DNA of 64,000 nt, taken from the IMG/VR virus record IMGVR_UViG_3300029913_000001. One strand, written 5' to 3'. Made by a program: the position numbers and the translations under genes. The notes under the pieces were generated by a model. It ran no database searches. It worked only from the letters and a program-made list of their open reading frames with translations, and had not been told where the DNA came from. Source of the DNA: a virus (taxonomy: Duplodnaviria; Caudoviricetes). This document shows positions 1 through 64,000 of this stretch, one piece after another; within the stretch, counting starts at the first letter, position 1; each line of letters starts with the position of its first letter.

Positions 1-1422
1 CAGAGCCGCATTCACTACTCCGTTCACAGCGCCAGCCGCGACGGTGCCTGAGAACATCGCATTTCCTGAATCGTCAATCTTCCACATATAAGCACTGTTG
101 CTGCTGTTCGCTCCATATACTTCTGCTCGCGTGTCATTGGCGGCAGGAACAATAGCGATAGCAGTCTGTGTGAGGCTAGGATACAAAGTAAGTGCATTAG
201 CCTGTAAAGTATAGAAATTAAACGCATCGCTCGAATAATTCTGAATATAATCTGCCCCGAGCGTATCTATGCTTGTTCCATTTAATAGTCCTTGTACCCA
301 GTTCACGTTTACTCTTCCGGAAACCGAACTTGACGGCACATACCAGGAATATGCCGAATCGTAAATATTGAAATTGAACGTGTTGGCATCAATATTCGCA
401 GTAGCGGTCGTAGTTGTTGTGGCAGATATTCCAATAGATGAAGGGGTTCCATTTCCTTCAAAAAACCCCTCAAATGTATTCGCCTCGATTTGTTTTCCTG
501 CATTTAAAAGAGTGATCCCAGTGGCGGGAATTGAGGTAGATACGGCAAGAAAAGTCAGGCCCTTAAACTCATTTGCGTTAATCCAACCACCATTCGAGGT
601 TGAAAGAACCAATGGCCGCAAAACGCCGTTAGTGTACATTCCATTGACATGGGTATACGCCGCGCCATAGTTCAAAGTTGGGCAGTTAATAAGTAGTCCT
701 ATTCCTGGCGCTGAAGTTGCTCCATCAATAGATAAATTATCAATTTCAGGCCCTATAATTGGCCCCCCGGTGGTGCAGGTAAAACTTACCGCACTTCCAG
801 AATACGTGATTGGATAATTCCCCAGCCCAACATGAAGTCCTTTGAGAATACTCCCTCCCACTACATGCACCACGTCTGATGACACTGCTGCGGGAATAAT
901 TGTCGTTGCATCCGAGAAATCAAGCTCTTGGCCAGCAGTTAGGGAAATCGTCCCGGCAAGAACCTGCGTAGTAGTTCCAAGGCAACTTGCATCTACCTTA
1001 CCCAGAGACAATGGGAGTGATGCAAAGGCATTCGCTATTTTCACATCGGCAGTCGAGCCTGAAAAATAACAGGCTGACACACCGTTATTGACCAAAGGGG
1101 ATGTAATCGCAGTGCCCGCCGCGAAGGTACCAGGAGCTGTTACAACCTGCGAACTACCACTGCCTGTTGCGGTCCATCCAGACGGCAATCCTGTAAAACT
1201 AGAGCAAGTAATTGCTCCATTAGATGCGGTTGCTAATACAGGACAGTTAGCCGCAATGCCGGCGCCAGTAAAAAGATTTGCCCAAGCTCCTGCGGCGGTT
1301 GCGGAGCCAGTTCCTCCATTTGCGATAGGCAATTGATTTTTAACATCCGATCTTAAATTAATTTGCTGAGAATATAAACATGAAGCAAAAAGTAATAATA
1401 TAAGTGCCGATATTTTTTTCAT
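1..1422 (-). CDS. Tail-fibre/tailspike-like beta-helix protein with N-terminal signal peptide (partial, runs off the left edge)
   Basis: Hand translation gives an open frame of 474 codons from ATG 1422 (RBS AGGAG): MKKISALILLLFASCLYSQQINLRSDVKNQLPIANGGTGSATAAGAW..., G/T/S/A-rich. It is absent from the ORF track because there is no stop in the window. Confidence 0.75.
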   Translation of the reverse strand, partial: MKKISALILLLFASCLYSQQINLRSDVKNQLPIANGGTGSATAAGAWANLFTGAGIAANCPVLATASNGAITCSSFTGLPSGWTATGSGSSQVVTAPGTFAAGTAITSPLVNNGVSACYFSGSTADVKIANAFASLPLSLGKVDASCLGTTTQVLAGTISLTAGQELDFSDATTIIPAAVSSDVVHVVGGSILKGLHVGLGNYPITYSGSAVSFTCTTGGPIIGPEIDNLSIDGATSAPGIGLLINCPTLNYGAAYTHVNGMYTNGVLRPLVLSTSNGGWINANEFKGLTFLAVSTSIPATGITLLNAGKQIEANTFEGFFEGNGTPSSIGISATTTTTATANIDANTFNFNIYDSAYSWYVPSSSVSGRVNVNWVQGLLNGTSIDTLGADYIQNYSSDAFNFYTLQANALTLYPSLTQTAIAIVPAANDTRAEVYGANSSNSAYMWKIDDSGNAMFSGTVAAGAVNGVVNAAL

Positions 1423-1428
1423 AATCTC

Positions 1429-1761
1429 CTAGATGAAAACAATAGCATTGCCGGTAACCGAAGCATCGGAAGCAACAAGATTTAAATTGGTAGAATCATA
1501 AGATGGAATTTGGAACCAAATTTGACCGCCACTGGTCATTTGAATAAGAGCCGCAGAAGGATTCCCTCCTAAATTATGTGCAACTGAAAAATTGCCGCTT
1601 GCTCCTGGAGAGAGGGTAATATTTGTTTTAATTTTACCGGACATATAATATGCTAATTGCACGCTGGAAGCAGTTTGGGTTGCGCCTGCTTCAACTAACG
1701 GATAAATAGCTGAATCCGATACTGCCGCCGCTGTAGGAAGTTGTGAAATTTTAATCGACAT
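1429..1761 (-). CDS. Hypothetical, probably virion-associated protein
   Basis: 110 aa; MSIKISQLPTA start resembles phage fibre-associated proteins; tightly coupled to the downstream gene. Confidence 0.6.
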   Translation of the reverse strand: MSIKISQLPTAAAVSDSAIYPLVEAGATQTASSVQLAYYMSGKIKTNITLSPGASGNFSVAHNLGGNPSAALIQMTSGGQIWFQIPSYDSTNLNLVASDASVTGNAIVFI

Positions 1762-1773
1762 GTTATCCTCTAA

Positions 1774-2325
1774 TTATGTTGTCCAAGGGTGACCTTTAAC
1801 TGGACTTGTAGTACCTGCATAAACATTAAGAATTCTGTACGAAGGAGTGCCAACTTTTTGTCGTTCTGGCGCTGCAATGTACATAAGTTTTAATAATCGT
1901 CGTTGATTTTTGGGCATTGCATTAAGAATAGCGTTCCAATTAGACCCAATTGAAAAATAACTATCCATTTCAAAAGTAGGATTGGAAATACTGCCGGTTA
2001 TTACAGTTAAATTACCATCGGTACTCATATTTATGTTATTTTCAGTAGTGAGAGCGTCACTCGCCTCATCTTCTAATGTTCCGGAAGAAGTATCATATGA
2101 ACCAGATTGAATGCCGGCATTTGCAAGGGGTGTATCTTTAGTATCCGTTTCATAAATATTAAAAGATCCCGGTATGGAAACAATTATATTAATTTTAGAT
2201 GATGAGACGTTAGCCGTAACCCCATAGATATTTGCAGAATTTATAGAATTGACGAACGCAGATGCATTTGTACCCAAGATTTTTATTTGAGCGCCTAACG
2301 TCGCATTGTCATAAGTATTATTCAT
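1774..2325 (-). CDS. Hypothetical protein (possibly structural)
   Basis: 183 aa, N/S/T-rich; TAAATA late-promoter-like motif at 2331-2336. Confidence 0.6.
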   Translation of the reverse strand: MNNTYDNATLGAQIKILGTNASAFVNSINSANIYGVTANVSSSKINIIVSIPGSFNIYETDTKDTPLANAGIQSGSYDTSSGTLEDEASDALTTENNINMSTDGNLTVITGSISNPTFEMDSYFSIGSNWNAILNAMPKNQRRLLKLMYIAAPERQKVGTPSYRILNVYAGTTSPVKGHPWTT

Positions 2326-2344
2326 ATCTATATTTAGCCAACCG

Positions 2345-3787
2345 TTAAGGAAGCGGTAATTTCTTCTTGTTGGGGGTAACCGATATTCTCGCAGCCTGTA
2401 TCTCTCGAAAATATTGAACTAACGCAGATTGGCTTAATTGGCCTGCTAGATAAGCAGATACATATTGTGCATATTCTCGTTCTTCGGGAGTGGTTGTATA
2501 TTTTGAAAGCAAAATATATAATTTTTTCAAATATTGATGCTTCATTTTTTCTGGATTGCAAGCCGCATCAAGAGCTACAATGAAACGAGCAATAGTTGCT
2601 TGCAAAACATTAATATCGGCGTGTAACCAATCCCCACCGGGACTGCGAAATTCAACATATCCGGTTTTCAAATTAATACTGGTATATTTAGGAGTATCGG
2701 CGAATATATTACTCACGACTCTTATTGCAAATCCTGACATTTTATCTTTCATATTAGACAAATATTGATTAACAAGTGCGGGATCGGTAGCTAATTTTCC
2801 GCCGATTAATCCAATAGCGGGTTTGCAGAAAGTATTCGCCCCGCGCCCAAATTGATCGAGAATATAATTATCACCCAACATTAGAGCTAACTTAGTATAA
2901 TCGATTTTTGACTTATTAAAGTCAGGCAAACTTACATTTATATGTAAACCTGTAGAGCTATTGGTGTAGCATCCATATTTAGATGCCCACGCAATTATTT
3001 TTGCAAGATCAACATTCATTGATAAAAATGACATTGGCGGGGAAATAAATTCTAACCCAGCATCGGTTTCATCGTTCGCGGTTTCAATAGAGGAGTCAGG
3101 CTCAATAGAATATCCCGAATCACTTCTTCCCGTTCCATGATAGGTATCCGAAGTAAACGCGACGTGGGCAACATTTTTTGAAAACAAAGAAGATACTCGA
3201 TCTAGATCGGGTTCTAGATCACCTTCAGATTCTATATAATACGGCCATACAAGATTATATTGCTCTTCAACACCACTTAACCATCGTAATCCGACATCCA
3301 CCAACCAATTGACTTCGTTAATATCTTTGTCGTCTTCCTCGTTAGAGAACCAATCATCTTTTATTTCGGTATATTCATCGCCGATTTCATCGTATAAATT
3401 TTCTTCGACTAGATCTTTTTCGTCACCTTCTAGGTTGGTAGTTGCCATGAATTTTTCAATCGAATTTTGTTTACCATAATTTTTCCAGTTTTTATCACAT
3501 TCTTCTTGCCACCATGTATCAAAACTTGATTCTAACTCGGTACGAAGATTACGTATTTCTTCCCGTGAATTATACATGCCCTCATCAAAAAATTCAACGA
3601 TTTGGTCGATGCTTGAACATCTTGCGTCCATAATATCATCTCGTTCACTGCTAACCTCGGGGGCCACCATTATATTCGGAACTGCCATTTCAAATTCAAT
3701 ACCTACTCTGGCATTAATTTTTGAGGCCAACGAAATTAAAATATTTGGGCTAGCTTTATACTCGGTTAGTAACTCTTTAATCTTCAT
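2345..3787 (-). CDS. Putative amidoligase (COOH-NH2 ligase, Amidoligase_2-like)
   Basis: Motifs GIEFE, SIEPDSSI, GLEFISPP, STGLHINVS and KYTSINL..VEFRSPGG; leader MKIKELLTE. Confidence 0.8.
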   Translation of the reverse strand: MKIKELLTEYKASPNILISLASKINARVGIEFEMAVPNIMVAPEVSSERDDIMDARCSSIDQIVEFFDEGMYNSREEIRNLRTELESSFDTWWQEECDKNWKNYGKQNSIEKFMATTNLEGDEKDLVEENLYDEIGDEYTEIKDDWFSNEEDDKDINEVNWLVDVGLRWLSGVEEQYNLVWPYYIESEGDLEPDLDRVSSLFSKNVAHVAFTSDTYHGTGRSDSGYSIEPDSSIETANDETDAGLEFISPPMSFLSMNVDLAKIIAWASKYGCYTNSSTGLHINVSLPDFNKSKIDYTKLALMLGDNYILDQFGRGANTFCKPAIGLIGGKLATDPALVNQYLSNMKDKMSGFAIRVVSNIFADTPKYTSINLKTGYVEFRSPGGDWLHADINVLQATIARFIVALDAACNPEKMKHQYLKKLYILLSKYTTTPEEREYAQYVSAYLAGQLSQSALVQYFREIQAARISVTPNKKKLPLP

Positions 3788-3792
3788 AATAG

Positions 3793-3798
3793 TATTTA
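3793..3798 (-). promoter_or_regulatory. T4-like late promoter core (TAAATA)
   Basis: TAAATA 5 nt upstream of the amidoligase ATG; the same motif is at 2331-2336 and 32399-32404. Confidence 0.5.
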
Positions 3799-3810
3799 TT
3801 TTACAGACAA

Positions 3811-3848
3811 AAATATGAGGTGACTTTTAAAAGTCACCTCATATTTTT
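3811..3848. terminator. Intrinsic terminator (perfect inverted repeat)
   Basis: aaaatatgaggtgac-ttttaaaa-gtcacctcatatttt. Confidence 0.75.
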
Positions 3849-4089
3849 AATCTAATTCAATTTCTAGATTATTTCGTTTTTTAAATTTCCAAATTGAAAA
3901 TCTCTTTTTGCAAATTTTGTTCCATAATCTAGAAGATTGTTTTGTGATACTAAACCCATTATTCTTCTTAAAGTATCCAGGAGAATCTTGCGGTGTAATA
4001 TTTTCCTCGAGTTTACCCACTCGTTTAAATTCTCGAAATCTTCGATTTACTATTCTATCGGTACGTTCCCTTCGAGTTCTTCTGTCCAT
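3847..4089 (-). CDS. Small basic hypothetical protein
   Basis: Likely start MDRRTRRE within ORF 3847..4134; fills the gap after the HNH gene. Confidence 0.35.
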   Translation of the reverse strand: MDRRTRRERTDRIVNRRFREFKRVGKLEENITPQDSPGYFKKNNGFSITKQSSRLWNKICKKRFSIWKFKKRNNLEIELD

Positions 4090-4664
4090 TGGTTTTCTCC
4101 TTCGTCTGAATCGTAGAACAAAAACTTTCTCCAATCAGGATCATCCATACCTAGGTTGCGTAATAGATGTCGGCTTGTGTGAATACCAATCGAACGTGGC
4201 ATTCTAATTAATTTCATATCGGTAAGTTCTGTTAATAATTTATTGCCTTTTTTATTGTTGCAAGAATGGCAACATGCAACAAGATTTTCCCAGGTAGATT
4301 GGCCTCCTTTAGATCTAGGCCGCACATGATCCAATGTTAACGCTTTCGGCGAGAAAACCTTACCGCAATATTGACAGGTATTATGGTCTCTGTTGAGAAT
4401 ATTTCGTCGAGTAAGAATATGAAGTCTTACAGGTATAAATTTATATTCGAGCAAACGAATAACAGACGGCAAAAATTGATCAACGAGAATAAAATCGCCG
4501 GTTATTTCATCCCACATAGTTGTGGTATAAATTTTTTCAGGCCGTGTCTTTTCAGTCTTAGCAATACCCTTATATATAAGAGTCACCGCTCTCTTTGCAG
4601 AGCAAAAAGATAACGGTTCAAATGCAGAATTCAAAACTAAGCAACTTTTTCTCGATAAATCCAT
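4050..4664 (-). CDS. HNH endonuclease
   Basis: RRNILNRDHNTCQYCG...TLDHVRPRSKGG..WENLVACCHSCNNKKG, with an LVLNSAFEP N-terminal motif. Confidence 0.92.
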   Translation of the reverse strand: MDLSRKSCLVLNSAFEPLSFCSAKRAVTLIYKGIAKTEKTRPEKIYTTTMWDEITGDFILVDQFLPSVIRLLEYKFIPVRLHILTRRNILNRDHNTCQYCGKVFSPKALTLDHVRPRSKGGQSTWENLVACCHSCNNKKGNKLLTELTDMKLIRMPRSIGIHTSRHLLRNLGMDDPDWRKFLFYDSDEGENQWTEELEGNVPIE

Positions 4665-4678
4665 TTTAACCTACCCTT

Positions 4679-4885
4679 TCAATTATTTAACCTCGATATT
4701 AATTTCAATTCAATTATTTTTTTTGCTTTATTCCATGCCAATTTTTCGGTAGCTGCCCACGGTGATAAACATTGCTGCCCGGTGAGTATAATACAGGGAA
4801 GATCGAGAGGATCCGAAGACTCTGAAGTATCTACACAGACCCGAGCAGCAGGATAAACCGATTTTACAAATTCTTTCGCGGTCAT
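4679..4885 (-). CDS. Small 'YPxA...AW' family protein
   Basis: VKSVYPAA ... LAWNKAKKIIELKLISRL; paralogs at 4882, 5172, 16975, 19160 and 36266. Confidence 0.7.
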   Translation of the reverse strand: MTAKEFVKSVYPAARVCVDTSESSDPLDLPCIILTGQQCLSPWAATEKLAWNKAKKIIELKLISRLNN

Positions 4886-5253
4886 GATTCTAGCGTCCTT
4901 AATATTTTTAACGTGATGCTATTCAAGGCATCTTCCCACGCAAGATCGATACTATCGTCCCATTTAGAAATTCGATGCGCATCTTCCATATGGGAAATTT
5001 CATACCACGTAAATAAATATTCCCGCCAATCGTTTAAAATAGTGTCGCTAGATCTATTACCAATCATTATGGTATAACTTTCTGGTAAAATTGTTTCGCG
5101 CAAATCGAACCCGGTGGCGAATCGATTAGTAACTGCAAGTGCATCCGGATATACCGACCTAACAGAATTAATTATTCCGCCAATATCATTTGCAGCTTTT
5201 CTTGTATTCGCCTCCATGCCGTCTCCCATGCCGCTTGTTCGGTAATAGCCCAA
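4882..5253 (-). CDS. 'YPxA...AW' family protein (start uncertain)
   Basis: VRSVYPDA ... LAWEDALNSITLKILRTLES. Confidence 0.65.
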   Translation of the reverse strand: MGYYRTSGMGDGMEANTRKAANDIGGIINSVRSVYPDALAVTNRFATGFDLRETILPESYTIMIGNRSSDTILNDWREYLFTWYEISHMEDAHRISKWDDSIDLAWEDALNSITLKILRTLES

Positions 5254-5462
5254 ATACCTAACGGTTTCATTTTAATATTATCCCGTCTTTGCTGAAAATC
5301 CCATGTTACAATTCCATTTTTAACTACATCTTTAAGTTCACACGGAAGTTGATGCAAAACAATATAAATTTGCTCTCCTCCTCGTTGTTTTCCATAATTA
5401 TGAGTGTCTTTACACAGCACCGCATCTGGATATAATTTTAATATTTGTTCTTTATGAGTCAT
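5172..5462 (-). CDS. 'YPxA...AW' family protein
   Basis: QILKLYPDA ... AAWETAWRRIQEKLQMILAE. Confidence 0.65.
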   Translation of the reverse strand: MTHKEQILKLYPDAVLCKDTHNYGKQRGGEQIYIVLHQLPCELKDVVKNGIVTWDFQQRRDNIKMKPLGIWAITEQAAWETAWRRIQEKLQMILAE

Positions 5463-5655
5463 TTGATTAACTTTAAATAGAATTCTGCTTCTTTCCTGGA
5501 ATTTAAAATACCTAACGATTCAACTTTAGTTTTTCTAAATTCGATTTCGATCCACTTCCCCGGTGGCGGAAAATATAAATCCTGAAATTTTTAGAACTTC
5601 AATTTTTCGAAATAAAAAGCCAACTCGTTTAAATTTTAAAAATGAACGGGGAAAA

Positions 5656-6429
5656 TCATTCATATTTTTTCTCGATTGCAGTAACTATCTTACTAATGTC
5701 GGCGTTATAAAAGCCGCTAGAGTTAATGCTGTTAAATTCAACAATTTTAAATTCGCCGGTTGTTAATTGCGCAGCATCCATCACAACGGTGTCTGATGGT
5801 ACCCAGTTTTTTAATAATTGTTCGGCGGCTTTCCAAATATCAACACCAATAGGCTCTCTAATAGTAAGATACCCATACTTCTTGTATAAAGAGCCGGTTA
5901 TGATTTTTCCATCAATGATCCAGAATCTCCACTCACGTTCAATTTTTTGAATAGGTGAACAGCAAATTTTTAAATCACCGGATAGTTCGTTATACTCTTC
6001 ATTAAACCAATCTCTATCTGGGCCTTCCAATACCATACCGGTAAATTCTTTTACAGCAACAGGCTTTACAAATACCGGTTGAGTGATCCAATCTTCTCTT
6101 AACTGTGATAGGGTAATAGTGTTAACCGATTGATTTAACATATCTTTTCGATGAGTAGCCCAAATGTTGGGATTCCACCAGCCATCTTCCCAGAATATTC
6201 CGGTAGAACAATTTAGTTTTTTTGCTAAAATTGGTAATACCGTACCACCATAAAACATTGTCGGAATTGAAAAATTAACCTGTTCAATACCGGTAATTGT
6301 ATGCTCAAATGGAATTACGCCGCATAATGTAAACGGAATACCCATTTTTTGCAAAGTGCTAATTAACGGACTACAATTGTTTTGCAGAGCGGTCCAATTT
6401 AACGAATCCTGAACAATCCATTGTGTCAT
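5656..6429 (-). CDS. ATP-grasp domain protein (DUF4343/R2K-like)
   Basis: FVKPVAVKEFTG, IEREWRFWIIDGKIITGSLY, VVMDAA..EFKIVEFNSINSSGFY. Confidence 0.85.
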   Translation of the reverse strand: MTQWIVQDSLNWTALQNNCSPLISTLQKMGIPFTLCGVIPFEHTITGIEQVNFSIPTMFYGGTVLPILAKKLNCSTGIFWEDGWWNPNIWATHRKDMLNQSVNTITLSQLREDWITQPVFVKPVAVKEFTGMVLEGPDRDWFNEEYNELSGDLKICCSPIQKIEREWRFWIIDGKIITGSLYKKYGYLTIREPIGVDIWKAAEQLLKNWVPSDTVVMDAAQLTTGEFKIVEFNSINSSGFYNADISKIVTAIEKKYE

Positions 6430-6608
6430 TGCATTAGCCTTAGCAAAAATTCGGTATCTTTATCTGGTGTGAACGCAATCTTGGTTGGAAAAATATGATC
6501 GATCATATAGGCATGCGTTAATCCATGTATTAGACTTCTACCATATCTAGAAAACTCCCAACCTTTTTTATGCGCCCATAGTAATTCTTCTCGAGTAAAC
6601 TCGCCCAT
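6426..6608 (-). CDS. Hypothetical protein
   Basis: 60 aa; overlaps the start of the next gene; ends FLLRLMQ. Confidence 0.5.
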   Translation of the reverse strand: MGEFTREELLWAHKKGWEFSRYGRSLIHGLTHAYMIDHIFPTKIAFTPDKDTEFLLRLMQ

Positions 6609-6756
6609 CCAATGATAATAGTCTTCTTCATATGGATCCCAAAGTATTGCTTTTTCACAGTATCAATGCGTTTGGATACATCTTTTTCACTCGAGATTTA
6701 AATGAAGCGGCCATGCTTTAATGATAGCATGGCCAATGGAAAAAAGCAAGTATTTT

Positions 6757-7059
6757 TTATAGCGGTACCGAAGATACCAATTTTTCCAAAATACCAAGCG
6801 TATTATTAACCTGGTTGGCATATTCAATATCATCTTTAATCGAATTAACCAGATTCTGAATCGAAATAATTATGGATTTATCGAACATTGCAGCAAGATT
6901 GGAAAAATTTTCGGTTCGATTCGAAATGTCCATCGCAAGAGCCGAATCGGATAATCTATTTACATCATGTTTAATTTGGGTAATTTGATCCCGAATAGGT
7001 CCAGGCTTGCTTGACCAATATAAGGTTGTTAATTGAATTTGGACGTCGTCTATTGTCAT
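6757..7059 (-). CDS. Hypothetical helical protein
   Basis: 100 aa; coupled to the upstream lipoprotein gene. Confidence 0.6.
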   Translation of the reverse strand: MTIDDVQIQLTTLYWSSKPGPIRDQITQIKHDVNRLSDSALAMDISNRTENFSNLAAMFDKSIIISIQNLVNSIKDDIEYANQVNNTLGILEKLVSSVPL

Positions 7060-7060
7060 T

Positions 7061-7816
7061 TTATTTTTCCCCGGCTAACTGATGATGAATTACCGCTAAT
7101 TTTTGTATATTATTAATTGCAGAATCAAGATTTGCTTGGGCTGTTAATGCATCTTTTTCGATTTGCGCTAATTTTTCAATTTCCGTTCGTTTTTCAACAG
7201 CCGACATTTTATCCTGATTATTTTGAATAAATTGACTTTGATAAATTAACACCGATTCATAATCATTTTTTTCTTGCTGCTTGAGATCAGTAAGATCTAA
7301 TACAAATAAAACAACAAACTGTTGAACTAACGGATCTGCGGTTTTAATAATTTTGGGCAAATCATGCCTTGCCCGTTTATGTAGGAATTGAGTAGTAATG
7401 TTGTTTAGTTGCCCGGCAGCAATTCCTAACTCTTGACCAGTGTTCTTTTGCGCCGTTGAAATAGTGGGTTCAACAATAGAAGAAGGTAAGGCTGGAATTG
7501 CAACGGTTGGATTAACAATTGACTCTAACGCGGCTGCATAGGTTTTTAGGCTTGCAAGAGAATTTGTACGAATTAATAAATCTTTATCTGATATAAAATT
7601 TGTAATTTGGTTGGGTTTAAAATTTGAAACGGAGTATTGATCCACCAAAACAGCCTGCTCTTGCATAATATGAATGCTGTTGCTAGTCGTGTATAAGGTT
7701 GAAATTGAATCAAATGTAGCTGGCGCGGTCGCAGAAAACGATACAATAGGTTGGGACCATTTATTATAGCCGCACCCAGAGATTAATACAAGCGAAGTGA
7801 AAAGAAGGGTTTTCAT
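7061..7816 (-). CDS. Putative lipoprotein
   Basis: Start MKTLLFTSLVLISGC gives a hydrophobic stretch and a lipobox Cys; coiled-coil C-terminus. Confidence 0.7.
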   Translation of the reverse strand: MKTLLFTSLVLISGCGYNKWSQPIVSFSATAPATFDSISTLYTTSNSIHIMQEQAVLVDQYSVSNFKPNQITNFISDKDLLIRTNSLASLKTYAAALESIVNPTVAIPALPSSIVEPTISTAQKNTGQELGIAAGQLNNITTQFLHKRARHDLPKIIKTADPLVQQFVVLFVLDLTDLKQQEKNDYESVLIYQSQFIQNNQDKMSAVEKRTEIEKLAQIEKDALTAQANLDSAINNIQKLAVIHHQLAGEK

Positions 7817-7826
7817 AAAAAATATG

Positions 7827-8417
7827 TTACTTTTTAATGTCATTGTATCCCGCCAAATCTCGTATTTGTTGAATGTCGAAAAAATTTTTTGTTTCCCACA
7901 ACGTTGAGGATTCGGTTAACACGAATCGAATATTTTTTGCAGTATCGTTATAATTATCGATCAGTTCATTTTCGGTGTGTAATATACGATAATTATAACC
8001 ATCATACGCGAGAATTTTATGACCCGACCTTAATAATCGTTTCCATACCAATAATCCTGAATCAGGTACCTGATCATCGCTAAATAATCGAATACCTTTT
8101 TTTGAATCCTTAAGAATAGCATCGTATAATTCATCGGCATACGGTCCAATTCCCTTATCTTTTTTGCCGAGTAAATGAACTACTAATCCTTGCGGCTTTT
8201 TTTCTAATTCTATTGCAAGCTGAATATCGCCATTGACCTCAAACCAATAATATATCATTGAATCTAGATCAATTTTTCTAAGATTTCTATTAGATATCGG
8301 TTTTATACCAAGCGCGAGTAATTCATCTATATTTCTCTTCAGAAACTCGTAATAATCGGCTAAGCCGATTGGTTTCGGCGATTCAGCGATCCAAGTTTCA
8401 TAGAAGTTCGATTTCAT
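7827..8417 (-). CDS. Divergent GNAT-fold paralog family member
   Basis: YYWFE..IQLAIELEKKPQGLVVHLLGK.DKGIGPYADELYDAIL..IRLFSDDQV..SGLLVWKRL. Confidence 0.7.
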   Translation of the reverse strand: MKSNFYETWIAESPKPIGLADYYEFLKRNIDELLALGIKPISNRNLRKIDLDSMIYYWFEVNGDIQLAIELEKKPQGLVVHLLGKKDKGIGPYADELYDAILKDSKKGIRLFSDDQVPDSGLLVWKRLLRSGHKILAYDGYNYRILHTENELIDNYNDTAKNIRFVLTESSTLWETKNFFDIQQIRDLAGYNDIKK

Positions 8418-8643
8418 ATTAGATGAATTCCTTCGACAATATCTTGTTTTAATTTCTCACGTCGTTTACGTTTTTCTTTAAAATATTTTTTGAAGTGGCA
8501 CATAGTACAGCCACAATTCATATTCCATTTCGAATACTTACCCCATTCGGGTAATAATTCTATGTTCCACCAGTGTGGACGCCAAATATTTTTATACCTT
8601 TCGATCGGAAAACCAGGGCGTTCAGGCCCTGGATTAGATCGAG

Positions 8644-8850
8644 TTAATTCTTAGGCATAGTTTCTTCCTTATCCGCGAAATACCTTTTAATTGCTGCTGA
8701 ATATTTTTGGTTTGCGATTGCTTGCTGCATTCCTAAACCGCCGAGCATTATAGATTTCTTAATTCCGTTAAGTGGATCATCTTCGGCTAGCACACAATCA
8801 TTTTCTTGTGGATGATCGAAATTAGCGGTCGTTATGTGATATTGTTTCAT
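8644..8850 (-). CDS. Hypothetical protein
   Basis: True start is probably MKQYHITT; the longer ORF call runs through tRNA-His. Confidence 0.5.
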   Translation of the reverse strand: MKQYHITTANFDHPQENDCVLAEDDPLNGIKKSIMLGGLGMQQAIANQKYSAAIKRYFADKEETMPKN

Positions 8851-8860
8851 ATTACCTACT

Positions 8861-8949
8861 TGGGGTGGCCGACGGAAGTCGAATCCGCGATGTTCTTTTG
8901 AACCCAGGGTCACAACCTGGCGCAACAAACCGACAGTTGCCTCAGCCAC
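8861..8949 (-). tRNA. tRNA-His(GUG) with long variable arm
   Basis: Acceptor GTGGCTG/CGGCCAC, C73, CCA; anticodon arm CCAGG-TTGTGAC-CCTGG; variable stem GTTC-AAAA-GAAC. Confidence 0.85.
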
Positions 8950-8983
8950 ACTTGACGAGACGGAAAATCACATCTCTAAACTT

Positions 8984-9058
8984 TGGCTCCGACTAGATGA
9001 TTCGAACACCTATTGCGTGGTTCAGCGCCACGAGCCTTAACCATTAGACGAAGTCGGA
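8984..9058 (-). tRNA. tRNA-Gln(CUG), G at position 33
   Basis: TCCGACT/AGTCGGA-G-CCA; CGTGG-CGCTGAA-CCACG; TTCGAAT T-loop. Confidence 0.8.
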
Positions 9059-9066
9059 ACATACAA

Positions 9067-9249
9067 CTATTTACCTTTGTAATCAGATTCATACCATCCA
9101 GTGCCTTTAAAATTCAATGTAGCTGAACATATTACTCGAATCATTTTTTCATTGCACTCGGGACATTTGATAAGAGATTCATCTGAGAATCTCTGTATTT
9201 TTTCTAATTCGAAATTACATTGCTCACAACGATATAGATATAATGGCAT
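9067..9249 (-). CDS. FmdB-family zinc-ribbon protein
   Basis: MPLYLYRCEQC..E..Q......CPEC....R......FKGTGWY..DY. Confidence 0.9.
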   Translation of the reverse strand: MPLYLYRCEQCNFELEKIQRFSDESLIKCPECNEKMIRVICSATLNFKGTGWYESDYKGK

Positions 9250-9418
9250 TATAAAATTCCAGCCTCGTTTCTATTTTTAAAAGTTCTTATATCCTCATCT
9301 ATTTCTTTTTGAGTCGGATAATATTTTTTTGCGCAATCGTCGCATAAAAGATTTTCGGATCCCGGAAAATAAGTAAGTGGCTTATTATATTCATCGCAGC
9401 CGAAACATGGATAATAAT

Positions 9419-10198
9419 TTAAGTCCATAGAGAATTCCTCACTTTAATTAGTCGAATCAACATTTCGGTATCTTCTTTTTCGTATGTTGCGTCTATTCGG
9501 CGCATACCAGCAAGCATCTTTTTAACTCGTTTGCGATCTTCCGGTGCGGTTTCACCTAATAGTTCAGGCTTATTATTACAATAATCAGTCCACCCAGTGG
9601 AATCCATTGGATCTAATCTCGCTGAATATATTTTTTTCCACCAATTATATAATGATAGGATTTCGATAGCATTCTTTGCCTGCTCCATAGGTTTTCCATA
9701 TAACTTATTGGCCGGATCAATTCCAGAATTATTATCATAAATCAATTTCGATTCCCAAGTAAGATGGGCAATTCCCGCCTCAGCGCTACGCCACGTTCTC
9801 CAACGAAATATTCCATGACTCCACCAAGGCGCAGAATATTTCTTTTTTGCTTCATCATCGCAATTGATACAAAGCCATGCTTTTTCGATTTCAACAAAAT
9901 CTACTAATTCATCAAATAGACAAGGTAGAAATCTATTGTCAACATCCACCCATTGACCTCTCTTAAGATGCGATGCCTTTGCTGTTAGTTGATGAGTTTT
10001 TGTAACCCATCTATTATTGATGTAATATTTAATATCGTATAATCTTCGGAAAGGCCAATAAATAAAATCTTGTATTGCATCTAACGCGGTTTCCGCGATC
10101 CAACATCTAATGTTCCATTTGCTGGATGACAATACATATGGTTTACTTTTACCACGAATTAAATTTGCAATTTTAGAACAACTCCAATAGGTAGTCAT
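9419..10198 (-). CDS. Trp-rich hypothetical phage protein
   Basis: 259 aa ORF in operon context. Confidence 0.7.
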   Translation of the reverse strand: MTTYWSCSKIANLIRGKSKPYVLSSSKWNIRCWIAETALDAIQDFIYWPFRRLYDIKYYINNRWVTKTHQLTAKASHLKRGQWVDVDNRFLPCLFDELVDFVEIEKAWLCINCDDEAKKKYSAPWWSHGIFRWRTWRSAEAGIAHLTWESKLIYDNNSGIDPANKLYGKPMEQAKNAIEILSLYNWWKKIYSARLDPMDSTGWTDYCNNKPELLGETAPEDRKRVKKMLAGMRRIDATYEKEDTEMLIRLIKVRNSLWT

Positions 10199-10602
10199 TA
10201 ATTCTCTCCAAAAATTTTTCGAAGTACAAATTCATTTTCATTATTTTGTTCTTCGGATATACTATAGTCGCTAAGAACCAAAAACTTTGAAACCTTTGCG
10301 GCTCCATTGAGTTCAAAAGTTTTATCAATACTATCATAATGCCGTTGATCTAAAACACCTTTTAAACTTTCACACCAGGTAACCGCCGTGCAATTTCGAA
10401 TTTTTCCACCCATTTTAATATACGTGTAATAAAAATCCTCGCCGTCATCCATAATTCCAACGAATCTTCCAACTTCGTCATTGACAATAACAATGTCGTT
10501 AAGCATTGTATAAGTTTCTTCGATTAATTTGTTAAGAGTTAGATAATTATCCATTGGCAACCTTCGAATATTTTTTGTAGTAATCAAAAAGAAATTGTCC
10601 AC
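10198..10602 (-). CDS. Hypothetical protein
   Basis: 134 aa ORF, start uncertain. Confidence 0.6.
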   Translation of the reverse strand: MDNFFLITTKNIRRLPMDNYLTLNKLIEETYTMLNDIVIVNDEVGRFVGIMDDGEDFYYTYIKMGGKIRNCTAVTWCESLKGVLDQRHYDSIDKTFELNGAAKVSKFLVLSDYSISEEQNNENEFVLRKIFGEN

Positions 10603-10795
10603 ATGATGCGCCTACATCTCTACCGGGAGGGTCATAAAATTCACATTCAATTCCTTGCGAGTCCAATTCGCCCATCATATGCTTACCATCATCTTTATCG
10701 ATATACGCAATTTCAACAATTTGATTATTGTCGTTAGTATAGATAAATTTTTGGGTATTATCGATTTCACTTTTAATCGTAGTTTTAAAAATCAT
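10547..10795 (-). pseudogene. Internally deleted RlmN/Cfr-like radical SAM remnant (N- and C-termini fused in frame)
   Basis: N-part SEIDNTQKFIYT.DNNQIVEIAYI resembles the RlmN N-terminus; C-part GIECEFYDPPGRDVGASCGQF resembles RG.DI.AACGQL; the CxxxCxxC core is missing. Confidence 0.55.
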
Positions 10796-10974
10796 TTATT
10801 GAAGACTTCTTGCTCATAATCTAGGGGAAAAATTGTTTTGCCGCATATACAACATTCTTGGCCGTAATCATAACAAGAACAATGATACCCCACATCACTT
10901 TTATCGCAGGCCTTTTCGTCACTATATTCCGCAGCTACACTAATATCATTATTGAAATCTTCTAGCTTGCTCAT
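10792..10974 (-). CDS. Small Cys-rich hypothetical protein
   Basis: 60 aa; HCSC and CCIC motifs. Confidence 0.5.
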   Translation of the reverse strand: MSKLEDFNNDISVAAEYSDEKACDKSDVGYHCSCYDYGQECCICGKTIFPLDYEQEVFNK

Positions 10975-10983
10975 ACAAGATCC

Positions 10984-12036
10984 TTAATCTATTTTGTTTC
11001 CTAACTTTTCATAGATCGTATTGTGTGTATGGTTTACTCTAACAAAGATTGCCATATCAGAAAGTTCCTTTAAATTTTCGGAGCCGACATAAGTTAACGT
11101 GCTTCTTAAGCCACCCAGAATATCTAAAACTGTCTTTTCGACTGGTCCTTTTGCAGGTAACATAACGTGGCGACCTTCAGTTGTGCGATATTTTGCCATA
11201 CCGTTATTGAATTCCTGCATAGCCTTCTCGCTGCTCATTCCATAAAATTCAACAAATGAATTACCGGTTGAATCGGTAATTTTTTTCGCTTCTACTTCGT
11301 CATGCCCCGCTAACATAGATCCGAGCATTACAAAATCTGCGCCGGCGCCGAATGCTTTTGCAATATCACCAGGATTTTTACATCCGCCATCCGCGCAAAT
11401 AAATGCATTAAGATCATAGGCAACTTCTGAACATTCTGAAATTGCGCTTATCATTGGATACCCGACTCCGGTTTTCAATCGAGTCAAACATCCTGCTCCC
11501 CCTCCGATCCCAATCTTTACAACATCGGCTCCGGCTTTGATAAGAGATTCGGTTTGATCCGGGGTAACAACATTGCCGGCCATAATAATTGCTTCTGGAT
11601 TTTCATCGCGTAATCTTGAAACTGTATCAAGAAAAGTATTGCGATATCCATTGGCAACATCAATACATACTTTGTCTATAGTTTTATTATAGTTTACTCT
11701 TTTAAATTTGTCAAGATCTTCTTTATTTGATCCGACCGTATACCAACATAAATTTTTTGCTAGATTAGTTTCAAAAAAGGCTGTTAACTCATCTTCATTA
11801 TAATACTTATGCAGTGCGGTCATTAACCGATGCCTGCCCAATTCTTTAGCCATCTTGAAACTAGATACGGTTGTCATATTAGCCGCAATAATAGGAATGC
11901 ACGGCAATGATTTGTTAACCCGGGGAAAATAAAACGTTCTCGATAGATCAACCTCTGATCTCGAATTAATATTATTGGGTTGTGGCACGATTAATACATC
12001 ATCAAAATCTAATTTAATGTCGTTTGATATTTTCAT
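10984..12036 (-). CDS. guaC: GMP reductase
   Basis: MKISNDIKLDFDDVLI.P, IIAANM, IDVANGY, GNVVT, KIGIGGG.GC.TR..TGVGYP, ADGGC, FVMLGSMLAGHDE, FYGMSS; start moved downstream of tRNA-Gly. Confidence 0.9.
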   Translation of the reverse strand: MKISNDIKLDFDDVLIVPQPNNINSRSEVDLSRTFYFPRVNKSLPCIPIIAANMTTVSSFKMAKELGRHRLMTALHKYYNEDELTAFFETNLAKNLCWYTVGSNKEDLDKFKRVNYNKTIDKVCIDVANGYRNTFLDTVSRLRDENPEAIIMAGNVVTPDQTESLIKAGADVVKIGIGGGAGCLTRLKTGVGYPMISAISECSEVAYDLNAFICADGGCKNPGDIAKAFGAGADFVMLGSMLAGHDEVEAKKITDSTGNSFVEFYGMSSEKAMQEFNNGMAKYRTTEGRHVMLPAKGPVEKTVLDILGGLRSTLTYVGSENLKELSDMAIFVRVNHTHNTIYEKLGNKID

Positions 12037-12058
12037 TTTTATCCGATTTGTTAAGAAA

Positions 12059-12142
12059 TGGAGCGGGCTGCGAGGTTCGAACTCGCATGTCTTACGACAG
12101 TGGTTTGGAAGACCACCGGGCAACCAATTACCCAAAGCCCGC
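12059..12142 (-). tRNA. tRNA-Gly(UCC) with long variable arm
   Basis: GCGGGCT/AGCCCGC-T-CCA; GTGGT-CTTCCAA-ACCAC; variable TGTC-GTAA-GACA. Confidence 0.9.
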
Positions 12143-12151
12143 TTAAAATTG

Positions 12152-12226
12152 TGGAGCCCCGAACCGGAATTGAACCGGTGACCTTTCGCTTACAAGGCGA
12201 GCGCTCTACAACTGAGCTACCAGGGC
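12152..12226 (-). tRNA. tRNA-Thr(UGU)
   Basis: Canonical cloverleaf; CTTGTAA loop; T73, CCA. Confidence 0.92.
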
Positions 12227-12252
12227 CTATTACTATTTATGCTATTTTAATT

Positions 12253-12328
12253 TGGCGCTCCCGAACGAATTTGAATCGTTATTTCTAGCTTAGGAGGCAA
12301 GTGCCCTATCCAGTTGGACGACGGGAGC
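12253..12328 (-). tRNA. tRNA-Arg(CCU)
   Basis: GCTCCCG/CGGGAGC-G-CCA; CTCCTAA loop. Confidence 0.88.
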
Positions 12329-12335
12329 ATGTTAG

Positions 12336-12409
12336 TGGAGCCGAAGCTGGGAGTCGGACCCAGAACTAGACTATACCAAAGTCTTGTTATACCGTTTAAC
12401 TATTTCGGC
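12336..12409 (-). tRNA. tRNA-Thr(GGU)
   Basis: GCCGAAA/CTTCGGC; AGACT-TTGGTAT-AGTCT; CCA. Confidence 0.85.
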
Positions 12410-12698
12410 TAGCAGCGTGTCTATCTTCGCACCAGCAATATTCATCCTGATCAATAAGTACCTTGCATTGCTCATAATGATTATGGCCGCAATCAGGACA
12501 TTTTGATGAAGATATCTTCTCCTGTGACTCTGTACAAGCGGCGCATCTAATAATTCGTTTATTGATTATCTCGTGACCAGGTACTATATCTAGTATCGTT
12601 TCGAATATATTACATACATCGATAATTCTCCACTTACAATTACCGCAATGAATATTATCGCTATCCGGAGTAATCGTTATCATGTGATCAAAATTCAT
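12396..12698 (-). CDS. Cys-rich (zinc-binding) hypothetical protein
   Basis: CGNC, CAAC, CPDC and CWC motifs. Confidence 0.6.
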   Translation of the reverse strand: MNFDHMITITPDSDNIHCGNCKWRIIDVCNIFETILDIVPGHEIINKRIIRCAACTESQEKISSSKCPDCGHNHYEQCKVLIDQDEYCWCEDRHAASRNS

Positions 12699-12709
12699 AT
12701 TTTTCCTTT

Positions 12710-13375
12710 CTACTCCAAAGGTAAATTATTTTCTTCCCGAGCTTTACGTATTTTAAATGACGGCCAAATATTAATTTGATCATCCGTAGATTCCGATAAA
12801 ATATATCGATAATTCTGATAATTACGATCTTTGCCGAAGAATGATTTTAATTCGTCTTCCGTTTCGCATCGAGTAAAACTTGCGCCGGGTTTGGTTCGAT
12901 CATACACAGAAACTACATGGCCATCCGAAAATAATCTGTGCCAAATCTTAAAACCGGATGTACTAAGAGTTTTATCACTTACGACTAAATTTTTTGCAGA
13001 GCCGGTTAAATTTTTCAAATCTTTTAAAATGGCAATATACAGGTCACTTGCATACGGGGCACCAGACGCCTCAGGATTTTTTCCGGTCATTAACACCGCG
13101 ACATTTCTTGAGGTCTTTTCTAATGATGTTCCTACCCAGAATATTCCATTTTTTTCATACCAGTAATAGACCTCTCTATCGAAATCCATCCTGTATAAAT
13201 CGGCACCTATCTTTTTAACTGATTGCGGCCGAGCTTTTCGTAAATCATTAATATCGTTTTTAACGGTTGGCCAGGCGGCGAATTCCATCTGTTCTGGCTC
13301 TTCATAAAGCCAGGATTCATTGAAAGAGAGCCTATCGTCAATATCAGATTCAGCTAAAATATCTTGTATTTTCAT
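12710..13375 (-). CDS. Divergent GNAT-fold paralog with MKIQDILAE leader
   Basis: YYWYE..LEK..VAVLMTGKNP...APYASDLY..VVSDKTLS.SGFKIWHRL; near-identical to 14562..15242 in the C-terminal half. Confidence 0.75.
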   Translation of the reverse strand: MKIQDILAESDIDDRLSFNESWLYEEPEQMEFAAWPTVKNDINDLRKARPQSVKKIGADLYRMDFDREVYYWYEKNGIFWVGTSLEKTSRNVAVLMTGKNPEASGAPYASDLYIAILKDLKNLTGSAKNLVVSDKTLSTSGFKIWHRLFSDGHVVSVYDRTKPGASFTRCETEDELKSFFGKDRNYQNYRYILSESTDDQINIWPSFKIRKAREENNLPLE

Positions 13376-13432
13376 CTTTCCGACCACTAATCCAATTTTT
13401 ATCTTCATTAATTTTCATATTTTTTCTTAAAT

Positions 13433-13508
13433 TGGTGCTCCCCACGGGATTTGAACCCGTATACTCGGTTTAGAAGACCGAGGCCCTATCCGGTTGGACG
13501 AAAGGAGC
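13433..13508 (-). tRNA. tRNA-Arg(UCU)
   Basis: GCTCCTT/GGGGAGC-A-CCA; CTCGG..CTTCTAA.. Confidence 0.88.
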
Positions 13509-13516
13509 AAAAACTT

Positions 13517-13590
13517 TGGAGCCGATGACAGTACTTGAAACTGCATTACCCGATTACGAAACGGGTTTTCTACCTTTGAAATACATCGGC
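13517..13590 (-). tRNA. tRNA-Thr(CGU), copy 1
   Basis: GCCGATG/CATCGGC-T-CCA; TTCGTAA loop. Confidence 0.85.
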
Positions 13591-13598
13591 AAAAACTA

Positions 13599-13765
13599 TT
13601 TGCATTGACGGGTTAATTATCAACCGCTAAGTTGACCTCTCACCGCTATTCAGTTGCTCTCAAAGAGCATCCCATTATATTGCCGTGATCGCAACATAAT
13701 ATCGACTGATTTAAGACCACATCACCTGCGTAATCTCTCGTGTCCGCTCCACGATGCAATGCAAA
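13599..13765 (-). ncRNA. Unassigned structured RNA, long copy (homolog at 16084-16166)
   Basis: Closing stem TTTGCATTG/CAATGCAAA; inner hairpins ATTATGTTGC/GCAATATAAT and TGCTCT/AGAGCA; both ends align with the second copy. Confidence 0.6.
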
Positions 13766-13769
13766 TTTT

Positions 13770-13824
13770 TGAGCCCCCGAAAAGATTTGAACCTTTTCCA
13801 TCCTGAACCGACGAGTTACGGGGC
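13770..13824 (-). pseudogene. Collapsed tRNA (acceptor stem plus T-arm, no anticodon arm)
   Basis: GCCCCG...AAAGG-TTCAAAT-CTTTT-CGGGGGC-TCA. Confidence 0.5.
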
Positions 13825-13836
13825 AAAACTTATCCT

Positions 13837-13976
13837 GGACTTACGGTGGAGAATGATAGTAGCATCAACCATCAAGAAGGAGAGCAGCATCCTAGTTCTT
13901 ATGCGCATTATCACCTAGGCCCTCGCTCTTAGTGCGACCTCTTCCCGCTATAGCTGCGGTTCTCTCCCGTAAATCC
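13837..13976 (-). ncRNA. Unassigned multi-stem RNA (~140 nt)
   Basis: 10-bp closing stem GGATTTACGG/CCGTAAGTCC; internal GAGAG/CTCTC, CCGC/GCGG, TCGC/GCGA, CCTAG/CTAGG and TGATGGT/ACTATCA. Confidence 0.55.
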
Positions 13977-13982
13977 ACGATA

Positions 13983-14234
13983 TTAAAATCTTATAATCTT
14001 ATATCGTTTTTTTGAATGAATATTATTATAGGCCCATTTTTCAAAACGCTTCGTCGCAGAAATTATTTCCGGAGTTGTAAAATCCGGGGTAAAACCTGCG
14101 AGTAGTTCGCCTATAGGTTTATAAATCTTTCTCATGCGATTGATTAAATTTATTTTTACAGCTTTTGGCAATTTTTTATATTGCGTCAAAATACATACCG
14201 ATACGCTTTCGATTTCGTTTAATCTAATTGGCAT
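13983..14234 (-). CDS. Hypothetical basic protein
   Basis: 83 aa ORF. Confidence 0.5.
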   Translation of the reverse strand: MPIRLNEIESVSVCILTQYKKLPKAVKINLINRMRKIYKPIGELLAGFTPDFTTPEIISATKRFEKWAYNNIHSKKRYKIIRF

Positions 14235-14254
14235 TCTAATATCCTATAAATTCT

Positions 14255-14470
14255 TCAATCTTCTGTTCCCAATGGTGATTTCTCTCAAAATTTTCGTATT
14301 CCGAAATTACTAATCACTTCGACTAGCATAAAATTTGACTCACACAGAACATACTGATAATCTTAATATTTATGATCGGCGTGAAAATATTTCTTCATAT
14401 CATTTAGTGTTGGAAATTTAGCGAACGATGAACCAGGAGCGGTTTTATCATTTAACCCAACTTTATGACC
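14255..14470 (-). pseudogene. Truncated C-terminal fragment of a GNAT-like paralog
   Basis: Translates GHKVGLNDKTAPGSSFAKFPTLNDMKKYFHADHKY*DYQYVLCES...FGIRKF*EK, matching the C-terminus of 15256..15903; two in-frame stops. Confidence 0.8.
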
Positions 14471-14481
14471 GGATATATAAT

Positions 14482-14557
14482 TGGTAATCCCGAGCAAATT
14501 TGAATCGTTATTTCTAGCTTAGGAGGCAAGTGCCCTATCCAGTTGGACGACGGGAGC
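14482..14557 (-). tRNA. Chimeric tRNA-Arg(CCU)/(ACG)
   Basis: 5' part identical to 12253..12328; 3' end (TTTGCTCGGGATTACCA) and 3' flank identical to 16325..16400; acceptor mismatch C2:U71. Confidence 0.8.
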
Positions 14558-14561
14558 AATA

Positions 14562-15242
14562 TTAATCTAATGGTAAATTATTTTCTTCTCTAGCTTTACG
14601 AATTTTAAATGATGGCCAAATATTTATCTGGTCGTCCGGCGTCTCTGATAAAATATATCGATAGTTTTGATAATTTCGATCCTTACCGAAAAAAGATTTT
14701 AATTCATTTTCTGTTTCACACCGAGTAAAACTTTCTCCAGGTTTTGTTCTATCATATACCGAAACAACATGTCCATCGGAAAATAATCTATGCCATATCT
14801 TAAAACCGGATGCACTCAATGTTTTATCACTTACTACCAAATTCTTTGGCGATCCAGATAAATTTTTTAAATCGTTTATGATTGCAAGATACAAATCGCT
14901 GGCATATGGACTTCCGGACGCATCGGGATTTTTTCCCGTCATTAAAACAGCAACATTTCTAGGTTTCTTTTCTAAAATCGATCCAATCCAAAGTATTCCA
15001 TCTTTTTCATACCAATAATATACATCATTTTCAAAATCCATTTTATACAAATTGTTATTGATTTTTTGCACGGCATTTGGCCGGGCTTTTTTAAGATCAT
15101 TAATATCGTTTTTAACCGCCGGCCACGCTGCAAATTCCATCTGTCCTGGCTCTATGAAGAGCCAGGATTCGTTGAAGTCAATTCTTCCGTCAATTCCATC
15201 GCCCCAATTTTTATCTTCATTTATTAATTCATTGACCTTCAT
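14562..15242 (-). CDS. Divergent GNAT-fold paralog with MKVNELINE leader
   Basis: Same motifs as 12710..13375. Confidence 0.75.
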   Translation of the reverse strand: MKVNELINEDKNWGDGIDGRIDFNESWLFIEPGQMEFAAWPAVKNDINDLKKARPNAVQKINNNLYKMDFENDVYYWYEKDGILWIGSILEKKPRNVAVLMTGKNPDASGSPYASDLYLAIINDLKNLSGSPKNLVVSDKTLSASGFKIWHRLFSDGHVVSVYDRTKPGESFTRCETENELKSFFGKDRNYQNYRYILSETPDDQINIWPSFKIRKAREENNLPLD

Positions 15243-15255
15243 ACAGCTTTTTCAC

Positions 15256-15903
15256 CTAATCTAATGGTAAATTATTTTCCTCTCTCACTTTCCGTAGGCT
15301 AAAATATGAAAATGCTTCAGCAAAATTCTTAGCTGATTCAGATAACACATATTGATAATCTTGATAATTTTTACCAACACCAAAATATTTTTTCATTTCG
15401 TCGAATGATTTAAAATGTTTAAATGTCTGCCCCGGATTATTTTTATCGTAAAGACTAATTTTATGGCCCGTATCAAATAATTTTTCCCAAATTTTAAAAC
15501 CGTCTTCACTTAATGTTTTATCGCTTCTTAAACAAATATTATGCATACAGTCTTTTAGAATAGATAGATATAAATCACTTGAAAACGGTGGGACCCCGAA
15601 TAAATTAGGATCTTTTCCAACCATTCTAACAATATAGGCATACTTTTGTTTTTCTAGTGTAACCGCTAATACAATTTTATCATTCTTTTCTACCCAATAG
15701 TAAATGTTATTGGGTAATTCTAACTTTTTTAAATCCATATTCAATACAATAACATTTTCTGGATAAATTTTTATTATTTCCAACACAATATTTTTAATAC
15801 CGGGCCATGAATTAAACTGCATTTTTTCGGGAGACTCGTATAAAAATGCCCTATTAAAACTCGTTCTATCTGATTCTTCATTGCATATATCATTAATTTT
15901 CAT
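15256..15903 (-). CDS. Divergent GNAT-fold paralog with MKINDICNE leader
   Basis: YYWVE..LEK..IVRMVGKDP...PPFSSDLY..LRSDKTLSEDGFKIWEKL. Confidence 0.75.
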   Translation of the reverse strand: MKINDICNEESDRTSFNRAFLYESPEKMQFNSWPGIKNIVLEIIKIYPENVIVLNMDLKKLELPNNIYYWVEKNDKIVLAVTLEKQKYAYIVRMVGKDPNLFGVPPFSSDLYLSILKDCMHNICLRSDKTLSEDGFKIWEKLFDTGHKISLYDKNNPGQTFKHFKSFDEMKKYFGVGKNYQDYQYVLSESAKNFAEAFSYFSLRKVREENNLPLD

Positions 15904-15917
15904 ATTTTTCCTTAAAT

Positions 15918-15993
15918 TGATGCTCACTGCGGGATATGACCACGCATACTTGGTTTCGAAAATTGAGGCCCTATCCAGTTGGACAAACTGAGC
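15918..15993 (-). pseudogene. Degenerate tRNA-Arg(UCG)
   Basis: Aligns with 13433..13508; decayed T-loop (GGTCATAT) and anticodon stem; TCA in place of CCA. Confidence 0.65.
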
Positions 15994-16001
15994 AAAAACT
16001 T

Positions 16002-16075
16002 TGGAGCCGATGGCAGAAATTGAATCCGCATCTCCCGATTACGAAACGGGCACTCTACCATTGAGATACATCGGC
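16002..16075 (-). tRNA. tRNA-Thr(CGU), copy 2
   Basis: GCCGATG/CATCGGC-T-CCA; TTCGTAA loop. Confidence 0.88.
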
Positions 16076-16083
16076 ATACTTAT

Positions 16084-16166
16084 TTTCACTGACAGGTTAC
16101 TTACAAACCGCGTGAGTGCGTATATTATTGCTCAATCCCTCGCGTCTACTCTATGCTGCAATGAAA
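16084..16166 (-). ncRNA. Unassigned structured RNA, short copy
   Basis: Closing stem TTTCATTG/CAGTGAAA; homologous to 13599..13765. Confidence 0.55.
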
Positions 16167-16324
16167 TTTTAAACTCTTCTTAAACTTTTTGCTAATTTTT
16201 TAGCTTCTTTTCCTAATCGATTTGTTAATTTTCGTCTTTGTTTTTCGGAAGGTTGTTTGGATAAAAATGCTAAAATTGCTGCTTCCGTAATGGTAATGGT
16301 TGTCATATTACTCCAGTATATAAT

Positions 16325-16400
16325 TGGTAATCCCGAGCAAATTTGAATTGCTATCTCAAGCTTCGTAGACTAGTGTCCTATCCATTTGGACGACGGGATC
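16325..16400 (-). tRNA. tRNA-Arg(ACG)
   Basis: GATCCCG/CGGGATT-A-CCA; CTACGAA loop. Confidence 0.8.
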
Positions 16401-16417
16401 GTAATTATTAATAAAAT

Positions 16418-16497
16418 TGGTGCGTTCGGAAGGACTCGAACCTTCGATCATTTCCGATTTGTAAGAACGGTGTCTTGGCCACTCGACGCACGAACGC
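16418..16497 (-). tRNA. tRNA-Val(UAC)
   Basis: GCGTTCG/CGAACGC-A-CCA; CTTACAA loop. Confidence 0.85.
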
Positions 16498-16857
16498 ACT
16501 GTGTAAATCTATATATTTTACGCATTAATCTTTCTATTTAGATCATTTATTATTTTTGATAATTGCTTTCGTAACTGGCGGAGGCAAGTTTCTGGTTCCC
16601 AGCCTCGGGCAATTAAGTCAAGATAATTATCTAATGCAATCGTGACTGGATCTATTGGTTTAAGCATATTTTCCTCGTATATGAACTACCGCATTTCAGT
16701 GTGCTACCACGTCAAAAGCAGCGGCTCCTTGGGCAATTTGCCACGGGACCTATTATTGTAATACATATCTAGAAATTAATTTCCCAAAGAAACTTCAATT
16801 TTTAATGCAAATGAGTTCATTCGCTAATATTTATTCAAAATTCGGTGTTAGAATCAT

Positions 16858-16930
16858 TAGCCCCAGTAGGAGTCGAACCTACACTAAATTTCGTTCGAAG
16901 CGAAATTGACTATCCATTGCCGATGGGGCC
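16858..16930 (-). tRNA. tRNA-Arg(UCG), no encoded CCA
   Basis: GGCCCCA/TGGGGCT; TTTCG-CTTCGAA-CGAAA; TTCGACT T-loop. Confidence 0.75.
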
Positions 16931-16942
16931 TTATTAATTATA

Positions 16943-16972
16943 AGATACTCTATCCAGTTGAGTTACAGGACC
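16943..16972 (-). pseudogene. Orphan 5' half of a tRNA
   Basis: GGTCCTG-TA-ACTC-AACTGGATA-GAGT-A with no 3' half. Confidence 0.5.
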
Positions 16973-16974
16973 AG

Positions 16975-17175
16975 TTAACTTGATATTTTATTAACAAACA
17001 TTTTATCAATTTCTTCTTCTGCACTAGCCCATGCTTCCTTTTCATTTCGAACAACACGACTAATAAGCATATAATAAGGAGTGTCCAGAGTATCAATCGA
17101 TAATGCACATTCATTTCGGCAAAATTTAATTAATTTTGGAAAAGGATAAATCGATAAAACTTTTTCTTGGTTCAT
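16975..17175 (-). CDS. 'YPxA...AW' family protein
   Basis: KVLSIYPFP ... EAWASAEEEIDKMFVNKISS. Confidence 0.6.
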   Translation of the reverse strand: MNQEKVLSIYPFPKLIKFCRNECALSIDTLDTPYYMLISRVVRNEKEAWASAEEEIDKMFVNKISS

Positions 17176-17180
17176 AATTT

Positions 17181-17255
17181 TGGTAGACCCTCAGAGAATC
17201 GAACTCTTGTATTTCCCTAATCGGGGGAATGTCCTAGCCACTGGACGAAGGGTCT
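17181..17255 (-). tRNA. tRNA with Glu-like body and GAU (Ile) anticodon
   Basis: AGACCCT-TCGTCCAGTGGCTAGGAC-A-TTCCC-CCGATTA-GGGAA; ends CTACCA like the tRNA-Glu copies. Confidence 0.7.
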
Positions 17256-18186
17256 ATAAACCTTTCTTTTCATTCTGCTGCCGTTGTAACTTATTGGCAA
17301 CAGCCGTTCTTTCTTCTTCACTTAACTGATCAACATCAATTCTTGCATCTAATAATTCTTTAATAAGTGAATCTACATCTTTATTTATGCGAGCTTTTTT
17401 CTTATGTTTAATCGGCGCATCAATAATTTTCGATGTATTGTGAAGATCAAATGCAAGTAGCATAGATAATGCCAATGGATCAAAAACAATAACGAGTAAA
17501 ATAATCATCCAACGTACGGCATGATCTAATAAATCCTGACTTGGGTTATCTCCATACATCATTGCAGCAATATATTTAATTGGCCCTACATCAACGTTAT
17601 TTTTCTGCAATTCTAATTTTAAAGGTGCTTCTTTTTGCTGTAACTGATCAATCTGTTTCTGTTTATCTTGCATATCAGAATTGATTTGCGCTCGTTCTTT
17701 TTGCTGGCCGTTTCGAACTGTTAGTGCCTTTGTTGCACCAGTTTCATTTGTGCTGCTCGAAATTACTTGTGTTATTGCGGTATCTAATTGTTTAAGTGTG
17801 CCTTCATCGGATTGTTTTTCTGCTTGTAAGGTTGTAATTTGGCTATCGTAAATTCCAATATTCGATTGAATTGCATCGCCAGTTAAACTTTGTGCTACGT
17901 GAGCCTTTGAAAGAAAACCAAAAATACCGATTGAGGTAATCGTCATTAAAATTATAATTGCGGCTGATAGATAAATTCTTAATAAGAATTTGGTTCGACC
18001 CCAATTTTCGTGAAGAAATAGTGTAAGAACTACCTTCGCAATTTCTAGTACCGTGCCCATTGTTATTACAGCAGTAAATGCTCCAGAAAAAATACTTGTT
18101 AAACCATTAATTGAATAAAAAGCTGCGGTACAACTTATCGATAATGCAGCCAAAAGGAGTGCATAATCTAAAAATTTGTTCTTCAA
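17254..18186 (-). CDS. Membrane protein with coiled coil
   Basis: Three N-terminal hydrophobic segments, a Q-rich coiled coil and a C-terminal TM segment (WMIILLVIVFDPLAL). Confidence 0.75.
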   Translation of the reverse strand: MKNKFLDYALLLAALSISCTAAFYSINGLTSIFSGAFTAVITMGTVLEIAKVVLTLFLHENWGRTKFLLRIYLSAAIIILMTITSIGIFGFLSKAHVAQSLTGDAIQSNIGIYDSQITTLQAEKQSDEGTLKQLDTAITQVISSSTNETGATKALTVRNGQQKERAQINSDMQDKQKQIDQLQQKEAPLKLELQKNNVDVGPIKYIAAMMYGDNPSQDLLDHAVRWMIILLVIVFDPLALSMLLAFDLHNTSKIIDAPIKHKKKARINKDVDSLIKELLDARIDVDQLSEEERTAVANKLQRQQNEKKGL

Positions 18187-18224
18187 ATCACTGTCCTATG
18201 ATTTAATTATATTACAGATCTGCG

Positions 18225-18842
18225 CTACCACAGATCTTTCGAATTTAAAAAAGTGAACGCAGGTTTAATAATTGAAGGTGAATTCCACTTTTTAGTATTT
18301 TCTGAAATTTTTTGTAATCGATCCGCCGCACAATTATTTTCAATTAAAATTGCGGTTTTTGCATTATGCAACGTATTTGCACGAAGACTTATTTCGGCGT
18401 CCAAATGTTCTTTGGATAAATCGGAGAAATTAATTGGGTTGCCATTTTGATCTTTAAAAATTAACCCTCGACCACCGTTCGTTAATAACTTTCCTAGCCA
18501 TTTTAATCCGTCAGGCGTTAATTCCTCGGTATGTTGTATGATTAATTTAATTTTATGTGCGGTTAATGAAAATATAATTATAGAAATGAGGCCTTTAATT
18601 TGTGCGATATTTTCAATTCTTACCAATGGATAATAATCATCGATTGGTGAATCTAAAATAGTTACATATGCCTGCACCTCTTTATTTTCATCACAGATTA
18701 GATAAAAAATTTCATTACCGAATCGAAGCTGTAAAATATTTTTTCCATCTATAGAATCAAAAGGTATTGCTGCGGATATATCAACCGTATTCCAACTAAT
18801 TGACGGAATTGCATCTGCATATAAAATTTCATTTATTTTCAT
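18225..18842 (-). CDS. Distant GNAT-like paralog (subfamily 2) with MKINE leader
   Basis: VRIENIAQIKGLISIIIFSL..KLII.HTEELTPDGLKWL; paralog at 31839..32393. Confidence 0.6.
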   Translation of the reverse strand: MKINEILYADAIPSISWNTVDISAAIPFDSIDGKNILQLRFGNEIFYLICDENKEVQAYVTILDSPIDDYYPLVRIENIAQIKGLISIIIFSLTAHKIKLIIQHTEELTPDGLKWLGKLLTNGGRGLIFKDQNGNPINFSDLSKEHLDAEISLRANTLHNAKTAILIENNCAADRLQKISENTKKWNSPSIIKPAFTFLNSKDLW

Positions 18843-18845
18843 ACT

Positions 18846-19148
18846 CTATAGATATGTCTTTTCGTCTACTACGGTTAATACTCGTATCGATTCAATAGTA
18901 TGGACGCCGTTGCTGTACGGACAGTATGAATTAAAATTCTCGATTTGATTTTCTGTTAGAATGTCTTCATATGTTTCCCGCACAGTAGAATCTGACGATT
19001 GCCCGTGAGGCCAATCACCATCCTTATCTTTGATAGCCTTAAAAATCGGCTTTAATTTTTCCAGCACATCGGTAGTGATCTCTTTAATCGACATTATATA
19101 ATCGGCATCATTTGTGTCTGCCTTAATTACCAACAGTAGTTTTTCCAA
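18846..19148 (-). CDS. Hypothetical protein
   Basis: 100 aa ORF in operon context. Confidence 0.6.
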   Translation of the reverse strand: MEKLLLVIKADTNDADYIMSIKEITTDVLEKLKPIFKAIKDKDGDWPHGQSSDSTVRETYEDILTENQIENFNSYCPYSNGVHTIESIRVLTVVDEKTYL

Positions 19149-19159
19149 AAACCCTTTCC

Positions 19160-19351
19160 TTATTTTGCTAATCTTGCAAGTACCGCACGATCTATAATCT
19201 TAGCTGCATTAGCCCAGGCAGTTTCTTCTCGATAACAAAAGCTGCTAATTTTTCGATAGCCATCCTGTATGTAACATCTACCATCTGCTCTAATCACTCG
19301 AGCCGTAGGATAAATCGACTTTACTTTTTTAATAGCTTCTTCTAGTATCAT
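19160..19351 (-). CDS. 'YPxA...AW' family protein
   Basis: VKSIYPTA ... TAWANAAKIIDRAVLARLAK. Confidence 0.7.
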   Translation of the reverse strand: MILEEAIKKVKSIYPTARVIRADGRCYIQDGYRKISSFCYREETAWANAAKIIDRAVLARLAK

Positions 19352-19356
19352 AATTT

Positions 19357-19431
19357 TGGTAGGGAATCGGAAAGTTGAATTCCGGTCTCATGATTGAGAA
19401 TCATGCATCCTAACCACTGGACGAATTCCCC
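19357..19431 (-). tRNA. tRNA-Glu(CUC)
   Basis: GGGGAAT/ATTCCCT; CATGA-TTCTCAA-TCATG; CCA. Confidence 0.88.
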
Positions 19432-19438
19432 ATAATTT

Positions 19439-19513
19439 TGGTAGGGCGTATCGAATTCGAATCGATGCTCCGAGATTGAAGGTCTCGTAACCTAACCGCT
19501 AGTTGAACGCCCC
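19439..19513 (-). tRNA. tRNA-Glu(UUC), C at position 33
   Basis: GGGGCGT/ACGCCCT; CGAGA-CCTTCAA-TCTCG; CCA. Confidence 0.88.
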
Positions 19514-19520
19514 ATAATTT

Positions 19521-19721
19521 CTAATACTTTCCGAACCCAATATTAAATAGATCGTCGATGGATTTCAAATGAGTATGTTTCAAAAAGTATTTATTCTTAC
19601 ATTCATCAGAACAAAACGAATAAAATCCAGGAACTGGGCCATAACATTTGTGACACATAGTTGTGGGCTTTTCGGTTCCATTAATAGGAGCAACTTTCCC
19701 GTTTAGACAATCTGCCATCAA
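19521..19721 (-). CDS. Small zinc-finger-like protein
   Basis: CHKC...FCSDEC. Confidence 0.45.
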   Translation of the reverse strand: MMADCLNGKVAPINGTEKPTTMCHKCYGPVPGFYSFCSDECKNKYFLKHTHLKSIDDLFNIGFGKY

Positions 19722-20089
19722 AAAGCCCTCCCATAATGATGTCGTATTACCTGTTCCATTCTAGCCTTACCAACGGGATTCATACTATGCACTCGAACAC
19801 CCTTGACCGGCCAAATATTTTTTTCTTCCATATAACAAATAATGTCATACCCGGACTTTACATGTGGACAACGATTAAAAAATGTTGTTTCAGCCGTTTT
19901 CATATCACCGATATGATAATTTGAATTTGTGCATTCTAGGCAAGCGCCGATATCGTGATCGAGACTTGCAAATATGACTTCGCCCGTTTCTAACGCCGCG
20001 ATTGCTTCCTCATAGCTCTTGGCCCAATCCCATCCGATGCATCCGAATTTTGCTGGATCGCGTACATCATCTAACCAAAGATATATCAT
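19718..20089 (-). CDS. Cyclic-phosphate-processing receiver domain protein (cREC-like)
   Basis: LWLDDVRDP, SLDHDIG, GYD, VHSMNPVG. Confidence 0.8.
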   Translation of the reverse strand: MIYLWLDDVRDPAKFGCIGWDWAKSYEEAIAALETGEVIFASLDHDIGACLECTNSNYHIGDMKTAETTFFNRCPHVKSGYDIICYMEEKNIWPVKGVRVHSMNPVGKARMEQVIRHHYGRAF

Positions 20090-20090
20090 T

Positions 20091-20321
20091 TTATTGTCCC
20101 AAAATATAGATTAATTTTTCATCTTTTGGAAGAACACGAATTATTTCACTTTCTATTATAATTCCCCCGTTATCGATGATGTATGCAGGCCCATTTCCAA
20201 GACTAGCTCTTCCTATCAGTATAGTTCGGTTAATCGGATACCCATTAGCCGAATATTCAACTAAATCATAAATATCGTACTTATAATCAAAATCAAAATT
20301 TCCTAAAACAGATTGTCGCAT
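20091..20321 (-). CDS. Small beta-barrel-like protein with conserved C-terminal helix
   Basis: Ends ESEIIRVLPKDEKLIYILGQ. Confidence 0.65.
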   Translation of the reverse strand: MRQSVLGNFDFDYKYDIYDLVEYSANGYPINRTILIGRASLGNGPAYIIDNGGIIIESEIIRVLPKDEKLIYILGQ

Positions 20322-20334
20322 CGCATATCCAATC

Positions 20335-20544
20335 TCATTGTCCCAAAATATAGATTAATTTTTCATCTTCTGTCAAATACCGAATTATTTCACTTTGCAG
20401 TACAACTGTTTGATGGTCAGTCCAATATGCCGATCTACTTAGATAGTATGTAGGTATCGTTAATTTAACAATATCCGACCAATCCCCATCTACATGACAT
20501 TTGACGTAATCGCCGACATGATACTTGAATATTTCATCGCTCAT
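20335..20544 (-). CDS. Small beta-barrel-like protein with conserved C-terminal helix
   Basis: FKYHVGDYV ... QSEIIRYLTEDEKLIYILGQ. Confidence 0.65.
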   Translation of the reverse strand: MSDEIFKYHVGDYVKCHVDGDWSDIVKLTIPTYYLSRSAYWTDHQTVVLQSEIIRYLTEDEKLIYILGQ

Positions 20545-20624
20545 GAAAATTATACCTGTTTCGTATATTATCCCTTGTTGAAACTATAGGGCGTCCAGAG
20601 AATTGAATATTTAATTCTAAAACT

Positions 20625-20701
20625 TGGTCGGAATGGTGGAATTCGAATCCACGTCGTCCTGTTCCCGAAACAGGTGCCTCAAACCACTAGGCTACATTCC
20701 G
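20625..20701 (-). tRNA. tRNA-Pro(CGG)
   Basis: CGGAATG/CATTCCG-A-CCA; TTCGGGA loop. Confidence 0.92.
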
Positions 20702-20776
20702 AAATAGCAAACTACTCGGGGTCGAATTTGGTTGGTTTTCCTTCCTTCGACAGTTTGCTGGGTAAACTTATTTTAT

Positions 20777-20852
20777 TGGCTACCAGAGAGGAACTCGAAT
20801 CCCCATCACCAGGATCAAAACCTAGGGTCCTAACCAATTGAACGATCTGGCA
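20777..20852 (-). tRNA. tRNA-Gln(UUG)
   Basis: TGCCAGA/TCTGGTA-G-CCA; TTTTGAT loop. Confidence 0.88.
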
Positions 20853-21392
20853 TCAAAATTTGTAATTCTTATAAATCTTCCAAAAATCAGCTCGATTTTC
20901 AGCAGGAATAACTTTTAATCCCAGTGCCGAAAAAACATCCTCTTCTGTTTCACTTGCTATAATATGGCCATCTTTGAAAAGACCATATTGATTCAACTTA
21001 TCGAAACCTTTATTCTTGCAATATGTTCGCATTGCAATATTGAACTGAGCATTGCCGGTAGCGTGAAGGCGCGCGGATCCAAAACTTTCCTTTGGCACGG
21101 TAATGAACTCAACTTGAATTTCCTTACCATAACACAATACCTTAAGGCTGAGTAAAGAACCGCCAGACCGATGTACTGCGCTAGGAAAAACGTCACCTAC
21201 GACATCGAGTAATTTGCTAATAGCGCAATCAGTTATTACAAAATCTAAATCTCCGATTTCAGTTTTTCCGCGCCGCCAAGAACCACAGATTTCGAAATTA
21301 ATATTTCGATCGGTTAACACATCTAGATAGGCTGAAATAATGCCATAGGCCTGAGATCGTGTAATTTTGTTTTCAACCGCAGTGCTAGACAT
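20853..21392 (-). CDS. Minimal family-X DNA polymerase (palm and thumb only)
   Basis: CGSWRRGKTEIGDLDFVIT; HATGNAQFNIAMR..KGF.KLNQYGLF; EEDVFSALGL..IPAENR. Confidence 0.88.
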   Translation of the reverse strand: MSSTAVENKITRSQAYGIISAYLDVLTDRNINFEICGSWRRGKTEIGDLDFVITDCAISKLLDVVGDVFPSAVHRSGGSLLSLKVLCYGKEIQVEFITVPKESFGSARLHATGNAQFNIAMRTYCKNKGFDKLNQYGLFKDGHIIASETEEDVFSALGLKVIPAENRADFWKIYKNYKF

Positions 21393-21430
21393 ATATCCAA
21401 TTTCGCTCTACTGAATTTAACAACAAATAT

Positions 21431-21459
21431 AGTATAGCAAAATTGGATATGAATGTCAA
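21431..21459 (-). promoter_or_regulatory. Sigma70-like promoter
   Basis: TTGACA-17-TATACT upstream of the PolX gene. Confidence 0.7.
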
Positions 21460-21495
21460 GAGAAATTAAACTCTTTGTTTTTAATAATCTAAAAA

Positions 21496-21576
21496 TGGCG
21501 GGACTGATGGGATTCGAACCCACGTTAAATAACTTAATCGACAATTAAGCGCCTTAAACCACTTGGCTACAGTCCC
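21496..21576 (-). tRNA. tRNA-Asp(GUC)
   Basis: GGGACTG/CAGTCCC-G-CCA; CTTAA-TTGTCGA-TTAAG. Confidence 0.88.
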
Positions 21577-21584
21577 ATTAAAAA

Positions 21585-21899
21585 TTATCGTCTGCCTCTT
21601 TTAATGCTGCGGGTAAAGCCATATCCACGTAACGATCTCGGTTTGGGACCGTAAGGATGCGGGCCACGCCACGCTCGCCATGGGCCAATTCCAATAAATA
21701 TTCCGCGTACAAACCACGCCGAATCGTAATATCCATATGGAGCGCAATCATACGGAGCATATGAATAATATCCCCATAGACAAACCGGTTCTTCTACGAC
21801 AGCAGGCTGTGGCTGTTGAACAATAACCTGTACTCCGGCCTGCCCCTCCGCCACTAAACTGCATAATATTAATGCTACTGCGAAAATTAAATTTTTCAT
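21585..21899 (-). CDS. Small secreted Pro/Tyr/Gly-rich protein (resembles an Acidobacteria family)
   Basis: Signal peptide MKNLIFAVALILCSLVAEG; PVCLWGYYSYAPYDCAPYGYY..WF..GIFIGIGPW. Confidence 0.7.
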   Translation of the reverse strand: MKNLIFAVALILCSLVAEGQAGVQVIVQQPQPAVVEEPVCLWGYYSYAPYDCAPYGYYDSAWFVRGIFIGIGPWRAWRGPHPYGPKPRSLRGYGFTRSIKRGRR

Positions 21900-22098
21900 T
21901 GCGTCCTTATTTATGTCGATTATTCTGAGGATGGGATCAAACCATCTCCGCCGGACTCCGCGCCCGGTGTTCAAACACTTTATTGGTTTCGAAAATCATA
22001 AGTGTCGCGACACTTTGATTATATCCTGCCAATTGGTCCTGGGATCTGTAACCGCGCAGCTACTCTTCACCCAATCTTTTAAACTACTCAGAAACTTT

Positions 22099-22620
22099 TT
22101 ATTTTTCTACTTGCTCCGCCAAGTTTTCTAATTCTTGTGCAATTGTCTGTTCGATAAATTTATTTAGAGTAATATCTTGTTCGTGAGCCATTAGCATAAT
22201 TGTATGTAATGTTTCTTTATCGAATTCTAAAGGAATTTCAACTCTTTCATCATAAGAAGTATGATTAACAATTGCCGTCAATTTGTCAAGAAAATCTGCG
22301 GTGGTTTCTAGTTCCGTAAAGTTTACGCCGTCGTATGCTTCATGACTATCGACGCCATACGCTTCATTTTCTTTTAAAAATTCGTCCAAATATTCAGGAT
22401 TAGACAATCGGTACGCATGACCAGTTGAATAATCAAAAACCTCCGCGGAAAAAACAACCTGGGTTACATTATCAAAAATAATTGATGCCTGCACACCATC
22501 GACTTCACCGTCCCAGTAATCTAATAAATAAGCGTTCTCACCGTAACAGCTCCAACCGTATTTTTCTCCGCTTGTAATCTGGTACTTAATTCCAACTAAC
22601 CATTCACTTAGAGTAATCAT
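22099..22620 (-). CDS. Hypothetical phage protein
   Basis: 173 aa; ends with an LMAHEQDITLNKFIE ribbon-helix-like motif. Confidence 0.7.
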   Translation of the reverse strand: MITLSEWLVGIKYQITSGEKYGWSCYGENAYLLDYWDGEVDGVQASIIFDNVTQVVFSAEVFDYSTGHAYRLSNPEYLDEFLKENEAYGVDSHEAYDGVNFTELETTADFLDKLTAIVNHTSYDERVEIPLEFDKETLHTIMLMAHEQDITLNKFIEQTIAQELENLAEQVEK

Positions 22621-22741
22621 TATTTTTCCTTTTAATGTGGGTTATCCTACATATAATTCGGTAGTACCCTGTATTCCTAGATGCTTGTGATGCAAGGATT
22701 TCGAAAATGCCTTTCATCACTCTTTTATTATAGCAACTATA

Positions 22742-23347
22742 TTATTGCCTGTCAAGAGATAAGTTATTAACGATATCGGAAAATTCTTGGAAGGAGTAAA
22801 CTCGAGTATACGGAACCTTAATCTTTTCATCGGCATCTTGATTCCATTCTCTATCGCGTAGAAATAAAACTGTATCCGTACTTTTTTCTGAAACCTCGAT
22901 CAAATTTTCTGGCCTATCATCAATTATTGCATCCAATCGTAATGCTCTTGCAATTTCGCCTTTTTGTTTTTCAACCAATACCGTGGGATATTTGATTCCG
23001 CAACACGATAACCATTTTGCGGTCTGAATTTCTATTGGGTCTCCCTCGGTTATTACCCGTGTAGTAATGAAATATAATCGATATTTCTTTGAAAATGCAG
23101 TCATATCAAAATTTAAGATATCCGAAAACGGCATATTATGTAAATAAAAATTTTTGGTGTTTGAAATCACATCCCATGCCTGCTTATGAATTTCCGGAGT
23201 TAAATTCCAATTTGATTGAAACCAATCTTTAACTTCGGCGGGCAATACCTTTCCAGTTAATTGTTCGCAAATCGTATGATAAGGTGTGGTGAAATCCGAT
23301 AATACTCCATCAATATCAATGCCTAATCGTAATCTAGTATCTTTCAT
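22742..23347 (-). CDS. HAD-family 5'(3')-deoxyribonucleotidase-like protein
   Basis: GIDIDGVLSDF, YFITTR, IIDDRPEN, RD.EWN. Confidence 0.85.
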   Translation of the reverse strand: MKDTRLRLGIDIDGVLSDFTTPYHTICEQLTGKVLPAEVKDWFQSNWNLTPEIHKQAWDVISNTKNFYLHNMPFSDILNFDMTAFSKKYRLYFITTRVITEGDPIEIQTAKWLSCCGIKYPTVLVEKQKGEIARALRLDAIIDDRPENLIEVSEKSTDTVLFLRDREWNQDADEKIKVPYTRVYSFQEFSDIVNNLSLDRQ

Positions 23348-23357
23348 CTAATCCTTT

Positions 23358-23434
23358 TGGTGTCGCCGATCTGATTTGAACAGATGGCATCTTCCATATG
23401 AGAGAAGCGTTCTACCGAGCTGAACTACGGCGAC
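23358..23434 (-). tRNA. tRNA-Met/Ile2(CAU)
   Basis: GTCGCCG/CGGCGAC-A-CCA; CTCATAT loop. Confidence 0.88.
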
Positions 23435-23751
23435 ACATATAATTTGTGAAGTTTAATAAGAACATCACCGTGACAGCGATGTCTAGGTCTGCAAAAGCAT
23501 CCTAAAATATCAGAATCTTTTAAACATGGTATTAATTCGAGTATCTGTATTCTTCTGATTTGTTCAACATGTGACCATTTTGGATTCCCCAATAACCATT
23601 CTTCATAGGCATCGACAGATTCATCAATGGATCCTACTTGTACAGACGCCTTTGTATTTTTAATCGGAAGATGGGTGAATGGATTGCCGTAAATGCTACC
23701 ACGCCCAATATAAATTGTGAATGGCTCGAATCTTTTATCTACAACTTGCAT
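23425..23751 (-). CDS. DUF4326-like protein
   Basis: IYIGRGSIYGNPF ... LGCFCRP..CHGDVL. Confidence 0.85.
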   Translation of the reverse strand: MQVVDKRFEPFTIYIGRGSIYGNPFTHLPIKNTKASVQVGSIDESVDAYEEWLLGNPKWSHVEQIRRIQILELIPCLKDSDILGCFCRPRHRCHGDVLIKLHKLYVSP

Positions 23752-23769
23752 AACTATCCCTAGTTAATT

Positions 23770-23840
23770 TGGTTGCGGGGCTGGGAATTGAACCCAGAAG
23801 GCCGAGTTTATGAGGCTGGCCGGCAACCTCGCTCCCCGCA
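23770..23840 (-). tRNA. tRNA-Met(CAU), atypical or degenerate (reduced D-arm)
   Basis: TGCGGGG/CCCCGCA-A-CCA; CTCATAA loop; weak anticodon stem. Confidence 0.6.
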
Positions 23841-24070
23841 GTGGTATTTATAATTATCTGGAACGCTATAATAAACTCTAATCACGGTCCTTCGGCAATC
23901 AGTTAGCTAATGAACGACGCGTGCATATTGATAATTCTATGAGATCGATTAATCGCTATAAACTAGGCAGCTTTAGGAAAATAATTAAACGTAAAACATG
24001 GGTAATAATCGTCATAATTATCGGTACCTAGTGTTAGCCAAACATGCCCATCCGAAACGTCAACTAAATT

Positions 24071-24289
24071 TTATCCAGAGAAATCGTAATTATCTTCGAT
24101 TTTAACTCTAGCAAAAGGAATCGCATAAAAGATAAGGCCCACAGGATCTTCAACAATTGCGACATCGTGCATCATACTACGATATCCATCTGATTCATCT
24201 TCAACAGCTTCGAACACCGTCCCGTTTAATTTAAATCTATTGCAGTCAACGCCATAAAAATCTGCTTCTTGTCCAACTTCAAATTTCAT
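24071..24289 (-). CDS. Hypothetical protein
   Basis: 72 aa; VEDESDGYRSM motif. Confidence 0.55.
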   Translation of the reverse strand: MKFEVGQEADFYGVDCNRFKLNGTVFEAVEDESDGYRSMMHDVAIVEDPVGLIFYAIPFARVKIEDNYDFSG

Positions 24290-24363
24290 AATTACTAGAC
24301 CTCTTCAATGCGATCGTTTTAAAGTATGAGAGCATGACTACATTAGCCGTACTCTACGAATTA

Positions 24364-24449
24364 TGGCGGATGGTTGAGAAATCGAATCCCCTTCCTTTCG
24401 GAAGCCTCCTGCTTTCAAAACAGGCTGAACACCTTGTTCGGAACCATCC
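24364..24449 (-). tRNA. tRNA-Ser(UGA)
   Basis: GGATGGT/ACCATCC-G-CCA; TTTGAAA loop; long variable arm. Confidence 0.88.
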
Positions 24450-24452
24450 TTC

Positions 24453-24540
24453 TGGCGGCTAGCAGACCACTCGAAGGCCAATCCTTGTGAGATCGCAGTG
24501 CTTTCCAAGCACGCTCGGAATCCTATCCAATTTACTAGCC
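24453..24540 (-). tRNA. tRNA-Ser(GGA)
   Basis: GGCTAG/CTAGCC-G-CCA; TTGGAAA loop; long variable arm. Confidence 0.75.
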
Positions 24541-24770
24541 CCTAGTTAAACCCACAGGTAATCTAGGCAAAATTCAACAGCAAACTTATTTTTCAATCTT
24601 CATCAACTGATGCTTCTTTGTATCACAATCACCATTACGATGCATTTCTTCAAATTGTTTTCGATTCTTTGCCCACCATTGTTTCCAATCTGAAGTTCTT
24701 TTATTGTTGAGCAAGGGGAGTAGATGCTTACAATTATTGCACCAAAATTTCATATGACTCCTTAAAATTT

Positions 24771-24861
24771 TGCGCTTATCCGGTGCGGACCCGGCTTCTC
24801 TCTTTTAACAATCACATGCATATGACCAACAAAGTGTCCTAAACCCGTTAGACGATCGCGC
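24771..24861 (-). pseudogene. Degenerate Asp/Glu-type tRNA with an extended hairpin replacing the anticodon loop
   Basis: GCGCGAT-CGTCTAACGGGTTTAGGAC-A-CTTT..GGTCATAT-GC-ATGTGATT..AAAG; decayed T-loop. Confidence 0.5.
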
Positions 24862-25364
24862 AAATTTCATTAATTTTTCTTTCACATTGTATTAATAGCA
24901 TTTATTAAAAATATTGCCGTTCCTATTTCGGGCGAAATTTTAATATCTGTTAAATCAATTGTTTTAACGACCTTATCACCGGTATCAAATTCTTTTGAAA
25001 TAATAATACCAATAGCCTTATTATTTTTACGAATAATTTGCTCGATATTATATTTCATTAATCTTTCTTTCGATCCTTAAACTGTTTAAAGCAATCTTCA
25101 AAATTCTTATCCGAAGAATATCCTATTCCAAATAATGTAATCGTAAACAGCGTCTTAGCATGTTGATATAGCGCTGCCATTGGATCAATTTTTTTTGCCT
25201 TTTGCAATGCAACTTCAAATTTCATTCTACCCCTTATTAGTTCTTTCGATTTGTAAAAATATATTTAATTGCATTAACCAACGTTTTGATTCCACCAATA
25301 AACCCTGGTTGCGGGGCTTCGATTGGGTTTTGCTCATTAATTGGATTCTGTTTTTGTGCCATAT

Positions 25365-25577
25365 TTACTCCGTTAATCTAAAAATTAATTGCTCACCGGT
25401 CGTAAGTTCTCGAATAATTTCACTTTCAAGAATAATTTCAATATGCGTGGGTTGAATAACATACGCCAGCCGGCCTACTCAAAGGCTGCGACCGGTAATT
25501 CTAGCGACGTGTGTCTGACCGCCGTCGCCAAACGAATATTCGACATAAGAACCAACTTCGTATTTATAGATTCCCAT
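25365..25577 (-). pseudogene. Third tandem copy of the C-terminal-helix family, with an in-frame TGA
   Basis: MGIYKYEVGSYVEY...RSL*VGRLAY...ESEIIRELTTGEQLIFRLTE; TGA at 25479-25481. Confidence 0.75.
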
Positions 25578-25588
25578 TGAATCCTTTC

Positions 25589-25819
25589 TTATTCGGCTAA
25601 CCTTAAAATTAGAGCTTCATCTTTTGTTAACTCACGAATAATTTCGTCTTCAAAAACATAATCTCGATTAGACATGTGGTAACCAGGCAAGCTAGGCAAG
25701 CCTTCATTCCACACTTCAGAATATACAATTAACGATGTGCGTATCGAATTAACCGCGACGCCCAGTTCGTCGTTCATTTGGTATTCAACATATGCGCCAA
25801 TTTCATATTTGTTTTTCAT
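25589..25819 (-). CDS. Small beta-barrel-like protein with conserved C-terminal helix
   Basis: KYEIGAYVEY ... EDEIIRELTKDEALILRLAE. Confidence 0.7.
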   Translation of the reverse strand: MKNKYEIGAYVEYQMNDELGVAVNSIRTSLIVYSEVWNEGLPSLPGYHMSNRDYVFEDEIIRELTKDEALILRLAE

Positions 25820-26040
25820 TCGGCTAGTCGATTAATTAAAACTTCAACCGGAGTTAACTCACGAATTATTTCGCTTTCTAAAAGTATGTTTCCCATTTCG
25901 CTAGGCGTGATATAATATGCCGGCGACTCAGCCCAATCAGTGAGTCCCCAAATTGATACTATCCGAGATGCCGGAGCATCGACATTTTTGTAATCGAATA
26001 AATATTCAATATATGCGCCGATTTCATATTTCCATTTCAT
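25816..26040 (-). CDS. Small beta-barrel-like protein with conserved C-terminal helix
   Basis: KYEIGAYIEY ... ESEIIRELTPVEVLINRLAE. Confidence 0.7.
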   Translation of the reverse strand: MKWKYEIGAYIEYLFDYKNVDAPASRIVSIWGLTDWAESPAYYITPSEMGNILLESEIIRELTPVEVLINRLAE

Positions 26041-26064
26041 AGCGCCCCTTCGTTTGAAAAAAAA

Positions 26065-26141
26065 TGGTAGGCGAGGTCGGGTTCGAACCGACGACCTTTC
26101 GATTATAAATCGAAGGCTCTATCCAACTGAGCTACTCGCCT
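26065..26141 (-). tRNA. tRNA-Ile(UAU)
   Basis: AGGCGAG/CTCGCCT-A-CCA; TTCGA-TTTATAA-TCGAA. Confidence 0.92.
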
Positions 26142-26145
26142 ACAT

Positions 26146-26691
26146 TTAAATGATGGTGTGATTTAATTTTTGATTAGGAATATGGTATTCACTCCTAAGA
26201 AGTCGTATAATACTTTCTGAATCATCGAATTTAATCCATTCACCATTTTCGATATTTACATTAAATTTATTTAATAATGCATTTTCAACTTTTCGTCTAT
26301 CTAAAACAAATTCATAATGCTTAACTTTATATTGTTTAAATGGATCGCAAGTTTGATATGCGAGAAGTCTCTTATTTAAATCCATCGTCATACCAATTTT
26401 TAAATGATCTGGCCATATTGGATTCCAAATTAAATAAACAATGCCTTCTTTACAAGTTTTAACATCGCCACCGCGCGAAATTAACAGTTTTAAAAATTCT
26501 AGCCCTCCCATTTTTCTTGCATAATTTTTACTGAATTTATTATTATGCTTGGGCCGACAGTCTCCATAAATCTCGATATATGCCTGCATAATATTTTCAT
26601 TAAGAGAAAATAAACCTTTTTCAGGAATAATACGGTTATTTATCATTATATCAAATGTTTGCTTAATTCTTGATAATTTATCTTGATTCAT
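26146..26691 (-). CDS. T5orf172/MUG113-type GIY-YIG nuclease
   Basis: GIVYLIWNP.WP..LKIGMT.DL.KRL..YQT.DP...VE..L...GEW. Confidence 0.8.
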   Translation of the reverse strand: MNQDKLSRIKQTFDIMINNRIIPEKGLFSLNENIMQAYIEIYGDCRPKHNNKFSKNYARKMGGLEFLKLLISRGGDVKTCKEGIVYLIWNPIWPDHLKIGMTMDLNKRLLAYQTCDPFKQYKVKHYEFVLDRRKVENALLNKFNVNIENGEWIKFDDSESIIRLLRSEYHIPNQKLNHTII

Positions 26692-26718
26692 TTTCCTATT
26701 CTTTAATTATATAACTTT

Positions 26719-26855
26719 TGGTGGGTCCAGCGGGACTTGAACCCGCCACCAACCGGTTACCCGTGTCCATTCGGTAAACGCCCTCGCCAGATTCGAACTG
26801 GCATCATTCCTTTAAGGACCAAAGCCGGTTGCTCTACCAGATGAGCTATAGACCC
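26719..26855 (-). tRNA. tRNA-Lys(UUU) interrupted by a 61-nt insert (26760-26820) in the anticodon
   Basis: Removing 26760-26820 restores a canonical 76-nt cloverleaf: GGGTCTA/TGGACCC-A-CCA and ACCGG-CTTTTAA-CCGGT. Confidence 0.85.
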
Positions 26856-26866
26856 ATAAAAATTTT

Positions 26867-26942
26867 TGGTGCGCCCACCGAGACTCGAACTCGGATTGAT
26901 CGGGTAAGAGCCGAATATTCTAATCCATTGAATTATAGGCGC
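26867..26942 (-). tRNA. tRNA-Lys(CUU)
   Basis: GCGCCTA/TGGGCGC-A-CCA; CTCTTAC loop. Confidence 0.88.
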
Positions 26943-26963
26943 ACTATTTTAATATCGTTAGCC

Positions 26964-27050
26964 TACAGGCCCATCTGCTAAGCAGACCGCACGGGTAGCG
27001 TGGCTCCGAGGTAACCGTCGCCAGTTATTGTTCCACGGACTTTTCCTGTA
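26964..27050 (-). ncRNA. Unassigned structured RNA
   Basis: Closing TACAGG/CCTGTA; internal TCTGCT/AGCAGA and CACG/CGTG; GC-rich island in an AT-rich spacer. Confidence 0.4.
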
Positions 27051-27077
27051 TGTTTCGTTCGCGTGTGCTATTAAACT

Positions 27078-27150
27078 TTGTCAGAGTGAGTCTCGACCTC
27101 ACAACCTACTGAGTACAATCTCAGCGCTCTACCATTTGAGCTATCTGACT
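27078..27150 (-). pseudogene. Degenerate tRNA (6-nt anticodon loop ATTGTA, no CCA)
   Basis: GTCAGA/TCTGAC; GCTC-AAATGGTA-GAGC; CTGAG/CTCAG; GTGAG/CTCAC. Confidence 0.55.
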
Positions 27151-27290
27151 GTCCGGCGCTTTCAACCGGAACCACTCCACCTTTTAAGGAGTGTTTGACT
27201 TTAAATTTGCTGGTCCCTAACACGGTACCAATCCAGGTAGTATCCGGATTAACTCCGGTCTACCCACTGCCGTCATGCTCGGCCCACAAA
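27151..27290 (-). ncRNA. Unassigned hairpin-rich RNA
   Basis: Stems GGTAG-CCGGA/TCCGG-CTACC, TGGT/ACCA, CACTCC/GGAGTG and TCCGG/CCGGA. Confidence 0.35.
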
Positions 27291-27340
27291 TTAATTAAAT
27301 ATTACTATTAAATGACAAATCGAAACTGTCCGATCTTAAA

Positions 27341-27419
27341 GATGCCCGATGGCCAGTAGCTCGAATCCTGCTCAGCCGGGTAAGAGCCGACTGCATCTAA
27401 CCATCAATGCTTACCGCCC
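27341..27419 (-). pseudogene. Pseudo tRNA-Lys(CUU), 3' acceptor strand lost
   Basis: GGGCGGTAAGCATTGATGGTTAGATGC-A-GTCGG-CTCTTAC-CCGGC; no strand complementary to GGGCGGT. Confidence 0.55.
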
Positions 27420-28009
27420 ATATGAAATTGTTTCTTACCTTTTACCAACATAATATTTGATAATCTTGTATAACCTAAATAATTTTGATTGGGAATTTTT
27501 TGGTCTTCACGCAGTGCTTTAATTATTTTATCTGAATCTGAGAATTTAATCCATTCACCTTCTGCTGCGTGAATTTTAAATTTTTCCAGCAACGTTGATT
27601 CTGTACTTCGGCGATTTAATACAAATTCATAACCTTTTACAGTATATAATTGTCTAGGATCATATGTCTGATATGATATTAATCTTTTGTCTAAATCCAT
27701 AGTCATACCAATTTTTAAATATTCTGGCCAAGCGGGATTACCAATTAAATAAACTAGACCTTCCTTACAAGAAGTAATATTTCCCCCGCGTTCCAAATTA
27801 ACCTTCAATAATTTAAGCCCTGCTAATTTTCTCGCATAATTACGGCTAAATCGTTGATTAGAAATTTCTCCTAACATGCCATATATTTTGATATACTCGG
27901 CTAGCATTTCTTCATTGATCGAAAAAATACCGTTTTCAGGAATAATTTTTTCGTGGATCATTTCTGCTATCGTGTTTTGAATTCTATCTATATTATTTTT
28001 ATTAAACAT
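27404..28009 (-). CDS. T5orf172/MUG113-type GIY-YIG nuclease (paralog of 26146..26691)
   Basis: Shared KFSxNYARKxxGL, GLVYLIGNPAWP..KIGMTMDL and EGEWIKF; start MFNKNN lies downstream of tRNA-Asn. Confidence 0.8.
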   Translation of the reverse strand: MFNKNNIDRIQNTIAEMIHEKIIPENGIFSINEEMLAEYIKIYGMLGEISNQRFSRNYARKLAGLKLLKVNLERGGNITSCKEGLVYLIGNPAWPEYLKIGMTMDLDKRLISYQTYDPRQLYTVKGYEFVLNRRSTESTLLEKFKIHAAEGEWIKFSDSDKIIKALREDQKIPNQNYLGYTRLSNIMLVKGKKQFHMGGKH

Positions 28010-28015
28010 AATCTT

Positions 28016-28091
28016 TGGCTGACCCCATGGGATTCGGACCCACATCGTCGATATTAACGGTATCGCGCATTACCAATTATGCTAAAGGTCA
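28016..28091 (-). tRNA. tRNA-Asn(GUU), C at position 33
   Basis: TGACCTT/GGGGTCA-G-CCA; CGATA-CCGTTAA-TATCG. Confidence 0.85.
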
Positions 28092-28120
28092 ACACTTTTA
28101 AAAGTCCATTTCTAAAATTT

Positions 28121-28205
28121 TGGTGCCCAGAGAGGAACTCGAATCCTCAAACCTTTCGGTGGCGGATTTTAAGTCCGCTGCGGTTTCCAATTTCGCCATC
28201 CGGGC
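28121..28205 (-). tRNA. tRNA-Leu(UAA)
   Basis: GCCCGGA/TCTGGGC region; GCGGA-CTTAAAA-TCCGC; long variable arm; CCA. Confidence 0.92.
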
Positions 28206-28294
28206 ACAATCTTTTAAATATCGGCGGCCAGTTCATCTTGGCACTTTGTACATAGATAATATGGTAAGATTTGAACTATCGTATCTAAAAATTT

Positions 28295-28368
28295 TCGGAG
28301 AGGTGGGGATCGAACCCACTCGATGTCCTGTTCCCAAAACAGGCGGCTAACCCGTAGCCCACTCTCCG
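28295..28368 (-). tRNA. tRNA-Pro(UGG), no encoded CCA
   Basis: CGGAGAG/CTCTCCG-A; CCTGT-TTTGGGA-ACAGG. Confidence 0.85.
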
Positions 28369-28375
28369 TTTAAAC

Positions 28376-28550
28376 TTGCTCTCGCGCCCGGATTCCTACC
28401 GGGGTCTCTGTTCTCAAGCGAACAGGCTCTAAATCCAGAATTCTTTTCTATGAATCGTCTATAGCCGTATCATAGATTATCCTTCTGTTTAGCGTTAGTT
28501 TAAACTGCCCCGTCGGACATTTATCTAGCGCTCAATTGAGCTACACGAAA
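28376..28550 (-). ncRNA. Interrupted tRNA-like RNA (175 nt, ~100-nt insertion)
   Basis: Acceptor TTTCGTG/CGCGAGA; TA-GCTC D-stem start; TGTTC/GAACA arm; T-arm CCCGG-TAGGAAT-CCGGG. Confidence 0.55.
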
Positions 28551-28643
28551 CTTTAAATAATAACTCTGGTATTGCACAATAACATTACCAATGTTAGTAT
28601 GCAATTATACTGAATCGTCCAGCAGCCATATATCAGTTACTAG

Positions 28644-28746
28644 TTAAAATATTCGACGGTTTAGCCCAAATATGAGAGGCACTGAATAGATAATTTCTTC
28701 CGGGGGTAGTGTGAGGTTACAATCTCACAACCGTCGAATATTTTAA
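28644..28746. ncRNA. Structured element with a perfect 18-bp terminal stem
   Basis: TTAAAATATTCGACGGTT ... AACCGTCGAATATTTTAA; inner TGTGAG/CTCACA hairpin. Confidence 0.5.
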
Positions 28747-28919
28747 CTAATTTTGACGTGTACTCGTTATGAAGGGAGTATTCTAATTTCTCCGAAATTA
28801 GTCATCCATTACTTCATTTATTAACCTCCACGCCAAACCTTTAAACTTGTGGGGCAGTGTGTATTCCCTGCCCCTATATTACAATGCCATATAATTTATA
28901 TATTTGCTACTTTGAAAAT

Positions 28920-29013
28920 TGGTGCAAGCGGAGAGAGTTGAACCCCCAATGTTAACTCCTAAGAGAGCAGGGTTACGGCCTGCCGCATCACACCCGATAG
29001 ATGCCTCGCTTGC
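28920..29013 (-). tRNA. tRNA-Tyr(GUA), C at position 33
   Basis: GCAAGCG/CGCTTGC-A-CCA; GCAGG-CCGTAAC-CCTGC; long variable arm. Confidence 0.82.
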
Positions 29014-29050
29014 ATTTAAAAATCTTTTATCCTATACCACAATAAACTTT

Positions 29051-29140
29051 TGGTGCCCTAGGCGAGAGTCGAACTCGCAATGATCTTTTAGATCGACGAA
29101 GATTTTGAGTCTCCCGAATTTGCCATTCTTCTACTAGGGC
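29051..29140 (-). tRNA. tRNA-Leu(CAA)
   Basis: GCCCTAG/CTAGGGC-A-CCA; CTCAAAA loop. Confidence 0.88.
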
Positions 29141-29275
29141 ACAGCTTAAACTTTATGGCGAGTTACCGTATGGTCAAATTTGCAAATTCAACGCGCCGGA
29201 TTCACCTAGTAGGATAAATTGTACGGTGCATATTCGAATTCTACCGTCTTCAATTTTCTCCCGATAATAAAACTT

Positions 29276-29358
29276 TGGTGCCCGCGGAGGGAGTCGAACC
29301 CCCACTCTTTTGGAACTGCGTCCTAAGCGCAGCGCGTCTGCCATTCCGCCACGCGGGC
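29276..29358 (-). tRNA. tRNA-Leu(UAG)
   Basis: GCCCGCG/CGCGGGC-A-CCA; CTGCG-CTTAGGA-CGCAG. Confidence 0.93.
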
Positions 29359-29460
29359 ATTTCTTAAACTTGGGACGGGGTTTCACCGTCCGCCGCTTCG
29401 AATTATTCAACGAAGCTAACACCTAAATATTCCGTCGCATTTTTAAAAATGCGGAAACAA

Positions 29461-29564
29461 ACCGGGGAGCTATGGATTTCACGGAGTGGCATTGCCCGTC
29501 AGAGTAATGTCACTTAGTCGCAAACCCTACCCAGTAGGATTAATGCGAACGTTCCACCATCGGT
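29461..29564 (-). ncRNA. Unassigned multi-stem RNA
   Basis: ACCG/CGGT and ATGG/CCAT outer pairs; TCGCA-TCCTAC/GTAGGG-TGCGA inner arm. Confidence 0.35.
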
Positions 29565-29604
29565 GATCAACCGAATTTGTGTCTATCTGCTCCTAGTATG
29601 CTGT

Positions 29605-29671
29605 CTACTCCAATGGGATTTGAACCCATATCTGCGACGTAGCGCCGCTCTGCCTGTTGAGCTATGGAGTT
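29605..29671 (-). pseudogene. tRNA with a shortened anticodon arm (67 nt)
   Basis: ACTCCA/TGGAGT; GCTC-AACAGGCA-GAGC; ATGGG-TTCAAAT-CCCAT; only GGCGCTACGTCGC between the D arm and the variable region. Confidence 0.55.
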
Positions 29672-29870
29672 TCTAGGCATACCAATTCTAAACTTTGCCA
29701 GTAATAATACGGCCACTGGCAGGACCTTTCGATTTCGAATTAAGAGGTATACAACCAGCATTTAATTCGGAAATCTTTTCATCAACTACATTCGTTTCAA
29801 TTGTCAAACATCCATGATGAACTTTGTCCTGGGACAAAATGTTTTTGTTTCCATCACAGTTTACTTCTTA

Positions 29871-30107
29871 ATCATATCACTTTCAAACTCTGTTGTCAAC
29901 TTCTTTTTTCAACTTGATGCCTTTGTGTCCTACCACTTTCTTAGTGTAGCAAATTGCCCTGTTCTTGTCAACCTAAAATTTTTGGTGGAGCTGGAGAATT
30001 TTGAAATCTCGGCCTCCGCATTGCAAGTGCGGCGCTCTCCCTCTGAGCTACAACCCCCCACGTTTCTACTACTTTTCAATCATACAACAGTTGGTCTGCA
30101 TTGTCAA
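29871..30107 (-). promoter_or_regulatory. Three stacked sigma70-like promoters at the head of the tRNA array
   Basis: TTGACA-17-TATGAT (29871-29899), TTGACA-17-TACACT (29943-29971), TTGACA-17-TATGAT (30079-30107). Confidence 0.8.
29983..30057 (-). tRNA. tRNA-Ala(UGC)
   Basis: G3:U70 pair; CCGCA-CTTGCAA-TGCGG; CCA. Confidence 0.92.
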
Positions 30108-30350
30108 CCGTTAATTTCATTTCGAAGTCTAATGACAACTTCATCCTTATCGGCAAAACGATTGCCAAAAATACGTTCACCGTCAATTGTTTCGTAGTTG
30201 CCGGCCGGAGCAATAGTTCGATACAACTCAACCAATCGTTCCTCTGCCGCGGACAAAATTCTGTTAATACGCAAATCTCGCATCGTTCCTCAATTCTTGA
30301 CTACTTATTTAGTTTAGCAGCATTCAACGATAATGTCAATCTGCTAATAA

Positions 30351-30539
30351 TTACAGCTTCGGAACAGAGCGCAAATACTCTAAAACTGTATCATACACGA
30401 TTGCTTTCCCTAGCTCGTAATCGTTAAAGCCACGACTTGCAATCCTTCGTTCAGTTTCGAGCCATTGAATAAACTCATCGAGCTGTTCCTTCGTCATACC
30501 AGTGCCTTTCTCTGCTAATTTGAGTCTACAACATCCCAT
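30351..30539 (-). CDS. Hypothetical protein
   Basis: 62 aa; probable start MTKEQ. Confidence 0.45.
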   Translation of the reverse strand: MGCCRLKLAEKGTGMTKEQLDEFIQWLETERRIASRGFNDYELGKAIVYDTVLEYLRSVPKL

Positions 30540-30678
30540 TTTCGTACTCTAGACGAACGAGGTTTAAGAAGTTTTAACCCGCTGCGTCCACTACGCGCCG
30601 GCTTAAAGTTCGCTTTCTTGTGCGCTCGTGTAGTAATTCCGCAAAGCCCACAGCGTTTACTCTTCATTACATTCCCCT

Positions 30679-30717
30679 CACTGAAATAATTATAGCAAAG
30701 TTCGATACCGAATGCAA
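30679..30717 (-). promoter_or_regulatory. Conserved early promoter, copy 1
   Basis: TTGCAT-17-TATAAT with the core TTTGCTATAATTATTTCAGTG. Confidence 0.85.
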
Positions 30718-30895
30718 GTGAAATCAATCGAAAAACCAAGAAAAATGCTCCATTGAAAACAAAGGACTTAAAAACGCCCCAGTATGCCCCTGCTTAATAT
30801 CGCTATACTCAGCCATATCGGCACCACTGCCAGGGGCACACGGCGTCAAATCTAAGAAATCGGCCCTTTAAAATCAACAACCTACTATCAAACAA

Positions 30896-30969
30896 TGGTG
30901 GAGCTGAAGGAAATCGAATCCTTGTTTACTCGTTGCGAACGAGTCGTTCTCCCACTGAACCACAGCCCC
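30896..30969 (-). tRNA. tRNA-Ala(CGC)
   Basis: G3:U70 pair; ACTCG-TTCGCAA-CGAGT; CCA. Confidence 0.88.
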
Positions 30970-31015
30970 CAATCTAAAAATGCGTTAAAAAGCATATTTT
31001 AATAAATATTTTCAT

Positions 31016-31345
31016 ATGAAACCGATATTGTTTATCGCATTTTTAATTTTTCCCGTTTCCATGAATGCTCAACCATGCTACCCGCATTGGGTTAATTTTC
31101 ATATTATTCCAGCGTCACCAGACTTTGTTGCAAGACAAATACCGCTGGGAATATGGGCTGATTGTAAAATTACTAATTCTCGTCCTCCCGAAACCTTCTT
31201 AAAGAACATAATTAATTATTATGGTGGCCCCAAATATGCTTCAATTTTTTGTGAGCCTACTAAAATAGGTAGGCAGTTTTCGATAATTCTTTTTGCAAAT
31301 TCAAAAAATAATTCTGAAGAAAATGACGATTCCGATGATGACTAG
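31016..31345 (+). CDS. Small secreted hypothetical protein
   Basis: Signal peptide MKPILFIAFLIFPVSMNA; TAAATA upstream; convergent with the next gene. Confidence 0.55.
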   Translation: MKPILFIAFLIFPVSMNAQPCYPHWVNFHIIPASPDFVARQIPLGIWADCKITNSRPPETFLKNIINYYGGPKYASIFCEPTKIGRQFSIILFANSKNNSEENDDSDDD

Positions 31346-31349
31346 CTCG

Positions 31350-31631
31350 TTAAAATCCTAAATTCTTATATCTACAAACTGCCGATTTTAATCGTTCATT
31401 TGGCTCCTGGGGATGTTGCAATGCATTTACAAACTGAGCCAACTCGTTATCGGATAATTTCCATTCTGCTGGTTTAAGAGCAATCCAATCTTTAAATTCG
31501 TAACGATTAGCCAATCTCTTATATACGTTTCTTAAATCAGCATCTAAATGTTCTTTCATATCTCCCCCATAAAACGAAAACCTTGACCAATGTGGCCAAG
31601 GTTTATAGAATCCTATTAAACCTCGACTCAA
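31350..31631 (-). CDS. Hypothetical protein
   Basis: 93 aa; ends PNERLKSAV.RYK. Confidence 0.5.
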   Translation of the reverse strand: MSRGLIGFYKPWPHWSRFSFYGGDMKEHLDADLRNVYKRLANRYEFKDWIALKPAEWKLSDNELAQFVNALQHPQEPNERLKSAVCRYKNLGF

Positions 31632-31838
31632 TCGATTAAATTATTTACGGCCGTTTCTATCACTGGTGCGGCTATGTTGGAGTAATTCGAATAATCAATC
31701 AGCACATCGGCTTTCTTAAATACATCGAATTTACGCTCAGTCAGCATATTCTTTGTTCCCGGTTTAGTTGTAAAAACATTTTGCATATAATGTATTTATA
31801 CCTTAGAAAAAGTTTTTTCTGCTTATTTTAAAATAATT

Positions 31839-32393
31839 TTAAAATAAATCTTCATTACCAAGCCACTTAATCATGGGCATCAATAATCCGATACTTTTTG
31901 ATAAATTTTTGTCGATGGCCTCATTTAATGCATTTTTAGAAGAAAGAATTATTCCAATTTTACCACCATAGTTAAACCAATCATTATTCAATTCTTCTTT
32001 TGAAATTGGTCTATTATTATAATCGGTAATCGAAAAGTATTTATTAAGCTGTATCGAATGCAATAGCCAACGCAACCCCTCGGGTGTTAAATCTTCCGAC
32101 GGCCTAATTTTTAATTGCTTTTCGTTGTGCAGAATCGACAAAATAATTATTGTTATTAAGCCTTTTTTATGAGAAATATTTTCCATTCGAATGAGTTCGT
32201 TATTTAATGTTGTTATTGCTAATGCCGTTAAACATTCATTCTCATCGAGAGTAAAATACGAAATAAAAAATGCATCTATACTTTTGTAAATTTTTTCTAG
32301 ATCTACTATCTTATATAACGTAGAATTTTCTGGCTTCTTTTTCCCCTTTGCGCTCACTAATTCTACAGATCGAGTAATTTCATTTATTTTCAT
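31839..32393 (-). CDS. Distant GNAT-like paralog (subfamily 2) with MKINE leader
   Basis: IRMENISHKKGLITIIILSIL..LKI.PSEDLTPEGLRWL; TAAATA at 32399-32404. Confidence 0.6.
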   Translation of the reverse strand: MKINEITRSVELVSAKGKKKPENSTLYKIVDLEKIYKSIDAFFISYFTLDENECLTALAITTLNNELIRMENISHKKGLITIIILSILHNEKQLKIRPSEDLTPEGLRWLLHSIQLNKYFSITDYNNRPISKEELNNDWFNYGGKIGIILSSKNALNEAIDKNLSKSIGLLMPMIKWLGNEDLF

Positions 32394-32486
32394 ATAATTA
32401 TTTACTGTTTCTATCCCACACCGGTATACTATAAGTTTCGATCTCGGGCATTACGTTTTCGTTCCGTATAAATTACTGAATCGAAA

Positions 32487-32801
32487 TTATTTTGAAATTA
32501 ATTCTAACACAGTGTTAAATGGTTTAATTTTTTTCTTCATAATGGGTAGGGTATTAAACGTCCAATCTTCTGCGCCGTCATATTCAAGACGGCTTAACCA
32601 CCAATTATTTCCGACTACGACGAGATCCGCTGCAATTTCTTGACTGCCATATCCGCTATTGTAATTTACATTCCCTATTTTTTCGAACTCTTGCCATGAA
32701 ATAACATATTTTCCGTCGCTTGACCCAACCCAATTAACATCCTCTACCGTCTTATCGCAAATAGTAAGATAACCAATTGTTTCTATGAGTAAATTTGTCA
32801 T
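32487..32801 (-). CDS. Hypothetical phage protein
   Basis: Start MTNLLIET; NYNSGYGSQEI..DLVVVG..WWL.R.EYDG.E.W. Confidence 0.7.
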   Translation of the reverse strand: MTNLLIETIGYLTICDKTVEDVNWVGSSDGKYVISWQEFEKIGNVNYNSGYGSQEIAADLVVVGNNWWLSRLEYDGAEDWTFNTLPIMKKKIKPFNTVLELISK

Positions 32802-32802
32802 T

Positions 32803-33039
32803 TCATTGCCCCAACCTAAAAATTTCGTCATTGGAAAGTTTTCGAACAGTCCGCAAAAATCGAAAAATCCTAAGGACATTGCCATCTTCAGACACATTAA
32901 TGTAAACTATCGTTTCGGCTGGATCATATGGATCATGATAATCAATCTTACTCACAATTCCAATATTAATTGAATCGAGTAGACCCCACATTGTATCAAA
33001 TTCAACATGATCCCCGGTCTTAATTTTTACGGTTTGCAT
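32803..33039 (-). CDS. Small beta-barrel-like protein with C-terminal helix
   Basis: IKTGDHVEF ... RKLSNDEIFRLGQ. Confidence 0.6.
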   Translation of the reverse strand: MQTVKIKTGDHVEFDTMWGLLDSINIGIVSKIDYHDPYDPAETIVYINVSEDGNVLRIFRFLRTVRKLSNDEIFRLGQ

Positions 33040-33040
33040 T

Positions 33041-33256
33041 CTATTCTGTCAAATTAACGTCGAGAATTGGAAATTTATCCTGCACCTTACCACAATCCAT
33101 GCAGAGATTAAATTCAAGATAATCGCCGCCGCCGATTCCTAAATTATCCGGAACATACCCATCATGCTCAAGCTCTCCAAAAGTAACAAAACATAAATCC
33201 GAACATTTTCCCGAAACCGTTAAAATACGATCACTACTGCACGAGTTGCAAATCAT
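33041..33256 (-). CDS. Zinc-ribbon hypothetical protein
   Basis: CNSC ... CMDC. Confidence 0.6.
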   Translation of the reverse strand: MICNSCSSDRILTVSGKCSDLCFVTFGELEHDGYVPDNLGIGGGDYLEFNLCMDCGKVQDKFPILDVNLTE

Positions 33257-33742
33257 TTAATATCTCCTAGTTGAAAATTTCGTTCGAATTGCGCCAATAA
33301 GATCATTAAGATTTTCATAAAGAGGAACATTGTATTTTTTGCAGACGATATCAATATTACCTTTACGATAGTACCCTTTTGGGCAGCATACTAAAACTTG
33401 CTGCGTTTTTGCCTGAAGGCCCAATTCCAATAAAGTAACAGGCGCCTTAGTTAATTTAGCCTGTTCTTCATCTGACCCAAATACATAAATGCACAAATTA
33501 GCTAAATCTTGCCCCGCTAATTCCCATTCAACCTGTTGCCGAAATCGATGATCCTCGATGCTTTGCACCCATGAAGAATCCCAATCATCACGCCTGGGAT
33601 TAAGAAAAATAACATTTAACTCGGTTAATGCATTGACGACTCGCTCTTGCCAATTTTCTGCTTTTCCTTGCTCGATCGCACCGCCAAGAAAAATGACTGG
33701 TCGATCGACGGTATAAGCATTCGGGGCCTTAACTTCAATCAT
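33257..33742 (-). CDS. Nucleoside 2-deoxyribosyltransferase-like protein
   Basis: IFLGGAIEQG..NWQ, NPRRDDW, QVEWEL, TLLELG, GNIDIVC. Confidence 0.85.
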   Translation of the reverse strand: MIEVKAPNAYTVDRPVIFLGGAIEQGKAENWQERVVNALTELNVIFLNPRRDDWDSSWVQSIEDHRFRQQVEWELAGQDLANLCIYVFGSDEEQAKLTKAPVTLLELGLQAKTQQVLVCCPKGYYRKGNIDIVCKKYNVPLYENLNDLIGAIRTKFSTRRY

Positions 33743-33750
33743 TTTTAATT

Positions 33751-33948
33751 CTAACCTTTAATTTCAACTAAATGCCAATTATATGCATCGTCGCCTGGGC
33801 GGTAACAATACTTATATTGGAAATTACAGTACTCTAGCCAATAAATTATTCCGGATATTGGACACCGACGGGGGAGATACGTAAATCTCTTAACATTTTT
33901 AATATCACCAATAAGAGGCAACGGCTTTGGCTTTGGATAAAATCTCAT
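33751..33948 (-). CDS. Hypothetical protein
   Basis: 65 aa ORF. Confidence 0.45.
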   Translation of the reverse strand: MRFYPKPKPLPLIGDIKNVKRFTYLPRRCPISGIIYWLEYCNFQYKYCYRPGDDAYNWHLVEIKG

Positions 33949-34105
33949 TTATTCTACCTTCAACTTCTAAAGTTGTTTAGCAAGTTTTAAAACTGCGGGA
34001 CTTATATTCTCGATGAGTTTCAAATATTCCGAATCGACCAAATCTTCTATGTACATACTAATGAAATTAAGCGAGGCCGCTTCGGAAAATGAAATGTTCG
34101 CTGTC

Positions 34106-34309
34106 TTACTCTTCGTCTTCCCATTCTTCATAATCGTTATCTGGGGTCGTCGCCTGCTTCGTGAACATCGGAAAGAATAAAATTATGCTTCCCACTAACG
34201 AGAGTGCAATACCGATGCGTGGATTAAAACCGAAAATTAGGCAAGCGATAACGATTATAATTCCGCCAAGTCTAACAAAATTATTAAATGATTTATCCGA
34301 AAGTCTCAT
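34106..34309 (-). CDS. Small two-TM membrane protein
   Basis: Two hydrophobic segments and an acidic tail. Confidence 0.6.
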   Translation of the reverse strand: MRLSDKSFNNFVRLGGIIIVIACLIFGFNPRIGIALSLVGSIILFFPMFTKQATTPDNDYEEWEDEE

Positions 34310-35731
34310 TTATACCTCCGCCAATTCTCGGATCTCATCCAACGTCTGGTGACGCAGCACAACGCCGTTTCGGAAAACAAGCTCGAGTTGATTACCATAT
34401 ACACCTTCACCATTATCCTGCACCGTACTGAATAACCCAGTATTCTCAGAATAAATTAGCGCTGGACGACCCTTGAAAGATGCCTTTGATGGATCGCCTT
34501 TCGGCGCCTTCCACACAGGAGTATCAATATTGTCGAATCGTACATTGCAGAACTTCATAGCAGACTTCATTGAATCGCGATTAATTCCCTTATGGAGTAG
34601 CCCACCGCCCATACCCACAACAATGTTTTCGACACTCCACCCGGCGTTCTTAACCGTCTCATACAATTTACGGATGGAAAAAATATCCATCCCATCGCCC
34701 CAAAGCAGGCCAACACATGGAGTCAGTACCTTGTATCCTTTACTATTAACAGAATAACCAAACCGATCTCCGAGAATTTCAAGCAATACAGGAACCTTAA
34801 CAGAAGGATCACCAGAATCTGGACGAGCAACAACTTTAGTTTTACCATGAAGAATTTGATCTCGGAAAGTACCACCTAAAATTTCACGAACAAAATATTC
34901 ATCATCGTAACTGTCGATCACGATACTAAGAACGGGCGCATCTTTATATGCTTCTAGAATTCGTGCAACGACATGTCGTTCACCTTCGGGGCCTTCAATA
35001 GTTTGCACAAAATGTTCGGTTGCCGGAACGCTAAATGCACTTACCCTATCTGCTCCGTAATATTGATGCAGCAGACTCATTCCAATAACGGTGTCTGTGC
35101 CCTTAAAATTCATAAGATGCGCGGCGCCGCCAATTGCAGCCTGATGGGGCCCTGAAACAGCACGGCCGCCAAAATCATGCAACATAAACGGTAAAGCAGC
35201 ATAGGAATCGGAGGTCAGTGAGAGATATTCCTTGGCTAGTTTCTTAACTTCGCGACTTTGGGTAGCAACAATACTCCCATACCAATTTCGCATTAGTCGA
35301 GTTTCACACCAACCCGGCAACCAGGCGCATTTTTCATCTGTGCTTTCAACGGTGAAGACGACATTGTTAATGCCATTATTGGCAATATTAAATGGGCGGC
35401 CCTCCTTGATTGCTCGAATTTCAATTGGCAATCGTCCATGATACCTATCCAGAATATACTGCCATTGTGCCTTAGGATAGGGAAAGCCGCCATAAAAATG
35501 AATCTGACTATCTGCATAAGCCTCATCAAGATTTTCCTGCGTAAAGAACTTGCCCTCGAATTCGGCCATTAGCTGATACTGCAATCCGAAAAATACTGCC
35601 TCGCTATAAATTCCACCGCGGTTGCAGTAGTAATTCATTGCCTCGGTTAGATTGCTGGGGAGAACCTGGGGATGAGTATTCTTGTAGCTATCGGTATCCA
35701 GCAGCGGATTAATTACTAGTGGGGTTGGCAT
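34310..35731 (-). CDS. nadV: Nicotinamide phosphoribosyltransferase
   Basis: LDTDSYK.TH, VFFGLQY, LHDFGGR, VPATEH, SIVIDSYD, ARPDSGDP, WGDG, GMGGGLL, RD...AMK. Confidence 0.95.
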   Translation of the reverse strand: MPTPLVINPLLDTDSYKNTHPQVLPSNLTEAMNYYCNRGGIYSEAVFFGLQYQLMAEFEGKFFTQENLDEAYADSQIHFYGGFPYPKAQWQYILDRYHGRLPIEIRAIKEGRPFNIANNGINNVVFTVESTDEKCAWLPGWCETRLMRNWYGSIVATQSREVKKLAKEYLSLTSDSYAALPFMLHDFGGRAVSGPHQAAIGGAAHLMNFKGTDTVIGMSLLHQYYGADRVSAFSVPATEHFVQTIEGPEGERHVVARILEAYKDAPVLSIVIDSYDDEYFVREILGGTFRDQILHGKTKVVARPDSGDPSVKVPVLLEILGDRFGYSVNSKGYKVLTPCVGLLWGDGMDIFSIRKLYETVKNAGWSVENIVVGMGGGLLHKGINRDSMKSAMKFCNVRFDNIDTPVWKAPKGDPSKASFKGRPALIYSENTGLFSTVQDNGEGVYGNQLELVFRNGVVLRHQTLDEIRELAEV

Positions 35732-35786
35732 TTTAATATTCCTTTCTTAATCTTATTATATATTATTTTTGATAATATTGCAAGAA

Positions 35787-36257
35787 TTATTTTGGCCATT
35801 TTGAAAAATCAAACGGTTCTTTCGGATTGGCCCAGTCATCGTCCGTTAATCCGTTTTCGGTATAATAACCGGCGAACGCAATTCGAAGATTTTGTACCAA
35901 TGCATCCGGATCGAAGTCATTTTCAGTTCCATCCATTGTTGCACATTTAACGGCGTATCGTCCCGCAGCTACGATTGCTCGATCAAATTGTTCTCGGCTT
36001 AAGGTAATTGTTCTCCCGGGTTCCGATTCGTTCCAAATACTAATATGAATTTCACCGTTGCCGCCCATACGAAACGGCATAGGCGGCGCATTGTACCCAG
36101 TATCTGATTTCTTGTATAACCAATGATCTTTGGGAAGATCCATGGACATTACAGCAAATCCCGAGCCGTCCCCTAAGTCTTGGACTTCGTTAATTTTTCC
36201 ATTGCAGTCTGTTGCGAGTTGTGTTAATGTATCCACGACGGCCATTTCACTCTCCAA
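35787..36257 (-). CDS. Hypothetical protein
   Basis: 156 aa; LPKDHWL and DFDPDALVQN motifs. Confidence 0.65.
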   Translation of the reverse strand: MESEMAVVDTLTQLATDCNGKINEVQDLGDGSGFAVMSMDLPKDHWLYKKSDTGYNAPPMPFRMGGNGEIHISIWNESEPGRTITLSREQFDRAIVAAGRYAVKCATMDGTENDFDPDALVQNLRIAFAGYYTENGLTDDDWANPKEPFDFSKWPK

Positions 36258-36265
36258 TTTTAATT

Positions 36266-36502
36266 TTATTGTTCCAGCCGGTGTACTAATTCTTTCTCAA
36301 TGAAATCTAATGCCCACAACCAGGCAAAATATTCGGCTTGGACTCCATTTTTATCCCATCGAGTATCGACCATACGCCGGTTGTCGGCATAAATAAATCC
36401 ATCCGAAAAATAAGCCTTTGGATAAGATTGCAACACGATATACTTATTTTTTTCTAATGCGGGAGTAAGCCACGAATTTAGAAAAGATTTATCAAATTTC
36501 AT
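36266..36502 (-). CDS. 'YPxA...AW' family protein
   Basis: IVLQSYPKA ... FAWLWALDFIEKELVHRLEQ. Confidence 0.6.
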   Translation of the reverse strand: MKFDKSFLNSWLTPALEKNKYIVLQSYPKAYFSDGFIYADNRRMVDTRWDKNGVQAEYFAWLWALDFIEKELVHRLEQ

Positions 36503-36747
36503 TTATAGATTTCTTTCATACCGTAAGATAATTTTTCAGCAAGTGCTTTATTTTTATCGATAATTTTATTAATCTTCTCGAGTTTAGCGAGACGATCGAC
36601 TGTTAGCTTTTCAATGGCGGATGTTACACCATCCAATGAATCGGAATATCCGGCTGCATCTGCATTCTGAATTCTCCATCTCCACCCATCTCCGGTGTTG
36701 TCTGGCTCAATTATTACCTTTTCCCAAACAGATAAAAGATTTTTCAT
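36499..36747 (-). CDS. Hypothetical protein
   Basis: 82 aa; overlapping start and stop codons with its neighbours. Confidence 0.55.
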   Translation of the reverse strand: MKNLLSVWEKVIIEPDNTGDGWRWRIQNADAAGYSDSLDGVTSAIEKLTVDRLAKLEKINKIIDKNKALAEKLSYGMKEIYK

Positions 36748-37316
36748 TGCGCACCCTTCTTTAATTTTTCAATACAAATTAGACGATATTCATTCGCGGT
36801 GGTTTCATTAACAAATCCTGCAATCCTTTCATCGTCTAGATAAATAGCATATTCTTTAAAGAATATGCTGTTAACATCATATTCTTCCCCAGCAACAACC
36901 CTAACTCGATCTTCCGGAGTTTTTTCGGTTTCTACGAATTTATTGTATATCTTTTGTGCGAAGCCTACGGGGAAGACATATTCCTGGTAGTAGTTTAAAA
37001 GTTCTTCATCGAGAATAATTTTAAAGCGAGTAGCCGCGGTCAACATCGCTGCGGTCATCGAGCGCACTGCTAAAGATTCGGTATCATCTCTAAAATTTTT
37101 GCTATCATTTGCAGCAGCGATCATATCTTTAACTAGGTCATGGCCCACAGCAGACAGCGTATTATCTGAATTTAAAATTCTTTTTAAATCATTAATTAGG
37201 TCTACAAACATATAAGAGTCATCATCTTGATAGCGATAAACCAAATCTTGCGCGGCATCAAATTCTTCTATAATATTCATGTTTCCTCTCGTATTACTCG
37301 ATATTAATTTTTCCAA
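36744..37316 (-). CDS. Hypothetical protein
   Basis: 190 aa ORF. Confidence 0.6.
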   Translation of the reverse strand: MEKLISSNTRGNMNIIEEFDAAQDLVYRYQDDDSYMFVDLINDLKRILNSDNTLSAVGHDLVKDMIAAANDSKNFRDDTESLAVRSMTAAMLTAATRFKIILDEELLNYYQEYVFPVGFAQKIYNKFVETEKTPEDRVRVVAGEEYDVNSIFFKEYAIYLDDERIAGFVNETTANEYRLICIEKLKKGAQ

Positions 37317-37698
37317 ATAAAGAATATTTTGTTATTTTGTGCTTTCTATACATTGGCGAGATCTTTTTCTGGATCATTTTTAATAGGTCACTTAATAAGA
37401 TGCAAATCACTCCAATAAGAATAACCGCTAGAAAAAATGCCCACCAAATCGGAAAAATAATAACGCCGAACCAATATTCTGCAATGGTTAAATCTAATAG
37501 ATTAGAACCATCCGATAATCCAAATATTGTCATAATTTTATAATGCCATGAATTTTTACGAATTTTCATATTATCCTTCCGTGTTCGTTTCCTTCCAACG
37601 CTGCTCCCAATTTTTGTCAACCTGTATTGCTGCGTCCTCTGGATGTCCGGGACGAATCTGTGCGCCGGGATGCCATTGTGGTAATTCGACACTGCCAT
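37294..37698 (-). CDS. Membrane protein (true start probably MKIRKNSWHYK)
   Basis: Long hydrophobic stretch; the N-terminal extension is doubtful. Confidence 0.45.
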   Translation of the reverse strand: MAVSNYHNGIPAHRFVPDIQRTQQYRLTKIGSSVGRKRTRKDNMKIRKNSWHYKIMTIFGLSDGSNLLDLTIAEYWFGVIIFPIWWAFFLAVILIGVICILLSDLLKMIQKKISPMYRKHKITKYSLFGKINIE

Positions 37699-37799
37699 CT
37701 AGGCGGGCCTTAGGAACATACTCAACCCCATCGATAACAACTTGTTTCATCGTTTCTCCTGATATAACAGTAACAACAGTTGAGTGAATTAACGATAAT

Positions 37800-38045
37800 C
37801 TATCTTGCTAGTTTATCGAGTAATTTCTCATCGAAATATTCACGCCATTTACCAACTCGCCATTTACACGGCAAAATAACATTATAGATGTGATTCATAA
37901 TATATTCAGGTTTACTACAATCGATTACCTCTGCCACTCCGATGTGCATGATAACTTTTCCAAATCGCGTAACAATAATTTCGCTATTGTCATCGGAAAA
38001 ATCCCAGTCGTATTCATTTTCGATTGGCATTTTATACTTGCCCAT
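37800..38045 (-). CDS. Hypothetical protein
   Basis: 81 aa; ends EKLLDKLAR. Confidence 0.5.
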   Translation of the reverse strand: MGKYKMPIENEYDWDFSDDNSEIIVTRFGKVIMHIGVAEVIDCSKPEYIMNHIYNVILPCKWRVGKWREYFDEKLLDKLAR

Positions 38046-39036
38046 ATAGATGATTCTTTAACATTTTGAAAAGAATCTGATGTTCCTTTTCGAACATATC
38101 CTCTGTTACTGCTTCGATCGGGAAAAATCGTGTAGTACTAATATCGTCGCCGCCGGTAGTCTCGAGACTACCTACTTCGCCGAGAAAGAAAATGGTTTTA
38201 ATCGTTTCGGAACTATCTCTATATCGCCAATCGTCAATCTGGGTACTTCCAATATATTCTAATTTTCCGGGAGTGGTAAGCGTTTCTTCCATACTTTCCA
38301 TAGTAGCATCAGATTCATAGCTAACATTTTGCGGGCGTAGTTTGCCCATCGCATGACCACCGGGAAATCTATATCCCTTTTCATCACTCCGCTTCGCTAA
38401 CAACAGTTGAATATCATCTTCAACATTCAACGATACACGCTCTCCTGAAGCTACTCGGAAATCTGGATTCTTAATCTTACTACGATGAATAATTGCTACA
38501 TCAACGGTTGGAATAACTCGATCAAACGTGTTTCTTGTTGCGTAAATAACTCCAGCTCTGAATTCGGGACTATCCAATGCTTCGTTGGCCGCTACATTTC
38601 GAAGAGTGGTACCGGAAATTGTCTGATCTACCGGCATCGTCAATTCAACAACCTTACGACGGCCAGAATAAGATTTCAAGAAACTATCGCGACTTCCATA
38701 CAAAGTGGCCTTGCCGTACGGCACCCTCTCTGTAATTAGTCGATCAAGATCCTGGCTCCATAATTCATCTGTCTTCCGATTATGAATCGGATAAACTTCA
38801 TAATTAGGATATGCTGCATGAATCATTTTTCGCCTAGTATCAAAATCAAGCGGATCATTTTTTGTCGGTGCTATTCCAACCGGCAGGCAGCCTAGGAAAA
38901 CGATGACCCGTGGATGAATTCTACCTACTGCATCGAGTAATGCTCGATGACCCTCGTGCAATTCTGGTAATTGAAACCTAGCAACCAAAACACCATAATC
39001 GGGCTGTGTGATATTACTCATTGTTCTTCCTTTCAC
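38032..39036 (-). CDS. nadM: Bifunctional NMN adenylyltransferase / Nudix hydrolase (NadM-Nudix type)
   Basis: VARFQLPELHEGH (HxGH), GSRDSF, SGTTLR, then a Nudix region FPGG...EE and GGDD. Confidence 0.9.
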   Translation of the reverse strand: MKGRTMSNITQPDYGVLVARFQLPELHEGHRALLDAVGRIHPRVIVFLGCLPVGIAPTKNDPLDFDTRRKMIHAAYPNYEVYPIHNRKTDELWSQDLDRLITERVPYGKATLYGSRDSFLKSYSGRRKVVELTMPVDQTISGTTLRNVAANEALDSPEFRAGVIYATRNTFDRVIPTVDVAIIHRSKIKNPDFRVASGERVSLNVEDDIQLLLAKRSDEKGYRFPGGHAMGKLRPQNVSYESDATMESMEETLTTPGKLEYIGSTQIDDWRYRDSSETIKTIFFLGEVGSLETTGGDDISTTRFFPIEAVTEDMFEKEHQILFKMLKNHLYGQV

Positions 39037-39307
39037 TGTCGGTTAAATAATTTTCATATTTTCCATTGTTAGCGTAATATGCGTCCCATGATTCTTTGGA
39101 AATTTGAGTGGTATATGAAGATCCACGTCGCTTTTCCGAAAGAAGTGATCGCCGCTTTTCCCAATAATTAGCACGTAGCACAATAGCAAAAATGAAAATA
39201 GTTAAAAAAGCCAAATACCAATAAAAATTACGATAAACGAAAAACAGTTGAACCGCCAACAGGCAAAATTCTACCGTTAGTACTGTCCAAATAAATTTAC
39301 GCATCAT
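39014..39307 (-). CDS. Small membrane protein
   Basis: Two TM segments. Confidence 0.55.
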   Translation of the reverse strand: MMRKFIWTVLTVEFCLLAVQLFFVYRNFYWYLAFLTIFIFAIVLRANYWEKRRSLLSEKRRGSSYTTQISKESWDAYYANNGKYENYLTDSERKNNE

Positions 39308-39746
39308 TTTCTCTTTCTTGCAACTCTTTTCGAATTGCCATCAAAATTTTTCCAAGATGATTTTTACCGACACCCTTGCAAACGCCCCAAAATGTATCAC
39401 CCCAGGTATTACCCTCGATAAGAATTGCATCTTCGGTCGCCAACAATTTTTGTCTTAATTCCGAATTCGTAAACTTTTGGCAAAGCAAATCAACCATTAC
39501 ATTAAGTTTAACGTCATTCCAATCGGATCGGAGGGTAGTCAGCCGCCCTAATCTTTTTGCTTTACCGGGAGTAGTTGCGTCCCGTATTTCGATCCGTTGA
39601 TCTAAATTAAAGGTTTTGCTCGCCTGATATGCGCGTTCAACATCTCGGTACCGAAAATTATCATCTTCGAGCCGAATGCCGCCGGGTACATAAGAAAAAT
39701 TACTTAAAAACTCAAACTCCCCGACAAATTTATCAATAATTTTCAT
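39297..39746 (-). CDS. NADAR (YbiA-like) protein
   Basis: FLSNF, VERAYQASK, AKRLGR, LRSDW, KF...L...LL.T, IEGNTWGDTFWG, G.NHLGKILM. Confidence 0.93.
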   Translation of the reverse strand: MKIIDKFVGEFEFLSNFSYVPGGIRLEDDNFRYRDVERAYQASKTFNLDQRIEIRDATTPGKAKRLGRLTTLRSDWNDVKLNVMVDLLCQKFTNSELRQKLLATEDAILIEGNTWGDTFWGVCKGVGKNHLGKILMAIRKELQERENDA

Positions 39747-39787
39747 TACTCTTTTATTATAATACTCGCAGTGAGAATAGTCAACAG

Positions 39788-40000
39788 TTAAATATGCAAA
39801 TCAATTTTAATATTATCGCCATCCTTATATTTTGCGAAAAATAGGCAAGGAAGCCATGCAACAACAATAATAAAAAAAATTACTGCCGGACCAAGATTCG
39901 GATATTTTGTAATTGTCGGGCCACTGACGGAACCGAAGTGAAAAACCATCCCAGCCAAGATTAAGCCAAAGACAATATAAACCAAAAAAATAATTCCCAT
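39788..40000 (-). CDS. Small two-TM membrane protein
   Basis: Hydrophobic segments. Confidence 0.55.
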   Translation of the reverse strand: MGIIFLVYIVFGLILAGMVFHFGSVSGPTITKYPNLGPAVIFFIIVVAWLPCLFFAKYKDGDNIKIDLHI

Positions 40001-40008
40001 AAATCCTT

Positions 40009-40635
40009 TTATTCCGATGCTATTCGGATTTTAAGTTCGGTAATGTAACGTGAAATATTTGTTCTAGCCGCTCGCTCCCAAATTGCACGAGTCTCTGAGC
40101 ACCAGAAAATACAAGGTACCGATAAAAATTTGTTCATTATTGCCATTTGCCCGGCATAAAAATCCTTATCAGTCATCCAGGCAAATTCTTTTCGAATATT
40201 CGAATTATTTTTCAAAAACGTTGTGTACGGGGCAGCCAACGAGCTGAGATCCAGATCAATAAAGAAATTTAAATCCTTGTTAAATCCTGTGTAAAATTCG
40301 TCGTACGATTTATGATTTAAATGGTCGGCAGTACCCGAAATCATCAGGCTAATGATCTCGGCATCGGACTTCGATGTAAAATTCTGGTAGCGGTTGAACA
40401 ACTGAACACTATCTTCAACACTGAAATGATCTGGACGATAATTCCCATTATCAACAGTTTGATAAACTGCATCATGCCAAAAAATTGCGTGCATAATTAA
40501 ATCTGACCGTGTACAGATGCCGGAAAAAATATCTAATTTTGTTAACATATCCTTAACATGACGCCAGCTATGATAGTAACGCAATTCATACCCGGACAAT
40601 GCCGACCAGAATCCATCAAGATAATCGGCCTGCAT
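40009..40635 (-). CDS. HD-superfamily phosphohydrolase (COG4339-like)
   Basis: RYYHSWRH, FWHDAVY, FIDLDLSSL, IRKEF. Confidence 0.85.
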   Translation of the reverse strand: MQADYLDGFWSALSGYELRYYHSWRHVKDMLTKLDIFSGICTRSDLIMHAIFWHDAVYQTVDNGNYRPDHFSVEDSVQLFNRYQNFTSKSDAEIISLMISGTADHLNHKSYDEFYTGFNKDLNFFIDLDLSSLAAPYTTFLKNNSNIRKEFAWMTDKDFYAGQMAIMNKFLSVPCIFWCSETRAIWERAARTNISRYITELKIRIASE

Positions 40636-40667
40636 AAGACTCTTATATTTTTAAATTCATTCCACTC

Positions 40668-40916
40668 CTATTGGTGCGGCACCATATTTATAATAATTGC
40701 CGGCCAGCACAAAACAATTACTAATAAAAGCGCAGCGGATAGTATCGACCTATCAGAGTTGGTTTTGCTCATTAATTCATCCAGCATTTGATTGATACTA
40801 TCCCATTGCAAATGCAGTAAATATCCTGCGATTAAAAAACCAGTTAGAAAATAAAATAAAAGAAAAAACATTATTTCTCCAATCCGTAAAACTTTTTCAA
40901 CCAAGGAAGAATCCAT
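40668..40916 (-). CDS. Small membrane protein
   Basis: Two TM segments; the start overlaps the upstream gene. Confidence 0.5.
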   Translation of the reverse strand: MDSSLVEKVLRIGEIMFFLLFYFLTGFLIAGYLLHLQWDSINQMLDELMSKTNSDRSILSAALLLVIVLCWPAIIINMVPHQ

Positions 40917-41851
40917 TCTTCATATTCTTTTCGTAGTTCGACAGTCAATGCCGGTAACTTTGATTCTAGTGAAAGTGTCTTTAATGTATCTACCCCAACT
41001 AAAATCTGCTCACGAATTTTTTCAATAGGATGCTCTCCACGACGAATAGATTTTAAATACTCAGCGTAATCTGATGTGTACGGATATTTAAGTTTCTTTC
41101 CAGACAATAAATCAATGCCCTCATTAACGATCCTTAAAGCATGGGAAACTGCCTTCCAATCGGCGGTAGACTGCGCAGCATCTTTTGCTCGAGTTCCAAA
41201 TTTTGCGACTTGAACATTTACAATATCAAGATTAGTTTCAAATGCGCTCGAATACGGTAAAATCTTTTCCAATAATTTAATACACGGCCGCATATTTTGG
41301 CCGGCCGAATCAATAGCATAATCGGTTATTGAAAAATATTTCGGATAATCTTTTTCAATTTCTACGGCAAGTTCCTCAAATTCAGCTTGATGATCTACAA
41401 TACGATGCAATTTTGGAAATCTTTTAAATAAATCTCTAGCGTCCAGGGCCGCATTTAATCGGTCACCTTTATCAGAATACACTTGGGCCTGGTTGACCGC
41501 ATATCCTACCATTGATTTAATATTAGCCGTCAAAAATTTATCGTGTAATTCGGTGCAAAACAATGGAAATCTTCCATCGTATATCGCCTGCTCACCGTCA
41601 ACACACTCAACCGATGCAGCTAGCTCTAGCGCATATGTCTGCCCCTCCATAAAATCTCTTGCAAAAACCTGTAGAGGAACATTTTCACAATCGATATCGT
41701 TAATAACGGGCCTGGTATTTTTAATCGACTTACCAAGCAACAAGGAATCTAACTCAGGAAGTACAATGTATTTCATATCCCTATCCGATTCGGGTGTAGA
41801 AGTTCCATAAAGTTGTGATCCGTATAGACAAGAAAATAAAATCTTTTGCAT
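40871..41851 (-). CDS. Pol-beta-superfamily nucleotidyltransferase (RlaP / T4 NrdC.11-like)
   Basis: GSQLYGTSTPESDRD; DWKAVSHALR; LKSIRRG. Confidence 0.85.
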   Translation of the reverse strand: MQKILFSCLYGSQLYGTSTPESDRDMKYIVLPELDSLLLGKSIKNTRPVINDIDCENVPLQVFARDFMEGQTYALELAASVECVDGEQAIYDGRFPLFCTELHDKFLTANIKSMVGYAVNQAQVYSDKGDRLNAALDARDLFKRFPKLHRIVDHQAEFEELAVEIEKDYPKYFSITDYAIDSAGQNMRPCIKLLEKILPYSSAFETNLDIVNVQVAKFGTRAKDAAQSTADWKAVSHALRIVNEGIDLLSGKKLKYPYTSDYAEYLKSIRRGEHPIEKIREQILVGVDTLKTLSLESKLPALTVELRKEYEEWILPWLKKFYGLEK

Positions 41852-42558
41852 ATTATATTCCTTTCAATGCGATAATTTCCAAACAAGTGCCTCGTTGTAC
41901 GATATTTTAAAAAGTTTGATTCCCGCAACGTTATATACGTAAGTATTTCCGGAACGAACAGTCATTTTAAACATCAGATTGCCGCTGTTATCAACCTCAA
42001 CTATTCTTCCAAGAAATTCTTCCCCAGTGTAGCTCCTATAAATTGCCCAATCACCCAACTCAAAAATATGTTCGTCGCGTTTAGCCATATCATTTTTCCA
42101 AGTAATGAATTAAAATTTTATCTATGGTTGCTTTTTCAACCCACCGCAGGCTTACAGAAGTCCTATAAGATACTCCTAAAATTTCGGCTGTTTCAAAAAT
42201 AATAGACTCCGAGAATCCTAAATCATCACCGAGGTATATTCCCAAATATCGGTTACCCGACATTCCGGTATAAAAAATAGCGTCCCCCGGATTTAATTCA
42301 TCACCTGTCTTAGTGTAAATCATTTCGATAACCGATGAAGTAAAATCTTATCGGTGGGAACAATCACACATTTTTCGGTAACCATAATTCCGCCGTAGGC
42401 CCCACCCTCTTCAGTAACGAGTACTATTTTCTTTGGACGAATTTCAGATATTTGTAACAATATAAGAGTTTGCCCCTTATAGCCAGGTGTAAGAATCCAA
42501 TCTCCTACTTTAAATTCATCACCGAAAAAATCTACCATTATTGCTCCAATTTATAAAT

Positions 42559-42888
42559 CTAATATCCCGAAATAACACCAGATTGCACCTCTAGATACCA
42601 TGCACCAAAATCGTGATCTTTATTAAGAATATCTTGTTCAGCTTCTGCGTCAAATAATACCTTAGCCTTACTAAGGTATTCATACATCTTCTTCTCATCG
42701 CATTCTTGAAGCATATCAAAATTATGCTGAAATGCTAGGTAATGTCCGATAAGATTCTTTTGCAAGACGAGCTTAATTTCATGCTCGGTTAATTCACGGT
42801 ATTTTAGAACGCGCTTAAGAGTTTCGAGTAACGGATAAAAAGTATTGCCAAAGTCATTATCGCCTAATACAATTGCAATTGTTCTCAT
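42559..42888 (-). CDS. Hypothetical protein
   Basis: 109 aa; GDNDFGNTF motif. Confidence 0.6.
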   Translation of the reverse strand: MRTIAIVLGDNDFGNTFYPLLETLKRVLKYRELTEHEIKLVLQKNLIGHYLAFQHNFDMLQECDEKKMYEYLSKAKVLFDAEAEQDILNKDHDFGAWYLEVQSGVISGY

Positions 42889-43100
42889 ATTATCTCCGTC
42901 GTTATTATTCCTCTAGCCGATAAATTAGTGCTTCCGCATCAGTTAATTTTGTTATTATTTCATCCCGTAAACTACACCAGCCAAGGTATTCTGGAAATCG
43001 AATAAGAAAACAATCACGCCGGTAATCGACTACCGAAATAACTATTCCTATTTCGCTAGGCAGTTCATTGAGTCCTTGAACCCGAACATAATCACCAATG

Positions 43101-43310
43101 TTAAACATTATCTTCAAAATGGAGCCGGTCAGTCAACCTCTTAATACCGGCGGTATATCTAATTACATCTGCAGAATATTTTGCATAATTATCAGCTGCA
43201 ATACTCCACTCAATATCCGTCAAATTTTCGCCTTTGATACATGCAGAATAATAGGCTTTTTGCATTTCGACATATTTTAATTTCTGTGCCAACGTAGCAA
43301 TTGCTCTCAT
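43101..43310 (-). CDS. Hypothetical protein
   Basis: 69 aa; its upstream region duplicates that of 42559..42888 (cattatctccgtcgttatt). Confidence 0.5.
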   Translation of the reverse strand: MRAIATLAQKLKYVEMQKAYYSACIKGENLTDIEWSIAADNYAKYSADVIRYTAGIKRLTDRLHFEDNV

Positions 43311-44359
43311 ATTATCTCCGTCGTTATTGCCCGAGTCGCCAAATCAATGCTTCATCATCGGTTAATTTTCTTAATGCTTCCACCACTATTATGTCATAAT
43401 AATCAAAACTATAATAAATTATAGCATACATTCGTCCGCCATATTCATCCTGCCGAAAACGATTTATTTGGCCAACCGTAGTATTTTTAAAAGTATCGAT
43501 AAATTCTACAAAATCATTAACCCGAAGTTCAATTCCATTTTTATCACATATCATATCGATAACTGGTAGATGAAAAGATCATCCGGTGTTAACTTAACAA
43601 GCGACTGAGAATACCAGATATAATTTTCATCCTTAATCTCATATAAATTACAATAGGCAGCGCCAGTGCCATTATCTTTTCCAATAAATTTAACTTTTTT
43701 CGGTAAAATACCAAAAATCGAAACTACCGAAAAGACATAAACCCAGTCGCCTACCGAAAATTTAACGCCATTTCGATCGTGCATTACAACCCCAGTCGAT
43801 AAATTAGCATTTCATCCGGCGAGACCTTCATCAGATCCAAAGGTGACCAGGGAAACTTCGATCCATTTTCATTCTCTAAGATTGCAAGTTCAGGAAAAAA
43901 TTCATTTGCTGCAGGTTTAAAAGAGACAACCTTTCTTGGTAAAAATTGATGCTGCCGTGAAAACGAAACAGAGCATACCCAATCACCAATTTTCAGTGGC
44001 GTATTTAACCGATCGCAAAAAGTAGTTGTAATCTTATTTGTCATTGACTCAACTTCCAAATTAAAAATTCAGCGGGTGAACACCCATGGAACTTCCGACC
44101 GTATTTCATGTTGCAATACATTTCGTACCCGGAAAGAGGAGCATTCGTCCAAGACGAGGAAATATCTTTTCTATTAATCCTCTTTTCGACTCCGATATAA
44201 CTGCCATCAACTAATTCACGAGAGAGCTCGTACGCAATGGCCTTGGCTCGTCGACGAGTACGTGTGAACCCTCGATAATCCAGCCAACGGCCATCTTTGT
44301 CGCACTCAAAAATACTCCACTTTCCGATAATTGCCCAGCTAGGCCGTCTCATTATTTCC

Positions 44360-44773
44360 TCACAGTTTAATTTCTACCGGGTGGCCAAATTCGTTATAAA
44401 ATCGTACACGACGAACACCAGAAAGTTTAATCAAATCCATACAATGCTTGCACGGCCGAGAACATCCAGGTCGTTCGGCGGTTTTACGCGAATTCATATT
44501 CGTGCGAGAAATATATAGAATCAAATTATTCGGCCGATCATAATGAAATCTACGAACAAGTGCCATCATTTCAGCGTGAACATTTCCATTATAGGTTGAA
44601 GAGGACGAACGAGGGGTCGTTTTACCCCAAATATTGTGGCCGACTGAAAGCAAATTCGAACCAGCGTAAAGAGCTGCTCCCAACTGATAACCTACCTGCG
44701 GGCCGTTACTCAACAAACTCGCAGCTTTTGCTGCATCGAAACCTCTTTGCCAACTACCAGACAATGACGGCAT
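44360..44773 (-). CDS. Cytidine/dCMP-deaminase-like zinc protein
   Basis: HAEMMAL ... SRPCKHC. Confidence 0.85.
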   Translation of the reverse strand: MPSLSGSWQRGFDAAKAASLLSNGPQVGYQLGAALYAGSNLLSVGHNIWGKTTPRSSSSTYNGNVHAEMMALVRRFHYDRPNNLILYISRTNMNSRKTAERPGCSRPCKHCMDLIKLSGVRRVRFYNEFGHPVEIKL

Positions 44774-44789
44774 TCAACCCTTTCTACAG

Positions 44790-45023
44790 TTACGAATTCG
44801 TTTGATCCTTCACCGCGGCCAAAATAGCATGGGCCAGCGCAGTCGCCATTTCTGTACTAAGATTAAAATCGACCGGTCCCCAAAAACCTCGAGACGCATC
44901 ATCTGGCGTACAAATACGAATAGTATTGAGACTATCGCAATCCGGTACAACTTGAAAATGGGCACCGTCTGCACAGATATCTTCGGAATAAATGTTACGT
45001 ACTACTTCAATTTCTACCGGCAT
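44790..45023 (-). CDS. Hypothetical protein
   Basis: 77 aa ORF. Confidence 0.55.
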   Translation of the reverse strand: MPVEIEVVRNIYSEDICADGAHFQVVPDCDSLNTIRICTPDDASRGFWGPVDFNLSTEMATALAHAILAAVKDQTNS

Positions 45024-45245
45024 ACTCGATCTCCCTTATCGTCAATTCCAAATTTTGTTTTCAACTTTTCACATTCGATATCGCCAAATTGTCGGCGATA
45101 TGTAGCCAAAATGTATCGAGTTTTCATCTTTTGAAACTTGATCCTACACGAAAGCACAAACCATTTTATCCTATAATTATAGAATTAATCCTATAATAGG
45201 CAATCAGCACCCGAAGTGTGAATTTTTCAATCACTGTGTTCTCCT

Positions 45246-45284
45246 CACTGAAATAATTATAGCAAATCCCCCGGGGGAAGTCAA
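45246..45284 (-). promoter_or_regulatory. Conserved early promoter, copy 2
   Basis: TTGACT-17-TATAAT with the identical 21-bp core. Confidence 0.85.
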
Positions 45285-45340
45285 CCGAAATAAGTCCTTT
45301 AAAATCAGCAAAGTTAAGTCCTTTGTTTTCAAGGCACAAA

Positions 45341-45595
45341 TTAATAGGATAATTGGATGAGTAACGCATCGTTTTCGGTTATTTTTTCAATATTTTTAGA
45401 GGATCGACTTTTCATTACAAAATCTATATTAGGAGAATCTAAAACGGCAATTTCATTTTCTCCATAATAATCATACGCAGCGGTGAAACGAATATTCTCA
45501 ACATCCAATATTTTTCCTATTCGAATCGATGCACCCGGCGAATTATATTTAACCCAATCACCCTTGACAATTAAATTACCGAATTTATCCGTCAT
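45341..45595 (-). CDS. Small beta-barrel-like protein with C-terminal helix
   Basis: DKFGNLIVKGDWVKY ... KITENDALLIQLSY. Confidence 0.6.
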   Translation of the reverse strand: MTDKFGNLIVKGDWVKYNSPGASIRIGKILDVENIRFTAAYDYYGENEIAVLDSPNIDFVMKSRSSKNIEKITENDALLIQLSY

Positions 45596-45610
45596 TATTT
45601 TACCTCATTA

Positions 45611-45644
45611 AAATAGGGAGGCTTTAAAAAGCCTCCCTATTTTA
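45611..45644. terminator. Intrinsic terminator
   Basis: aaaatagggaggc-tttaaaaa-gcctccctatttt. Confidence 0.75.
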
Positions 45645-45653
45645 TATCGAGAT

Positions 45654-46244
45654 TTACTTCTTGTGCCGGAGCTGGAGTGCATCCGCTTCGTGCTTCTGAA
45701 AGTCGGTTGTGGTCTTGCCGGACGTCAGAATGGCAAAATCGTCCTGCGATCCATAAGGAATGCCTACACGTAAATGAGGATAATGACCAATCATATTATA
45801 AAATCGGCCAGCCGTGGTTGCGGTAATATATTGATTATACGACTGTTTAAGACTAATAATTCGAGTTTGACTGGTTGAAAACGTGCTATGAAATTCCTCA
45901 ATCTTTTCCTGCACAGCTCGATACAAACTGGGATCAAGATTCGGATTGCTTTCCTTAATAAATTGGAGAACTGCCTGGGAACCGCTTGCTCCGTATCGGC
46001 CAGTAAGAGCAGCTTGCCAAACGGACTTCATATCATCCGTATAATTATCCGGCACCTGGGAAGTTTCCATCACTTCCTTCCAGCCGTTATCATACACATT
46101 CTTCATCTGTTCATATTGTGCAGGAATATCTGCTTCAAACTTATTAGCCTCATTGCTCCAACTAATATATCCGATAAGCAAGACTCCCACACATACCAAA
46201 GGAACTAATACGATTACCGCTAATCCAATTAATACATTCTTCAT
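45654..46244 (-). CDS. LemA-like membrane-anchored protein
   Basis: N-terminal TM, then YISWSNEANKFE, helical body, GRYG..GS.A..Q.I.E.NP. Confidence 0.65.
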   Translation of the reverse strand: MKNVLIGLAVIVLVPLVCVGVLLIGYISWSNEANKFEADIPAQYEQMKNVYDNGWKEVMETSQVPDNYTDDMKSVWQAALTGRYGASGSQAVLQFIKESNPNLDPSLYRAVQEKIEEFHSTFSTSQTRIISLKQSYNQYITATTAGRFYNMIGHYPHLRVGIPYGSQDDFAILTSGKTTTDFQKHEADALQLRHKK

Positions 46245-46274
46245 AATTTTCTCTCTTTCTTCAAAGGTTAAAGA

Positions 46275-46589
46275 TTATTTTCTTTCAACTGGTTCGTGGC
46301 AAAATAAACAATTATCATGACAGGAATCGTCACAATCATTATATACGCATATTCCTAATGGACCAGGGCATCCCCAAGTACGGTCAGTTACCAATTCCTC
46401 TTTATTTTCGCCGAGCAAAACTGCCGCTCGGGAAAGTAAAATATTATTTGCTTCGTTTTCTTTAGAATTCGCTAGCAGCAAAATTCTATACGATTCCTTG
46501 CGTAAAACACTGGCTTCGTCTAAAAGAAGTTGCACATCGGTCGCTATCGGTGTTGCCGTTGGTTCCTTACGTTGTCTAGCCATTGTCAT
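46275..46589 (-). CDS. Hypothetical protein with a Cys-rich C-terminus
   Basis: WGCPG.LGICVY..C..CLFCHEP.ERK. Confidence 0.6.
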   Translation of the reverse strand: MTMARQRKEPTATPIATDVQLLLDEASVLRKESYRILLLANSKENEANNILLSRAAVLLGENKEELVTDRTWGCPGPLGICVYNDCDDSCHDNCLFCHEPVERK

Positions 46590-47649
46590 CCTCAGTCGCT
46601 ATCATTTTAATTACGGGATAGGCAATGCTAACTAAAATACTGAGAACAAAAATAATTGTCATTGCTTTTCGAGACGGCTGATATGCACGAATAAGATATT
46701 TCATATCTTTCATATGCATTCGAACAAAATGGTCTCGAGTGGTATTGAAAATTGCATAATTAATCTGATTTCGCTGATCAAGTGTTCCGATATCCAAAAT
46801 CTGATTCTTCAATGAAACTTTGAAGCTAGGATTTGTCGTCCAACTCATTACCTCAGCAAAATCAATCTTATGACCATCTTTTGAGCCAATGATAATGTCA
46901 ATATCATTTTTCTTGCCGCCGAGCCACGCATCCTTAAGGGCAGCAACATAATCTCGATCTGCTAAAGGAACAAGAATTAAAATAATATTCGCTTGCTTCA
47001 TCGGCCCTAAAATCTTGTTATCCTCGCGGATCAACCAATTCCAGGTCGAAGCATCCAAATTAGGAATCATGTTAATTACTGGATCATGCTGATAATAATC
47101 GTAAACATGATCCGGATACTTTGGAATCCATTGCTTATATTTTTCTACGTCGCCAGTGGTGCCAAGTAGAACACTATCCGGATTTGCCTGAATATAATTA
47201 ACAAATGAATGGGTACTTGAAAAGGGCTGACCGATATATGCGCTACCCCAACGAGCAGGCATATTTAATCCTTGCCGATCAACTCGACTGATAACAACGG
47301 ATTCCCCGGTAGTTGATTTTACTGCCCAGTCAATATCGTAATCATGCTCGTAGCAGGTAGAACAATGAAGAGTAGTATTTCCATCTTTGTCACTCGTAGT
47401 ATAACAATTGCAATCATAACTATGCGAACAACTCACATGATACGACGACTTCGAGCTTACCTTACCATTCCATACTTCGGTATCGGTGATGCTAGATTGA
47501 TAACATACCGTCAGTGCAATTCCAATGAACCCAGCAACAATAGCCGATTGAATGCAAACATCGAGCCAGCCTACCCTCTTATGCAACAGAAAATGAAGAA
47601 TCACCGCTAGCAAGAGGGGAACAATAAACAAAATTAAAAAATTAATCAT
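46576..47649 (-). CDS. Membrane protein (partner of the LemA-like gene)
   Basis: Two N-terminal TMs, DTEVWNG, CSHSYDCNC, WLGGKKND, C-terminal TM. Confidence 0.75.
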   Translation of the reverse strand: MINFLILFIVPLLLAVILHFLLHKRVGWLDVCIQSAIVAGFIGIALTVCYQSSITDTEVWNGKVSSKSSYHVSCSHSYDCNCYTTSDKDGNTTLHCSTCYEHDYDIDWAVKSTTGESVVISRVDRQGLNMPARWGSAYIGQPFSSTHSFVNYIQANPDSVLLGTTGDVEKYKQWIPKYPDHVYDYYQHDPVINMIPNLDASTWNWLIREDNKILGPMKQANIILILVPLADRDYVAALKDAWLGGKKNDIDIIIGSKDGHKIDFAEVMSWTTNPSFKVSLKNQILDIGTLDQRNQINYAIFNTTRDHFVRMHMKDMKYLIRAYQPSRKAMTIIFVLSILVSIAYPVIKMIATEDDNG

Positions 47650-47663
47650 TTTACCTTTCTACC

Positions 47664-47990
47664 TTATTCCGGTGCAAAATCATAACATTTGACGCTGACC
47701 GATTTAATTGGTTTCCGCATATGTTTCATACGATCGAATTCATCCCACGCAAAGGATTTTTCGAAGACCTTATTCAGCCGTTCGCCCACATCAACTGCCG
47801 CCCGAGTATAATTGTCGCTGATCCCTCGTTGTTTTGACCGCAACGCAAGGGAAAACAAAATTGCCTCCGCTTCACGACTATCAATGTCAATTGTAATCTG
47901 CATATTTTTCCTCGACGGATCAATCTTCGCTGCTCGGTCAGCGACCTCATTTTTAAAGAGCAGAATAAGATTTTCAAGAGTGTATTTCAT
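47664..47990 (-). CDS. Hypothetical protein
   Basis: 108 aa ORF. Confidence 0.45.
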   Translation of the reverse strand: MKYTLENLILLFKNEVADRAAKIDPSRKNMQITIDIDSREAEAILFSLALRSKQRGISDNYTRAAVDVGERLNKVFEKSFAWDEFDRMKHMRKPIKSVSVKCYDFAPE

Positions 47991-48003
47991 TAAAATTCCT
48001 TTC

Positions 48004-48204
48004 TTAGTATTCGTCGTCTACGTCAAACCGAAGTAAAAACCCATTGGTCTGAATAAATTGGTCGCCATATTCGAGACTGGCATCGAACTGATCTAAATCA
48101 AACTTCTGATCGGTCACCTGATCAGAAAACATATTTTCAACAACAGTATCTTCGCGCATGATTCCTCCGTTGGTTATTGATTCAGTTTTTTCAAAAATAC
48201 CCAA
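48004..48204 (-). CDS. Small acidic hypothetical protein
   Basis: 66 aa ORF. Confidence 0.4.
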   Translation of the reverse strand: MGIFEKTESITNGGIMREDTVVENMFSDQVTDQKFDLDQFDASLEYGDQFIQTNGFLLRFDVDDEY

Positions 48205-48497
48205 TCTGGGCTAACCCCATGTTACCTGCATTGGCCCACGCCAACAGGTTTTATCGTTTGATTTGCAGTTATCTTGAAAAAATTCCCTAGTTAGCCGCAA
48301 CCCAATTCCAGAACCATATTTCGCTTTCTCAAAATTTTTCACTTTGAATAACGCAACTTCACCTGCCGACCATACTGCGGTAACATAATCCCCAATTTCG
48401 ACAGGATGGCCGATTGCATCATCAATCTCCGAAATATTAAGTTACGTTTTCTCTGTCATGTTTAAAGTATAGCACAGCCTTCGCTTCAAATAAAGAA

Positions 48498-48992
48498 TTA
48501 TTTATACAATTCTAAATGGCCAATCGCATTTTCCAATATTTCTCGAGAAATCGGGCCAACAACGGTTGCGGTGTGCACCGTTTCGAATGTTCCGTAAACA
48601 TCTTGATTTGTATCGTAAAATTCTTCGTAGTATAGGCCGTCCCTCCCAATTAAATTCAATTGCCGATCCGATATCGTATTTTTAATTTCTGCACTAACTT
48701 TTTTTAATTCTTTGGTATTACGCACGCTTAGATCAATCGCGGTGATTTCGGTATACGGCAGAAAGCCCACGGCACTCATAAGAGCTCGAGTATTTTCGAT
48801 CTTTCGACCAATATGAAATGCCTGCGCAATCAGGCGCCCAGCACTCATCTTAACAGACTTGATATGTTCTTCATCCGAGGAATCACCCGTAAGAAGATCA
48901 TAATGTGTAACTTTTGAGGTAATCTGAACTGTTTCCGGCACCAAGATATAAAATCGCTTTTCTTCCATGTTATTCTTCTCCAATTTTAGCAA
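48498..48992 (-). CDS. Peptidyl-tRNA hydrolase 2 (Pth2)-like protein
   Basis: MSAGRLIAQAFH (compare M..GK..AQ..H), LSVRNTKEL, FYDTN, TATVVGP. Confidence 0.65.
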   Translation of the reverse strand: MLKLEKNNMEEKRFYILVPETVQITSKVTHYDLLTGDSSDEEHIKSVKMSAGRLIAQAFHIGRKIENTRALMSAVGFLPYTEITAIDLSVRNTKELKKVSAEIKNTISDRQLNLIGRDGLYYEEFYDTNQDVYGTFETVHTATVVGPISREILENAIGHLELYK

Positions 48993-49218
48993 TCAAATAA
49001 TCAAGCAGGGTAGACATTGCGCCGAGGGCTGCATTTGCCCGTAACAGTAATGATTCTAATCTTTCATTTTCTTTGCGTAATTGCATAACTTCTGCATTAC
49101 TATCGGGTGGTTGAATATATTCAGCCTCCGAAATATTATCATACGGCGGCACGACGCGCGGCTGAAAAATTGCAAGTTCTGTATCTCTATAATCACCAGC
49201 CGCGCTATTGAGAGGCAT
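48970..49218 (-). CDS. Small coiled-coil protein
   Basis: 82 aa ORF. Confidence 0.45.
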   Translation of the reverse strand: MPLNSAAGDYRDTELAIFQPRVVPPYDNISEAEYIQPPDSNAEVMQLRKENERLESLLLRANAALGAMSTLLDYLIAKIGEE

Positions 49219-49644
49219 TTATTCCATCTCCACAATAATATTTGAGTCAGCAATTTTATGCTGCTCTTTTCGTATCGACTTCGCCGAAAACAAGTTGGCA
49301 ATGTCATTCCACGTAGTTTCGTCACGCAATTCCATCGTTAAAGTCAATTTCAATTCATCACCTCAATTACAAGTATACAGTTTCGATCAGTAGATGTCAA
49401 GAAAACAGCCGTTGAAAATAAAGGACTTACAATTTATCACAGGAAAGAACCAAAAAATTTCCACTTTTCTTGCGATAAATCTTATTGATTTTAAAAGGTT
49501 TATCGACCTTTGTGGTGACGATGATTCCCGAAAAAACACCGCTGATAAATTCACGTTTTACGCGATACTTCATCTTTTTAGGCATAATTAATGATAGCAA
49601 GAATTATTCACCCTGTCAATTGGTATTTTCTTTAAAGATTTCAC

Positions 49645-49683
49645 TTGTATTCGGTGCCGGAGTTTGCTATAATTATTTCAGTG
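49645..49683 (+). promoter_or_regulatory. Conserved early promoter, copy 3 (plus strand)
   Basis: TTGTAT-17-TATAAT with the identical core, followed by an RBS and ATG 49696. Confidence 0.85.
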
Positions 49684-49695
49684 AAGGGAACAAAA

Positions 49696-49926
49696 ATGAT
49701 TACAGAGGAAGCGGCTCGTGATTTTCAGTTGGGGTTTATCGAAGGGATGATAACCGAAGCGGCAGAAAACGGAGGCACGACTATTCGTGTTACAGATCCG
49801 TTTTGGGTAGTAGATGGCCGAGTACAGAATAAAATTTTCGATATCCTTAGAAATGCAGGATACGTGGTAAAATTTAATCACATGCAAGGAGATGGGCCCG
49901 TACAGATTGTTAATATTTCCTGGTAA
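49696..49926 (+). CDS. Early hypothetical protein
   Basis: MITEEAARDF...; follows the promoter and RBS. Confidence 0.65.
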   Translation: MITEEAARDFQLGFIEGMITEAAENGGTTIRVTDPFWVVDGRVQNKIFDILRNAGYVVKFNHMQGDGPVQIVNISW

Positions 49927-49980
49927 CGAGAATTATATAAACCATGTGGGAATTGTATTGCAATTCCCACTGCTACTTCG

Positions 49981-50181
49981 ATGTGTGGAGGAATGATGGA
50001 TGAGCCTAGGTGGTTGCAGCAGAATTATTATGATGGGTTGCGTGAGGCAAAACGCCTGATTTTACAAAACGGAAATGTTCAAGATGCTCTGAGCGAGATC
50101 GATGAAGCGTTGCAGAAATCTATTCCTACACAGCTATCCGACTCATTGTCATTTGCACACCGTAAAGATCCAGTGATATAA
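49981..50181 (+). CDS. Early hypothetical protein
   Basis: GGAGG RBS; probable start MMDEPRW. Confidence 0.55.
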   Translation: MCGGMMDEPRWLQQNYYDGLREAKRLILQNGNVQDALSEIDEALQKSIPTQLSDSLSFAHRKDPVI

Positions 50182-50233
50182 CGAAAAGGATTATATACAA
50201 AACATTATATTCTATTCTTTAAATTTTATAAAC

Positions 50234-50268
50234 GAAAACGGTGAGCAGAGATGCTCACCGTTTTCGTT
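50234..50268. terminator. Bidirectional terminator between convergent genes
   Basis: aacgaaaacggtgagca-gaga-tgctcaccgttttcgtt. Confidence 0.8.
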
Positions 50269-51095
50269 TAATACATTAATTTTGCTAAAAATCGAGCTTG
50301 CGTACACGGCTGCTTAATAAACATAATTGCGCTCTTTCTTCCTTGTACTGCCAGCATTTGAACTTCTTCATCTGGATTTTTAATGAATTGAATAGCGGTT
50401 GGCGCTTTTCGTACCGCGGCTAATTGAACATCCTTACTCGCGTTAGGAAATAGTGCTATTGTTCCACCAAACTTTGTAACCATCTCCAATTGAATCTCTT
50501 CTGCCGGATTATCAATATAATGTATAGCATTCTTATTTTTTGCAATAGCCGCTCGTTGTACCTCAACACACGGATTCTTAATATATCTAATATTTTTCCC
50601 ATTTTTATTCACAGCAGCAAATTGCACAGGTAGCGATGGCGTAAAAAATTTCATTCTCTTTGGATCTTTTATAGCGCAATACTCTTGTACCGATTCTGGA
50701 ATATCTTTAAGAAATTTCAATGCGGCCATACTCTTTTTCACAGCAATTAATTGAAGAATTTCGCTAGGATTTTCGAACAATTGGAGTAATTCATAGTTTC
50801 GTTTTACTGCCAACCCGATAAGTTTATCACTGGGAGAATCAATAAATTTAATCGCATATCCTGTTTGTGATATCGCAGCGATTTTCATTTCTTCTGTTGG
50901 ATTTTCTACATAACGAATAGCAAGACCCGTTTGCGTTAGCGCGGCCAATGTTACTCGAGGAGAAGGATTCGATATGAATTCTAGAAGAAGACCATTTTTC
51001 TGAACGGCTAAAAGTTGCGCCGCTTCGGACGGAGATTTATCGATAAGAATTGAATATGGATTTTTTGGTACTCGTTTCTTTTTTGAATATGCCAT
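50268..51095 (-). CDS. Tandem ~22-aa helical repeat protein (DUF4116-like)
   Basis: About eleven repeats of the form E.Q.AAV..NG.AI.(F/Y)I.NP. Confidence 0.75.
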   Translation of the reverse strand: MAYSKKKRVPKNPYSILIDKSPSEAAQLLAVQKNGLLLEFISNPSPRVTLAALTQTGLAIRYVENPTEEMKIAAISQTGYAIKFIDSPSDKLIGLAVKRNYELLQLFENPSEILQLIAVKKSMAALKFLKDIPESVQEYCAIKDPKRMKFFTPSLPVQFAAVNKNGKNIRYIKNPCVEVQRAAIAKNKNAIHYIDNPAEEIQLEMVTKFGGTIALFPNASKDVQLAAVRKAPTAIQFIKNPDEEVQMLAVQGRKSAIMFIKQPCTQARFLAKLMY

Positions 51096-51151
51096 TGATT
51101 ACATTAGGAGACACGATTTGAAAATCGTGCCTCCTATCCTTTATTAAGATA

Positions 51152-52741
51152 TTAAGAACACTTACTTGATCCGCAACTCGCGCAATGATAGCATCCGGAT
51201 TCATATATTAACTGGCCGCCGCATTGGGTACATTTTTCGCCATCAACTTTTTCTCCATCTCGAATATATCCAGCAAGTAATTTTTTAACATGAAAAAGAA
51301 AACTAGCAAAAGTTACACCTTCAACTTTATCGAGCTCTGCAACAACATTCTTAATTCGAACGCCATGCCGTAATAATAGTCCGATAGTTCTAGCAATTTT
51401 TACACTGTTTGAATCATTGCCGCACTTTCGTACTGTTGATTCTATATATTGTGCGGGAATACCTTTTACTCGAGCTAAATTAATTAATCGATCGACCACA
51501 TCGTTCGTAGTCACCGATTTTTCTATGGCATTAGTTTGCACAAAAATTGAAATTGGTGCCTTATTGGCATTCAACCCGATTGTACAATACCATTTTCTTG
51601 ATCCGCCGGATTCATGATCTCTAAGAACTTTCATTTCGGCCGTGGTCGTATCCGGCAATTTAACATCATCTAGAATAATTTCTTCATCAGAACTTTCATC
51701 TTTTTGATCTACAGCCGAAAGAACTGAACTCATCGTTCCTGCGCGATATGTCGTAATTCCTTTTATATATCCTGTTTCAAAAGCATCAAGATAAATATTT
51801 TGAAATTTTTCAAACATATAATCACTGGGTAAATTGACAGTTTTACTACAGGCAGAGTCCGCGCACTTGCACCAACCCTTAAGGTCAGTAATATGCTCTT
51901 CAACAGATAATTGGGTGGTGGTAGCCGCCCAATCCGCAGTTGGGTCCCACTCGCCGATCTTTGAGAGATATCGAACCCCATAATCCTGGCATAACACTTC
52001 CTTTGTTAATCCTCGATTTTTATCAATTTTATAAACGGTACCATATTTATCTACGCCTCGTAAAATTTGCTCGTCGCCTTCTTGTGCAAATTTAAACATT
52101 TCCGTTTCAAAAAATTCACCTTGACTCCAAACCGGAGTAACTAATCGGATATGATCTGGCATATGTGAAACAATAACCGTTCGAGTATATTCTGGTAGGA
52201 AAGCGGGCTCAATCCCACCCGTAACAACCTGTGCTAAACAACCACTATTTCCATTCGGTTGATTCGAAAAAAGCGCCGAATTTCGTATACCATTCTTTTT
52301 CATACGATTTCGCAAGTTAACTGGTAAATCAATATTATCCCAGAAAGGACTTAATACATGATTATCTGGTTCGCATAATGGGAACATTCCCTTTTCATCG
52401 GCGAGATTTAATGAGGCTTCAACTCCGGCGTGAGTGAAAACTGTTAATAATTCATGCTGAATTTTAAGCGCCTCTTTTGATCCATATCGAATCTTCATCA
52501 TAATAAGAGAACTACCCCAGCCCATTACGCCGCATCCTATCCGCCGTTTATTTCTCATAGTACTTACATATTCGGGTAATGGTGCATCACTATACTCATT
52601 TACATTATCTAGAAAACGAACAAGGTAGCCTACATATTTTTTAACTCTATCTAAATCAAACCCAATTCTATCTTTATTTACAAATTGGGTAAGATTCATT
52701 GTGCCTAAACAGCAAACACCCCCGGGTGCTAACATTTGCTC
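51152..52741 (-). CDS. nrdJ: Class II (B12-dependent) ribonucleotide reductase, exon 2
   Basis: EQMLAPGGVCCLGTMNL, RRIGCGVMG, SNQPNGNSG, SKTVNLP, KGITTYR; C-terminal zinc ribbon. Confidence 0.9.
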   Translation of the reverse strand, partial: EQMLAPGGVCCLGTMNLTQFVNKDRIGFDLDRVKKYVGYLVRFLDNVNEYSDAPLPEYVSTMRNKRRIGCGVMGWGSSLIMMKIRYGSKEALKIQHELLTVFTHAGVEASLNLADEKGMFPLCEPDNHVLSPFWDNIDLPVNLRNRMKKNGIRNSALFSNQPNGNSGCLAQVVTGGIEPAFLPEYTRTVIVSHMPDHIRLVTPVWSQGEFFETEMFKFAQEGDEQILRGVDKYGTVYKIDKNRGLTKEVLCQDYGVRYLSKIGEWDPTADWAATTTQLSVEEHITDLKGWCKCADSACSKTVNLPSDYMFEKFQNIYLDAFETGYIKGITTYRAGTMSSVLSAVDQKDESSDEEIILDDVKLPDTTTAEMKVLRDHESGGSRKWYCTIGLNANKAPISIFVQTNAIEKSVTTNDVVDRLINLARVKGIPAQYIESTVRKCGNDSNSVKIARTIGLLLRHGVRIKNVVAELDKVEGVTFASFLFHVKKLLAGYIRDGEKVDGEKCTQCGGQLIYESGCYHCASCGSSKCS

Positions 52742-52985
52742 CATCGGTTATTTCAACGCGCTTTATCGTTGATCTCCTCATTTCTAAGGAGTGTCGGACT
52801 ATATCTTCATACTATGTATGTCGGGCGCTCGTGGTAGGATTATTGATTTAGTTTCTCACCTACTAGTCTCTACGCTTTTCAGAATACTGTTATACTATTT
52901 CTTCTGACTTAGCTCGGTATTTCCAGTTTAAAGGATTCACCGAATTCACCCAATGATTATACTGAGGCCAGCTTTACGCAATTTG
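52742..52985 (-). ncRNA. Group I self-splicing intron (244 nt, no ORF)
   Basis: P/Q/R/S elements GGGTGAATTCGGTGAA, AATACCGAG, GTAGAGACTA and AAGATATAGTCCG; the 5' exon ends in U and the intron ends in G; splicing restores NPC-G-E-Q. Confidence 0.92.
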
Positions 52986-54005
52986 ACCACAGGGATTCGT
53001 TGTCGCAATTTTCTCTAAATAATTAAGTTGATTAAATTTATTTGAACGATCTAAAAATAAAATTCCTGGTTCGTTTCTATTATAGGTTGATTGAGTAATC
53101 AAATTCCATAACCATTCAACTTTAACCGTTTGATAAATTTTAATTGGATATCCTTTTGATACCCACGATGTTAGATCCCCAAACCATTCCTTTTTATATT
53201 GCGGATGAGTAGTTTCTGGATAAACCAAATCCCAAGTAATTGCATTAATTTCATTTTGGGGTGCCCCATCACGTTTTAATTGAGATAAATTTAATACTTT
53301 TTCCATAAATTTATCGGTGCAATTGACACTCATATTAAATTTGGATAATCTGCCGGGAGTTTGTTTTGCTGTAATAAATTCAATAATGTCCGGATTCCAA
53401 ACAGACATACACAACATCTGGGCGCCTTTTCGGATTTTACCTTTTGCTTTTTTATTTAATGATTTTTTACCAGAGCCTGAAGTAATAATTTCTGAACTGC
53501 GGTCAAAGAGCTCGAAAAATTTAACAGCCCCAGGCGTTTCCACCCCTATACCATTGATAAATGTGCCGCGTGGTCGAATAAAATCTGCGACGGCTCCTGC
53601 TCCCCCTTCAGACTTAAGAGTGAATGATTGATATTTAAGATACTCTAAAATGCCTTCTAAACTATCGGCATCATATTTAGGATTCGGGAGAACAAAGCAA
53701 TTAATTAAGGTTGTTCCCTTAAATTCTGTTCCGGCATTTGCCAAAATTCTACCACCGGGAACTACTTTGAATCCTGTAAGCATATCATAAAAATTGTATG
53801 CCCATTTAACTCGTAATTCTTCTGTTGCCTCCACGCTTGCAATTGCTTTTGCAACACGCCAAAAATTATCATTAATATCGGCGTCTTTATAATCTTTATA
53901 AGTAGCAGACCAGACCTCTTCACTAAAGCTATCTTCAAATTTCGTTGTTTGTTCTGGTCTGGGGAGATAAGAAAGTCCTTTCATTGTTTCTTGTGTTGTG
54001 TTCAA
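52986..54005 (-). CDS. nrdJ: Class II ribonucleotide reductase, exon 1
   Basis: PGGRILANAG, LINCF, LKSEGG.G, RKGAQM, FNMSV, EPGILFLD, TNPCG. Confidence 0.9.
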
Positions 54006-54044
54006 AATTAAACCTCTATTTTGTATACTGAATTTGTCTTGTAT

Positions 54045-54608
54045 TTACCGCGGATAAACTACATATTGATAACATTTTTTTTCTTTTCCATAAAAACTTA
54101 CCATTTCTTCTACCGACACTATTTCATTCATATCGGGCGAAACCGACATCTTATATCCAGCATTTAGCAATGTTTGCCATGCCGTATTATCTTCGGATAT
54201 CATGCTTTTACTACTTTTAATTGCGCAGTTATCATTGTCTAAGATAGCGACATATAAATCGGCTAATTCCCCATATGTTATAAAAGAACTAATTCTGGCA
54301 TTTATCACTTCTAGTTCAGTACCGACTTTTTCCAATTCGACTATCTGCGTCATCGTTTCATTTTGCTCTGTCCAATAATAAACGCAGGTAGATAATTCTA
54401 TTTTTCTAGTGGTATCATTAATAATAATTGGTTGTTGCCCGAATTTTAATAAATCTCGAATATTATATTGTAAGATATCGAACATTCTAAATTGCCAAAA
54501 GCTTTTACCAGGCATCTCTAAAAAACTAACTTCCATTCGATGCATATCTTCGAGACAGTATAGCTTTTCATAATTGCACATATCTATTATATCTTGTTGA
54601 CCTATCAT
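54045..54608 (-). CDS. Degenerate GNAT-like paralog
   Basis: RKIELSTCVYYW.E shared with its neighbour; LYVAILDN..IKSSKSMISE....W..L. Confidence 0.6.
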   Translation of the reverse strand: MIGQQDIIDMCNYEKLYCLEDMHRMEVSFLEMPGKSFWQFRMFDILQYNIRDLLKFGQQPIIINDTTRKIELSTCVYYWTEQNETMTQIVELEKVGTELEVINARISSFITYGELADLYVAILDNDNCAIKSSKSMISEDNTAWQTLLNAGYKMSVSPDMNEIVSVEEMVSFYGKEKKCYQYVVYPR

Positions 54609-54610
54609 GT

Positions 54611-55219
54611 TTATACTCCAGCCAATTCTCGATATCTTTGGGTATTGAAAAAGTTTCTAGTCTCGGCTAATATTTTTGTTTCCGTTAAAATATATTGATA
54701 ACGTTTATAATCGGTATTATCGTTCTCAAAATAATTATCAAAATCGTTAATTGTTAAAAATGTTTTAAAAGTTCTTCCCGGATTTAATGCGTCATAAATT
54801 GAAATCTTATGACCCATTTTAAACAACCTTTTCCAAATAGCATATCCTTCATCGGACAGGGATACGTCGCTCAAAATTCTTACACCTTTACCGCAATCTT
54901 TTAGAATAACATCGTATAAAGAGCTAGCATATGGCTTTCTTCCCCGCCAATTAGAATTTTTTCCTGTAATTCTAACTACTAATCCTTGAGGTTTCTTTTC
55001 TAATTCCGAGCCTAAAATAATTTCATTATCTATTTCATACCAGTAATAGACACAAGTAGATAATTCTATTTTTCGATAACCATTGCCCATATCAATAGAA
55101 ATCTGGCCGTTTCTTTTAAGATCAGCAATATTATATATAAACATATCATATAGTTCGGTTTTACCGATTCCTTCCGGGGATTCGGTTAACCATGTTTCGT
55201 TGAATTCTAACTGGCTCAT
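54611..55219 (-). CDS. Divergent GNAT-fold paralog
   Basis: YYWYE / ILGSELEK / LVVRITGK / NWRGRKPYASSLY / RILSD / SDEGYAIWKRL. Confidence 0.75.
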   Translation of the reverse strand: MSQLEFNETWLTESPEGIGKTELYDMFIYNIADLKRNGQISIDMGNGYRKIELSTCVYYWYEIDNEIILGSELEKKPQGLVVRITGKNSNWRGRKPYASSLYDVILKDCGKGVRILSDVSLSDEGYAIWKRLFKMGHKISIYDALNPGRTFKTFLTINDFDNYFENDNTDYKRYQYILTETKILAETRNFFNTQRYRELAGV

Positions 55220-55234
55220 AATGCTCCTATATAA

Positions 55235-56233
55235 TTATATATTCCAGCTCTCATATAATAACTGCGATCCTAAATTCTTTGATTTAAGTTCGCACATAAT
55301 ATCGGCCCAATTCCAATGGCCATACGCCCAAGAATTAACCGCAGAATTAGTAAAATACTCACTGTGCCCACGTAATTGTTGTTTTTTAATACCGGAGGCT
55401 ACTAAAATTGAAAGATCAGGTAACGAAGATAAACTTGAATTAACTACGTCCGGTCGGCATTGACTATAATGAATTACGGGACGAATTCCTCGCCAACTAT
55501 CTTTAACTTTTGTAATTCGAGCATCGGATGGTAAAATATATTCTCCCGTTTTAATAAAATGATGATGCAGATCGATTACCAACGGAAGGCAATCTGCTAA
55601 TTTTAAAGTATCATCTAAGCCCCAACTAATTTCGTCATTTTCAATAGTAAGTGTGTTTCTTGCAGTAGAACTTAATTTAGGTAATATGTTTCTAATCGCT
55701 GTTGGCCCTACGCGACCGCCAACATGAATATTACATTTGAAATCCTGCCACGATTTTCCGTAACCCATCCAACGTATCATATCACTGTGGTATTCGATTT
55801 CTAGCCGACTATTCTCGACTACTTCCGTTCGATCACTAGAAAGACAGCAAAATTGTCCAGGGTGCATACTTAGCCGAACATTTAGATTACGTGCTACTTC
55901 ACCAATAATAGAAAAATTACTTTCACAATAATTCCGCACATCGGGTCGTTTCCAAAATGTTGACCAAACACCCTCCGTATACATCGGTAGAATATCAGAC
56001 GATAATCGCACCATTCTTAATTGATCCGTTAGCGATCCTACTTTTTTCACTAATTGCAATGATGCCGTTAAATTATGCTGCATTATATCCCAGAGTCGTT
56101 GCTCGGCATCTAACTTAGTTTGCCGATTTAGCCAAGATACCGTTGTTACTCGATTGTTCAGTTCGGCGACTGATTCGATCCTATTATTTGTATTTTTAAC
56201 CCATTTACATGCAAATCCAATGCGTTTAACCAT
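55235..56233 (-). CDS. uvsE: UV-damage endonuclease
   Basis: RIGFACK, RLSSDILP, RLSMHPGQF, NIHVGG, TIENDE, IDLHHH, HYSQ, DIMCELKSK. Confidence 0.92.
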   Translation of the reverse strand: MVKRIGFACKWVKNTNNRIESVAELNNRVTTVSWLNRQTKLDAEQRLWDIMQHNLTASLQLVKKVGSLTDQLRMVRLSSDILPMYTEGVWSTFWKRPDVRNYCESNFSIIGEVARNLNVRLSMHPGQFCCLSSDRTEVVENSRLEIEYHSDMIRWMGYGKSWQDFKCNIHVGGRVGPTAIRNILPKLSSTARNTLTIENDEISWGLDDTLKLADCLPLVIDLHHHFIKTGEYILPSDARITKVKDSWRGIRPVIHYSQCRPDVVNSSLSSLPDLSILVASGIKKQQLRGHSEYFTNSAVNSWAYGHWNWADIMCELKSKNLGSQLLYESWNI

Positions 56234-56267
56234 ATCTTAATTATACCAACTTTGTATTGGATAATCA

Positions 56268-56300
56268 AATGGCCGTTATATTTTAATATAACGGCCATTT
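56268..56300. terminator. Intrinsic terminator
   Basis: aaatggccgttata-tttta-atataacggccattt. Confidence 0.7.
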
Positions 56301-56302
56301 GA

Positions 56303-58120
56303 TTACTTATTCGTTAACTTTTGGATTTGCTCGTCGCTCATATTATTAACCCGAGAGCGAATTGAATTTGCATCTTCGTGAGTTTCTTTCGCTGCTCTAG
56401 TATCATCAACTTTCGTCTCTATAACTTGCTGATCTTGACTACTGCTTAACGGCAGACTTTCATTATCAAAATCATGAATCGGCAAAACCGATTGTTCCGA
56501 ATAATAATAGGTTAACGTAATTTTGTCACCGATATGTGATACCGGTAACTTAATCGATGTTGAGACGTCACCATTAAATAAATGATCTATACCTGCAACA
56601 TGAATATAATAAATTGTTCCTGTATTTGTATTGTTAAAACCAATTCTATCGATTGAACCGGTAATTGAATTTAATTCTCGATTCTTGTCAAGAGAACTAT
56701 TGATTCCTTTGCCCGATAGACTCTTTTGGAATTGTGACATTGCGGCGGACATTGTTGAGCCAAACGATACCTGTTGGATATTATTAATCTCAACAATTGC
56801 AACGCCTTGAAACGCACTATTCTCATTTACCACCGGAAGAATATCAACCATCTCTCCATAAAGATTATAAAGTTGTGGATCAACGCCGGTTAACTTTCGA
56901 TATGAAATATCTTGATTTCTATTAACCGCATTTACTACTGCCTTATTGGTCCCGCCGCCTGGCACCTGATAAAAGATTGTCTTCCCGGTATGCGCATCGG
57001 TGTAAATTACACCTACCATAGAGTCGTCGTTGGCACTCATTGAGGTTACGTCGGTGACCCAGGTTGCATCTCCATTATTACCATAAATCAAGGTTGTATT
57101 ACCTGGATGCAAACGCCCAACCTTGCCGCCAAAAATTGAACTGTTCCACCACCCATTTTTCAGGTCGCCCCAGTATGCGATATTGTCGTTAACCACCGAA
57201 TCTGGAACAACTCGATCAATCCATGCTGGTACACTGCCAATAGGATAAAAGGTGCTACTGCCCGATGCCGGATCTACAACTACAATACCATCAATCTTAA
57301 TACCCCACCATCCAATTGTCGGGGTGAATACAGATACAACCCACCAAGGATGATAATTTTCGTCTAGCTCAAATGAAAAATCAGTTAATCCTTTGGAGAA
57401 ATACCCATTAGTCCTTAGATGCCGTTCGAGATTATTACCGAAATAAGCGGATGGTGAATACACCATTTCGGCGCCGGATGCAAACTTTACAAACTTCGGC
57501 TGTTCCTCGGGATTTTCCGCTGACACCATCACGTAACCTGGAATTGAACCCGTTGAATTGGCAACCATCAGACCATCATATTCTAGAGGAAATACATACC
57601 AAAGTTCGCCCTTAATAAGTTGCAATGTCGACTCGCCTAGGTGAAACTGACTGCCAATCGATCCATCCTGACCCATTGCTTTAGTGGCGAGAAAATTAGC
57701 ATTATTCGAACTAACAAGACGAATATGATTCGGATCCTTGGGTTGAATATCTTGACTCCATTGGCGGGTTTCAACATTACCAATAAGGGCTGAATAATGC
57801 GCGGCATTTAATGCCTCACCAGAACTAACTAGCATAAAAAGATACAAAAAAATTGTTGAGATACCTAATGCCCACACGATAGCATAATGGTCATCATCCA
57901 TTGCGGTTAAAACAATGGAGTCGGTCAAAAATAAAATCGCAACAAATAGACCGGGCAAGCCGAATAATGGCCAAACCGTCGAAACATTATTTACGTAAAA
58001 AATCATCCATTGTAACGGCAAAAAGATCGATGCTACTATGGTCGCAGCCGGAATCCTCTTAAAGAGCAGAAGCGGCAAAATACCGATTAACGTGCTTACA
58101 AATGCAATCGCAAAAATCAT
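56303..58120 (-). CDS. Large membrane-anchored protein with an extracytoplasmic domain
   Basis: Four N-terminal TM segments followed by a ~500-aa beta-rich region. Confidence 0.75.
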   Translation of the reverse strand: MIFAIAFVSTLIGILPLLLFKRIPAATIVASIFLPLQWMIFYVNNVSTVWPLFGLPGLFVAILFLTDSIVLTAMDDDHYAIVWALGISTIFLYLFMLVSSGEALNAAHYSALIGNVETRQWSQDIQPKDPNHIRLVSSNNANFLATKAMGQDGSIGSQFHLGESTLQLIKGELWYVFPLEYDGLMVANSTGSIPGYVMVSAENPEEQPKFVKFASGAEMVYSPSAYFGNNLERHLRTNGYFSKGLTDFSFELDENYHPWWVVSVFTPTIGWWGIKIDGIVVVDPASGSSTFYPIGSVPAWIDRVVPDSVVNDNIAYWGDLKNGWWNSSIFGGKVGRLHPGNTTLIYGNNGDATWVTDVTSMSANDDSMVGVIYTDAHTGKTIFYQVPGGGTNKAVVNAVNRNQDISYRKLTGVDPQLYNLYGEMVDILPVVNENSAFQGVAIVEINNIQQVSFGSTMSAAMSQFQKSLSGKGINSSLDKNRELNSITGSIDRIGFNNTNTGTIYYIHVAGIDHLFNGDVSTSIKLPVSHIGDKITLTYYYSEQSVLPIHDFDNESLPLSSSQDQQVIETKVDDTRAAKETHEDANSIRSRVNNMSDEQIQKLTNK

Positions 58121-58203
58121 TCTCTAACCTTTCAAAGTACACGACAAAATTTTGTCCACATATACATTGTAGCATATATGTGGGCAAAAATCAAGAATTT
58201 AAA

Positions 58204-59166
58204 TTATTTAACCGAGTGAAATTGTTCAAACTTACGATTGTAGAAAGAACAAACATCTAAACATTGCTTCGAACAAATCGGATCAGTTTTGGTATTATGT
58301 GTCTTATACCATTCAGCCCGTTCTTCTCGCATATGAGGTCCGACTTTTCCGATCGGCCGACCACCTTCTCGAAAATAAATTACACAGGGAAAGTGATAGT
58401 TACCGTTGACAATCATATCATCATGCACAAGGCCGCATTTCGAAACATCTGAGTCTAATAATCCTCTTACGGTTGTGCCTTCTTTTAGATTTGCAATTCG
58501 ATATGCTAAAATAGGATGTCTAGACAAGATATCAGGCGATACTACGACATTGCTCAACTTATTCGATTCTTGAGCGGCAGGAATAATTCGAATATCCGCA
58601 ACCCCTAAGCTATCGGCAAACGTAATAATCTCATTCACCTTTTCAGCATTAATTCCGGCATTTAAAACAACTCCGACCGAAACATATGTCTTAGCCGACA
58701 AATATCGAATATTCTCTACGACTGTTTCCCATTTGCCAGCTCCCCCATCAAGAATGTCGCCGTCTGATGCGCAACAGGCATCGAGCGAAATGCTCAGATC
58801 ATTTGCACCGGCAGCAAGCAACGAATCATACAATTCCTTTGATGCCGAGCCATTCGTTGAAATTGCAATACGTTCACACCCTACTTCCTTTGCAATCGCA
58901 ATCAACTTATCCAATCCCTTATATAATGTGGGTTCCCCACCGGAGAATCGAATATTCTTAAGATGCTGCGCGCCCCATAGACGAACAATGTTTTCTGCAT
59001 CTACAAAAGGAATATCCGGCCCGCCTACCCGCCTACAATAGGGGCATCGAAAATTACAGGCCGAGGAAACGATAAGTTCACATCGCTGTAAATCAGAAGA
59101 TACCGATGCATTACGGCAACGATTGTTGCTAAGAGTATAAAATCCAATTTGTGTTAAGTCTTCCAT
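58204..59166 (-). CDS. Radical SAM protein
   Basis: CNFRCPYC, FSGGEPT, ISTNGS, SISLD; C-terminal Cys cluster. Confidence 0.9.
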   Translation of the reverse strand: MEDLTQIGFYTLSNNRCRNASVSSDLQRCELIVSSACNFRCPYCRRVGGPDIPFVDAENIVRLWGAQHLKNIRFSGGEPTLYKGLDKLIAIAKEVGCERIAISTNGSASKELYDSLLAAGANDLSISLDACCASDGDILDGGAGKWETVVENIRYLSAKTYVSVGVVLNAGINAEKVNEIITFADSLGVADIRIIPAAQESNKLSNVVVSPDILSRHPILAYRIANLKEGTTVRGLLDSDVSKCGLVHDDMIVNGNYHFPCVIYFREGGRPIGKVGPHMREERAEWYKTHNTKTDPICSKQCLDVCSFYNRKFEQFHSVK

Positions 59167-59183
59167 CTATCTTTCCTTTCTAA

Positions 59184-59531
59184 TTAATCAACGTGAATAC
59201 TTTGAGATCCACTCATATCACCGCATACTACACCAGTTACATTCTCACCATTTGGAGCAACAGCTCGGAATGCCGTTTTAGTGAATGCACTATCACAACC
59301 AAGATATCGATGTCCAGTAATTTGAATATTATGATAATTATTAATCGTTAATACATGAGTTGCCGCAGCAGGATTAATATATGGATAGCAGGCTGCGATA
59401 ATAATACCTACACAAACTGCTACTATACCGGCTAATACTAGAAAGGATGAAATACCTTCCATTATCGAATTATCTTTTTCTACAGACTCAAACATATTAT
59501 TCCTTTTCTTGAAAAATCTTTTCGAATTCAT
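59184..59531 (-). CDS. Small membrane-anchored protein
   Basis: One TM; GC......T.F.A....G..V.GVVC motif. Confidence 0.65.
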   Translation of the reverse strand: MNSKRFFKKRNNMFESVEKDNSIMEGISSFLVLAGIVAVCVGIIIAACYPYINPAAATHVLTINNYHNIQITGHRYLGCDSAFTKTAFRAVAPNGENVTGVVCGDMSGSQSIHVD

Positions 59532-59769
59532 AATCTCTAAGGTGAAACCAAAATTCCTTATAATCTTTAAAAAACATAACGGCGATATGGTTTGCCTTAG
59601 GACGGCAGATTAAATTTTCACCATAGCACCAACCAACTGCATACTTCTTAAGAATTTCACGATTTTCGATAAGAGCATTCGTGCGGCAAGGAATGTGAAA
59701 TTCATTCCACACATCGCCACTTCTCCAAGTGCTCCAATCAAACGCGCTTGAATCCAATTTTTCGATCAT
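59497..59769 (-). CDS. Hypothetical protein
   Basis: 90 aa ORF. Confidence 0.55.
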   Translation of the reverse strand: MIEKLDSSAFDWSTWRSGDVWNEFHIPCRTNALIENREILKKYAVGWCYGENLICRPKANHIAVMFFKDYKEFWFHLRDYEFEKIFQEKE

Positions 59770-59774
59770 TAATT

Positions 59775-60077
59775 TTACTTTCGAGGAATTTTAATTTTAC
59801 GTTTAGAGGTAATAACCGGCGGATTCGGATCGTAATCTTTTTTGTAAATTCTTTTATACTCTTCCAAAAAATTAAATGGGCCGATCACCTTAACAAAATT
59901 TTCCGGAGGTATAATCCGGGTGGTCCGATAATGACGATTAATATTCGAAAATGGATCATTCGAAATATCATACGGATCATCGAGTTTAACGGTAATTACG
60001 TAGTAATCAGGAAAATGCATTGATTCTTTATATTGCCATTTTCGAGCTGAAATATGAGCGAAGGCATACCTTACCAA
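59775..60077 (-). CDS. Hypothetical protein
   Basis: 100 aa ORF. Confidence 0.5.
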   Translation of the reverse strand: MVRYAFAHISARKWQYKESMHFPDYYVITVKLDDPYDISNDPFSNINRHYRTTRIIPPENFVKVIGPFNFLEEYKRIYKKDYDPNPPVITSKRKIKIPRK

Positions 60078-60083
60078 TATCTA

Positions 60084-60320
60084 TTACTTCTTGCTGCAAG
60101 TCTCACCTTCTAATTTGTATTTGCCCCATTCCGGGGTATCATTATGCGTTCGAAACCTTCGTTCCGCATGTCCACGAGTTTTCTCTAGAATGATAAAAAA
60201 TGAATCGGATTGCCAATTATATTCCCACCATCCGTTAAGAGTAGTTTTTCCATCTGTCCATTTCGCAGTCTTCATCCTATCGGTTATTGGTCGAAACATC
60301 ATTCCAGCAAAATCAACCAT
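60084..60320 (-). CDS. Hypothetical protein
   Basis: 78 aa; the start overlaps the ligase stop codon. Confidence 0.55.
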   Translation of the reverse strand: MVDFAGMMFRPITDRMKTAKWTDGKTTLNGWWEYNWQSDSFFIILEKTRGHAERRFRTHNDTPEWGKYKLEGETCSKK

Positions 60321-62368
60321 TACTTTCCCAAAGCCTCAGTTAACCAATCATCTCCAACGATGTTGATACCCAACTTCTGTGCCTTTGCAAGTTTTGATCC
60401 CGCCGCCTCTCCGCAAATCAAAAGGTTAACATCCTTTGTTACGGAACTATGCGCAATTGCACCCAACTTTTCTAAATCAGCCGTGATACCAGGACGGGAA
60501 CCACGAGCAAACGATCCAGTAATGCAAAAGTCGACTCCCTCTAACTTCTTACCGGCTGTTGGAACTGTAACCAACCCAGTAGGACGAACGCCCGCCGCAT
60601 GAAGCCGATTGCACAAATTAACGTTATTCTTATTCTTTGCCCAATCAACAATTGAAGCGGTCTTTACAGGACCGAGTTTTTCAATATTCAGCGCAGGTAA
60701 AGTAAGTAGCAACTTGGGCAACTTACCCATATCGTCGGAGGTAAGATTCAATGCCTTTGAGATGTCTTCCCCAAGCGAATGTCCAACCATTGGAATGTTA
60801 AGTGACGCAATCCAACGTTCCCAAGTTGCGGTCTTTGCAACTTCTAAACTCTTAACCATCTTCAGAGTGTTAACACCGGAACGAAAGCCGGCATTTTTAA
60901 ATGAGGATACCAGAGCAAGATCATTTTGCTTCGACTTCGAAAAACTTGCAGCGGAATTTAATGATGCATTTCCAAATTCAAATAAATCCGCAATATTAGT
61001 AATATCGAAATCAACTAATTCAGCCGACATACTAGCGCCGAGATTATCAATTTCTAAAGTATCACGATGGCCAATGTAAACAAACTGTTGTGCCGCCTTT
61101 CCTGGGCACGCACTATTATCGCAAAATCGTTGCGCAATACCGGAATCATTTTGAATTCGCAAAATGGAATTGCAAGAGGGGCAATGTGTCGGAAACGGCA
61201 ATTTCCTTGCTCCCTTATTATTCACAACACCGGTGATATAGGGAATCACGTCGCCCGAACGCAAAATCTTGACTATTGATCCAATCATTATGTCAAGATT
61301 TTCCATGTAAGTTTCGTTACAAAGATTAGCGCGTGAAATCATCGCACCGCCGAGGTCAACCGGCTCCAAAATTGCCACCGGAGTGACCTTTCCCGTGCGG
61401 CCTAGGCCAAATTCGATGCCCGCCAACTTTGTTTGGGCAGACAAATTTTGGGGCTTAAAGCAATGCTGATAGCGGGTAAATTTTTCAGCGACCCCAAGTG
61501 TATTTCGAACTTTGTGTGAATCGGCTTTAATTACTACACCATCGCAAACAACGTCGGTAGTCTTAATAAATTCGAGCAGCTTGTTTAGTGCACCTTCAAT
61601 CGCACCTTTTGCAGAAGTTGCAACCGCAATGCCTTCATACTTAGGAAAGCCCAGAGCATATGCGAGATTCATACGCGCAATAGCGCTATCCGGGAGCAAA
61701 TCATCTTGATCTGGGCTATACATATCCCAGGGCATTAGCAGAATTTCGCGACTTGCAACAATAGACATATCTTGCTGTTTCATTGTGCCCGCAACAAGAT
61801 TTCGTGTGTTTGAATACTGCTTACCTCCCAATGCGTTAATGCGAGCTAGTTCACTCTTTCGCATCACTAGTTCACCGCGAATTCGAAGATCGCTGGGCAA
61901 ATTCTTCGGAAGATTTTTCCCACCAAAGTATTGCGGAATATACTTGCAGGCATGAACCTGCTCGGTCATATCTTCTCCGGCTTCTCCATCGCCGCGTGTT
62001 ACAGCACGGATCAGCCGGCCATTCTTGTAAGAAAGCTCGCAGCTAATCCCATCCCGTTTCGGCTCCTCGAGAACAACATCACCATAATTCTTGGCAGCGG
62101 CAATATAACTTTCGGGCGTGTAATAATTCTCAATACTCAACATTGGCCGATCGTGCTTAATCCGAGTAAGAGAATTCTTTGAATCCCCCACACGAGTGAG
62201 GACGGTCGCAAGATTCGCAAAATTCGAATTTGCATTAACCAGCGAAATCAACTGCGCTTCTAGCGCATCATATTCACCATCGCTCAAAATTGGATCGCCG
62301 GCGTAATAGGCTACCTGCGCGTCAATCAACTGCGAATTAAGTGTTTCAATCAACTTGCCTGCTTGCAT
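60320..62368 (-). CDS. ligA: NAD-dependent DNA ligase
   Basis: YYAGDPILSDGEYD, EPKRDG, TRGDGEAG, RGE, DGVVIK, GRTGKVTP, C4 zinc finger, BRCT; start MQAGK after the promoter and RBS. Confidence 0.95.
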   Translation of the reverse strand: MQAGKLIETLNSQLIDAQVAYYAGDPILSDGEYDALEAQLISLVNANSNFANLATVLTRVGDSKNSLTRIKHDRPMLSIENYYTPESYIAAAKNYGDVVLEEPKRDGISCELSYKNGRLIRAVTRGDGEAGEDMTEQVHACKYIPQYFGGKNLPKNLPSDLRIRGELVMRKSELARINALGGKQYSNTRNLVAGTMKQQDMSIVASREILLMPWDMYSPDQDDLLPDSAIARMNLAYALGFPKYEGIAVATSAKGAIEGALNKLLEFIKTTDVVCDGVVIKADSHKVRNTLGVAEKFTRYQHCFKPQNLSAQTKLAGIEFGLGRTGKVTPVAILEPVDLGGAMISRANLCNETYMENLDIMIGSIVKILRSGDVIPYITGVVNNKGARKLPFPTHCPSCNSILRIQNDSGIAQRFCDNSACPGKAAQQFVYIGHRDTLEIDNLGASMSAELVDFDITNIADLFEFGNASLNSAASFSKSKQNDLALVSSFKNAGFRSGVNTLKMVKSLEVAKTATWERWIASLNIPMVGHSLGEDISKALNLTSDDMGKLPKLLLTLPALNIEKLGPVKTASIVDWAKNKNNVNLCNRLHAAGVRPTGLVTVPTAGKKLEGVDFCITGSFARGSRPGITADLEKLGAIAHSSVTKDVNLLICGEAAGSKLAKAQKLGINIVGDDWLTEALGK

Positions 62369-62380
62369 ACCTGTTTTCCT

Positions 62381-62419
62381 CACTGAAATAATTATAGCAA
62401 ACGCCGGGTTAAGTGTCAA
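62381..62419 (-). promoter_or_regulatory. Conserved early promoter, copy 4
   Basis: TTGACA-17-TATAAT with the identical core. Confidence 0.88.
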
Positions 62420-62617
62420 CCGATAAATTTGTAGGTGCCGTCCGGGTTCTGTTCAAATGTTCCACGGCGAACACCGGTAGCAATAACCAATTTTGCAAAC
62501 CACCCCCAATGAAAAGGATAAATTAGCTCCACAATTTCATTGAACGTTATATGCTCGGTATCCATCTTGCTCAACGTGTCTGCAATTCTCATATACCGTT
62601 TATTCAGCCGAGCTCCT

Positions 62618-62656
62618 CACTGAAATAATTATAGCAAAATCCGGTACCGAATGCAA
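62618..62656 (-). promoter_or_regulatory. Conserved early promoter, copy 5
   Basis: TTGCAT-17-TATAAT with the identical core. Confidence 0.85.
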
Positions 62657-62722
62657 GAAAAAAGTAATCGCTGAAAACAAAGGGCTTATTCGATGAGGAA
62701 TAAGCCCGTTGTAATCAAAGTA

Positions 62723-62953
62723 TTACTCCTTGGTCTTAAGACGACTCTTATTTGCTTCCAGAAATTCATCGAGCTTAGGGGTTGCTTCAATCAGCCGCTT
62801 CCACTGACTGTAATATAGCGTAACGGGGAAACGCCCCATTCCGTAAACCGAAACCCCGCCCTTTTCGCCGACCTTAAACGTTAATGCCTTAACGGATTTT
62901 TCGGCCTGTAACGCCTCGAGCTGCGCTTTCAATTCTTCGTAAGTTGGTTCCAT
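62723..62953 (-). CDS. Small conserved protein (KVGEKGGVSVYGMGRFPVTLY family)
   Basis: Start MEPTYEELK after the promoter; the motif is recognisable from bacterial hypothetical proteins. Confidence 0.75.
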   Translation of the reverse strand: MEPTYEELKAQLEALQAEKSVKALTFKVGEKGGVSVYGMGRFPVTLYYSQWKRLIEATPKLDEFLEANKSRLKTKE

Positions 62954-62971
62954 TTTAACAACCTTTCTTCC

Positions 62972-63010
62972 CACTGAAATAATTATAGCAAAGTTAGCCA
63001 TCAAATGCAA
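62972..63010 (-). promoter_or_regulatory. Conserved early promoter, copy 6
   Basis: TTGCAT-17-TATAAT with the identical core. Confidence 0.85.
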
Positions 63011-63074
63011 GAAAAAGTTTGTACTCAAAACAAAGAACTTAACGATTTTTACTCGTTAAGTTCTTTGTAATCAG

Positions 63075-63776
63075 CTATTTTGCCAGTTTAACGAAATTAA
63101 GCTGGGTTGTGTTCCCGGTGAATCGCTTAACTTTTCCGGTAACCTGATATATTTGACCAGGATTCCAGCCGTTTCCGTTAAAAAAGAATAGTAGATGTGT
63201 ACCAGACGTTGCATTAATTACATTTACATTGTATTTTGCGCTGAACGAGCACGAAATAACCGTAATCTGCAGGGCAACTTTAGAACCTACTATTACCCCA
63301 GGAAGTGGAGAACTAGCAGACTCGGCATCAATTTTGGTGTTCTGCGCTATCTGACGCTTCACATCTCGTTCATACCATGAGGGTAAGCAAGCCGTAAGGC
63401 CAAAATTGAGGCCACGATCTCCAAGCTCTAAGAGTTGAGTGATTGCGACAACCTTTTTAGTAAACTCATTTGCGGTATCGTCAAAAATCTGGGTCAGCAT
63501 TCCAGAATAATGCAGGCGAATCGCTTCACCCTGTTCAAAATCTTCCTTGGTAAGATCTGTAGGATTAGCGAGCAGGGTGCGCATCAGTTTAGAATTGAGC
63601 GGCTTCGTTCCCCCGGCCTCGCCAATTGCGGACGCAGACCCCCACTTTACATATTCCCCATTGATTCTCTGGGCAGCTACCGCAGCAGCGAAAACCGTGC
63701 TAATCGGGAACATTTTGCTAGGAACGTTCATTGGTCCTGACTTCCGTACGGGATGCCGATAATAACCATAACTCAT
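63075..63776 (-). CDS. Hypothetical phage protein with a C-terminal OB-fold-like region
   Basis: AAAVAAQRINGEY...; ends TGKVKRF....TQLNFVK. Confidence 0.7.
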   Translation of the reverse strand: MSYGYYRHPVRKSGPMNVPSKMFPISTVFAAAVAAQRINGEYVKWGSASAIGEAGGTKPLNSKLMRTLLANPTDLTKEDFEQGEAIRLHYSGMLTQIFDDTANEFTKKVVAITQLLELGDRGLNFGLTACLPSWYERDVKRQIAQNTKIDAESASSPLPGVIVGSKVALQITVISCSFSAKYNVNVINATSGTHLLFFFNGNGWNPGQIYQVTGKVKRFTGNTTQLNFVKLAK

Positions 63777-64000
63777 AACCGCCTCTTTCTCATCAACATA
63801 TTCAGTTTAACGTACTCGGATGCAAAAGTCAACCGAAAATTAGAGTGTTTTTGAATTTTGGCTGATCTGGCGAGCGACTACTTTCAAAAACGCCGCGATC
63901 GCTGGGTTCTGTTCAGCATAGCTCTCAACCACCCTAATCGCAGCGGAAATGCCCGCGTTATATGCATAAAACTGATCGATTTCGCGCATTGAATGTTTAG

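Follow-up and report, generated by a model that had tools for sequence, protein, structure and literature searches.

Two phage-specific protein families of predicted GNAT fold, with a portable N-terminal leader on several copies, in an uncultured T4-related giant phage

Introduction

What is a phage doing with half a dozen diverged copies of one protein, several of them placed among tRNA genes and some opening with a short sequence reminiscent of T4 capsid targeting? We took up this question for a 64,000-nt stretch of DNA (the window) from an uncultured T4-related giant phage of roughly 290 kb. An initial annotation of the same DNA had proposed a set of GNAT-fold effectors that are packaged in the virion and injected.

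Results

Two families in the window

A six-frame profile scan of the whole window recovered exactly six intact main-family paralogs and one 5′-truncated pseudogene, with no others, and a second-family profile matched only 18225 and 31839, which form a separate two-member family (genes are named by their lower coordinate, Table 1). This census agrees with the six intact paralogs, pseudogene and distant pair counted in the initial annotation, whose coordinates were all correct when the ORFs were re-checked; all paralog genes lie on the minus strand. No member matched any Pfam or PHROG family; the phage encodes two phage-specific families of predicted GNAT fold that carry no sequence-level annotation. 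Copies 12710 and 14562 are 77% identical; measured against the first copy, the intact main-family copies have 28-45% identity. As read from the alignment, five main-family copies keep all conserved polar residues, one is degenerate and one is a pseudogene; the last is split into two neighbouring fragments (14366-14518 and 14288-14362), contains two in-frame stops and has a decayed tRNA-like remnant just upstream. The reference copy for models and residue numbering, 54611, adjoins UvdE and a split ribonucleotide reductase gene, and its protein is present on at least 21 metagenome contigs.

Table 1. Paralogs, leader remnant, duplicated blocks and one further leader gene, in window coordinates
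Coordinates	Strand	Feature	Leader	Basis or remark
54611..55219	-	main-family paralog, 202 aa	none	profile E 1e-79
54045..54608	-	degenerate main-family paralog, 187 aa	none	profile E 2e-31, alignment, long tree branch
15256..15903	-	main-family paralog, 215 aa from ATG	MKINDICNE	profile E 3e-74; AAGGA ribosome-binding site before ATG
14562..15242	-	main-family paralog, 226 aa	MKVNELINE (VNE-5, INE-9)	profile E 3e-69
12710..13375	-	main-family paralog, 221 aa	MKIQDILAE (LAE-9)	profile E 4e-70
7827..8417	-	main-family paralog, 196 aa	none	profile E 2e-58
14288..14518	-	pseudogene, C-terminal third of main-family copy		profile positions 139-199, E 1e-6 and 5e-5
13350..13418	-	out-of-frame remnant of older leader, just upstream of present 12710 start	MKINEDKNW...
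18225..18842	-	second family, predicted GNAT fold, 205 aa	MKINEI
31839..32393	-	second family, predicted GNAT fold, 184 aa	MKINEI	TAAATA 5 nt upstream of ATG
2345..3787	-	Amidoligase_2 protein, 480 aa, unrelated	MKIKELLTE (LTE-9)	ATAAATA 6 nt upstream of ATG
13405..13591	-	copy 1 of 187-nt duplicated block: tRNA-Thr(cgt), tRNA-Arg(tct), paralog upstream region and leader		84% identical to 15890-16076
15890..16076	-	copy 2 of block: tRNA-Thr(cgt), stretch where tRNA-Arg copy is no longer called, 15256 leader

The Amidoligase_2 gene is listed in Table 1 to illustrate the portability of the leader.

A predicted GNAT fold

The deep-alignment AF2 model of 54611, built from a 132-sequence alignment, reached a pLDDT of 92.5 and a pTM of 0.87. 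When it was compared by VIA-align with 48,161 PDB chains, the best 50 matches were all acetyltransferase-fold (Z up to 7.5), and a first, earlier model had given the same outcome, with all of its top 50 in one fold class. The best Z over both models was 7.5-8.3; since values of 7-8 are in the range that the tool calls common, such as models with no genuine match usually give, the fold call rests on the uniformity of the matches and on the ESM Atlas TM scores rather than on one strong match. In the Atlas both families adjoin viral clusters carrying PF00583: a shape search scored TM 0.61/0.66 with a viral cluster, 48% of whose members have PF00583, and TM 0.79 (by hit) with a minimal bacterial GNAT, 101 of whose 106 residues were covered. 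Foldseek, which the initial annotation had suggested as a check, returned almost exclusively acetyltransferases from AFDB and Swiss-Prot, with TM scores of 0.3-0.5 against the PDB. PanD regulatory factor was among the fold matches, as were TacT and AtaT (Z 6.2), the latter two no better placed than dozens of generic GNATs. In the model, both the succession of strands and helices and the places where the conserved motifs fall fit β2-β4, α3, β5, α4 and β6. At the sequence level, none of 132 relatives matched the Pfam acetyltransferase models at E ≤ 1 and no PDB sequence matched the family.

Within the second family, BLASTP connects the two members (E 4e-9); their sequence link to the main family is weak (hhalign probability 8%, E 0.004, 97 collinear columns); in the Atlas, 18225 lands on the same viral GNAT clusters as the main family. 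Because a high-confidence model matches GNATs almost exclusively, and because the second family falls on viral GNAT clusters, we conclude from the models that both families have the GNAT fold, as had been proposed.

Conserved residues and the question of catalysis

The motifs picked out earlier, YYW.E, LEK, GK, PYA..LY and SD..LS..G..W.RL, correspond to conserved columns of the 132-sequence alignment. Whether a conserved fold also means conserved chemistry is less straightforward, as the members might be non-catalytic binders, either stoichiometric inhibitors of host defence proteins or regulators, with the leader-bearing copies still packaged. Both roles have precedents: T4 IPI* blocks GmrSD, and PanZ is a GNAT-fold protein that regulates PanD, whose regulatory factor appears among our fold matches. 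Motif A, Q/R-x-x-G-x-G/A, is kept only in part (G93 occurs in 51% of members), its loop is about four residues longer than usual, the usual general-acid Tyr position holds an invariant Trp, and the sequences themselves give no GNAT signal. The degenerate copy 54045, which in the alignment has lost most of the conserved residues, including K87, S117-D118 and Y142-D143, along with the C-terminal helix and is probably non-catalytic, is nevertheless retained in related contigs (P0008 is a near-identical orthologue elsewhere), and diversified paralogs together with pseudogenes would suit an arms race of binders. However, twelve residues, mostly polar or aromatic, are near-invariant in the main family (F6, E13, P15, W60, K87, Y102, S117, D118, W129, G136, Y142 and F191) despite a mean column identity of 25%, and in the model K87, at the end of β4, and S117-D118, at the end of β5, border the canonical active-site cleft. 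Near-invariant residues beside a cleft are more what one expects of an active site than of a binding surface that varies, and we regard a purely binding role for the family as unlikely. An acidic D100 stands at the start of helix α3, and the β4-α3 loop of 7827, KDKGIG, is the one nearest to canonical GNAT motif A.

A portable N-terminal leader

The leader is real. The pattern M-[KR]-[ILV]-x-[DE]-[ILVFM] opens 18 of 440 unique ORFs, whereas column shuffling predicts 1.06 (at most 6 in any of 2000 shuffles), and it follows an internal Met in only 2 of 1995 cases. Its bearers belong to many unrelated families; among the copies studied here they are main-family 12710, 14562 and 15256 and both second-family members, with the consensus M-K-[IV]-x-[DE]-[IL], often followed by x-x-E. 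The leaders named in the initial annotation (MKIQDILAE, MKVNELINE, MKINDICNE and MKINE) and the TAAATA near 32393 were all found. Only three of the six main-family copies bear a leader; 7827, 54611 and 54045 are leaderless.

The leader codons vary (AAA/AGA/CGC and ATT/ATA/TTA/CTT), which places the constraint on the peptide. Leader genes are also enriched for an ATAAATA late-promoter core, which lies within 30 nt upstream of 7/24 of them as against 11/331 (p 5e-5); the canonical TATAAATA was not enriched in the window. In the second family the leader is the best-conserved segment, with M1, E5 and I6 invariant while the remaining protein drops to 18% identity. The same leader is found on an Amidoligase_2 protein, a Zeta-toxin-like kinase and a seven-member family in the syntenic contig G003, 125 kb of which hold about 20 leader genes. 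On well-supported branches of the main-family tree it has been gained or lost at least five times, and 12710 possesses one dead leader and one newly inserted leader, the present one sitting in a 30-nt insertion relative to 14562.

Within the leader lies the cleavage motif of the T4 prohead protease, (I/L)-x-E, which T4 Alt has as ITE-6; in 15256, P3 of the Glu-9 site is Cys instead of Ile or Leu, and 18225 has no Glu at position 8-10. The T4 capsid-targeting sequence is MKTYQEFIAE, and RsoM2USA homologues of one leader family start with the similar MTTFKEYLTE. [quoted passage not shown] On related contigs that include a family member there is a gene for Peptidase_S77, the gp21 family (E 1e-26).

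A cultured relative, Agrobacterium phage Atu_ph07, links a leader of this type to virions. Its annotated ORFs starting M[KR][W/L/Y]x[Q/D/E]LxE encode gp53-63, 381, 408, 482, 487, 548, 561 and 672, and 18/18 of these are among the 140 proteins of the virion ESI-MS/MS table (PMC6102473, Table S5), with molecular weights agreeing to 0.01 kDa (hypergeometric p 1.7e-13; p 1.4e-5 if only the 7 genes that lie outside the paralog array are counted). The authors of that work did not describe the leader (PMC6102473). One of the 18, gp672, starts MRLIDLLEHTLTEMP (leader type MRLIDLLE) and is the top Atu_ph07 match of the main-family profile (E 0.0026); hhalign (E 7e-4, probability 26%) aligned GKNP, SD..SE.G..W.RL and G..I.YY, and by these motifs gp672 is probably a remote homologue of the main family. 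A whole-genome search of Atu_ph07 with the profile at E ≤ 0.01 gave no match, BLAST found no similarity to the window's family in this phage, and a 194-aa Atu_ph07 protein is a Foldseek match of the main-family model (E 1e-5). Together, the N-terminal enrichment, the (I/L)-x-E motif, the gp21-type protease of related contigs and the Atu_ph07 virion proteome lend indirect support to the earlier proposal of a T4-like, protease-cleaved capsid-targeting leader.

It is also conceivable, if rather improbable in our judgement, that the leader is not a packaging signal and serves translation of late, near-leaderless mRNA, stability or chaperone recognition, the paralogs being ordinary intracellular enzymes. 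In several leader genes ATAAATA comes only about 5 nt before the ATG, which would leave almost no 5′ untranslated region, and A-rich codons after ATG are common in AT-rich genomes. The box is absent from all three main-family leader genes, which have ordinary ribosome-binding sites instead, and the window's own six-residue pattern predicts virion presence weakly in Atu_ph07, where only 3/5 annotated ORFs with it are in the virion table. Such a role is hard to reconcile with the synonymous and conservative changes (K/R, I/L/V), which indicate selection on the peptide, with a motif shaped like a gp21 cleavage site, with the resemblance of the RsoM2USA leader to that of T4, or with the complete representation in the virion table of proteins bearing the full eight-residue Atu_ph07 leader.

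Paralogs among tRNA genes

Five copies lie among 29 tRNA genes, a location from which the initial annotation had drawn a link to translation. That link is not supported: tRNA and paralog were duplicated together (Table 1), which explains the location, and in 8 of the 12 other non-redundant loci that harbour a family member no tRNA lies within 10 kb (L006, nearly a duplicate of L005, and L009, nearly one of L008, were outside the scan). The main family has grown in part by tandem duplication of tRNA-gene-plus-paralog cassettes. Action on tRNA or aminoacyl-tRNA, whether by acetylation as in AtaT/TacT or with aminoacyl-tRNA as donor as in Fem or L/F-transferases, could still be argued from the TacT and AtaT fold matches, from the conserved basic C-terminal helix (R194, R195, R197), which could bind nucleic acid, and from the Doc-type kinase domain (HAFTDGNKR; the Doc-type family is known to target EF-Tu) to which one distant member is fused. 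Yet two copies adjoin ribonucleotide reductase instead, the two toxins rank no higher than generic GNATs and no antitoxin-like partner gene is present, and we consider this activity very unlikely. Least credible of all is that the fold likeness reflects merely a common α/β arrangement in proteins unrelated to GNATs, for while the common-range Z scores and low PDB TM values would allow it, two independent models with 50/50 top matches in one fold class, TM 0.61-0.79 to Pfam-positive GNAT clusters and the fitting element order speak against it.

Discussion

Five copies start with a leader of the kind that, in a cultured relative, marks proteins of the virion, and so are probably cargo that enters the host with the DNA. 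We favour, with a probability of roughly 0.55, a reading in which the two GNAT-fold families comprise packaged, cleaved and injected leader-bearing copies and leaderless copies that act in the cell, the intact copies being acyl-CoA-dependent transferases. The leader would be a capsid-targeting propeptide of the T4 kind that carries the protein into the prohead core, where a gp21-type prohead protease would cut after Glu; the mature protein would stay in the head and enter the host along with the DNA. The leaderless 7827, 54611 and 54045 would be made and act within the infected cell. In the host, the intact copies would most likely transfer acyl groups from acyl-CoA to host macromolecules, for takeover or counter-defence, and the many diverged copies may have different targets.

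One close parallel is with T4 IPI-III and Alt: these too are fast-evolving proteins, otherwise unrelated, that start with a short leader containing a hydrophobic-x-Glu site. A gp21-type protease is encoded in the window phage's lineage as in T4, and the cargo, like Alt, is enzyme-fold. The differences are the leader sequence itself (here MK[IV]x[DE][IL]...), the cargo, which is not basic (pI 5.4-7.8) whereas T4 internal proteins are, and the far larger number of leader genes; for the window phage, packaging and cleavage are inferred. Atu_ph07 is likewise a T4-core jumbo phage with paralog arrays sharing a leader that ends in L-x-E, and its gp672 combines main-family motifs with the leader type; it is, however, a distant relative with a variant leader (M[KR]WxQLxE), and gp672 is single copy. 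AtaT and TacT are alike in fold, and differ from the window family in their partner antitoxin gene and in the catalytic Tyr that is Trp here.

Phage acetyltransferases offer a further comparison. LUZ19 Rac, which is not known as a packaged protein, acetylates the RNA polymerase alpha subunit, and AcrVA5 acetylates Cas12a. Both are recognisable GNATs by sequence, unlike the window family, to which tblastn found no similar sequence in INPHARED phage records. Jumbo phages are reported to have many GNATs for which a Rac-like action is predicted (PMC7824862). What the window's families would share with Rac, AcrVA5 and the GNAT domains of injected polyvalent proteins is the use of a GNAT fold by a phage against host machinery.

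Results

A main family of six genes and one pseudogene, and a second, smaller family

A profile built from 132 main-family relatives was run on all six frames of the window; it recovered six genes and two fragments of a pseudogene, and no further main-family members. The two more distant genes, 18225 and 31839, resemble one another (E 4e-9) and together with ten relatives form a second family, whose profile matches those two ORFs alone in the window. The initial annotation had spoken of about nine members, which resolve exactly into six intact genes, one pseudogene and two distant genes, and the ORF listing bore out all of its coordinates. The window has a G+C content of 38%, carries nearly all of its genes on the minus strand and holds 29 tRNA genes. 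Outside the window, an exhaustive HMM search found 269 main-family clusters at 50% identity, all of metagenome origin. The window's phage itself was recovered from several samples, on 21 or more contigs of up to 292,778 bp. The contig G003 (IMGVR_UViG_3300028909_000017), which shares synteny with window 2394-44761 (66-79% nucleotide identity), has a tandem run of four intact main-family copies together with three or more broken ones (90810-93609), and expansion with decay thus recurs in the window's lineage.

Features of the window discussed in the text
Feature	Position	Strand	Remark
Main-family gene 7827	7827-8417	-	intact; six-frame profile scan
Main-family gene 12710	12710-13375	-	intact; six-frame profile scan
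Main-family gene 14562	14562-15242	-	intact; six-frame profile scan
Main-family gene 15256	15256-15903	-	intact; six-frame profile scan
Main-family gene 54045	54045-54608	-	six-frame profile scan; most conserved residues lost
Main-family gene 54611	54611-55219	-	intact; six-frame profile scan
Main-family pseudogene	14366-14518 + 14288-14362	-	adjacent fragments; final third of the gene, two in-frame stop codons
Amidoligase_2 protein with leader	2345-3787	-	
HNH endonuclease	4050-4664	-	
R2K-clade ATP-grasp protein	5656-6429	-	
tRNA-Arg(tct)	13433-13508		
Probable decaying copy of tRNA-Arg(tct)	15918-15993	-	no tRNA called by ARAGORN
tRNA with irregular anticodon loop	27078-27150	-	ARAGORN; anticodon 'tg', no amino acid assigned
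Ribonucleotide reductase large subunit	51152-54005	-	two ORFs (343 + 530 aa) with a 229-nt gap

Several of these copies sit among tRNA genes, from which the initial annotation had drawn a tie to translation. Upstream of both 12710 and 15256 stands a copy of a 187-nt block (84% identity) that contains tRNA-Thr(cgt) and tRNA-Arg(tct) along with the upstream region and the leader of the paralog; in the second copy tRNA-Arg(tct) is no longer called and is probably in decay. A decayed tRNA-like stretch also lies directly upstream of the pseudogene. Because the block is duplicated and the pseudogene too follows a tRNA remnant, the association is one of cassette duplication in a plastic region, with no evidence of a functional link. 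Twelve other non-redundant loci with a main-family member were scanned, with L005 and L008 standing also for their near-duplicates L006 and L009; in eight of the twelve there is no tRNA closer than 10 kb, and the proposed tie to translation is left unsupported. A further candidate origin for the copies and pseudogenes, mobility of the homing-endonuclease kind, is opposed both by the fold and by the tandem cassette duplication. Separately, the odd tRNA at 27078 resembles one in the syntenic contig (L033 6765-6837).

Structure models place both families in the GNAT fold

None of the eight proteins, six from the main family and two from the second, matched a Pfam or PHROG family. Pfam acetyltransferase models matched 0 of 132 main-family members at E<=1 and reached E 0.13-0.16 at best with single members of the second family, and neither 54611 nor 18225 had a tblastn match among 50,697 phage records. 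Similarly, the main-family profile found no acetyltransferase among PDB sequences, the four weak matches returned being at chance level (E 0.2-0.3) and to an unrelated FHA-domain protein.

Structural comparison gave a consistent answer. A first main-family model, built from 15 sequences (pLDDT 77), had structural matches that were almost all GNAT, and for a second, built from 132 sequences (pLDDT 92.5, pTM 0.87), the best 50 chains among 48,161 PDB representatives were all of acetyltransferase fold (VIA-align, Z up to 7.5). The Swiss-Prot models matching this second model were acetyltransferases and one GNAT-fold regulator, with nothing else. Against the ESM Atlas the main-family model scored TM 0.61/0.66 with a viral cluster, 48% of whose members carry PF00583, and TM 0.79 (by hit) with a minimal bacterial GNAT, of which 101 of 106 residues were aligned; feature and structure searches with 18225 both led to these viral clusters. 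The predicted topology is that of a GNAT, with a central sheet of beta1-beta7 and with alpha3 and alpha4 following beta4 and beta5; as a variation read from the order of secondary-structure elements, the two helices that usually follow beta1 precede it (H3-11, H24-36). Profile-profile alignment of the two families is weak (probability 8%) and collinear across the beta2-beta6 stretch. We accept a modelled GNAT fold for both families because of these structural matches together with the collinear, though weak, alignment, and regard them as two distinct families within a single fold class, short of proven paralogs. The initial annotation had inferred this fold correctly, and such a call from sequence alone is notable. 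The GNAT toxins AtaT and TacT, which it had brought into the comparison, match the fold at Z 6.2, below about 30 generic GNATs, and no small antitoxin-like partner ORF of the kind that accompanies AtaT/TacT was found recurring beside the copies; the family does not look like a toxin-antitoxin system.

The main family is divergent (mean column identity 25%), and twelve positions, numbered as in 54611, are at least 90% conserved: F6, E13, P15, W60, K87, Y102, S117, D118, W129, G136, Y142 and F191. GNATs hold the thioester at the cleft between beta4 and beta5. In the model beta4 ends with K87 and beta5 with S117-D118, and all three residues would therefore lie at this cleft; Y102 falls in alpha3 and W129 in alpha4. 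Many GNATs, RimI for example, carry a general-acid Tyr in alpha4, and an invariant Trp takes this position in the main family. Motif A, Q/R-x-x-G-x-G/A, forms the beta4-alpha3 loop of GNATs and binds the CoA pyrophosphate. Its main-family counterpart has the consensus K87-N-P-x-x-x-G93-x-P-P-Y-A, in a loop longer than usual and with G93 in just 51% of members, and is followed by an alpha3 that begins with an acidic residue, D100; the region reads KDKGIG in 7827, which is almost canonical, and QIKGLI in the second family. For the five intact copies, that is without 54045, we give acyl-CoA-dependent transferase activity about even odds, and we infer both the use of acyl-CoA and a host target.

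Gene neighbours

The genes 54611 and 54045 adjoin a split ribonucleotide reductase gene. Its first ORF terminates in ...TNPCGQIA, which we take to lie within the conserved NPCGE active-site motif, and the arrangement of the two ORFs would fit an enzyme made in two pieces, a split intein or an intron. In a distant phage contig (L042) the reductase is also split, with an inserted 399-aa gene. A Doc-type Fic/kinase domain (HAFTDGNKR) is fused N-terminally to a distant main-family domain in the metagenome protein P0148 and at L042 4406-5437, so that the fusion occurs on two independent contigs, at the same position beside a split reductase gene. At the other end of the window (2345-6429), the leader-bearing amidoligase, the HNH endonuclease and the ATP-grasp protein are clustered; pairs of amidoligase and ATP-grasp proteins are proposed makers of peptide tags, according to work cited in PMC7824862.

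A portable N-terminal leader on unrelated proteins

Twelve N-termini stood out in the window and in the loci around family relatives, and the pattern M[KR][ILV]x[DE][ILVFM], tested after they had been noticed, occurs on 18 of 440 unique ORFs from the window and 16 related loci, where shuffling of N-terminal columns predicts 1.06 (maximum 6 in 2000). After internal Met residues it was found in 2 of 1995 cases. A looser form, allowing any residue at position 2 and I/L/V/F/M at position 3, is present on 20 ORFs of G003 (shuffle null 6.8, maximum 15), and the strict pattern fits 19 of these; enrichment is weak in G002 (51% GC), with 11 against a null of 3.7 (maximum 12). The bearers are mutually unrelated, including both GNAT-fold families, the Amidoligase_2 protein, a Zeta-toxin-like kinase (PF06414, E 3e-13) and seven members of one phrog_11975/12810-type family. 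A cluster of leader-bearing genes (G003 20081-26451 and 30014-30622; L029) includes the kinase and several members of the phrog_11975/12810-type family.

Codon choice varies at the conserved leader positions, and the constraint therefore acts on the peptide. In second-family proteins no other part is as well conserved as the hexapeptide MKINEI. Leader-bearing members are scattered over the main-family tree, whose well-supported branches require the leader to have been gained or lost five times or more. One such event is seen at 12710, where a former leader, MKINEDKNW, is homologous to the 14562 leader and now out of frame, and a 30-nt insertion supplies the present MKIQDILAE. The leader is a real, portable signal.

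The leader as a probable packaging signal

The first five residues of the leader, M-K-[I/L/V]-x-E, have the form of a T4 gp21 cleavage site. T4 internal proteins carry capsid-targeting propeptides of 10-19 residues, and exactly six residues are removed from T4 Alt, at ITE-6 (PMC5694885, PMC9026906). T4-type head cargo carries an N-terminal propeptide of about 6-19 residues ending in (I/L)-x-E; candidate cleavage motifs of this type are VNE-5 and INE-9 in 14562, LAE-9 in 12710, INE-5 in 18225 and 31839 and LTE-9 in the amidoligase, and a looser match in 15256 (IND-5, CNE-9); several leaders thus have a second site at Glu-9 (LAE, INE, LTE). A gene for Peptidase_S77, the family of the gp21 prohead protease, (E 1e-26) lies beside a coiled-coil scaffold-like gene in two related contigs carrying a main-family member. 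The capsid-targeting-like leaders of the initial annotation are a real and portable element with the form of a cleavage site; 7827, 54611 and 54045 have none. Another conserved N-terminal motif, FNE[ST]WLxExP, was considered as a disordered, cleavable targeting peptide and rejected, the model showing a packed helix there (pLDDT about 91).

The late-promoter core ATAAATA occurs within 30 nt upstream of 7 of 24 leader genes against 11 of 331 others, a twelve-fold enrichment (p 5e-5). TAAATA precedes 31839 and is absent upstream of 12710, 14562, 15256 and 18225. The canonical T4 late promoter (TATAAATA) occurs 5 times in the window, where 9.9 occurrences would be expected, and in no case before a paralog. 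In several leader genes (T)ATAAATA stands about 5 nt upstream of the ATG with no Shine-Dalgarno sequence (window 3788-3800 and 32394-32407; in G003, upstream of 20719, 25016, 26451, 94824 and 97515), a spacing that would give nearly leaderless late mRNAs.

The leader in the virion proteome of a distant relative

The phrog_11975/12810-type family has homologues in the cultured Agrobacterium phage Atu_ph07, where they form the gp55-62 array, and a leader-bearing G003 protein has homologues in Atu_ph07, RsoM2USA and SCTP-2 whose N-termini read M[KR]WxQLTE, MTTFKEYLTE and MRISQLLKE, respectively. A scan of the whole Atu_ph07 genome (NC_042013.1) with M[KR][aromatic or aliphatic]x[QEDKNH][aliphatic]x[EDN] matched gp53-63, 381, 408, 482, 487, 548, 561 and 672 and one unannotated ORF, the annotated matches starting M[KR][W/L/Y]x[Q/D/E]LxE. 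The published virion ESI-MS/MS table (PMC6102473, Table S5) lists 140 proteins, and every one of the 18 annotated genes is represented in it (hypergeometric p 1.7e-13), with molecular weights agreeing to 0.01 kDa. Because the pattern was set after the gp55-62 N-termini were known, the seven genes outside the paralog array are the fairer test, and for these p is 1.4e-5; the window's own 6-residue pattern is a weaker predictor, with 3 of 5 matches in the table.

One of the seven, gp672 (194 aa), begins MRLIDLLEHTLTEMP. A genome search with the main-family profile gave no match at E<=0.01 in Atu_ph07, RsoM2USA and SCTP-2; in a local search of Atu_ph07 with hmmsearch --max, gp672 was its top match (E 0.0026). 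The motifs GKNP, SD..SE.G..W.RL and G..I.YY align between gp672 and the main family (hhalign E 7e-4, probability 26%), and in Foldseek a 194-aa Atu_ph07 protein, taken by its length to be gp672, matches the main-family model (E 1e-5). We therefore take gp672 as a probable remote homologue of the main family that has the same type of leader and has been detected in virions.

A packaging signal is the best reading of the leader. On the best available evidence, including the proteomics of this distant cultured relative, the leader would mark virion cargo, and we infer packaging and cleavage in the window's phage.

Discussion

We propose, with a probability of about one half, that in T4-related giant phages a short, portable N-terminal code, M-[KR]-hydrophobic-x-[D/E/Q]-hydrophobic, with x-E usually closing it, directs many enzyme-fold proteins, in a set that changes, to the capsid, from which they are delivered together with the DNA. 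The set loaded in this way would include the orphan GNAT-fold family, the second GNAT-fold family, the amidoligase, the Zeta-type kinase and a large family whose fold is unknown. In that case sequence alone would be enough to read which proteins an uncultured giant phage injects, and the main family would represent a new class of injected host-modifying enzymes. Were the leader a packaging code, metagenome data by themselves would suffice to predict the injected set, whose definition is very difficult even where the phage is in culture. Among its members would be an acetyltransferase-fold family that lacks annotation and has at least 269 clusters at 50% identity, and the set would offer specific candidates for effectors of takeover or counter-defence. 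The match of the leader to the Atu_ph07 virion proteome (18/18) makes the proposal checkable at once in a cultured system. A search of the main text of the Atu_ph07 paper (PMC6102473) found no mention of such a leader, and our literature search found no paper linking capsid targeting with Atu_ph07-like phages. Capsid-targeted cargo in T4 and GNATs as phage effectors are both already known (PMC7824862); what is new is the orphan GNAT-fold family, together with a leader code that, in giant phages related to T4, appears to extend to cargo genes by the dozen.

Follow-up and report, generated by a model that had tools for sequence, protein, structure and literature searches.

Two copies in a tRNA array

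The window (the whole 64,000-nt stretch of DNA that was analysed, from a giant phage of peat) carries 29 tRNA genes, on the same strand as the RNA described here. Copy A of this RNA (13765..13599, minus strand) is a 167-nt full-length structured RNA in which helices P1–P8 form a five-way junction; copy B (16166..16084, minus strand) is an 83-nt paralogue with an internal deletion, comprising P1, a degenerate P2, the orphan 5' strand of P3, and P7/P8. A preliminary description had placed both copies immediately 5' of tRNA-Thr(CGU) genes, and this placement was reproduced: the start and end strings quoted there were found on the minus strand, and ARAGORN and Rfam tRNA calls located one tRNA-Thr(CGU) 8 nt 3' of copy A (13517..13590, minus strand) and the other 8 nt 3' of copy B (16002..16075, minus strand). 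These two genes are 84% identical and keep their pairing via compensatory changes. The adjacency itself is not a link of the RNA's own, being the product of a single segmental duplication and absent in a related phage; the duplicated segment consists of the RNA, tRNA-Thr, tRNA-Arg and a GNAT-like gene, and copy B arose from its duplication. The common 3' motif of the two copies has two exact occurrences in the window (0.01 expected from shuffles), and their ends are 70–74% identical. Taken alone, this similarity is no evidence of constraint, because the ends are no closer than other products of the same duplication, namely a decayed tRNA-Arg copy (78% identical) and the neighbouring paralogous genes (74%). 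The evidence of constraint on the RNA comes from the homologue in the other phage, not from the A/B pair.

Five nucleotides upstream of copy A lies a collapsed tRNA (13770..13836, minus strand), which has acceptor, D-like and T arms and no anticodon arm, and for which ARAGORN gave no call even with introns and lowered thresholds. The related phage has an intact tRNA-Val(UAC) at this place, and its RNA is bounded by this tRNA-Val on one side and a GNAT-like gene on the other; in both phages the RNA has a tRNA, intact or as a remnant, upstream of it. Upstream of the collapsed tRNA is a second structured RNA of ~160 nt (13837..13995, minus strand), 91% identical to L001:7804-7962 of the relative and syntenic with copy A in both phages; it has 52 predicted pairs, three of them compensatory, and an Rfam search with it returned no match. 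In a Foldseek comparison, the predicted fold of the GNAT-like paralogue (pLDDT 74.7) weakly matched GNAT acetyltransferases and Mom of phage Mu, with E = 3e-3 at best; as a model, this fold loosely backs the 'GNAT-like' label and shows no tie to the RNA.

Fold of the full-length RNA and its resemblance to tRNA

A full-length homologue of copy A, 76% identical, was found in one related peat phage (L001:8069-8233), with an identical sequence in eight independent contigs and one IMG/VR record. The RNAalifold consensus of copy A and this homologue contains 45 pairs, of which eight changed on both sides, eight on one side and none were broken; pairing is kept at all 24 changed paired positions. The compensatory changes claimed in the preliminary description are thereby confirmed for copy A against the relative. 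The eight both-sided changes compare with ~3 in the nulls (p<0.01): none of 300 column shuffles reached eight (mean 2.7, maximum 7), and only 0.7% of random-substitution trials did so (mean 3.25). The consensus energy was −41.7, compared with −16 to −19 in the nulls. When copy B was added to the alignment, 98% of the cells were paired and ten pairs were changed on both sides, a number that fell to 0–2 when the partners were slid by 1–3 columns in the three-sequence alignment. Since the covariation comes from just two independent lineages, an R-scape-type test is without power here. Folded alone, copy A is more stable than its shuffles (minimum free energy (MFE) z = −3.6), and the relative's homologue alone folds no better than shuffles (z = −0.49); copy A scores 199 bits against the covariance model R1.

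Read as the reverse complement, the alignment gave a consensus energy of only −18, and its 12 G-U cells would become C-A on the opposite strand; the G-U pairs thus identify the tRNA strand as the functional one. A 2-nt indel rules coding out. Taken together, these data establish copy A as a real structured non-coding RNA of ~165 nt with a conserved fold, located on the tRNA strand and matching no known family.

The 3' strand of the closing helix P1 (13600..13607, minus strand) pairs with 13757-13764 over 8–10 bp, with every cell paired. In agreement with the preliminary description, this helix is kept through substitutions, namely a G-C to U-A exchange (column 4/164) and a U-A to U-G change. 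Two nucleotides past P1 begins P2 (13738..13754, minus strand), a D-arm-like hairpin (UCGUG-GAGCGGA-CACGA) in which C-G and G-C pairs of copy A are replaced by U-A and G-U, respectively, in the relative. It is followed by the long hairpin P3 (13713..13737, minus strand), with a 9–10-bp stem, compensatory pairs at 30/52 and 35/47, and a loop, CAGGUGA, that is the same in copy A and the relative. The central domain (13650..13709, minus strand), in which P4 surrounds P5 and P6, lies at the place of the long variable arm of a tRNA; the P5 loop GAUCACG is invariant between the two phages, and P6 is kept as a hairpin with two compensatory pairs while its sequence differs between them. In the 3' domain (13608..13646, minus strand), P7 (4 bp) closes a 31-nt loop with its own hairpin P8; each of these helices has two compensatory pairs among the three sequences. 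Across copy A and the relative, loops and junctions are invariant and stems are variable. The 3' domain includes the GCGGTT..TAACC motif, which had been described as a conserved hairpin. Its sequence is indeed conserved in all three known copies, but the hairpin pairing is not supported by covariation; GGUU/AACC never varies and overlaps P7 and P8, which covary.

Copy B is an internally deleted paralogue. It lacks positions ~41–123 of the full-length RNA, and the central domain (P4–P6) is missing; an orphan 5' half of P3 remains, P2 is broken (two of five pairs in the alignment), and the closing helix P1 and the 3' domain P7/P8 are retained. Its fold is no better than that of shuffled sequence (MFE z = −0.03), and it scores 19.7 bits against model R1 (E = 0.001), with only the ends and the 3' domain aligned. 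Copy B has probably degenerated, and at most a minihelix is left of it. The earlier picture of one conserved core whose middle is either a multi-hairpin domain or a short linker therefore gives way to that of a deletion.

The predicted topology of copy A resembles that of a class-II tRNA. With canonical tRNA (RF00005) the RNA shares its strand and its location, among the 29 tRNA genes, as well as helix order and linker lengths: a closing stem, 2 nt, a D-like arm and then an anticodon-like arm, followed by a large variable-arm-like domain and a T-like helix that continues the 3' acceptor strand. The 3' strands of P1 (8 bp) and P7 (4 bp) are continuous, giving a predicted 12-bp (8+4) coaxial acceptor/T branch; both this branch and the predicted D-like P2, 2 nt after P1, are supported by compensatory changes. 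In contrast to canonical tRNA, the RNA is 167 nt long and gives no score with the tRNA model. Local alignment of its ends with all 29 tRNAs of the window gave no score above shuffles, and the likeness is thus topological only. Furthermore, a T-arm with a 7-nt T-loop (UUCRANY) beside the 3' acceptor strand was not found in the copy A fold; an alternative hairpin, GGUU-(GAUAAUU)-AACC, is separated from P1 by 3 nt and is without U54, U55 and C56. Neither was a 7-nt anticodon loop with U33 on a 5-bp stem found, P3 having A33 and its longer stem, and CCA is not encoded in copy A, though each neighbouring tRNA-Thr, tRNA-Arg, tRNA-Val or tRNA-Leu gene that was inspected in sequence does encode it. 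Without a T-loop, a U33 anticodon loop and an encoded CCA, the RNA does not decode.

Homologue searches, transcripts and candidate roles

The preliminary description had recognized no Rfam family, and a covariance-model search bore this out: none of the three sequences, the two copies and that of the relative, was assigned to an Rfam 15 family, whether the cut-off was the gathering threshold, E≤5 or E≤10. A single sub-threshold match, to Yfr17 (E = 5.3), spans the sequence of the relative, with 14.6 bits where the gathering score is 50. ARAGORN, run on the same three sequences with -i0,150 and -ps80, called nothing. Scanning IMG/VR for the 3' motif extended with NGTCANTG gave zero matches, because the relative differs at that site; loop-based patterns recovered from IMG/VR the same relative and two GC-rich chance matches only, and from JGI metagenome contigs the same relative and two chance matches. 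Among 185,579 species genomes these patterns gave 18 matches, none of which fit model R1. A blastn search of GenBank phages with 12000-17500 returned tRNA matches only, and relatives of the GNAT-like paralogue at 35–40% identity were found in T4-like contexts without tRNAs. Two sets of more distant relatives do carry tRNA arrays, namely phages related through a 310-aa membrane protein (61% and 53%) and a 353-kb phage with a GMP-reductase relative, and in the stretches examined R1 remained unmatched with filters off. The family, known from two sister lineages, is therefore narrow in range. Proteins of the neighbourhood also pointed to a third close lineage in one sample (76% and 75% identity).

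Two peat metatranscriptome libraries, picked for holding this stretch, yielded RNA contigs from the locus that, being assembled, carry no information on ends, strand or level. One contig, with a depth of 9.5, is identical to 13661-13841 and joins the collapsed tRNA to the 5'-most 105 nt of copy A, thus spanning its presumed 5' end; another is identical to 13773-13922. Parts of 12000-17500 without an RNA contig, copy B included, should not be read as silent, since the runs were chosen by the stretch and contigs drop low coverage.

The interpretation that we favour, and to which we give about an even chance, is that copy A is a stable, non-decoding RNA that is matured from tRNA-array transcripts, in the manner of T4 RNAC and RNAD, with copy B as its deleted derivative. 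The RNA would be co-transcribed with the tRNA array and freed by the trimming enzymes of the adjacent tRNAs: 3' maturation of whichever tRNA or remnant lies upstream would set its 5' side and, in this genome, the RNase P cut at the downstream tRNA-Thr its 3' side. It may then persist as a stable, compact small RNA acting in trans, and its most plausible role would be to keep a tRNA-binding protein occupied. A kissing interaction could form between the invariant loops GGUGAU and GAUCAC.

Of the roles offered in the preliminary description, leader and ribozyme functions found little support, and a tRNA-shaped decoy is possible. In its strongest form, which we consider unlikely, the latter would be a purpose-built non-decoding tRNA mimic, with the 8+4 branch, a D-like arm and GUGAU/AUCAC kissing to lock its anticodon-like arm to a second loop, expressed from a giant-phage tRNA array to keep a tRNA-binding factor occupied or lead it astray. 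Candidate targets are a host anticodon nuclease, another defence directed at tRNAs, or the GNAT-fold proteins that the phage itself has in several copies; for such a target the mimic might serve as a decoy or an antitoxin-like partner.

It is unlikely that the RNA acts in cis, as a riboswitch-like or protein-binding leader that regulates the downstream GNAT-like paralogue gene. Such a role would fit the relative, in which 18 nt separate the end of the RNA from the start codon of the GNAT-like paralogue that follows, and the window, where only tRNAs lie between each copy and such a gene; a multi-helix junction with invariant junction nucleotides is, moreover, typical of aptamers. However, the two tRNA genes standing between RNA and gene in the window are excised from the transcript, neither copy has a terminator-like site beside it, and no alternative pairing that would sequester the ribosome-binding site was seen, nor any with the ribosome-binding site in the relative. 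The relative's downstream paralogue is split in two frames (8 of 8 contigs), yet the RNA is conserved, and most paralogues are without such an RNA, with one RNA per genome against 5–7 paralogues.

We judge it slightly less likely still that both copies are functionless, that is, decaying leftovers (spacer or pseudo-tRNA) of recent duplications in a fast-rearranging tRNA array. The region is indeed rich in duplications and decay (the decayed tRNA-Arg, the collapsed tRNA and a paralogue remnant), the A/B identity does not exceed that of the decayed tRNA copy, copy B folds no better than shuffles, and the family is seen in two sister lineages only. Decay is nevertheless difficult to reconcile with pairing at every changed paired position of copy A and the relative, an excess of double changes, a consensus energy far outside the nulls, invariant loops amid changing stems, the stability of copy A against its shuffles and the presence of the sequence in RNA libraries.

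Irregular 8/4 and 9/3 tRNAs (allo-tRNAs, 'tRNA1') have been described by Mukai et al. (2017, PMC5389517) from bacteria and phages of soil and peat; the 8/4 type is known from metatranscriptomes of peat and forest soil, and these tRNAs include some that play no part in translation and some with GGU at 34–36 and G37 (PMC5389517). The RNA, set against them by published description, shares their 12-bp acceptor/T branch split 8+4 and a five-stem junction, and its 2-nt linker, D-like arm with a GG loop and P3 loop CAGGUGA, with GGU at 34–36 and GUG at 35–37 (a combination described in PMC5389517), would suit a derived but still chargeable or decoding allo-tRNA-like molecule with P3 as a GGU anticodon loop. 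This reading is highly improbable: irregular 8/4 tRNAs are recognisable tRNAs with T-loops and 7-nt anticodon loops and about half the length, whereas the RNA fails tRNA detectors, with no Rfam tRNA match at E≤5 and none from ARAGORN with introns and a lowered threshold, has A33 for U33, the 9–10-bp stem and a 31-nt hairpin-bearing loop in place of a T-loop, and lacks the CCA that neighbouring tRNA genes encode. Least probable of all is that the RNA, as a ribozyme, cleaves itself or processes the polycistronic tRNA precursor. The location between tRNA genes and the compact conserved junction would agree with this, but the RNA matches no Rfam ribozyme family at E≤5–10, a ribozyme is not needed for the adjacent cuts, already accounted for by RNase P and tRNA 3' processing, and the entire central domain is missing from copy B. 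A reading of CUGAAUAG as a hammerhead-type core (CUGANGA...GAAA) did not stand up to inspection.

T4 RNAC and RNAD as precedent

The analysis defines a candidate RNA family by exact coordinates, a covariance model and a five-way-junction fold that covariation supports, with copy B as a natural deletion variant. Its members have tRNA topology without decoding features and a narrow range of two lineages. If the RNA were a true mimic directed at a defence or processing factor, it would tie the expansion of giant-phage tRNA arrays to the contest over tRNA-targeting immunity.

For the favoured interpretation, a stable non-decoding RNA matured from the array, the closest precedents are RNAC (species 1) and RNAD (species 2) of T4, small stable RNAs of the tRNA cluster whose function is still unknown (PMC3014915, PMC9697503). 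Their stability and discrete ends are known from Northern blots, whereas the RNA described here is known from sequence and assembled contigs. Model R1, run on the T4 tRNA region with filters off, matched neither rnaC nor rnaD, its best matches (E = 0.02–1) falling elsewhere and being noise-like. RNAC also has a canonical T-arm (GGGUUCGAAUCCC) beside its closing stem, unlike the copy A RNA. In common with the latter, RNAC and RNAD (119–139 nt) are encoded on the tRNA strand within a cluster of phage tRNA genes, and the 5' and 3' ends of RNAC pair in the manner of an acceptor stem around expanded inner hairpins. Stable small RNAs of unknown function have been known in phage tRNA clusters since T4, and huge phages that carry at least 30 tRNAs offer a rich supply of such RNAs that has hardly been explored.

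Two copies within a duplicated cassette

The window is part of a 292,778-bp contig from a giant peat phage; its 29 tRNA genes are without exception encoded on the minus strand. Copy A (13765..13599, 167 nt) and copy B (16166..16084, 83 nt) were recovered on the same strand with both ends exactly as quoted in the preliminary description, each followed after an 8-nt spacer by a minus-strand tRNA-Thr(CGU) gene (13590..13517 and 16075..16002, respectively); the 3′ motif common to both occurred at only two sites in 64 kb relative to 0.01 expected. The observation of the two copies is confirmed, and its interpretation is supported in part. Both lie in a repeated cassette consisting of the RNA, tRNA-Thr(CGU), tRNA-Arg and a paralogous gene of ~225 aa, and the tRNA-Arg of the second cassette has decayed (78% identity to the intact copy; missed by ARAGORN and Rfam). 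The shared ends of the copies showed 70–74% identity, similar to this decayed tRNA and to the paralogous coding DNA between cassettes (74%), and are therefore not independent evidence of function; nor is the double adjacency to tRNA-Thr(CGU), since both copies belong to one duplication.

The decayed tRNA-Arg(UCU) copy (~15922–15997, minus strand; intact gene, 13433–13508) reads UCG in its anticodon loop and has a broken anticodon stem. More evidence for cassette duplication and decay is a remnant of a GNAT-like paralogue (14363–14557, minus strand), a 44-aa ORF resembling the C-terminal part, which adjoins a tRNA-like stretch that the Rfam tRNA model matches weakly (34 bits), that ARAGORN does not call and that resembles tRNA-Arg(ACG) at 16325–16400.

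Fold and covariation of the RNA

Contigs coding for the closest homologue of the paralogous protein led to a related peat phage (L001, the relative), known from eight independent JGI/ENA contigs and one 125-kb IMG/VR record, which carries a full-length homologue of copy A (L001:8069–8233, 76% identity). The RNAalifold consensus of these two lineages, the only ones covered by the covariation, contained 45 pairs in eight helices, with 8 pairs changed on both sides, 8 altered on a single side by gain or loss of G-U, and none broken. Because RNAalifold picks a structure compatible with both sequences, two nulls were run: column shuffling yielded a mean of 2.7 double changes (maximum 7; 0/300 reaching 8), and scattering an equal number of substitutions over copy A yielded a mean of 3.25 (0.7% reaching 8). 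At −41.7 kcal/mol, the consensus was far more stable than in either null (−16 to −19). The reverse complement got no lower than −18 kcal/mol and would turn 12 G-U cells into C-A, indicating that the RNA runs on the tRNA strand. The stems vary between copy A and the relative, the loops and junctions GAGYGGA, CAGGUGAUG, UAAAUCAGUCGA, UGCGAUCACGGCAAUAUA and CUGAAUAG are invariant, and the presence of a 2-nt indel is incompatible with a conserved ORF. Folded singly, copy A was unusually stable (z=−3.6) and the relative's sequence was not (z=−0.49). Adding copy B by means of R1, the covariance model of the RNA, left 98% of cells paired and 10 pairs changed on both sides, as against 0–2 when pairing partners were slid by 1–3 columns, in an alignment that leans towards the structure through being fitted to the model.

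In the predicted fold, P1 (copy A positions 2–9 with 159–166) is joined by a CA linker to P2 (12–16 with 24–28; loop GAGCGGA), followed by P3 (29–38 with 43–53; loop CAGGUGA), P4 (57–61 with 112–116), which encloses P5 (loop GAUCACG) and P6, and P7 (120–123 with 155–158), which encloses the hairpin P8 (130–136 with 141–147). The 3′ strand of P7 runs directly into that of P1, so that the two helices form a 12-bp branch (8+4). The conserved GGUU/AACC hairpin reported at the outset is indeed invariant in all three sequences and hence uninformative on pairing; it overlaps P8 and P7, both of which show compensatory changes. The invariant loop sequences GGUGAU (P3) and GAUCAC (P5) are complementary over 4–5 bp and could, hypothetically, form a kissing interaction.

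Copy B aligns to columns 1–40 and 124–167 only and keeps the 5′ strand of P3 with its partner strand absent. This orphan half-helix marks copy B as an internal deletion of ~83 nt from an A-like ancestor, replacing the earlier notion of a middle that alternates between a multi-hairpin domain and a short linker. It retains 8/8 pairs of P1, 2/5 of P2, 3/4 of P7 and 6/7 of P8, some of those in P1, P7 and P8 through compensatory changes, and shows no gain in folding stability over shuffled sequence (z=−0.03). A rough binomial estimate on a model-fitted alignment puts the retention of 17 of 19 pairs at ~28% divergence above the expectation under neutral decay (P about 0.01). Selection may thus have acted on copy B for some period as an acceptor/T-like 'top half'; alternatively, it may be no more than recent debris.

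Genomic neighbourhood, distribution and expression

In the relative, the RNA is preceded by a GNAT-like gene, a structured RNA of ~160 nt and tRNA-Val(UAC), in that order, and followed by a GNAT-like gene, with no tRNA-Thr downstream of the RNA at this locus. Copy A likewise follows the ~160-nt RNA, with 91% identity between the phages, and a 'collapsed' tRNA lacking the anticodon arm. The upstream elements common to both phages thus define the conserved neighbourhood as a tRNA or its remnant plus a second RNA; the tRNA-Thr(CGU) link first proposed reduces to one duplication in the window. The second RNA (13837–13995, minus strand; L001:7804–7962) is more similar between the phages than the surrounding coding DNA, is predicted to form 52 pairs, of which 3 are compensatory, and matches no Rfam family; its 3′ half is covered by an RNA-library contig. 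The collapsed tRNA (13770–13836, minus strand), missed by ARAGORN and Rfam and present in RNA-library contigs, retains an acceptor stem, a D-like hairpin and a canonical T-arm (GGUUCAAAUC), and occupies the site of the relative's intact tRNA-Val(UAC). Three of the relative's five GNAT-like paralogues (L001:7139–7809, 8252–8922 and 9349–9998) are split near residues 68–95 into two ORFs in different frames, identically in 8/8 independent contigs, which could reflect shared pseudogenisation, programmed frameshifting or a two-gene form.

In pattern scans of IMG/VR, JGI metagenome contigs and 185,579 species genomes, the relative was recovered again and all other matches were due to chance, and covariance-model searches of tRNA-array regions of more remote relatives, a 353-kb phage among them, found no homologue of the RNA; a third close lineage is present in one sample. 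RNA libraries contain part of copy A: two peat metatranscriptome libraries of one study yielded contigs that match portions of its locus exactly, from runs selected by presence of this stretch and as assemblies that carry no ends, strand or abundance. One (13661–13841; depth 9.5) extends from the collapsed tRNA through the 5′-most 105 nt of copy A, so that reads bridge the two, and another (13773–13922) takes in the collapsed tRNA and the upstream ~160-nt RNA.

Interpretation and relation to known RNAs

Taken together, these results are consistent with a gene for a small RNA, structured and strand-specific, inside a tRNA array. We put at roughly even chances that tRNA-processing machinery would mature the RNA into a stable, non-decoding, tRNA-shaped molecule that would persist and work in trans. 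Action in cis, as a leader of the GNAT-like gene, is improbable. The neighbouring paralogous protein models weakly as a GNAT/Mom-like fold, and nothing ties it specifically to the RNA, with one RNA per genome set against five to seven paralogues. Non-functional debris, in a locus with decayed tRNA and gene copies and with covariation beyond both nulls, appears a shade less probable still. A derived decoding tRNA is very unlikely; the RNA shares helix order and linker lengths with a class-II tRNA cloverleaf, and differs in lacking a T-loop, in having A in place of U33, in a P3 stem of 9–10 bp and in the absence of an encoded CCA, which the neighbouring tRNA-Thr, tRNA-Arg, tRNA-Val and tRNA-Leu genes read all encode. 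It was rejected as a tRNA on these grounds and was missed by the Rfam tRNA model and by ARAGORN with introns allowed and a lowered threshold; none of the 29 tRNAs of the phage was significantly similar to its ends. A ribozyme is the least probable reading of all.

Two further observations concern tRNA genes. A tRNA-His(GUG) of 89 nt (8861–8949, minus strand) has an extra variable-region hairpin (GUUC-AAAA-GAAC), unusual for tRNA-His, and the distantly related 353-kb phage (L048:11721–12198) encodes, beside a GMP reductase gene, a CUA-anticodon tRNA (called tRNA-Pyl, of the amber suppressor type) together with two tRNA-like genes whose 'anticodons' measure 2 nt or 4 nt.

In line with the preliminary description, neither copy matched any family of Rfam 15, whether at gathering thresholds or at E≤5, and the RNA constitutes a new, narrowly distributed family among the small RNAs encoded in phage tRNA clusters. 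The 8+4 branch and GGU/GUG loop are reminiscent, by description, of irregular 8/4 tRNAs reported by Mukai et al. from peat and forest-soil metatranscriptomes, some of them unused in translation (PMC5389517). The closest precedent is the RNAC/RNAD pair of phage T4, located in a tRNA cluster and still without a known role (PMC3014915; PMC9697503). R1 detected no homology to T4 RNAC, which has a canonical T-arm whereas the RNA has none; in both, paired ends surround expanded inner hairpins.

Follow-up and report, generated by a model that had tools for sequence, protein, structure and literature searches.

A C-terminal helix shared by a family of small barrel proteins and by unrelated small proteins of a jumbo phage

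Introduction

Several known terminal peptides have a demonstrated receptor, among them the N-terminal capsid-targeting sequence of phage T4, which is cleaved off, the C-terminal ClpX-binding tail of SspB, and the cargo peptides of encapsulins and microcompartments. All of these are flexible or attached by a linker. The protein ending described here has the concept alone in common with them, a single short terminal peptide carried by proteins whose bodies differ: it lies in a predicted packed helix.

By fold, the barrel proteins that carry this ending resemble Tudor, chromo-barrel (Tudor-knot, MRG15/MSL3), PWWP and KOW domains, which likewise have a five-stranded barrel whose last strand is preceded by a short 3-10 turn. 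Chromo-barrel, PWWP and extended Tudor domains also have a helix that follows this strand and packs against the barrel. Sequence identity between Tudor/chromo-barrel domains and our family is 11-19%, with Foldseek E values of ~1e-2 only. The Tudor-like matches are mostly eukaryotic chromatin and transcription proteins, so the shared fold says nothing about function here.

Among named families the closest, on fold alone, is Pfam DUF7205 (PF23835), a group of small uncharacterised tailed-phage proteins that are ~70-80 aa long, like the barrel family; our literature search found no paper naming DUF7205. Models of DUF7205 superpose on a family member, P0001, with Atlas TM scores of 0.80/0.77 over 69 residues (rmsd 1.4 Å), covering residues 1-76 with the end-helix included, both sides being predicted; against ESM Atlas's own P0001 model the TM is 0.78. 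At the sequence level the family falls short of DUF7205: the Pfam model gave no match at E<=1 among 10 window members and matched 1 of 35 aligned members at E 0.068, far below the curated cut-off. DUF7205 matches are on record for a chimeric gene, L013:1203-1454 (unmarked), which we did not reproduce, and for two array members of the soil-phage contig L020 (marked weak).

A precedent for the exchange of small genes is provided by the PeSL cassettes of T4-type phages. Short conserved borders of small accessory genes are described there as exchange points between sequences that are otherwise unrelated, in hyperplastic regions, the PeSLs being intergenic promoter/terminator elements (an early promoter plus a stem-loop) that are conserved as DNA (Arbiol et al. 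2010, PMC2839356; Comeau et al. 2014, PMC4122927). The locus described here is alike in that a block has been replaced between two strains with both joints in short conserved sequences. It differs in that the element is coding, conserved as a peptide and near random at synonymous sites, and in that most genes abut without an intergenic spacer. A PeSL-type cassette was considered for the family tail and rejected, the tail being no intergenic, DNA-conserved element.

Results

The family is carried by an uncultured jumbo phage of ~293 kb from peat, of which we analysed one stretch of 64,000 nucleotides, referred to here as the window. Profile searches of the window define one small-protein family of 13 intact minus-strand genes and one copy broken by a TGA. 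Its members range from 70 to 90 residues and form arrays at ~20.1-20.5, 25.4-26.0, 32.8 and 41.9-45.6 kb; tandem arrays also occur on other soil-phage contigs. The 13 proteins are a single paralogous or homologous family, diverged copies of one domain, and together constitute a lineage-specific multigene family. The tail consensus is K-L-(T/S)-x-(D/E)-E-A-L-I-Y-R-L-x-x-stop.

All full-length members lie on the minus strand and were recovered by profile searches. The first array holds 20091..20321 (76 aa, tail ...LPKDEKLIYILGQ; full profile E 2e-19, foreign-only full profile E 7e-10) and 20335..20544 (69 aa, ...LTEDEKLIYILGQ). The second holds 25589..25819 (76 aa, ...LTKDEALILRLAE), 25816..26040 (74 aa, ...LTPVEVLINRLAE) and the 14th, broken copy at 25365..25577, also on the minus strand and assigned to repeat family D1, whose first 32 aa match the body profile and in whose translation the tail ...LTTGEQLIFRLTE is still legible; its in-frame TGA occupies the position of a Trp in P0024, a related protein that is intact. 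A lone gene at 32803..33039 (78 aa) has a tail two residues shorter, ...LSNDEIFRLGQ. The last array opens with 41864..42088 (74 aa, ...ISYNEALVWKLSH) and the most divergent member, 42090..42323 (77 aa, ...ATIDKILIHYLEK), which matches the full profile and meets the foreign-only profile just at E 0.053, over its C-terminal part. There follow 42320..42538 (72 aa, ...VPTDKILLHRLSK; foreign body-only profile E 1.9e-9), 42905..43117 (67-70 aa, ...LTDAEALIYRLEE), the modelled protein P0001 at 43324..43554 (76 aa, ...LTDDEALIWRLGQ), 43551..43784 (77 aa, ...LTPDDLFIYQLSI), 43784..44059 (86-91 aa, ...VSPDEMLIYRLGL) and 45341..45595 (84 aa, ...ITENDALLIQLSY). The C-termini listed in a preliminary description of this DNA were all found at the genes to which it had assigned them.

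A body-only profile, derived from 17 foreign sequences stripped of their tails, recovered 12 of the 13 window members (E 2e-9 to 5e-3) and the truncated copy. A loose end-anchored pattern, composed only after inspection of the data, matched 20 of the 211 ORFs on the minus strand and none of the 217 on the plus strand. The body start (F/I)xxGD(W/Y)V noted in the preliminary description is a real block, and x-G-D-(W/Y)-V is conserved to the same degree as the tail. Conserved aromatics, the kind of residue from which Tudor-type domains build the cage that reads methylated Lys/Arg, lie in this block, at a mid-protein Tyr (25 of 30 sequences) and at the Tyr/Trp of the tail. That description had spoken of a constant helix on variable recognition domains; since the 13 bodies are one homologous family, the variable domains were overstated, and the part that stands is that the ending also occurs on unrelated folds. 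The conserved tail Leu keeps a constant distance to the stop codon in 27 of the 30 sequences, a spacing not obviously explained by a purely structural role.

An AlphaFold2 model of P0001 is a single compact domain (pLDDT 94.5, pTM 0.81; ESM Atlas's own model, pTM 0.79) with strands at residues 15-19, 25-35, 42-49, 52-57 and 62-63 and a helix at 66-75, the last block and end helix having pLDDT ~91. The modelled strands form a five-stranded bent antiparallel barrel. The predicted fold is an SH3/Tudor-like barrel, in line with the SH3/KOW-like barrel first suggested from the sequence. The best VIA match is a Tudor domain (Z 8.6, rmsd 2.0 Å, 58 aligned residues; matches Z 7.2-8.6), and Foldseek likewise places Tudor domains best (probability 1.00, TM 0.6-0.69; overall TM 0.55-0.69). 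VIA alignments with PWWP, BAH, extended Tudor and the MRG15 chromo-barrel extend to P0001 residues 75-76, and the end helix lies inside the stretch that aligns with helix-bearing chromo-barrel, PWWP and extended-Tudor domains as well as with the DUF7205 models.

In these models the tail comprises the last strand (K-L) and an N-cap box ((T/S)-x-(D/E)-E) that leads into an amphipathic helix (A-L-I-Y-R-L), with a pair of polar residues at the very end. As it is composed of strand, N-cap box and helix of one domain, the models show the tail of the barrel family to be a fold element and not a tag on unrelated domains. The preliminary description had itself named a core helix of one fold as the outcome that would count against a shared tag, and for the barrel family the models largely bear this out (pLDDT ~91, pTM 0.81). 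The last helix is also the best-kept part of the barrel protein. In the multi-repeat proteins P0021, P0034 and P0038 every barrel unit is followed by K-h-(T/S)-x-E-E but not by L-I-Y-R-L, and P0020, a two-unit fusion, retains the tail internally; on this evidence the tail's first half is part of the barrel fold. The L/I/L face is probably buried, judging from pLDDT, pTM, the aligned ranges and helical periodicity.

Helix stability is favoured by S/T at the N-cap, acidic residues in the first turn, a basic one in the last, and Gly or another small residue at the C-cap. The conserved features of the tail (N-cap S/T, acidic first turn, hydrophobic i/i+1/i+4 face, basic last turn, small C-cap) are those expected of a self-stabilised helix.

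The DNA of the tails records recombination. An orphan tail remnant, I-Y-K-L-E-Q followed by TAA, lies at 42541..42558 on the minus strand. It continues the frame of an unrelated 109-aa gene (42559-42888), starting right behind the TAG of that gene, and the ATG of 42320-42538 follows it immediately. In the sister contig L013 the corresponding place holds an intact family gene, P0017, whose end has the identical DNA. Comparison of the window with L013 reveals one replaced block: the left joint, at 43977, follows immediately on the G-D-W-V codons of 43784, and the right joint is within a tail, leaving IYKLEQ-stop orphaned. The L013 counterpart of 43784 has the same first 27 residues, the remainder being a different family member. 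P0003, an allele of 25816 from another sample, differs from it at 1 of 61 body residues and at 5 of 13 tail residues. The genes at 20091 and 20335 are identical over their last 30 coding nucleotides (30/30) despite diverged bodies, and an 81-nt direct repeat of the two spans the tail. Recombination between copies at two conserved motifs is demonstrated for one allele pair.

Selection on the tails acts on the peptide. Where two tails have the same amino acid, codon identity is 0.41-0.47, against 0.37-0.39 expected from codon usage; being this close to expectation, it indicates conservation at the level of the protein, not the DNA, and the near-random synonymous sites likewise point to selection on the peptide. 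We considered the reverse, that a constraint on 3'-end DNA or mRNA (a Shine-Dalgarno element, promoter or recombination site) produces the peptide as a by-product. Many of the genes do run directly into the next start or share bases with it (ATGA, TAATG), some tails have GG-rich codons 8-10 nt ahead of the next ATG, and tail DNA has acted as a recombination joint at least once. However, Leu, Ile and Arg of the tails are written with many different codons among copies, downstream of several tail-bearing genes there is a separate ribosome-binding site or no gene close by, and foreign homologues retain the peptide with different DNA. Together with the codon identities, this makes a nucleic-acid signal a very remote prospect. 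In one other phage contig the tails read DEVLIYKLE-x in 5 of 7 copies, with single changes in the remaining 2, on highly diverged bodies; such uniformity is not obviously explained by a purely structural role.

The last 7-9 residues, L-I-x-R/K-L-S/E/G/A-x-COOH, also close non-family small proteins of the phage. With a nine-residue end matrix built from the barrel family alone, 7 of 106 non-family genes scored p<=0.005 (0.53 expected), 4 of them at p<=5e-4; in two control phage stretches, one of them T4-like and rich in small genes, 0 of 151 genes reached p<=0.005. At least five further small genes just outside the window end likewise. The large excess over chance, with zero in the two control phages, indicates that the ending does occur on unrelated domains, namely the YPxA family, 44041, 37800 and genes beyond the window. 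The other outcome named in advance as adverse to a shared tag, that the ending is never found on unrelated domains, is therefore not what we see.

The YPxA proteins had been said to end similarly, and 4 of the 5 window members do fall within the top 0.3% of internal 9-mers by the matrix. All are on the minus strand: 36266..36502 (78 aa, ...EKELVHRLEQ, p ~2e-4), 4679..4885 (68 aa, ...LKLISRLNN, p 0.001-0.0015; alignment A3/A4), 5172..5462 (96 aa, ...EKLQMILAE, by alignment and end matrix), 19160..19351 (63 aa, ...RAVLARLAK, p 0.002) and, with a weaker end, 16975..17175 (66 aa, ...DKMFVNKISS, p 0.011). All seven YPxA members carry the ending. An AlphaFold2 model of 36266-36502 (pLDDT 80.9) has a helix at 5-26, three strands and a helix at 54-77, an alpha-beta3-alpha arrangement where the motif closes a 24-residue helix. 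The alpha1-beta1-beta2-beta3-alpha2 topology of a dsRBD is present in this model; the best match is weak (Z 6.0, Atlas TM ~0.5), in the range of common arrangements. YPxA tail DNA is no closer to that of the barrel family than amino-acid identity and codon bias predict.

Two singletons on the minus strand extend the range of bodies. The 103-aa protein at 44041..44352 bears a full 13-residue tail (CSPAEFLIWKLSQ; end-matrix score 17.9, p ~1e-4); this tail, a candidate graft, resembles the one on 43784, the next gene downstream. As first noted, its body is unlike the family: similarity was detected in the last 20 residues only (residues 84-103; hhalign probability 41%, tail profile E 0.035-0.1), and its Atlas model is poor (pTM 0.43), with alpha/beta structural neighbours. 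The 81-aa protein at 37800..38045 ends ...FDEKLLDKLAR (end-matrix 8.4-8.5, p 1e-4 to 2.5e-4); no similarity to the barrel or YPxA family was detected, and the body profile gave no match. The near-invariant R/K at position -4 on unrelated folds is another feature not obviously explained by a purely structural role.

It could be argued that the barrel, YPxA and singleton proteins each evolved an amphipathic end helix independently, with no grafting and no common partner. The conserved features of the motif all obey textbook rules of helix stability, and tail DNA of different families has no recent identity. A generally favoured ending would, however, be expected in other phages, yet no control gene reached the threshold; moreover, 44041 has a full tail resembling its neighbour's, and joints inside tail DNA are directly seen. 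We regard independent convergence as improbable.

Discussion

We propose, with confidence evenly balanced, that the ending is a structural, self-stabilised end-helix that has been grafted between small genes by recombination. The family expanded through tandem duplication and through recombination of its copies with one another at two conserved motifs. The ending may have reached non-family small proteins through in-frame recombination within or beside tail-coding DNA, with the orphan stretch at 42541-42558 and allele P0003, whose tail has been swapped, as putative traces of such events. Grafting is evident in one orphan remnant and in allele chimeras within the family; for the YPxA family it is presumed by extension. 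The ending may have been retained as a self-sufficient, well-capped end-helix, its L/I/L face packing on a small domain and leaving a polar C-terminus. Being small accessory proteins with diverged surfaces, of an SH3/Tudor-like type that is common in phages, the barrel proteins most likely each bind a different host or phage macromolecule.

Alternatively, the end-helix of small proteins of different folds may contact one common partner as a shared docking tag, which we consider possible but on the unlikely side. Candidate partners are a phage or host unfoldase or protease, a chaperone or a scaffold, with the bodies acting as adaptors, cargo or substrates for timed degradation. As would be expected of a portable tag, the same peptide is found on unrelated folds (barrel, alpha-beta3-alpha, singletons): at least two modelled folds and the singletons carry it, above chance and with none in two control phages. 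Its position relative to the C-terminus is constant, the conservation of the peptide goes back far enough that synonymous sites are now nearly random, and tails are more uniform than bodies within one foreign contig. Against this, in both models the motif lies in a confidently packed helix (pLDDT ~88-91) of what is predicted to be a single compact domain, not in an exposed or flexible peptide. The residues common across folds, mainly a hydrophobic i/i+1/i+4 face plus capping, are explicable by structure alone; position -5, which is likely exposed, is not conserved outside the barrel family; and the fusion P0020 has the tail internally.

The most far-reaching form of the docking idea, that L-I-x-(R/K)-L-(S/E/G/A)-x-COOH is a phage-wide docking helix by which dozens of small early proteins bind one hub, seems to us somewhat more doubtful still. 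If it were true, the hub, for example a ClpA-like unfoldase or another phage or host machine, would use these proteins as interchangeable adaptors or clear them on schedule, and recombination inside tail DNA would plug new bodies into the system.

A family of diverged barrel proteins with a conserved tail

The small minus-strand proteins that share the C-terminal tail K-L-(T/S)-x-(D/E)-E-A-L-I-Y-R-L-x-x-stop form a single family. Every C-terminus quoted in the preliminary description was found at its gene, and profile searches of all ORFs of at least 30 residues on both strands recovered 13 full-length members. A fourteenth copy (25365-25577, minus strand), found by direct-repeat search and translation, carries a single in-frame TGA where its intact relative P0024 has tryptophan; the frame is otherwise open, tail included, and the copy represents a recently formed pseudogene or a nonsense allele. 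Searching 1.84 billion representatives with a profile of the window alignment gave 35 proteins at E<=1e-3, about twenty of which have 65-86 residues, come from other metagenomes and show an identical layout.

The earlier suggestion of variable recognition domains under one tail overstates how far the bodies differ. A profile of foreign bodies only (17 sequences) picked up 12 of 13 in the window (E 2e-9 to 5e-3), together with the truncated copy; the remaining member, 42090, is reached through its C-terminal part alone. The N-terminal h-G-D-(W/Y)-V-x-Y block equals the tail block in column conservation, and a tyrosine at one mid-protein position is likewise conserved. The recovery by a body profile and the two conserved blocks indicate that the 13 bodies are diverged copies of one domain.

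A Pfam search yielded no name for the family, and in PHROGs the matches were weak (best E 6e-4) and only to families without an assigned function. Clustering the bodies with BLASTP lacked the sensitivity to delimit families, and tblastn of the member P0017 against INPHARED gave zero matches at E<=1. Long repetitive beta-rich proteins (P0009, P0018, P0026 and P0027, and P0046 and P0047 from a search for longer proteins) were left out as uninformative.

Other soil-phage contigs carry arrays of two to seven family copies. A 2.4-kb soil metagenome contig (L022:36-2420) is almost wholly an array of seven family genes whose bodies are very diverged and whose tails are nearly uniform (DEVLIYKLE-x in five, single changes in the other two).

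The tail helix in the predicted fold

The AlphaFold2 model of 43324-43554, built on a 35-row alignment, is confident (pLDDT 94.5, pTM 0.81), and the ESM Atlas has its own model at pTM 0.79. The AlphaFold2 model has four long strands (residues 15-19, 25-35, 42-49 and 52-57), a short fifth (62-63), a 3-10 turn and a helix at 66-75. Among solved structures it matches Tudor domains best (Z 8.6, rmsd 2.0 Å, 58 aligned residues); alignments to PWWP, BAH, extended-Tudor and MRG15 chromo-barrel domains run up to residues 75-76 and so enter the helix. Foldseek is consistent with this, at TM 0.55-0.69 and weak E-values. Among predicted models, those of DUF7205 phage proteins come closest (TM 0.80 over residues 1-76), although the family sequences fall short of the DUF7205 Pfam model. 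The same shape is seen in many unnamed small phage proteins.

Within the tail, the last strand (K-L) is followed by an S/T-x-x-E capping box, an acidic first turn, an i/i+1/i+4 hydrophobic face (L, I, L), a basic last turn and a small or polar end. Taken together, these features are the textbook composition of a self-stabilised amphipathic helix. In the multi-repeat relatives P0021, P0034 and P0038, K-h-(T/S)-x-E-E follows every barrel unit without L-I-Y-R-L, which indicates that the tail's first half is part of the wider barrel fold and that its second half is particular to the stand-alone family. P0020 (136 residues) is two fused units with the first tail internal. A homodimer prediction for the protein of 43324-43554 with the family alignment, run without controls, scored 0.00 and speaks neither for nor against a dimer.

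The helix had been proposed as a docking or targeting tag. For the 13 barrel proteins the models instead make it an element of one fold, a finding that the preliminary description had itself named in advance as counting against a tag. A common shape class with no assigned function, recurrent arrays, and highly diverged surfaces between conserved blocks make small binders with different targets the most economical inference for the barrel proteins.

Conservation of the tail as peptide

The tail is conserved at the level of peptide, not DNA. Its leucines, isoleucines and arginine are written with many different codons across copies, and codon identity at same-residue positions is 0.41-0.47 over all pairs, against 0.37-0.39 expected from codon usage. 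This variability rules out an embedded ribosome-binding site or promoter behind the ending (the last 7-9 residues, L-I-x-(R/K)-L-(S/E/G/A)-x-COOH), and a nucleic-acid signal as its cause is nearly excluded. Codon identity so near expectation also rules out general gene conversion as the source of tail similarity across the window. Only the neighbouring pair 20091/20335 clearly departs from this: the two genes agree at all of their last 30 coding nucleotides, and gene conversion is likely for this pair. Codon identity among the L022 tails is 0.62, and some gene conversion is possible there.

The ending on unrelated proteins

A 9-residue end matrix was built from the barrel family alone, and the C-termini of 106 other minus-strand genes were scored against all internal 9-mers of those genes. 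With simple greedy ORF calls and a p-value floor of about 1e-4, four genes (44041, 36266, 37800 and 5172) reached p<=5e-4, where about 0.05 were expected, and 7 of 106 reached p<=0.005, against 0.53 expected. Two control stretches, called and scored as for the window, gave no gene at p<=0.005 among 105 of Vibrio phage XZ1, which is T4-like and rich in small genes, and 46 of Xanthomonas phage RTH11. A first regular expression for the ending, composed post hoc, was excluded as a test. That the ending arose by independent convergence in each protein strikes us as improbable.

Four of the seven matches come from the YPxA family, with members at 4679-4885, 5172-5462, 16975-17175, 19160-19351 and 36266-36502; several of these small proteins are encoded directly beside tRNA genes. 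The AlphaFold2 model (pLDDT 80.9) has a helix, three strands and a 24-residue helix, an arrangement weakly similar to a dsRBD and clearly not a barrel; in the model the ending forms the terminus of the long helix. The end-anchored matrix alone detects this family, which a 17-column tail profile misses (E 2.2), and a word-based protein search found no YPxA relative beyond this phage lineage. The protein of 44041 aligns with the barrel family over its last 20 residues only, with a full 13-residue tail resembling that of the gene immediately downstream.

Following successive contigs for about 30 kb past the window end (a total reach of about 94 kb) added a sixth YPxA member ending RELIWKLSE (L006:7670-7921) and a 95-residue protein whose body is of a new type and whose end reads VLIFRLSE (L011:3317-3604). 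On the opposite strand, a run of four small genes (L018:5465-6526) bears the ending throughout at p<=3e-4; a seventh YPxA member (L018:6212-6526) lies within this run. The part of the earlier proposal that placed one tail on unrelated bodies holds, since the ending also occurs on the YPxA fold and on other small proteins; the ending's absence from unrelated domains, named in advance as counting against the proposal, is not what was observed.

It is possible, but in our view doubtful, that the ending docks onto a common partner. Docking would better explain why the ending keeps a fixed distance to the C-terminus, why position -4 is almost invariably R/K across unrelated folds, and why tails are so uniform on very different bodies in L022. 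It fits poorly with the helix being a fold element in the 13 barrel proteins.

Traces of recombination at gene ends

The sister-strain contig L013 is 95-96% identical to the window except for a single replaced block. The left joint lies at window position 43977, right after the G-D-W-V codons of 43784, so that the L013 gene is chimeric: its first 27 residues are unchanged and the remainder comes from a different member. The right joint is within a tail. P0017, intact in L013, ends ...ALIYKLEQ-stop and abuts the start of the 42320 orthologue; the window retains only the last 21 nt of a P0017-type tail (six codons and stop), in frame behind the TAG stop of an unrelated 109-residue gene (42559-42888). 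This gene is one stop codon away from gaining the ending.

A cassette swap is seen within the barrel-gene array: L013:1423-2262, a gene of 261-279 aa with a weak radical-SAM match, takes the place of window genes 43551 to 42559.

Compared with 25816, its allele P0003 from a different sample carries 1 substitution among 61 body residues and 5 among 13 tail residues (p about 3e-4, Fisher, hand estimate), a pattern that points to patch exchange limited to the tail. Two copies of a 32-nt direct repeat (42875-42906 and 43297-43328, 97% identity) lie behind members 42905 and 43324, each running from the stop through the spacer and ribosome-binding site into the opening codons (M-R-A/T-I-A) of the next gene; outside the repeat these downstream genes are unalike.

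Together, these traces show that gene ends in the arrays are recombination joints and make in-frame grafting of the ending plausible. For the YPxA ending, whose DNA resembles family tails no more than peptide identity and codon bias predict, the traces fall short of proving a graft.

Genome setting and expression

The window has a G+C content of 36-44%, with nearly all genes on the minus strand, and encodes 29 tRNAs, an NAD-salvage module, ribonucleotide reductase, ligase and many small ORFs. Amid the tRNA array, ARAGORN also calls a tRNA-like gene whose two-base anticodon is undetermined (27078-27150, minus strand). The stretch is contained in sequencing runs from peat and bog metagenomes. 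Near-identical DNA was sought in the INPHARED phage collection and none was found, a search of IMG/VR found no relative, and Nampt reaches about 40% identity at most with cultured phages. Window proteins recur on metagenome contigs as long as 292,778 bases. The lack of a close cultured phage and the long contigs bearing the same proteins indicate that the window is part of an uncultured jumbo phage.

The 14-mer TATAATTATTTCAG occurs exactly six times, against 0.14 expected: on the minus strand at 30681-30694, 45248-45261, 62383-62396, 62620-62633 and 62974-62987, and on the plus strand at 49668-49681. It lies upstream of gene blocks and contains a TATAAT box, with a ribosome-binding site following at a distance of no more than about 20 nt, and therefore probably represents a promoter consensus belonging to the phage itself. 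At 45248 it heads the gene block 45023-to-41864. In one peat run the bin 45206-45336 has a summed contig depth of 128 and several loose ends. Metatranscriptome contigs from two peat runs lie on 44405-45082, with one touching 41800-41876; the family genes are not covered.

Discussion

The reading that we prefer, at roughly an even chance, is that of a structural end-helix spread by recombination. The helix would pack as an element of the fold and would move between genes by recombination within tail-coding DNA. Confident packing, a composition that follows helix rules, visible scars of recombination, and the lack of the ending in two control phages all argue for it.

Small accessory genes make up a large share of the unknown coding space in large phages, and one such family is here delimited on the basis of its sequence, fold and array structure. 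The piece of it that is best conserved is at once an element of the fold and mobile between genes. If the structural graft is true, it would be a clear natural case of in-frame shuffling of a single secondary-structure element with the scar still visible. If docking is true, it would give a handle on the organisation of dozens of small effectors in a giant phage, and the tail peptide could be used as bait for their hub.
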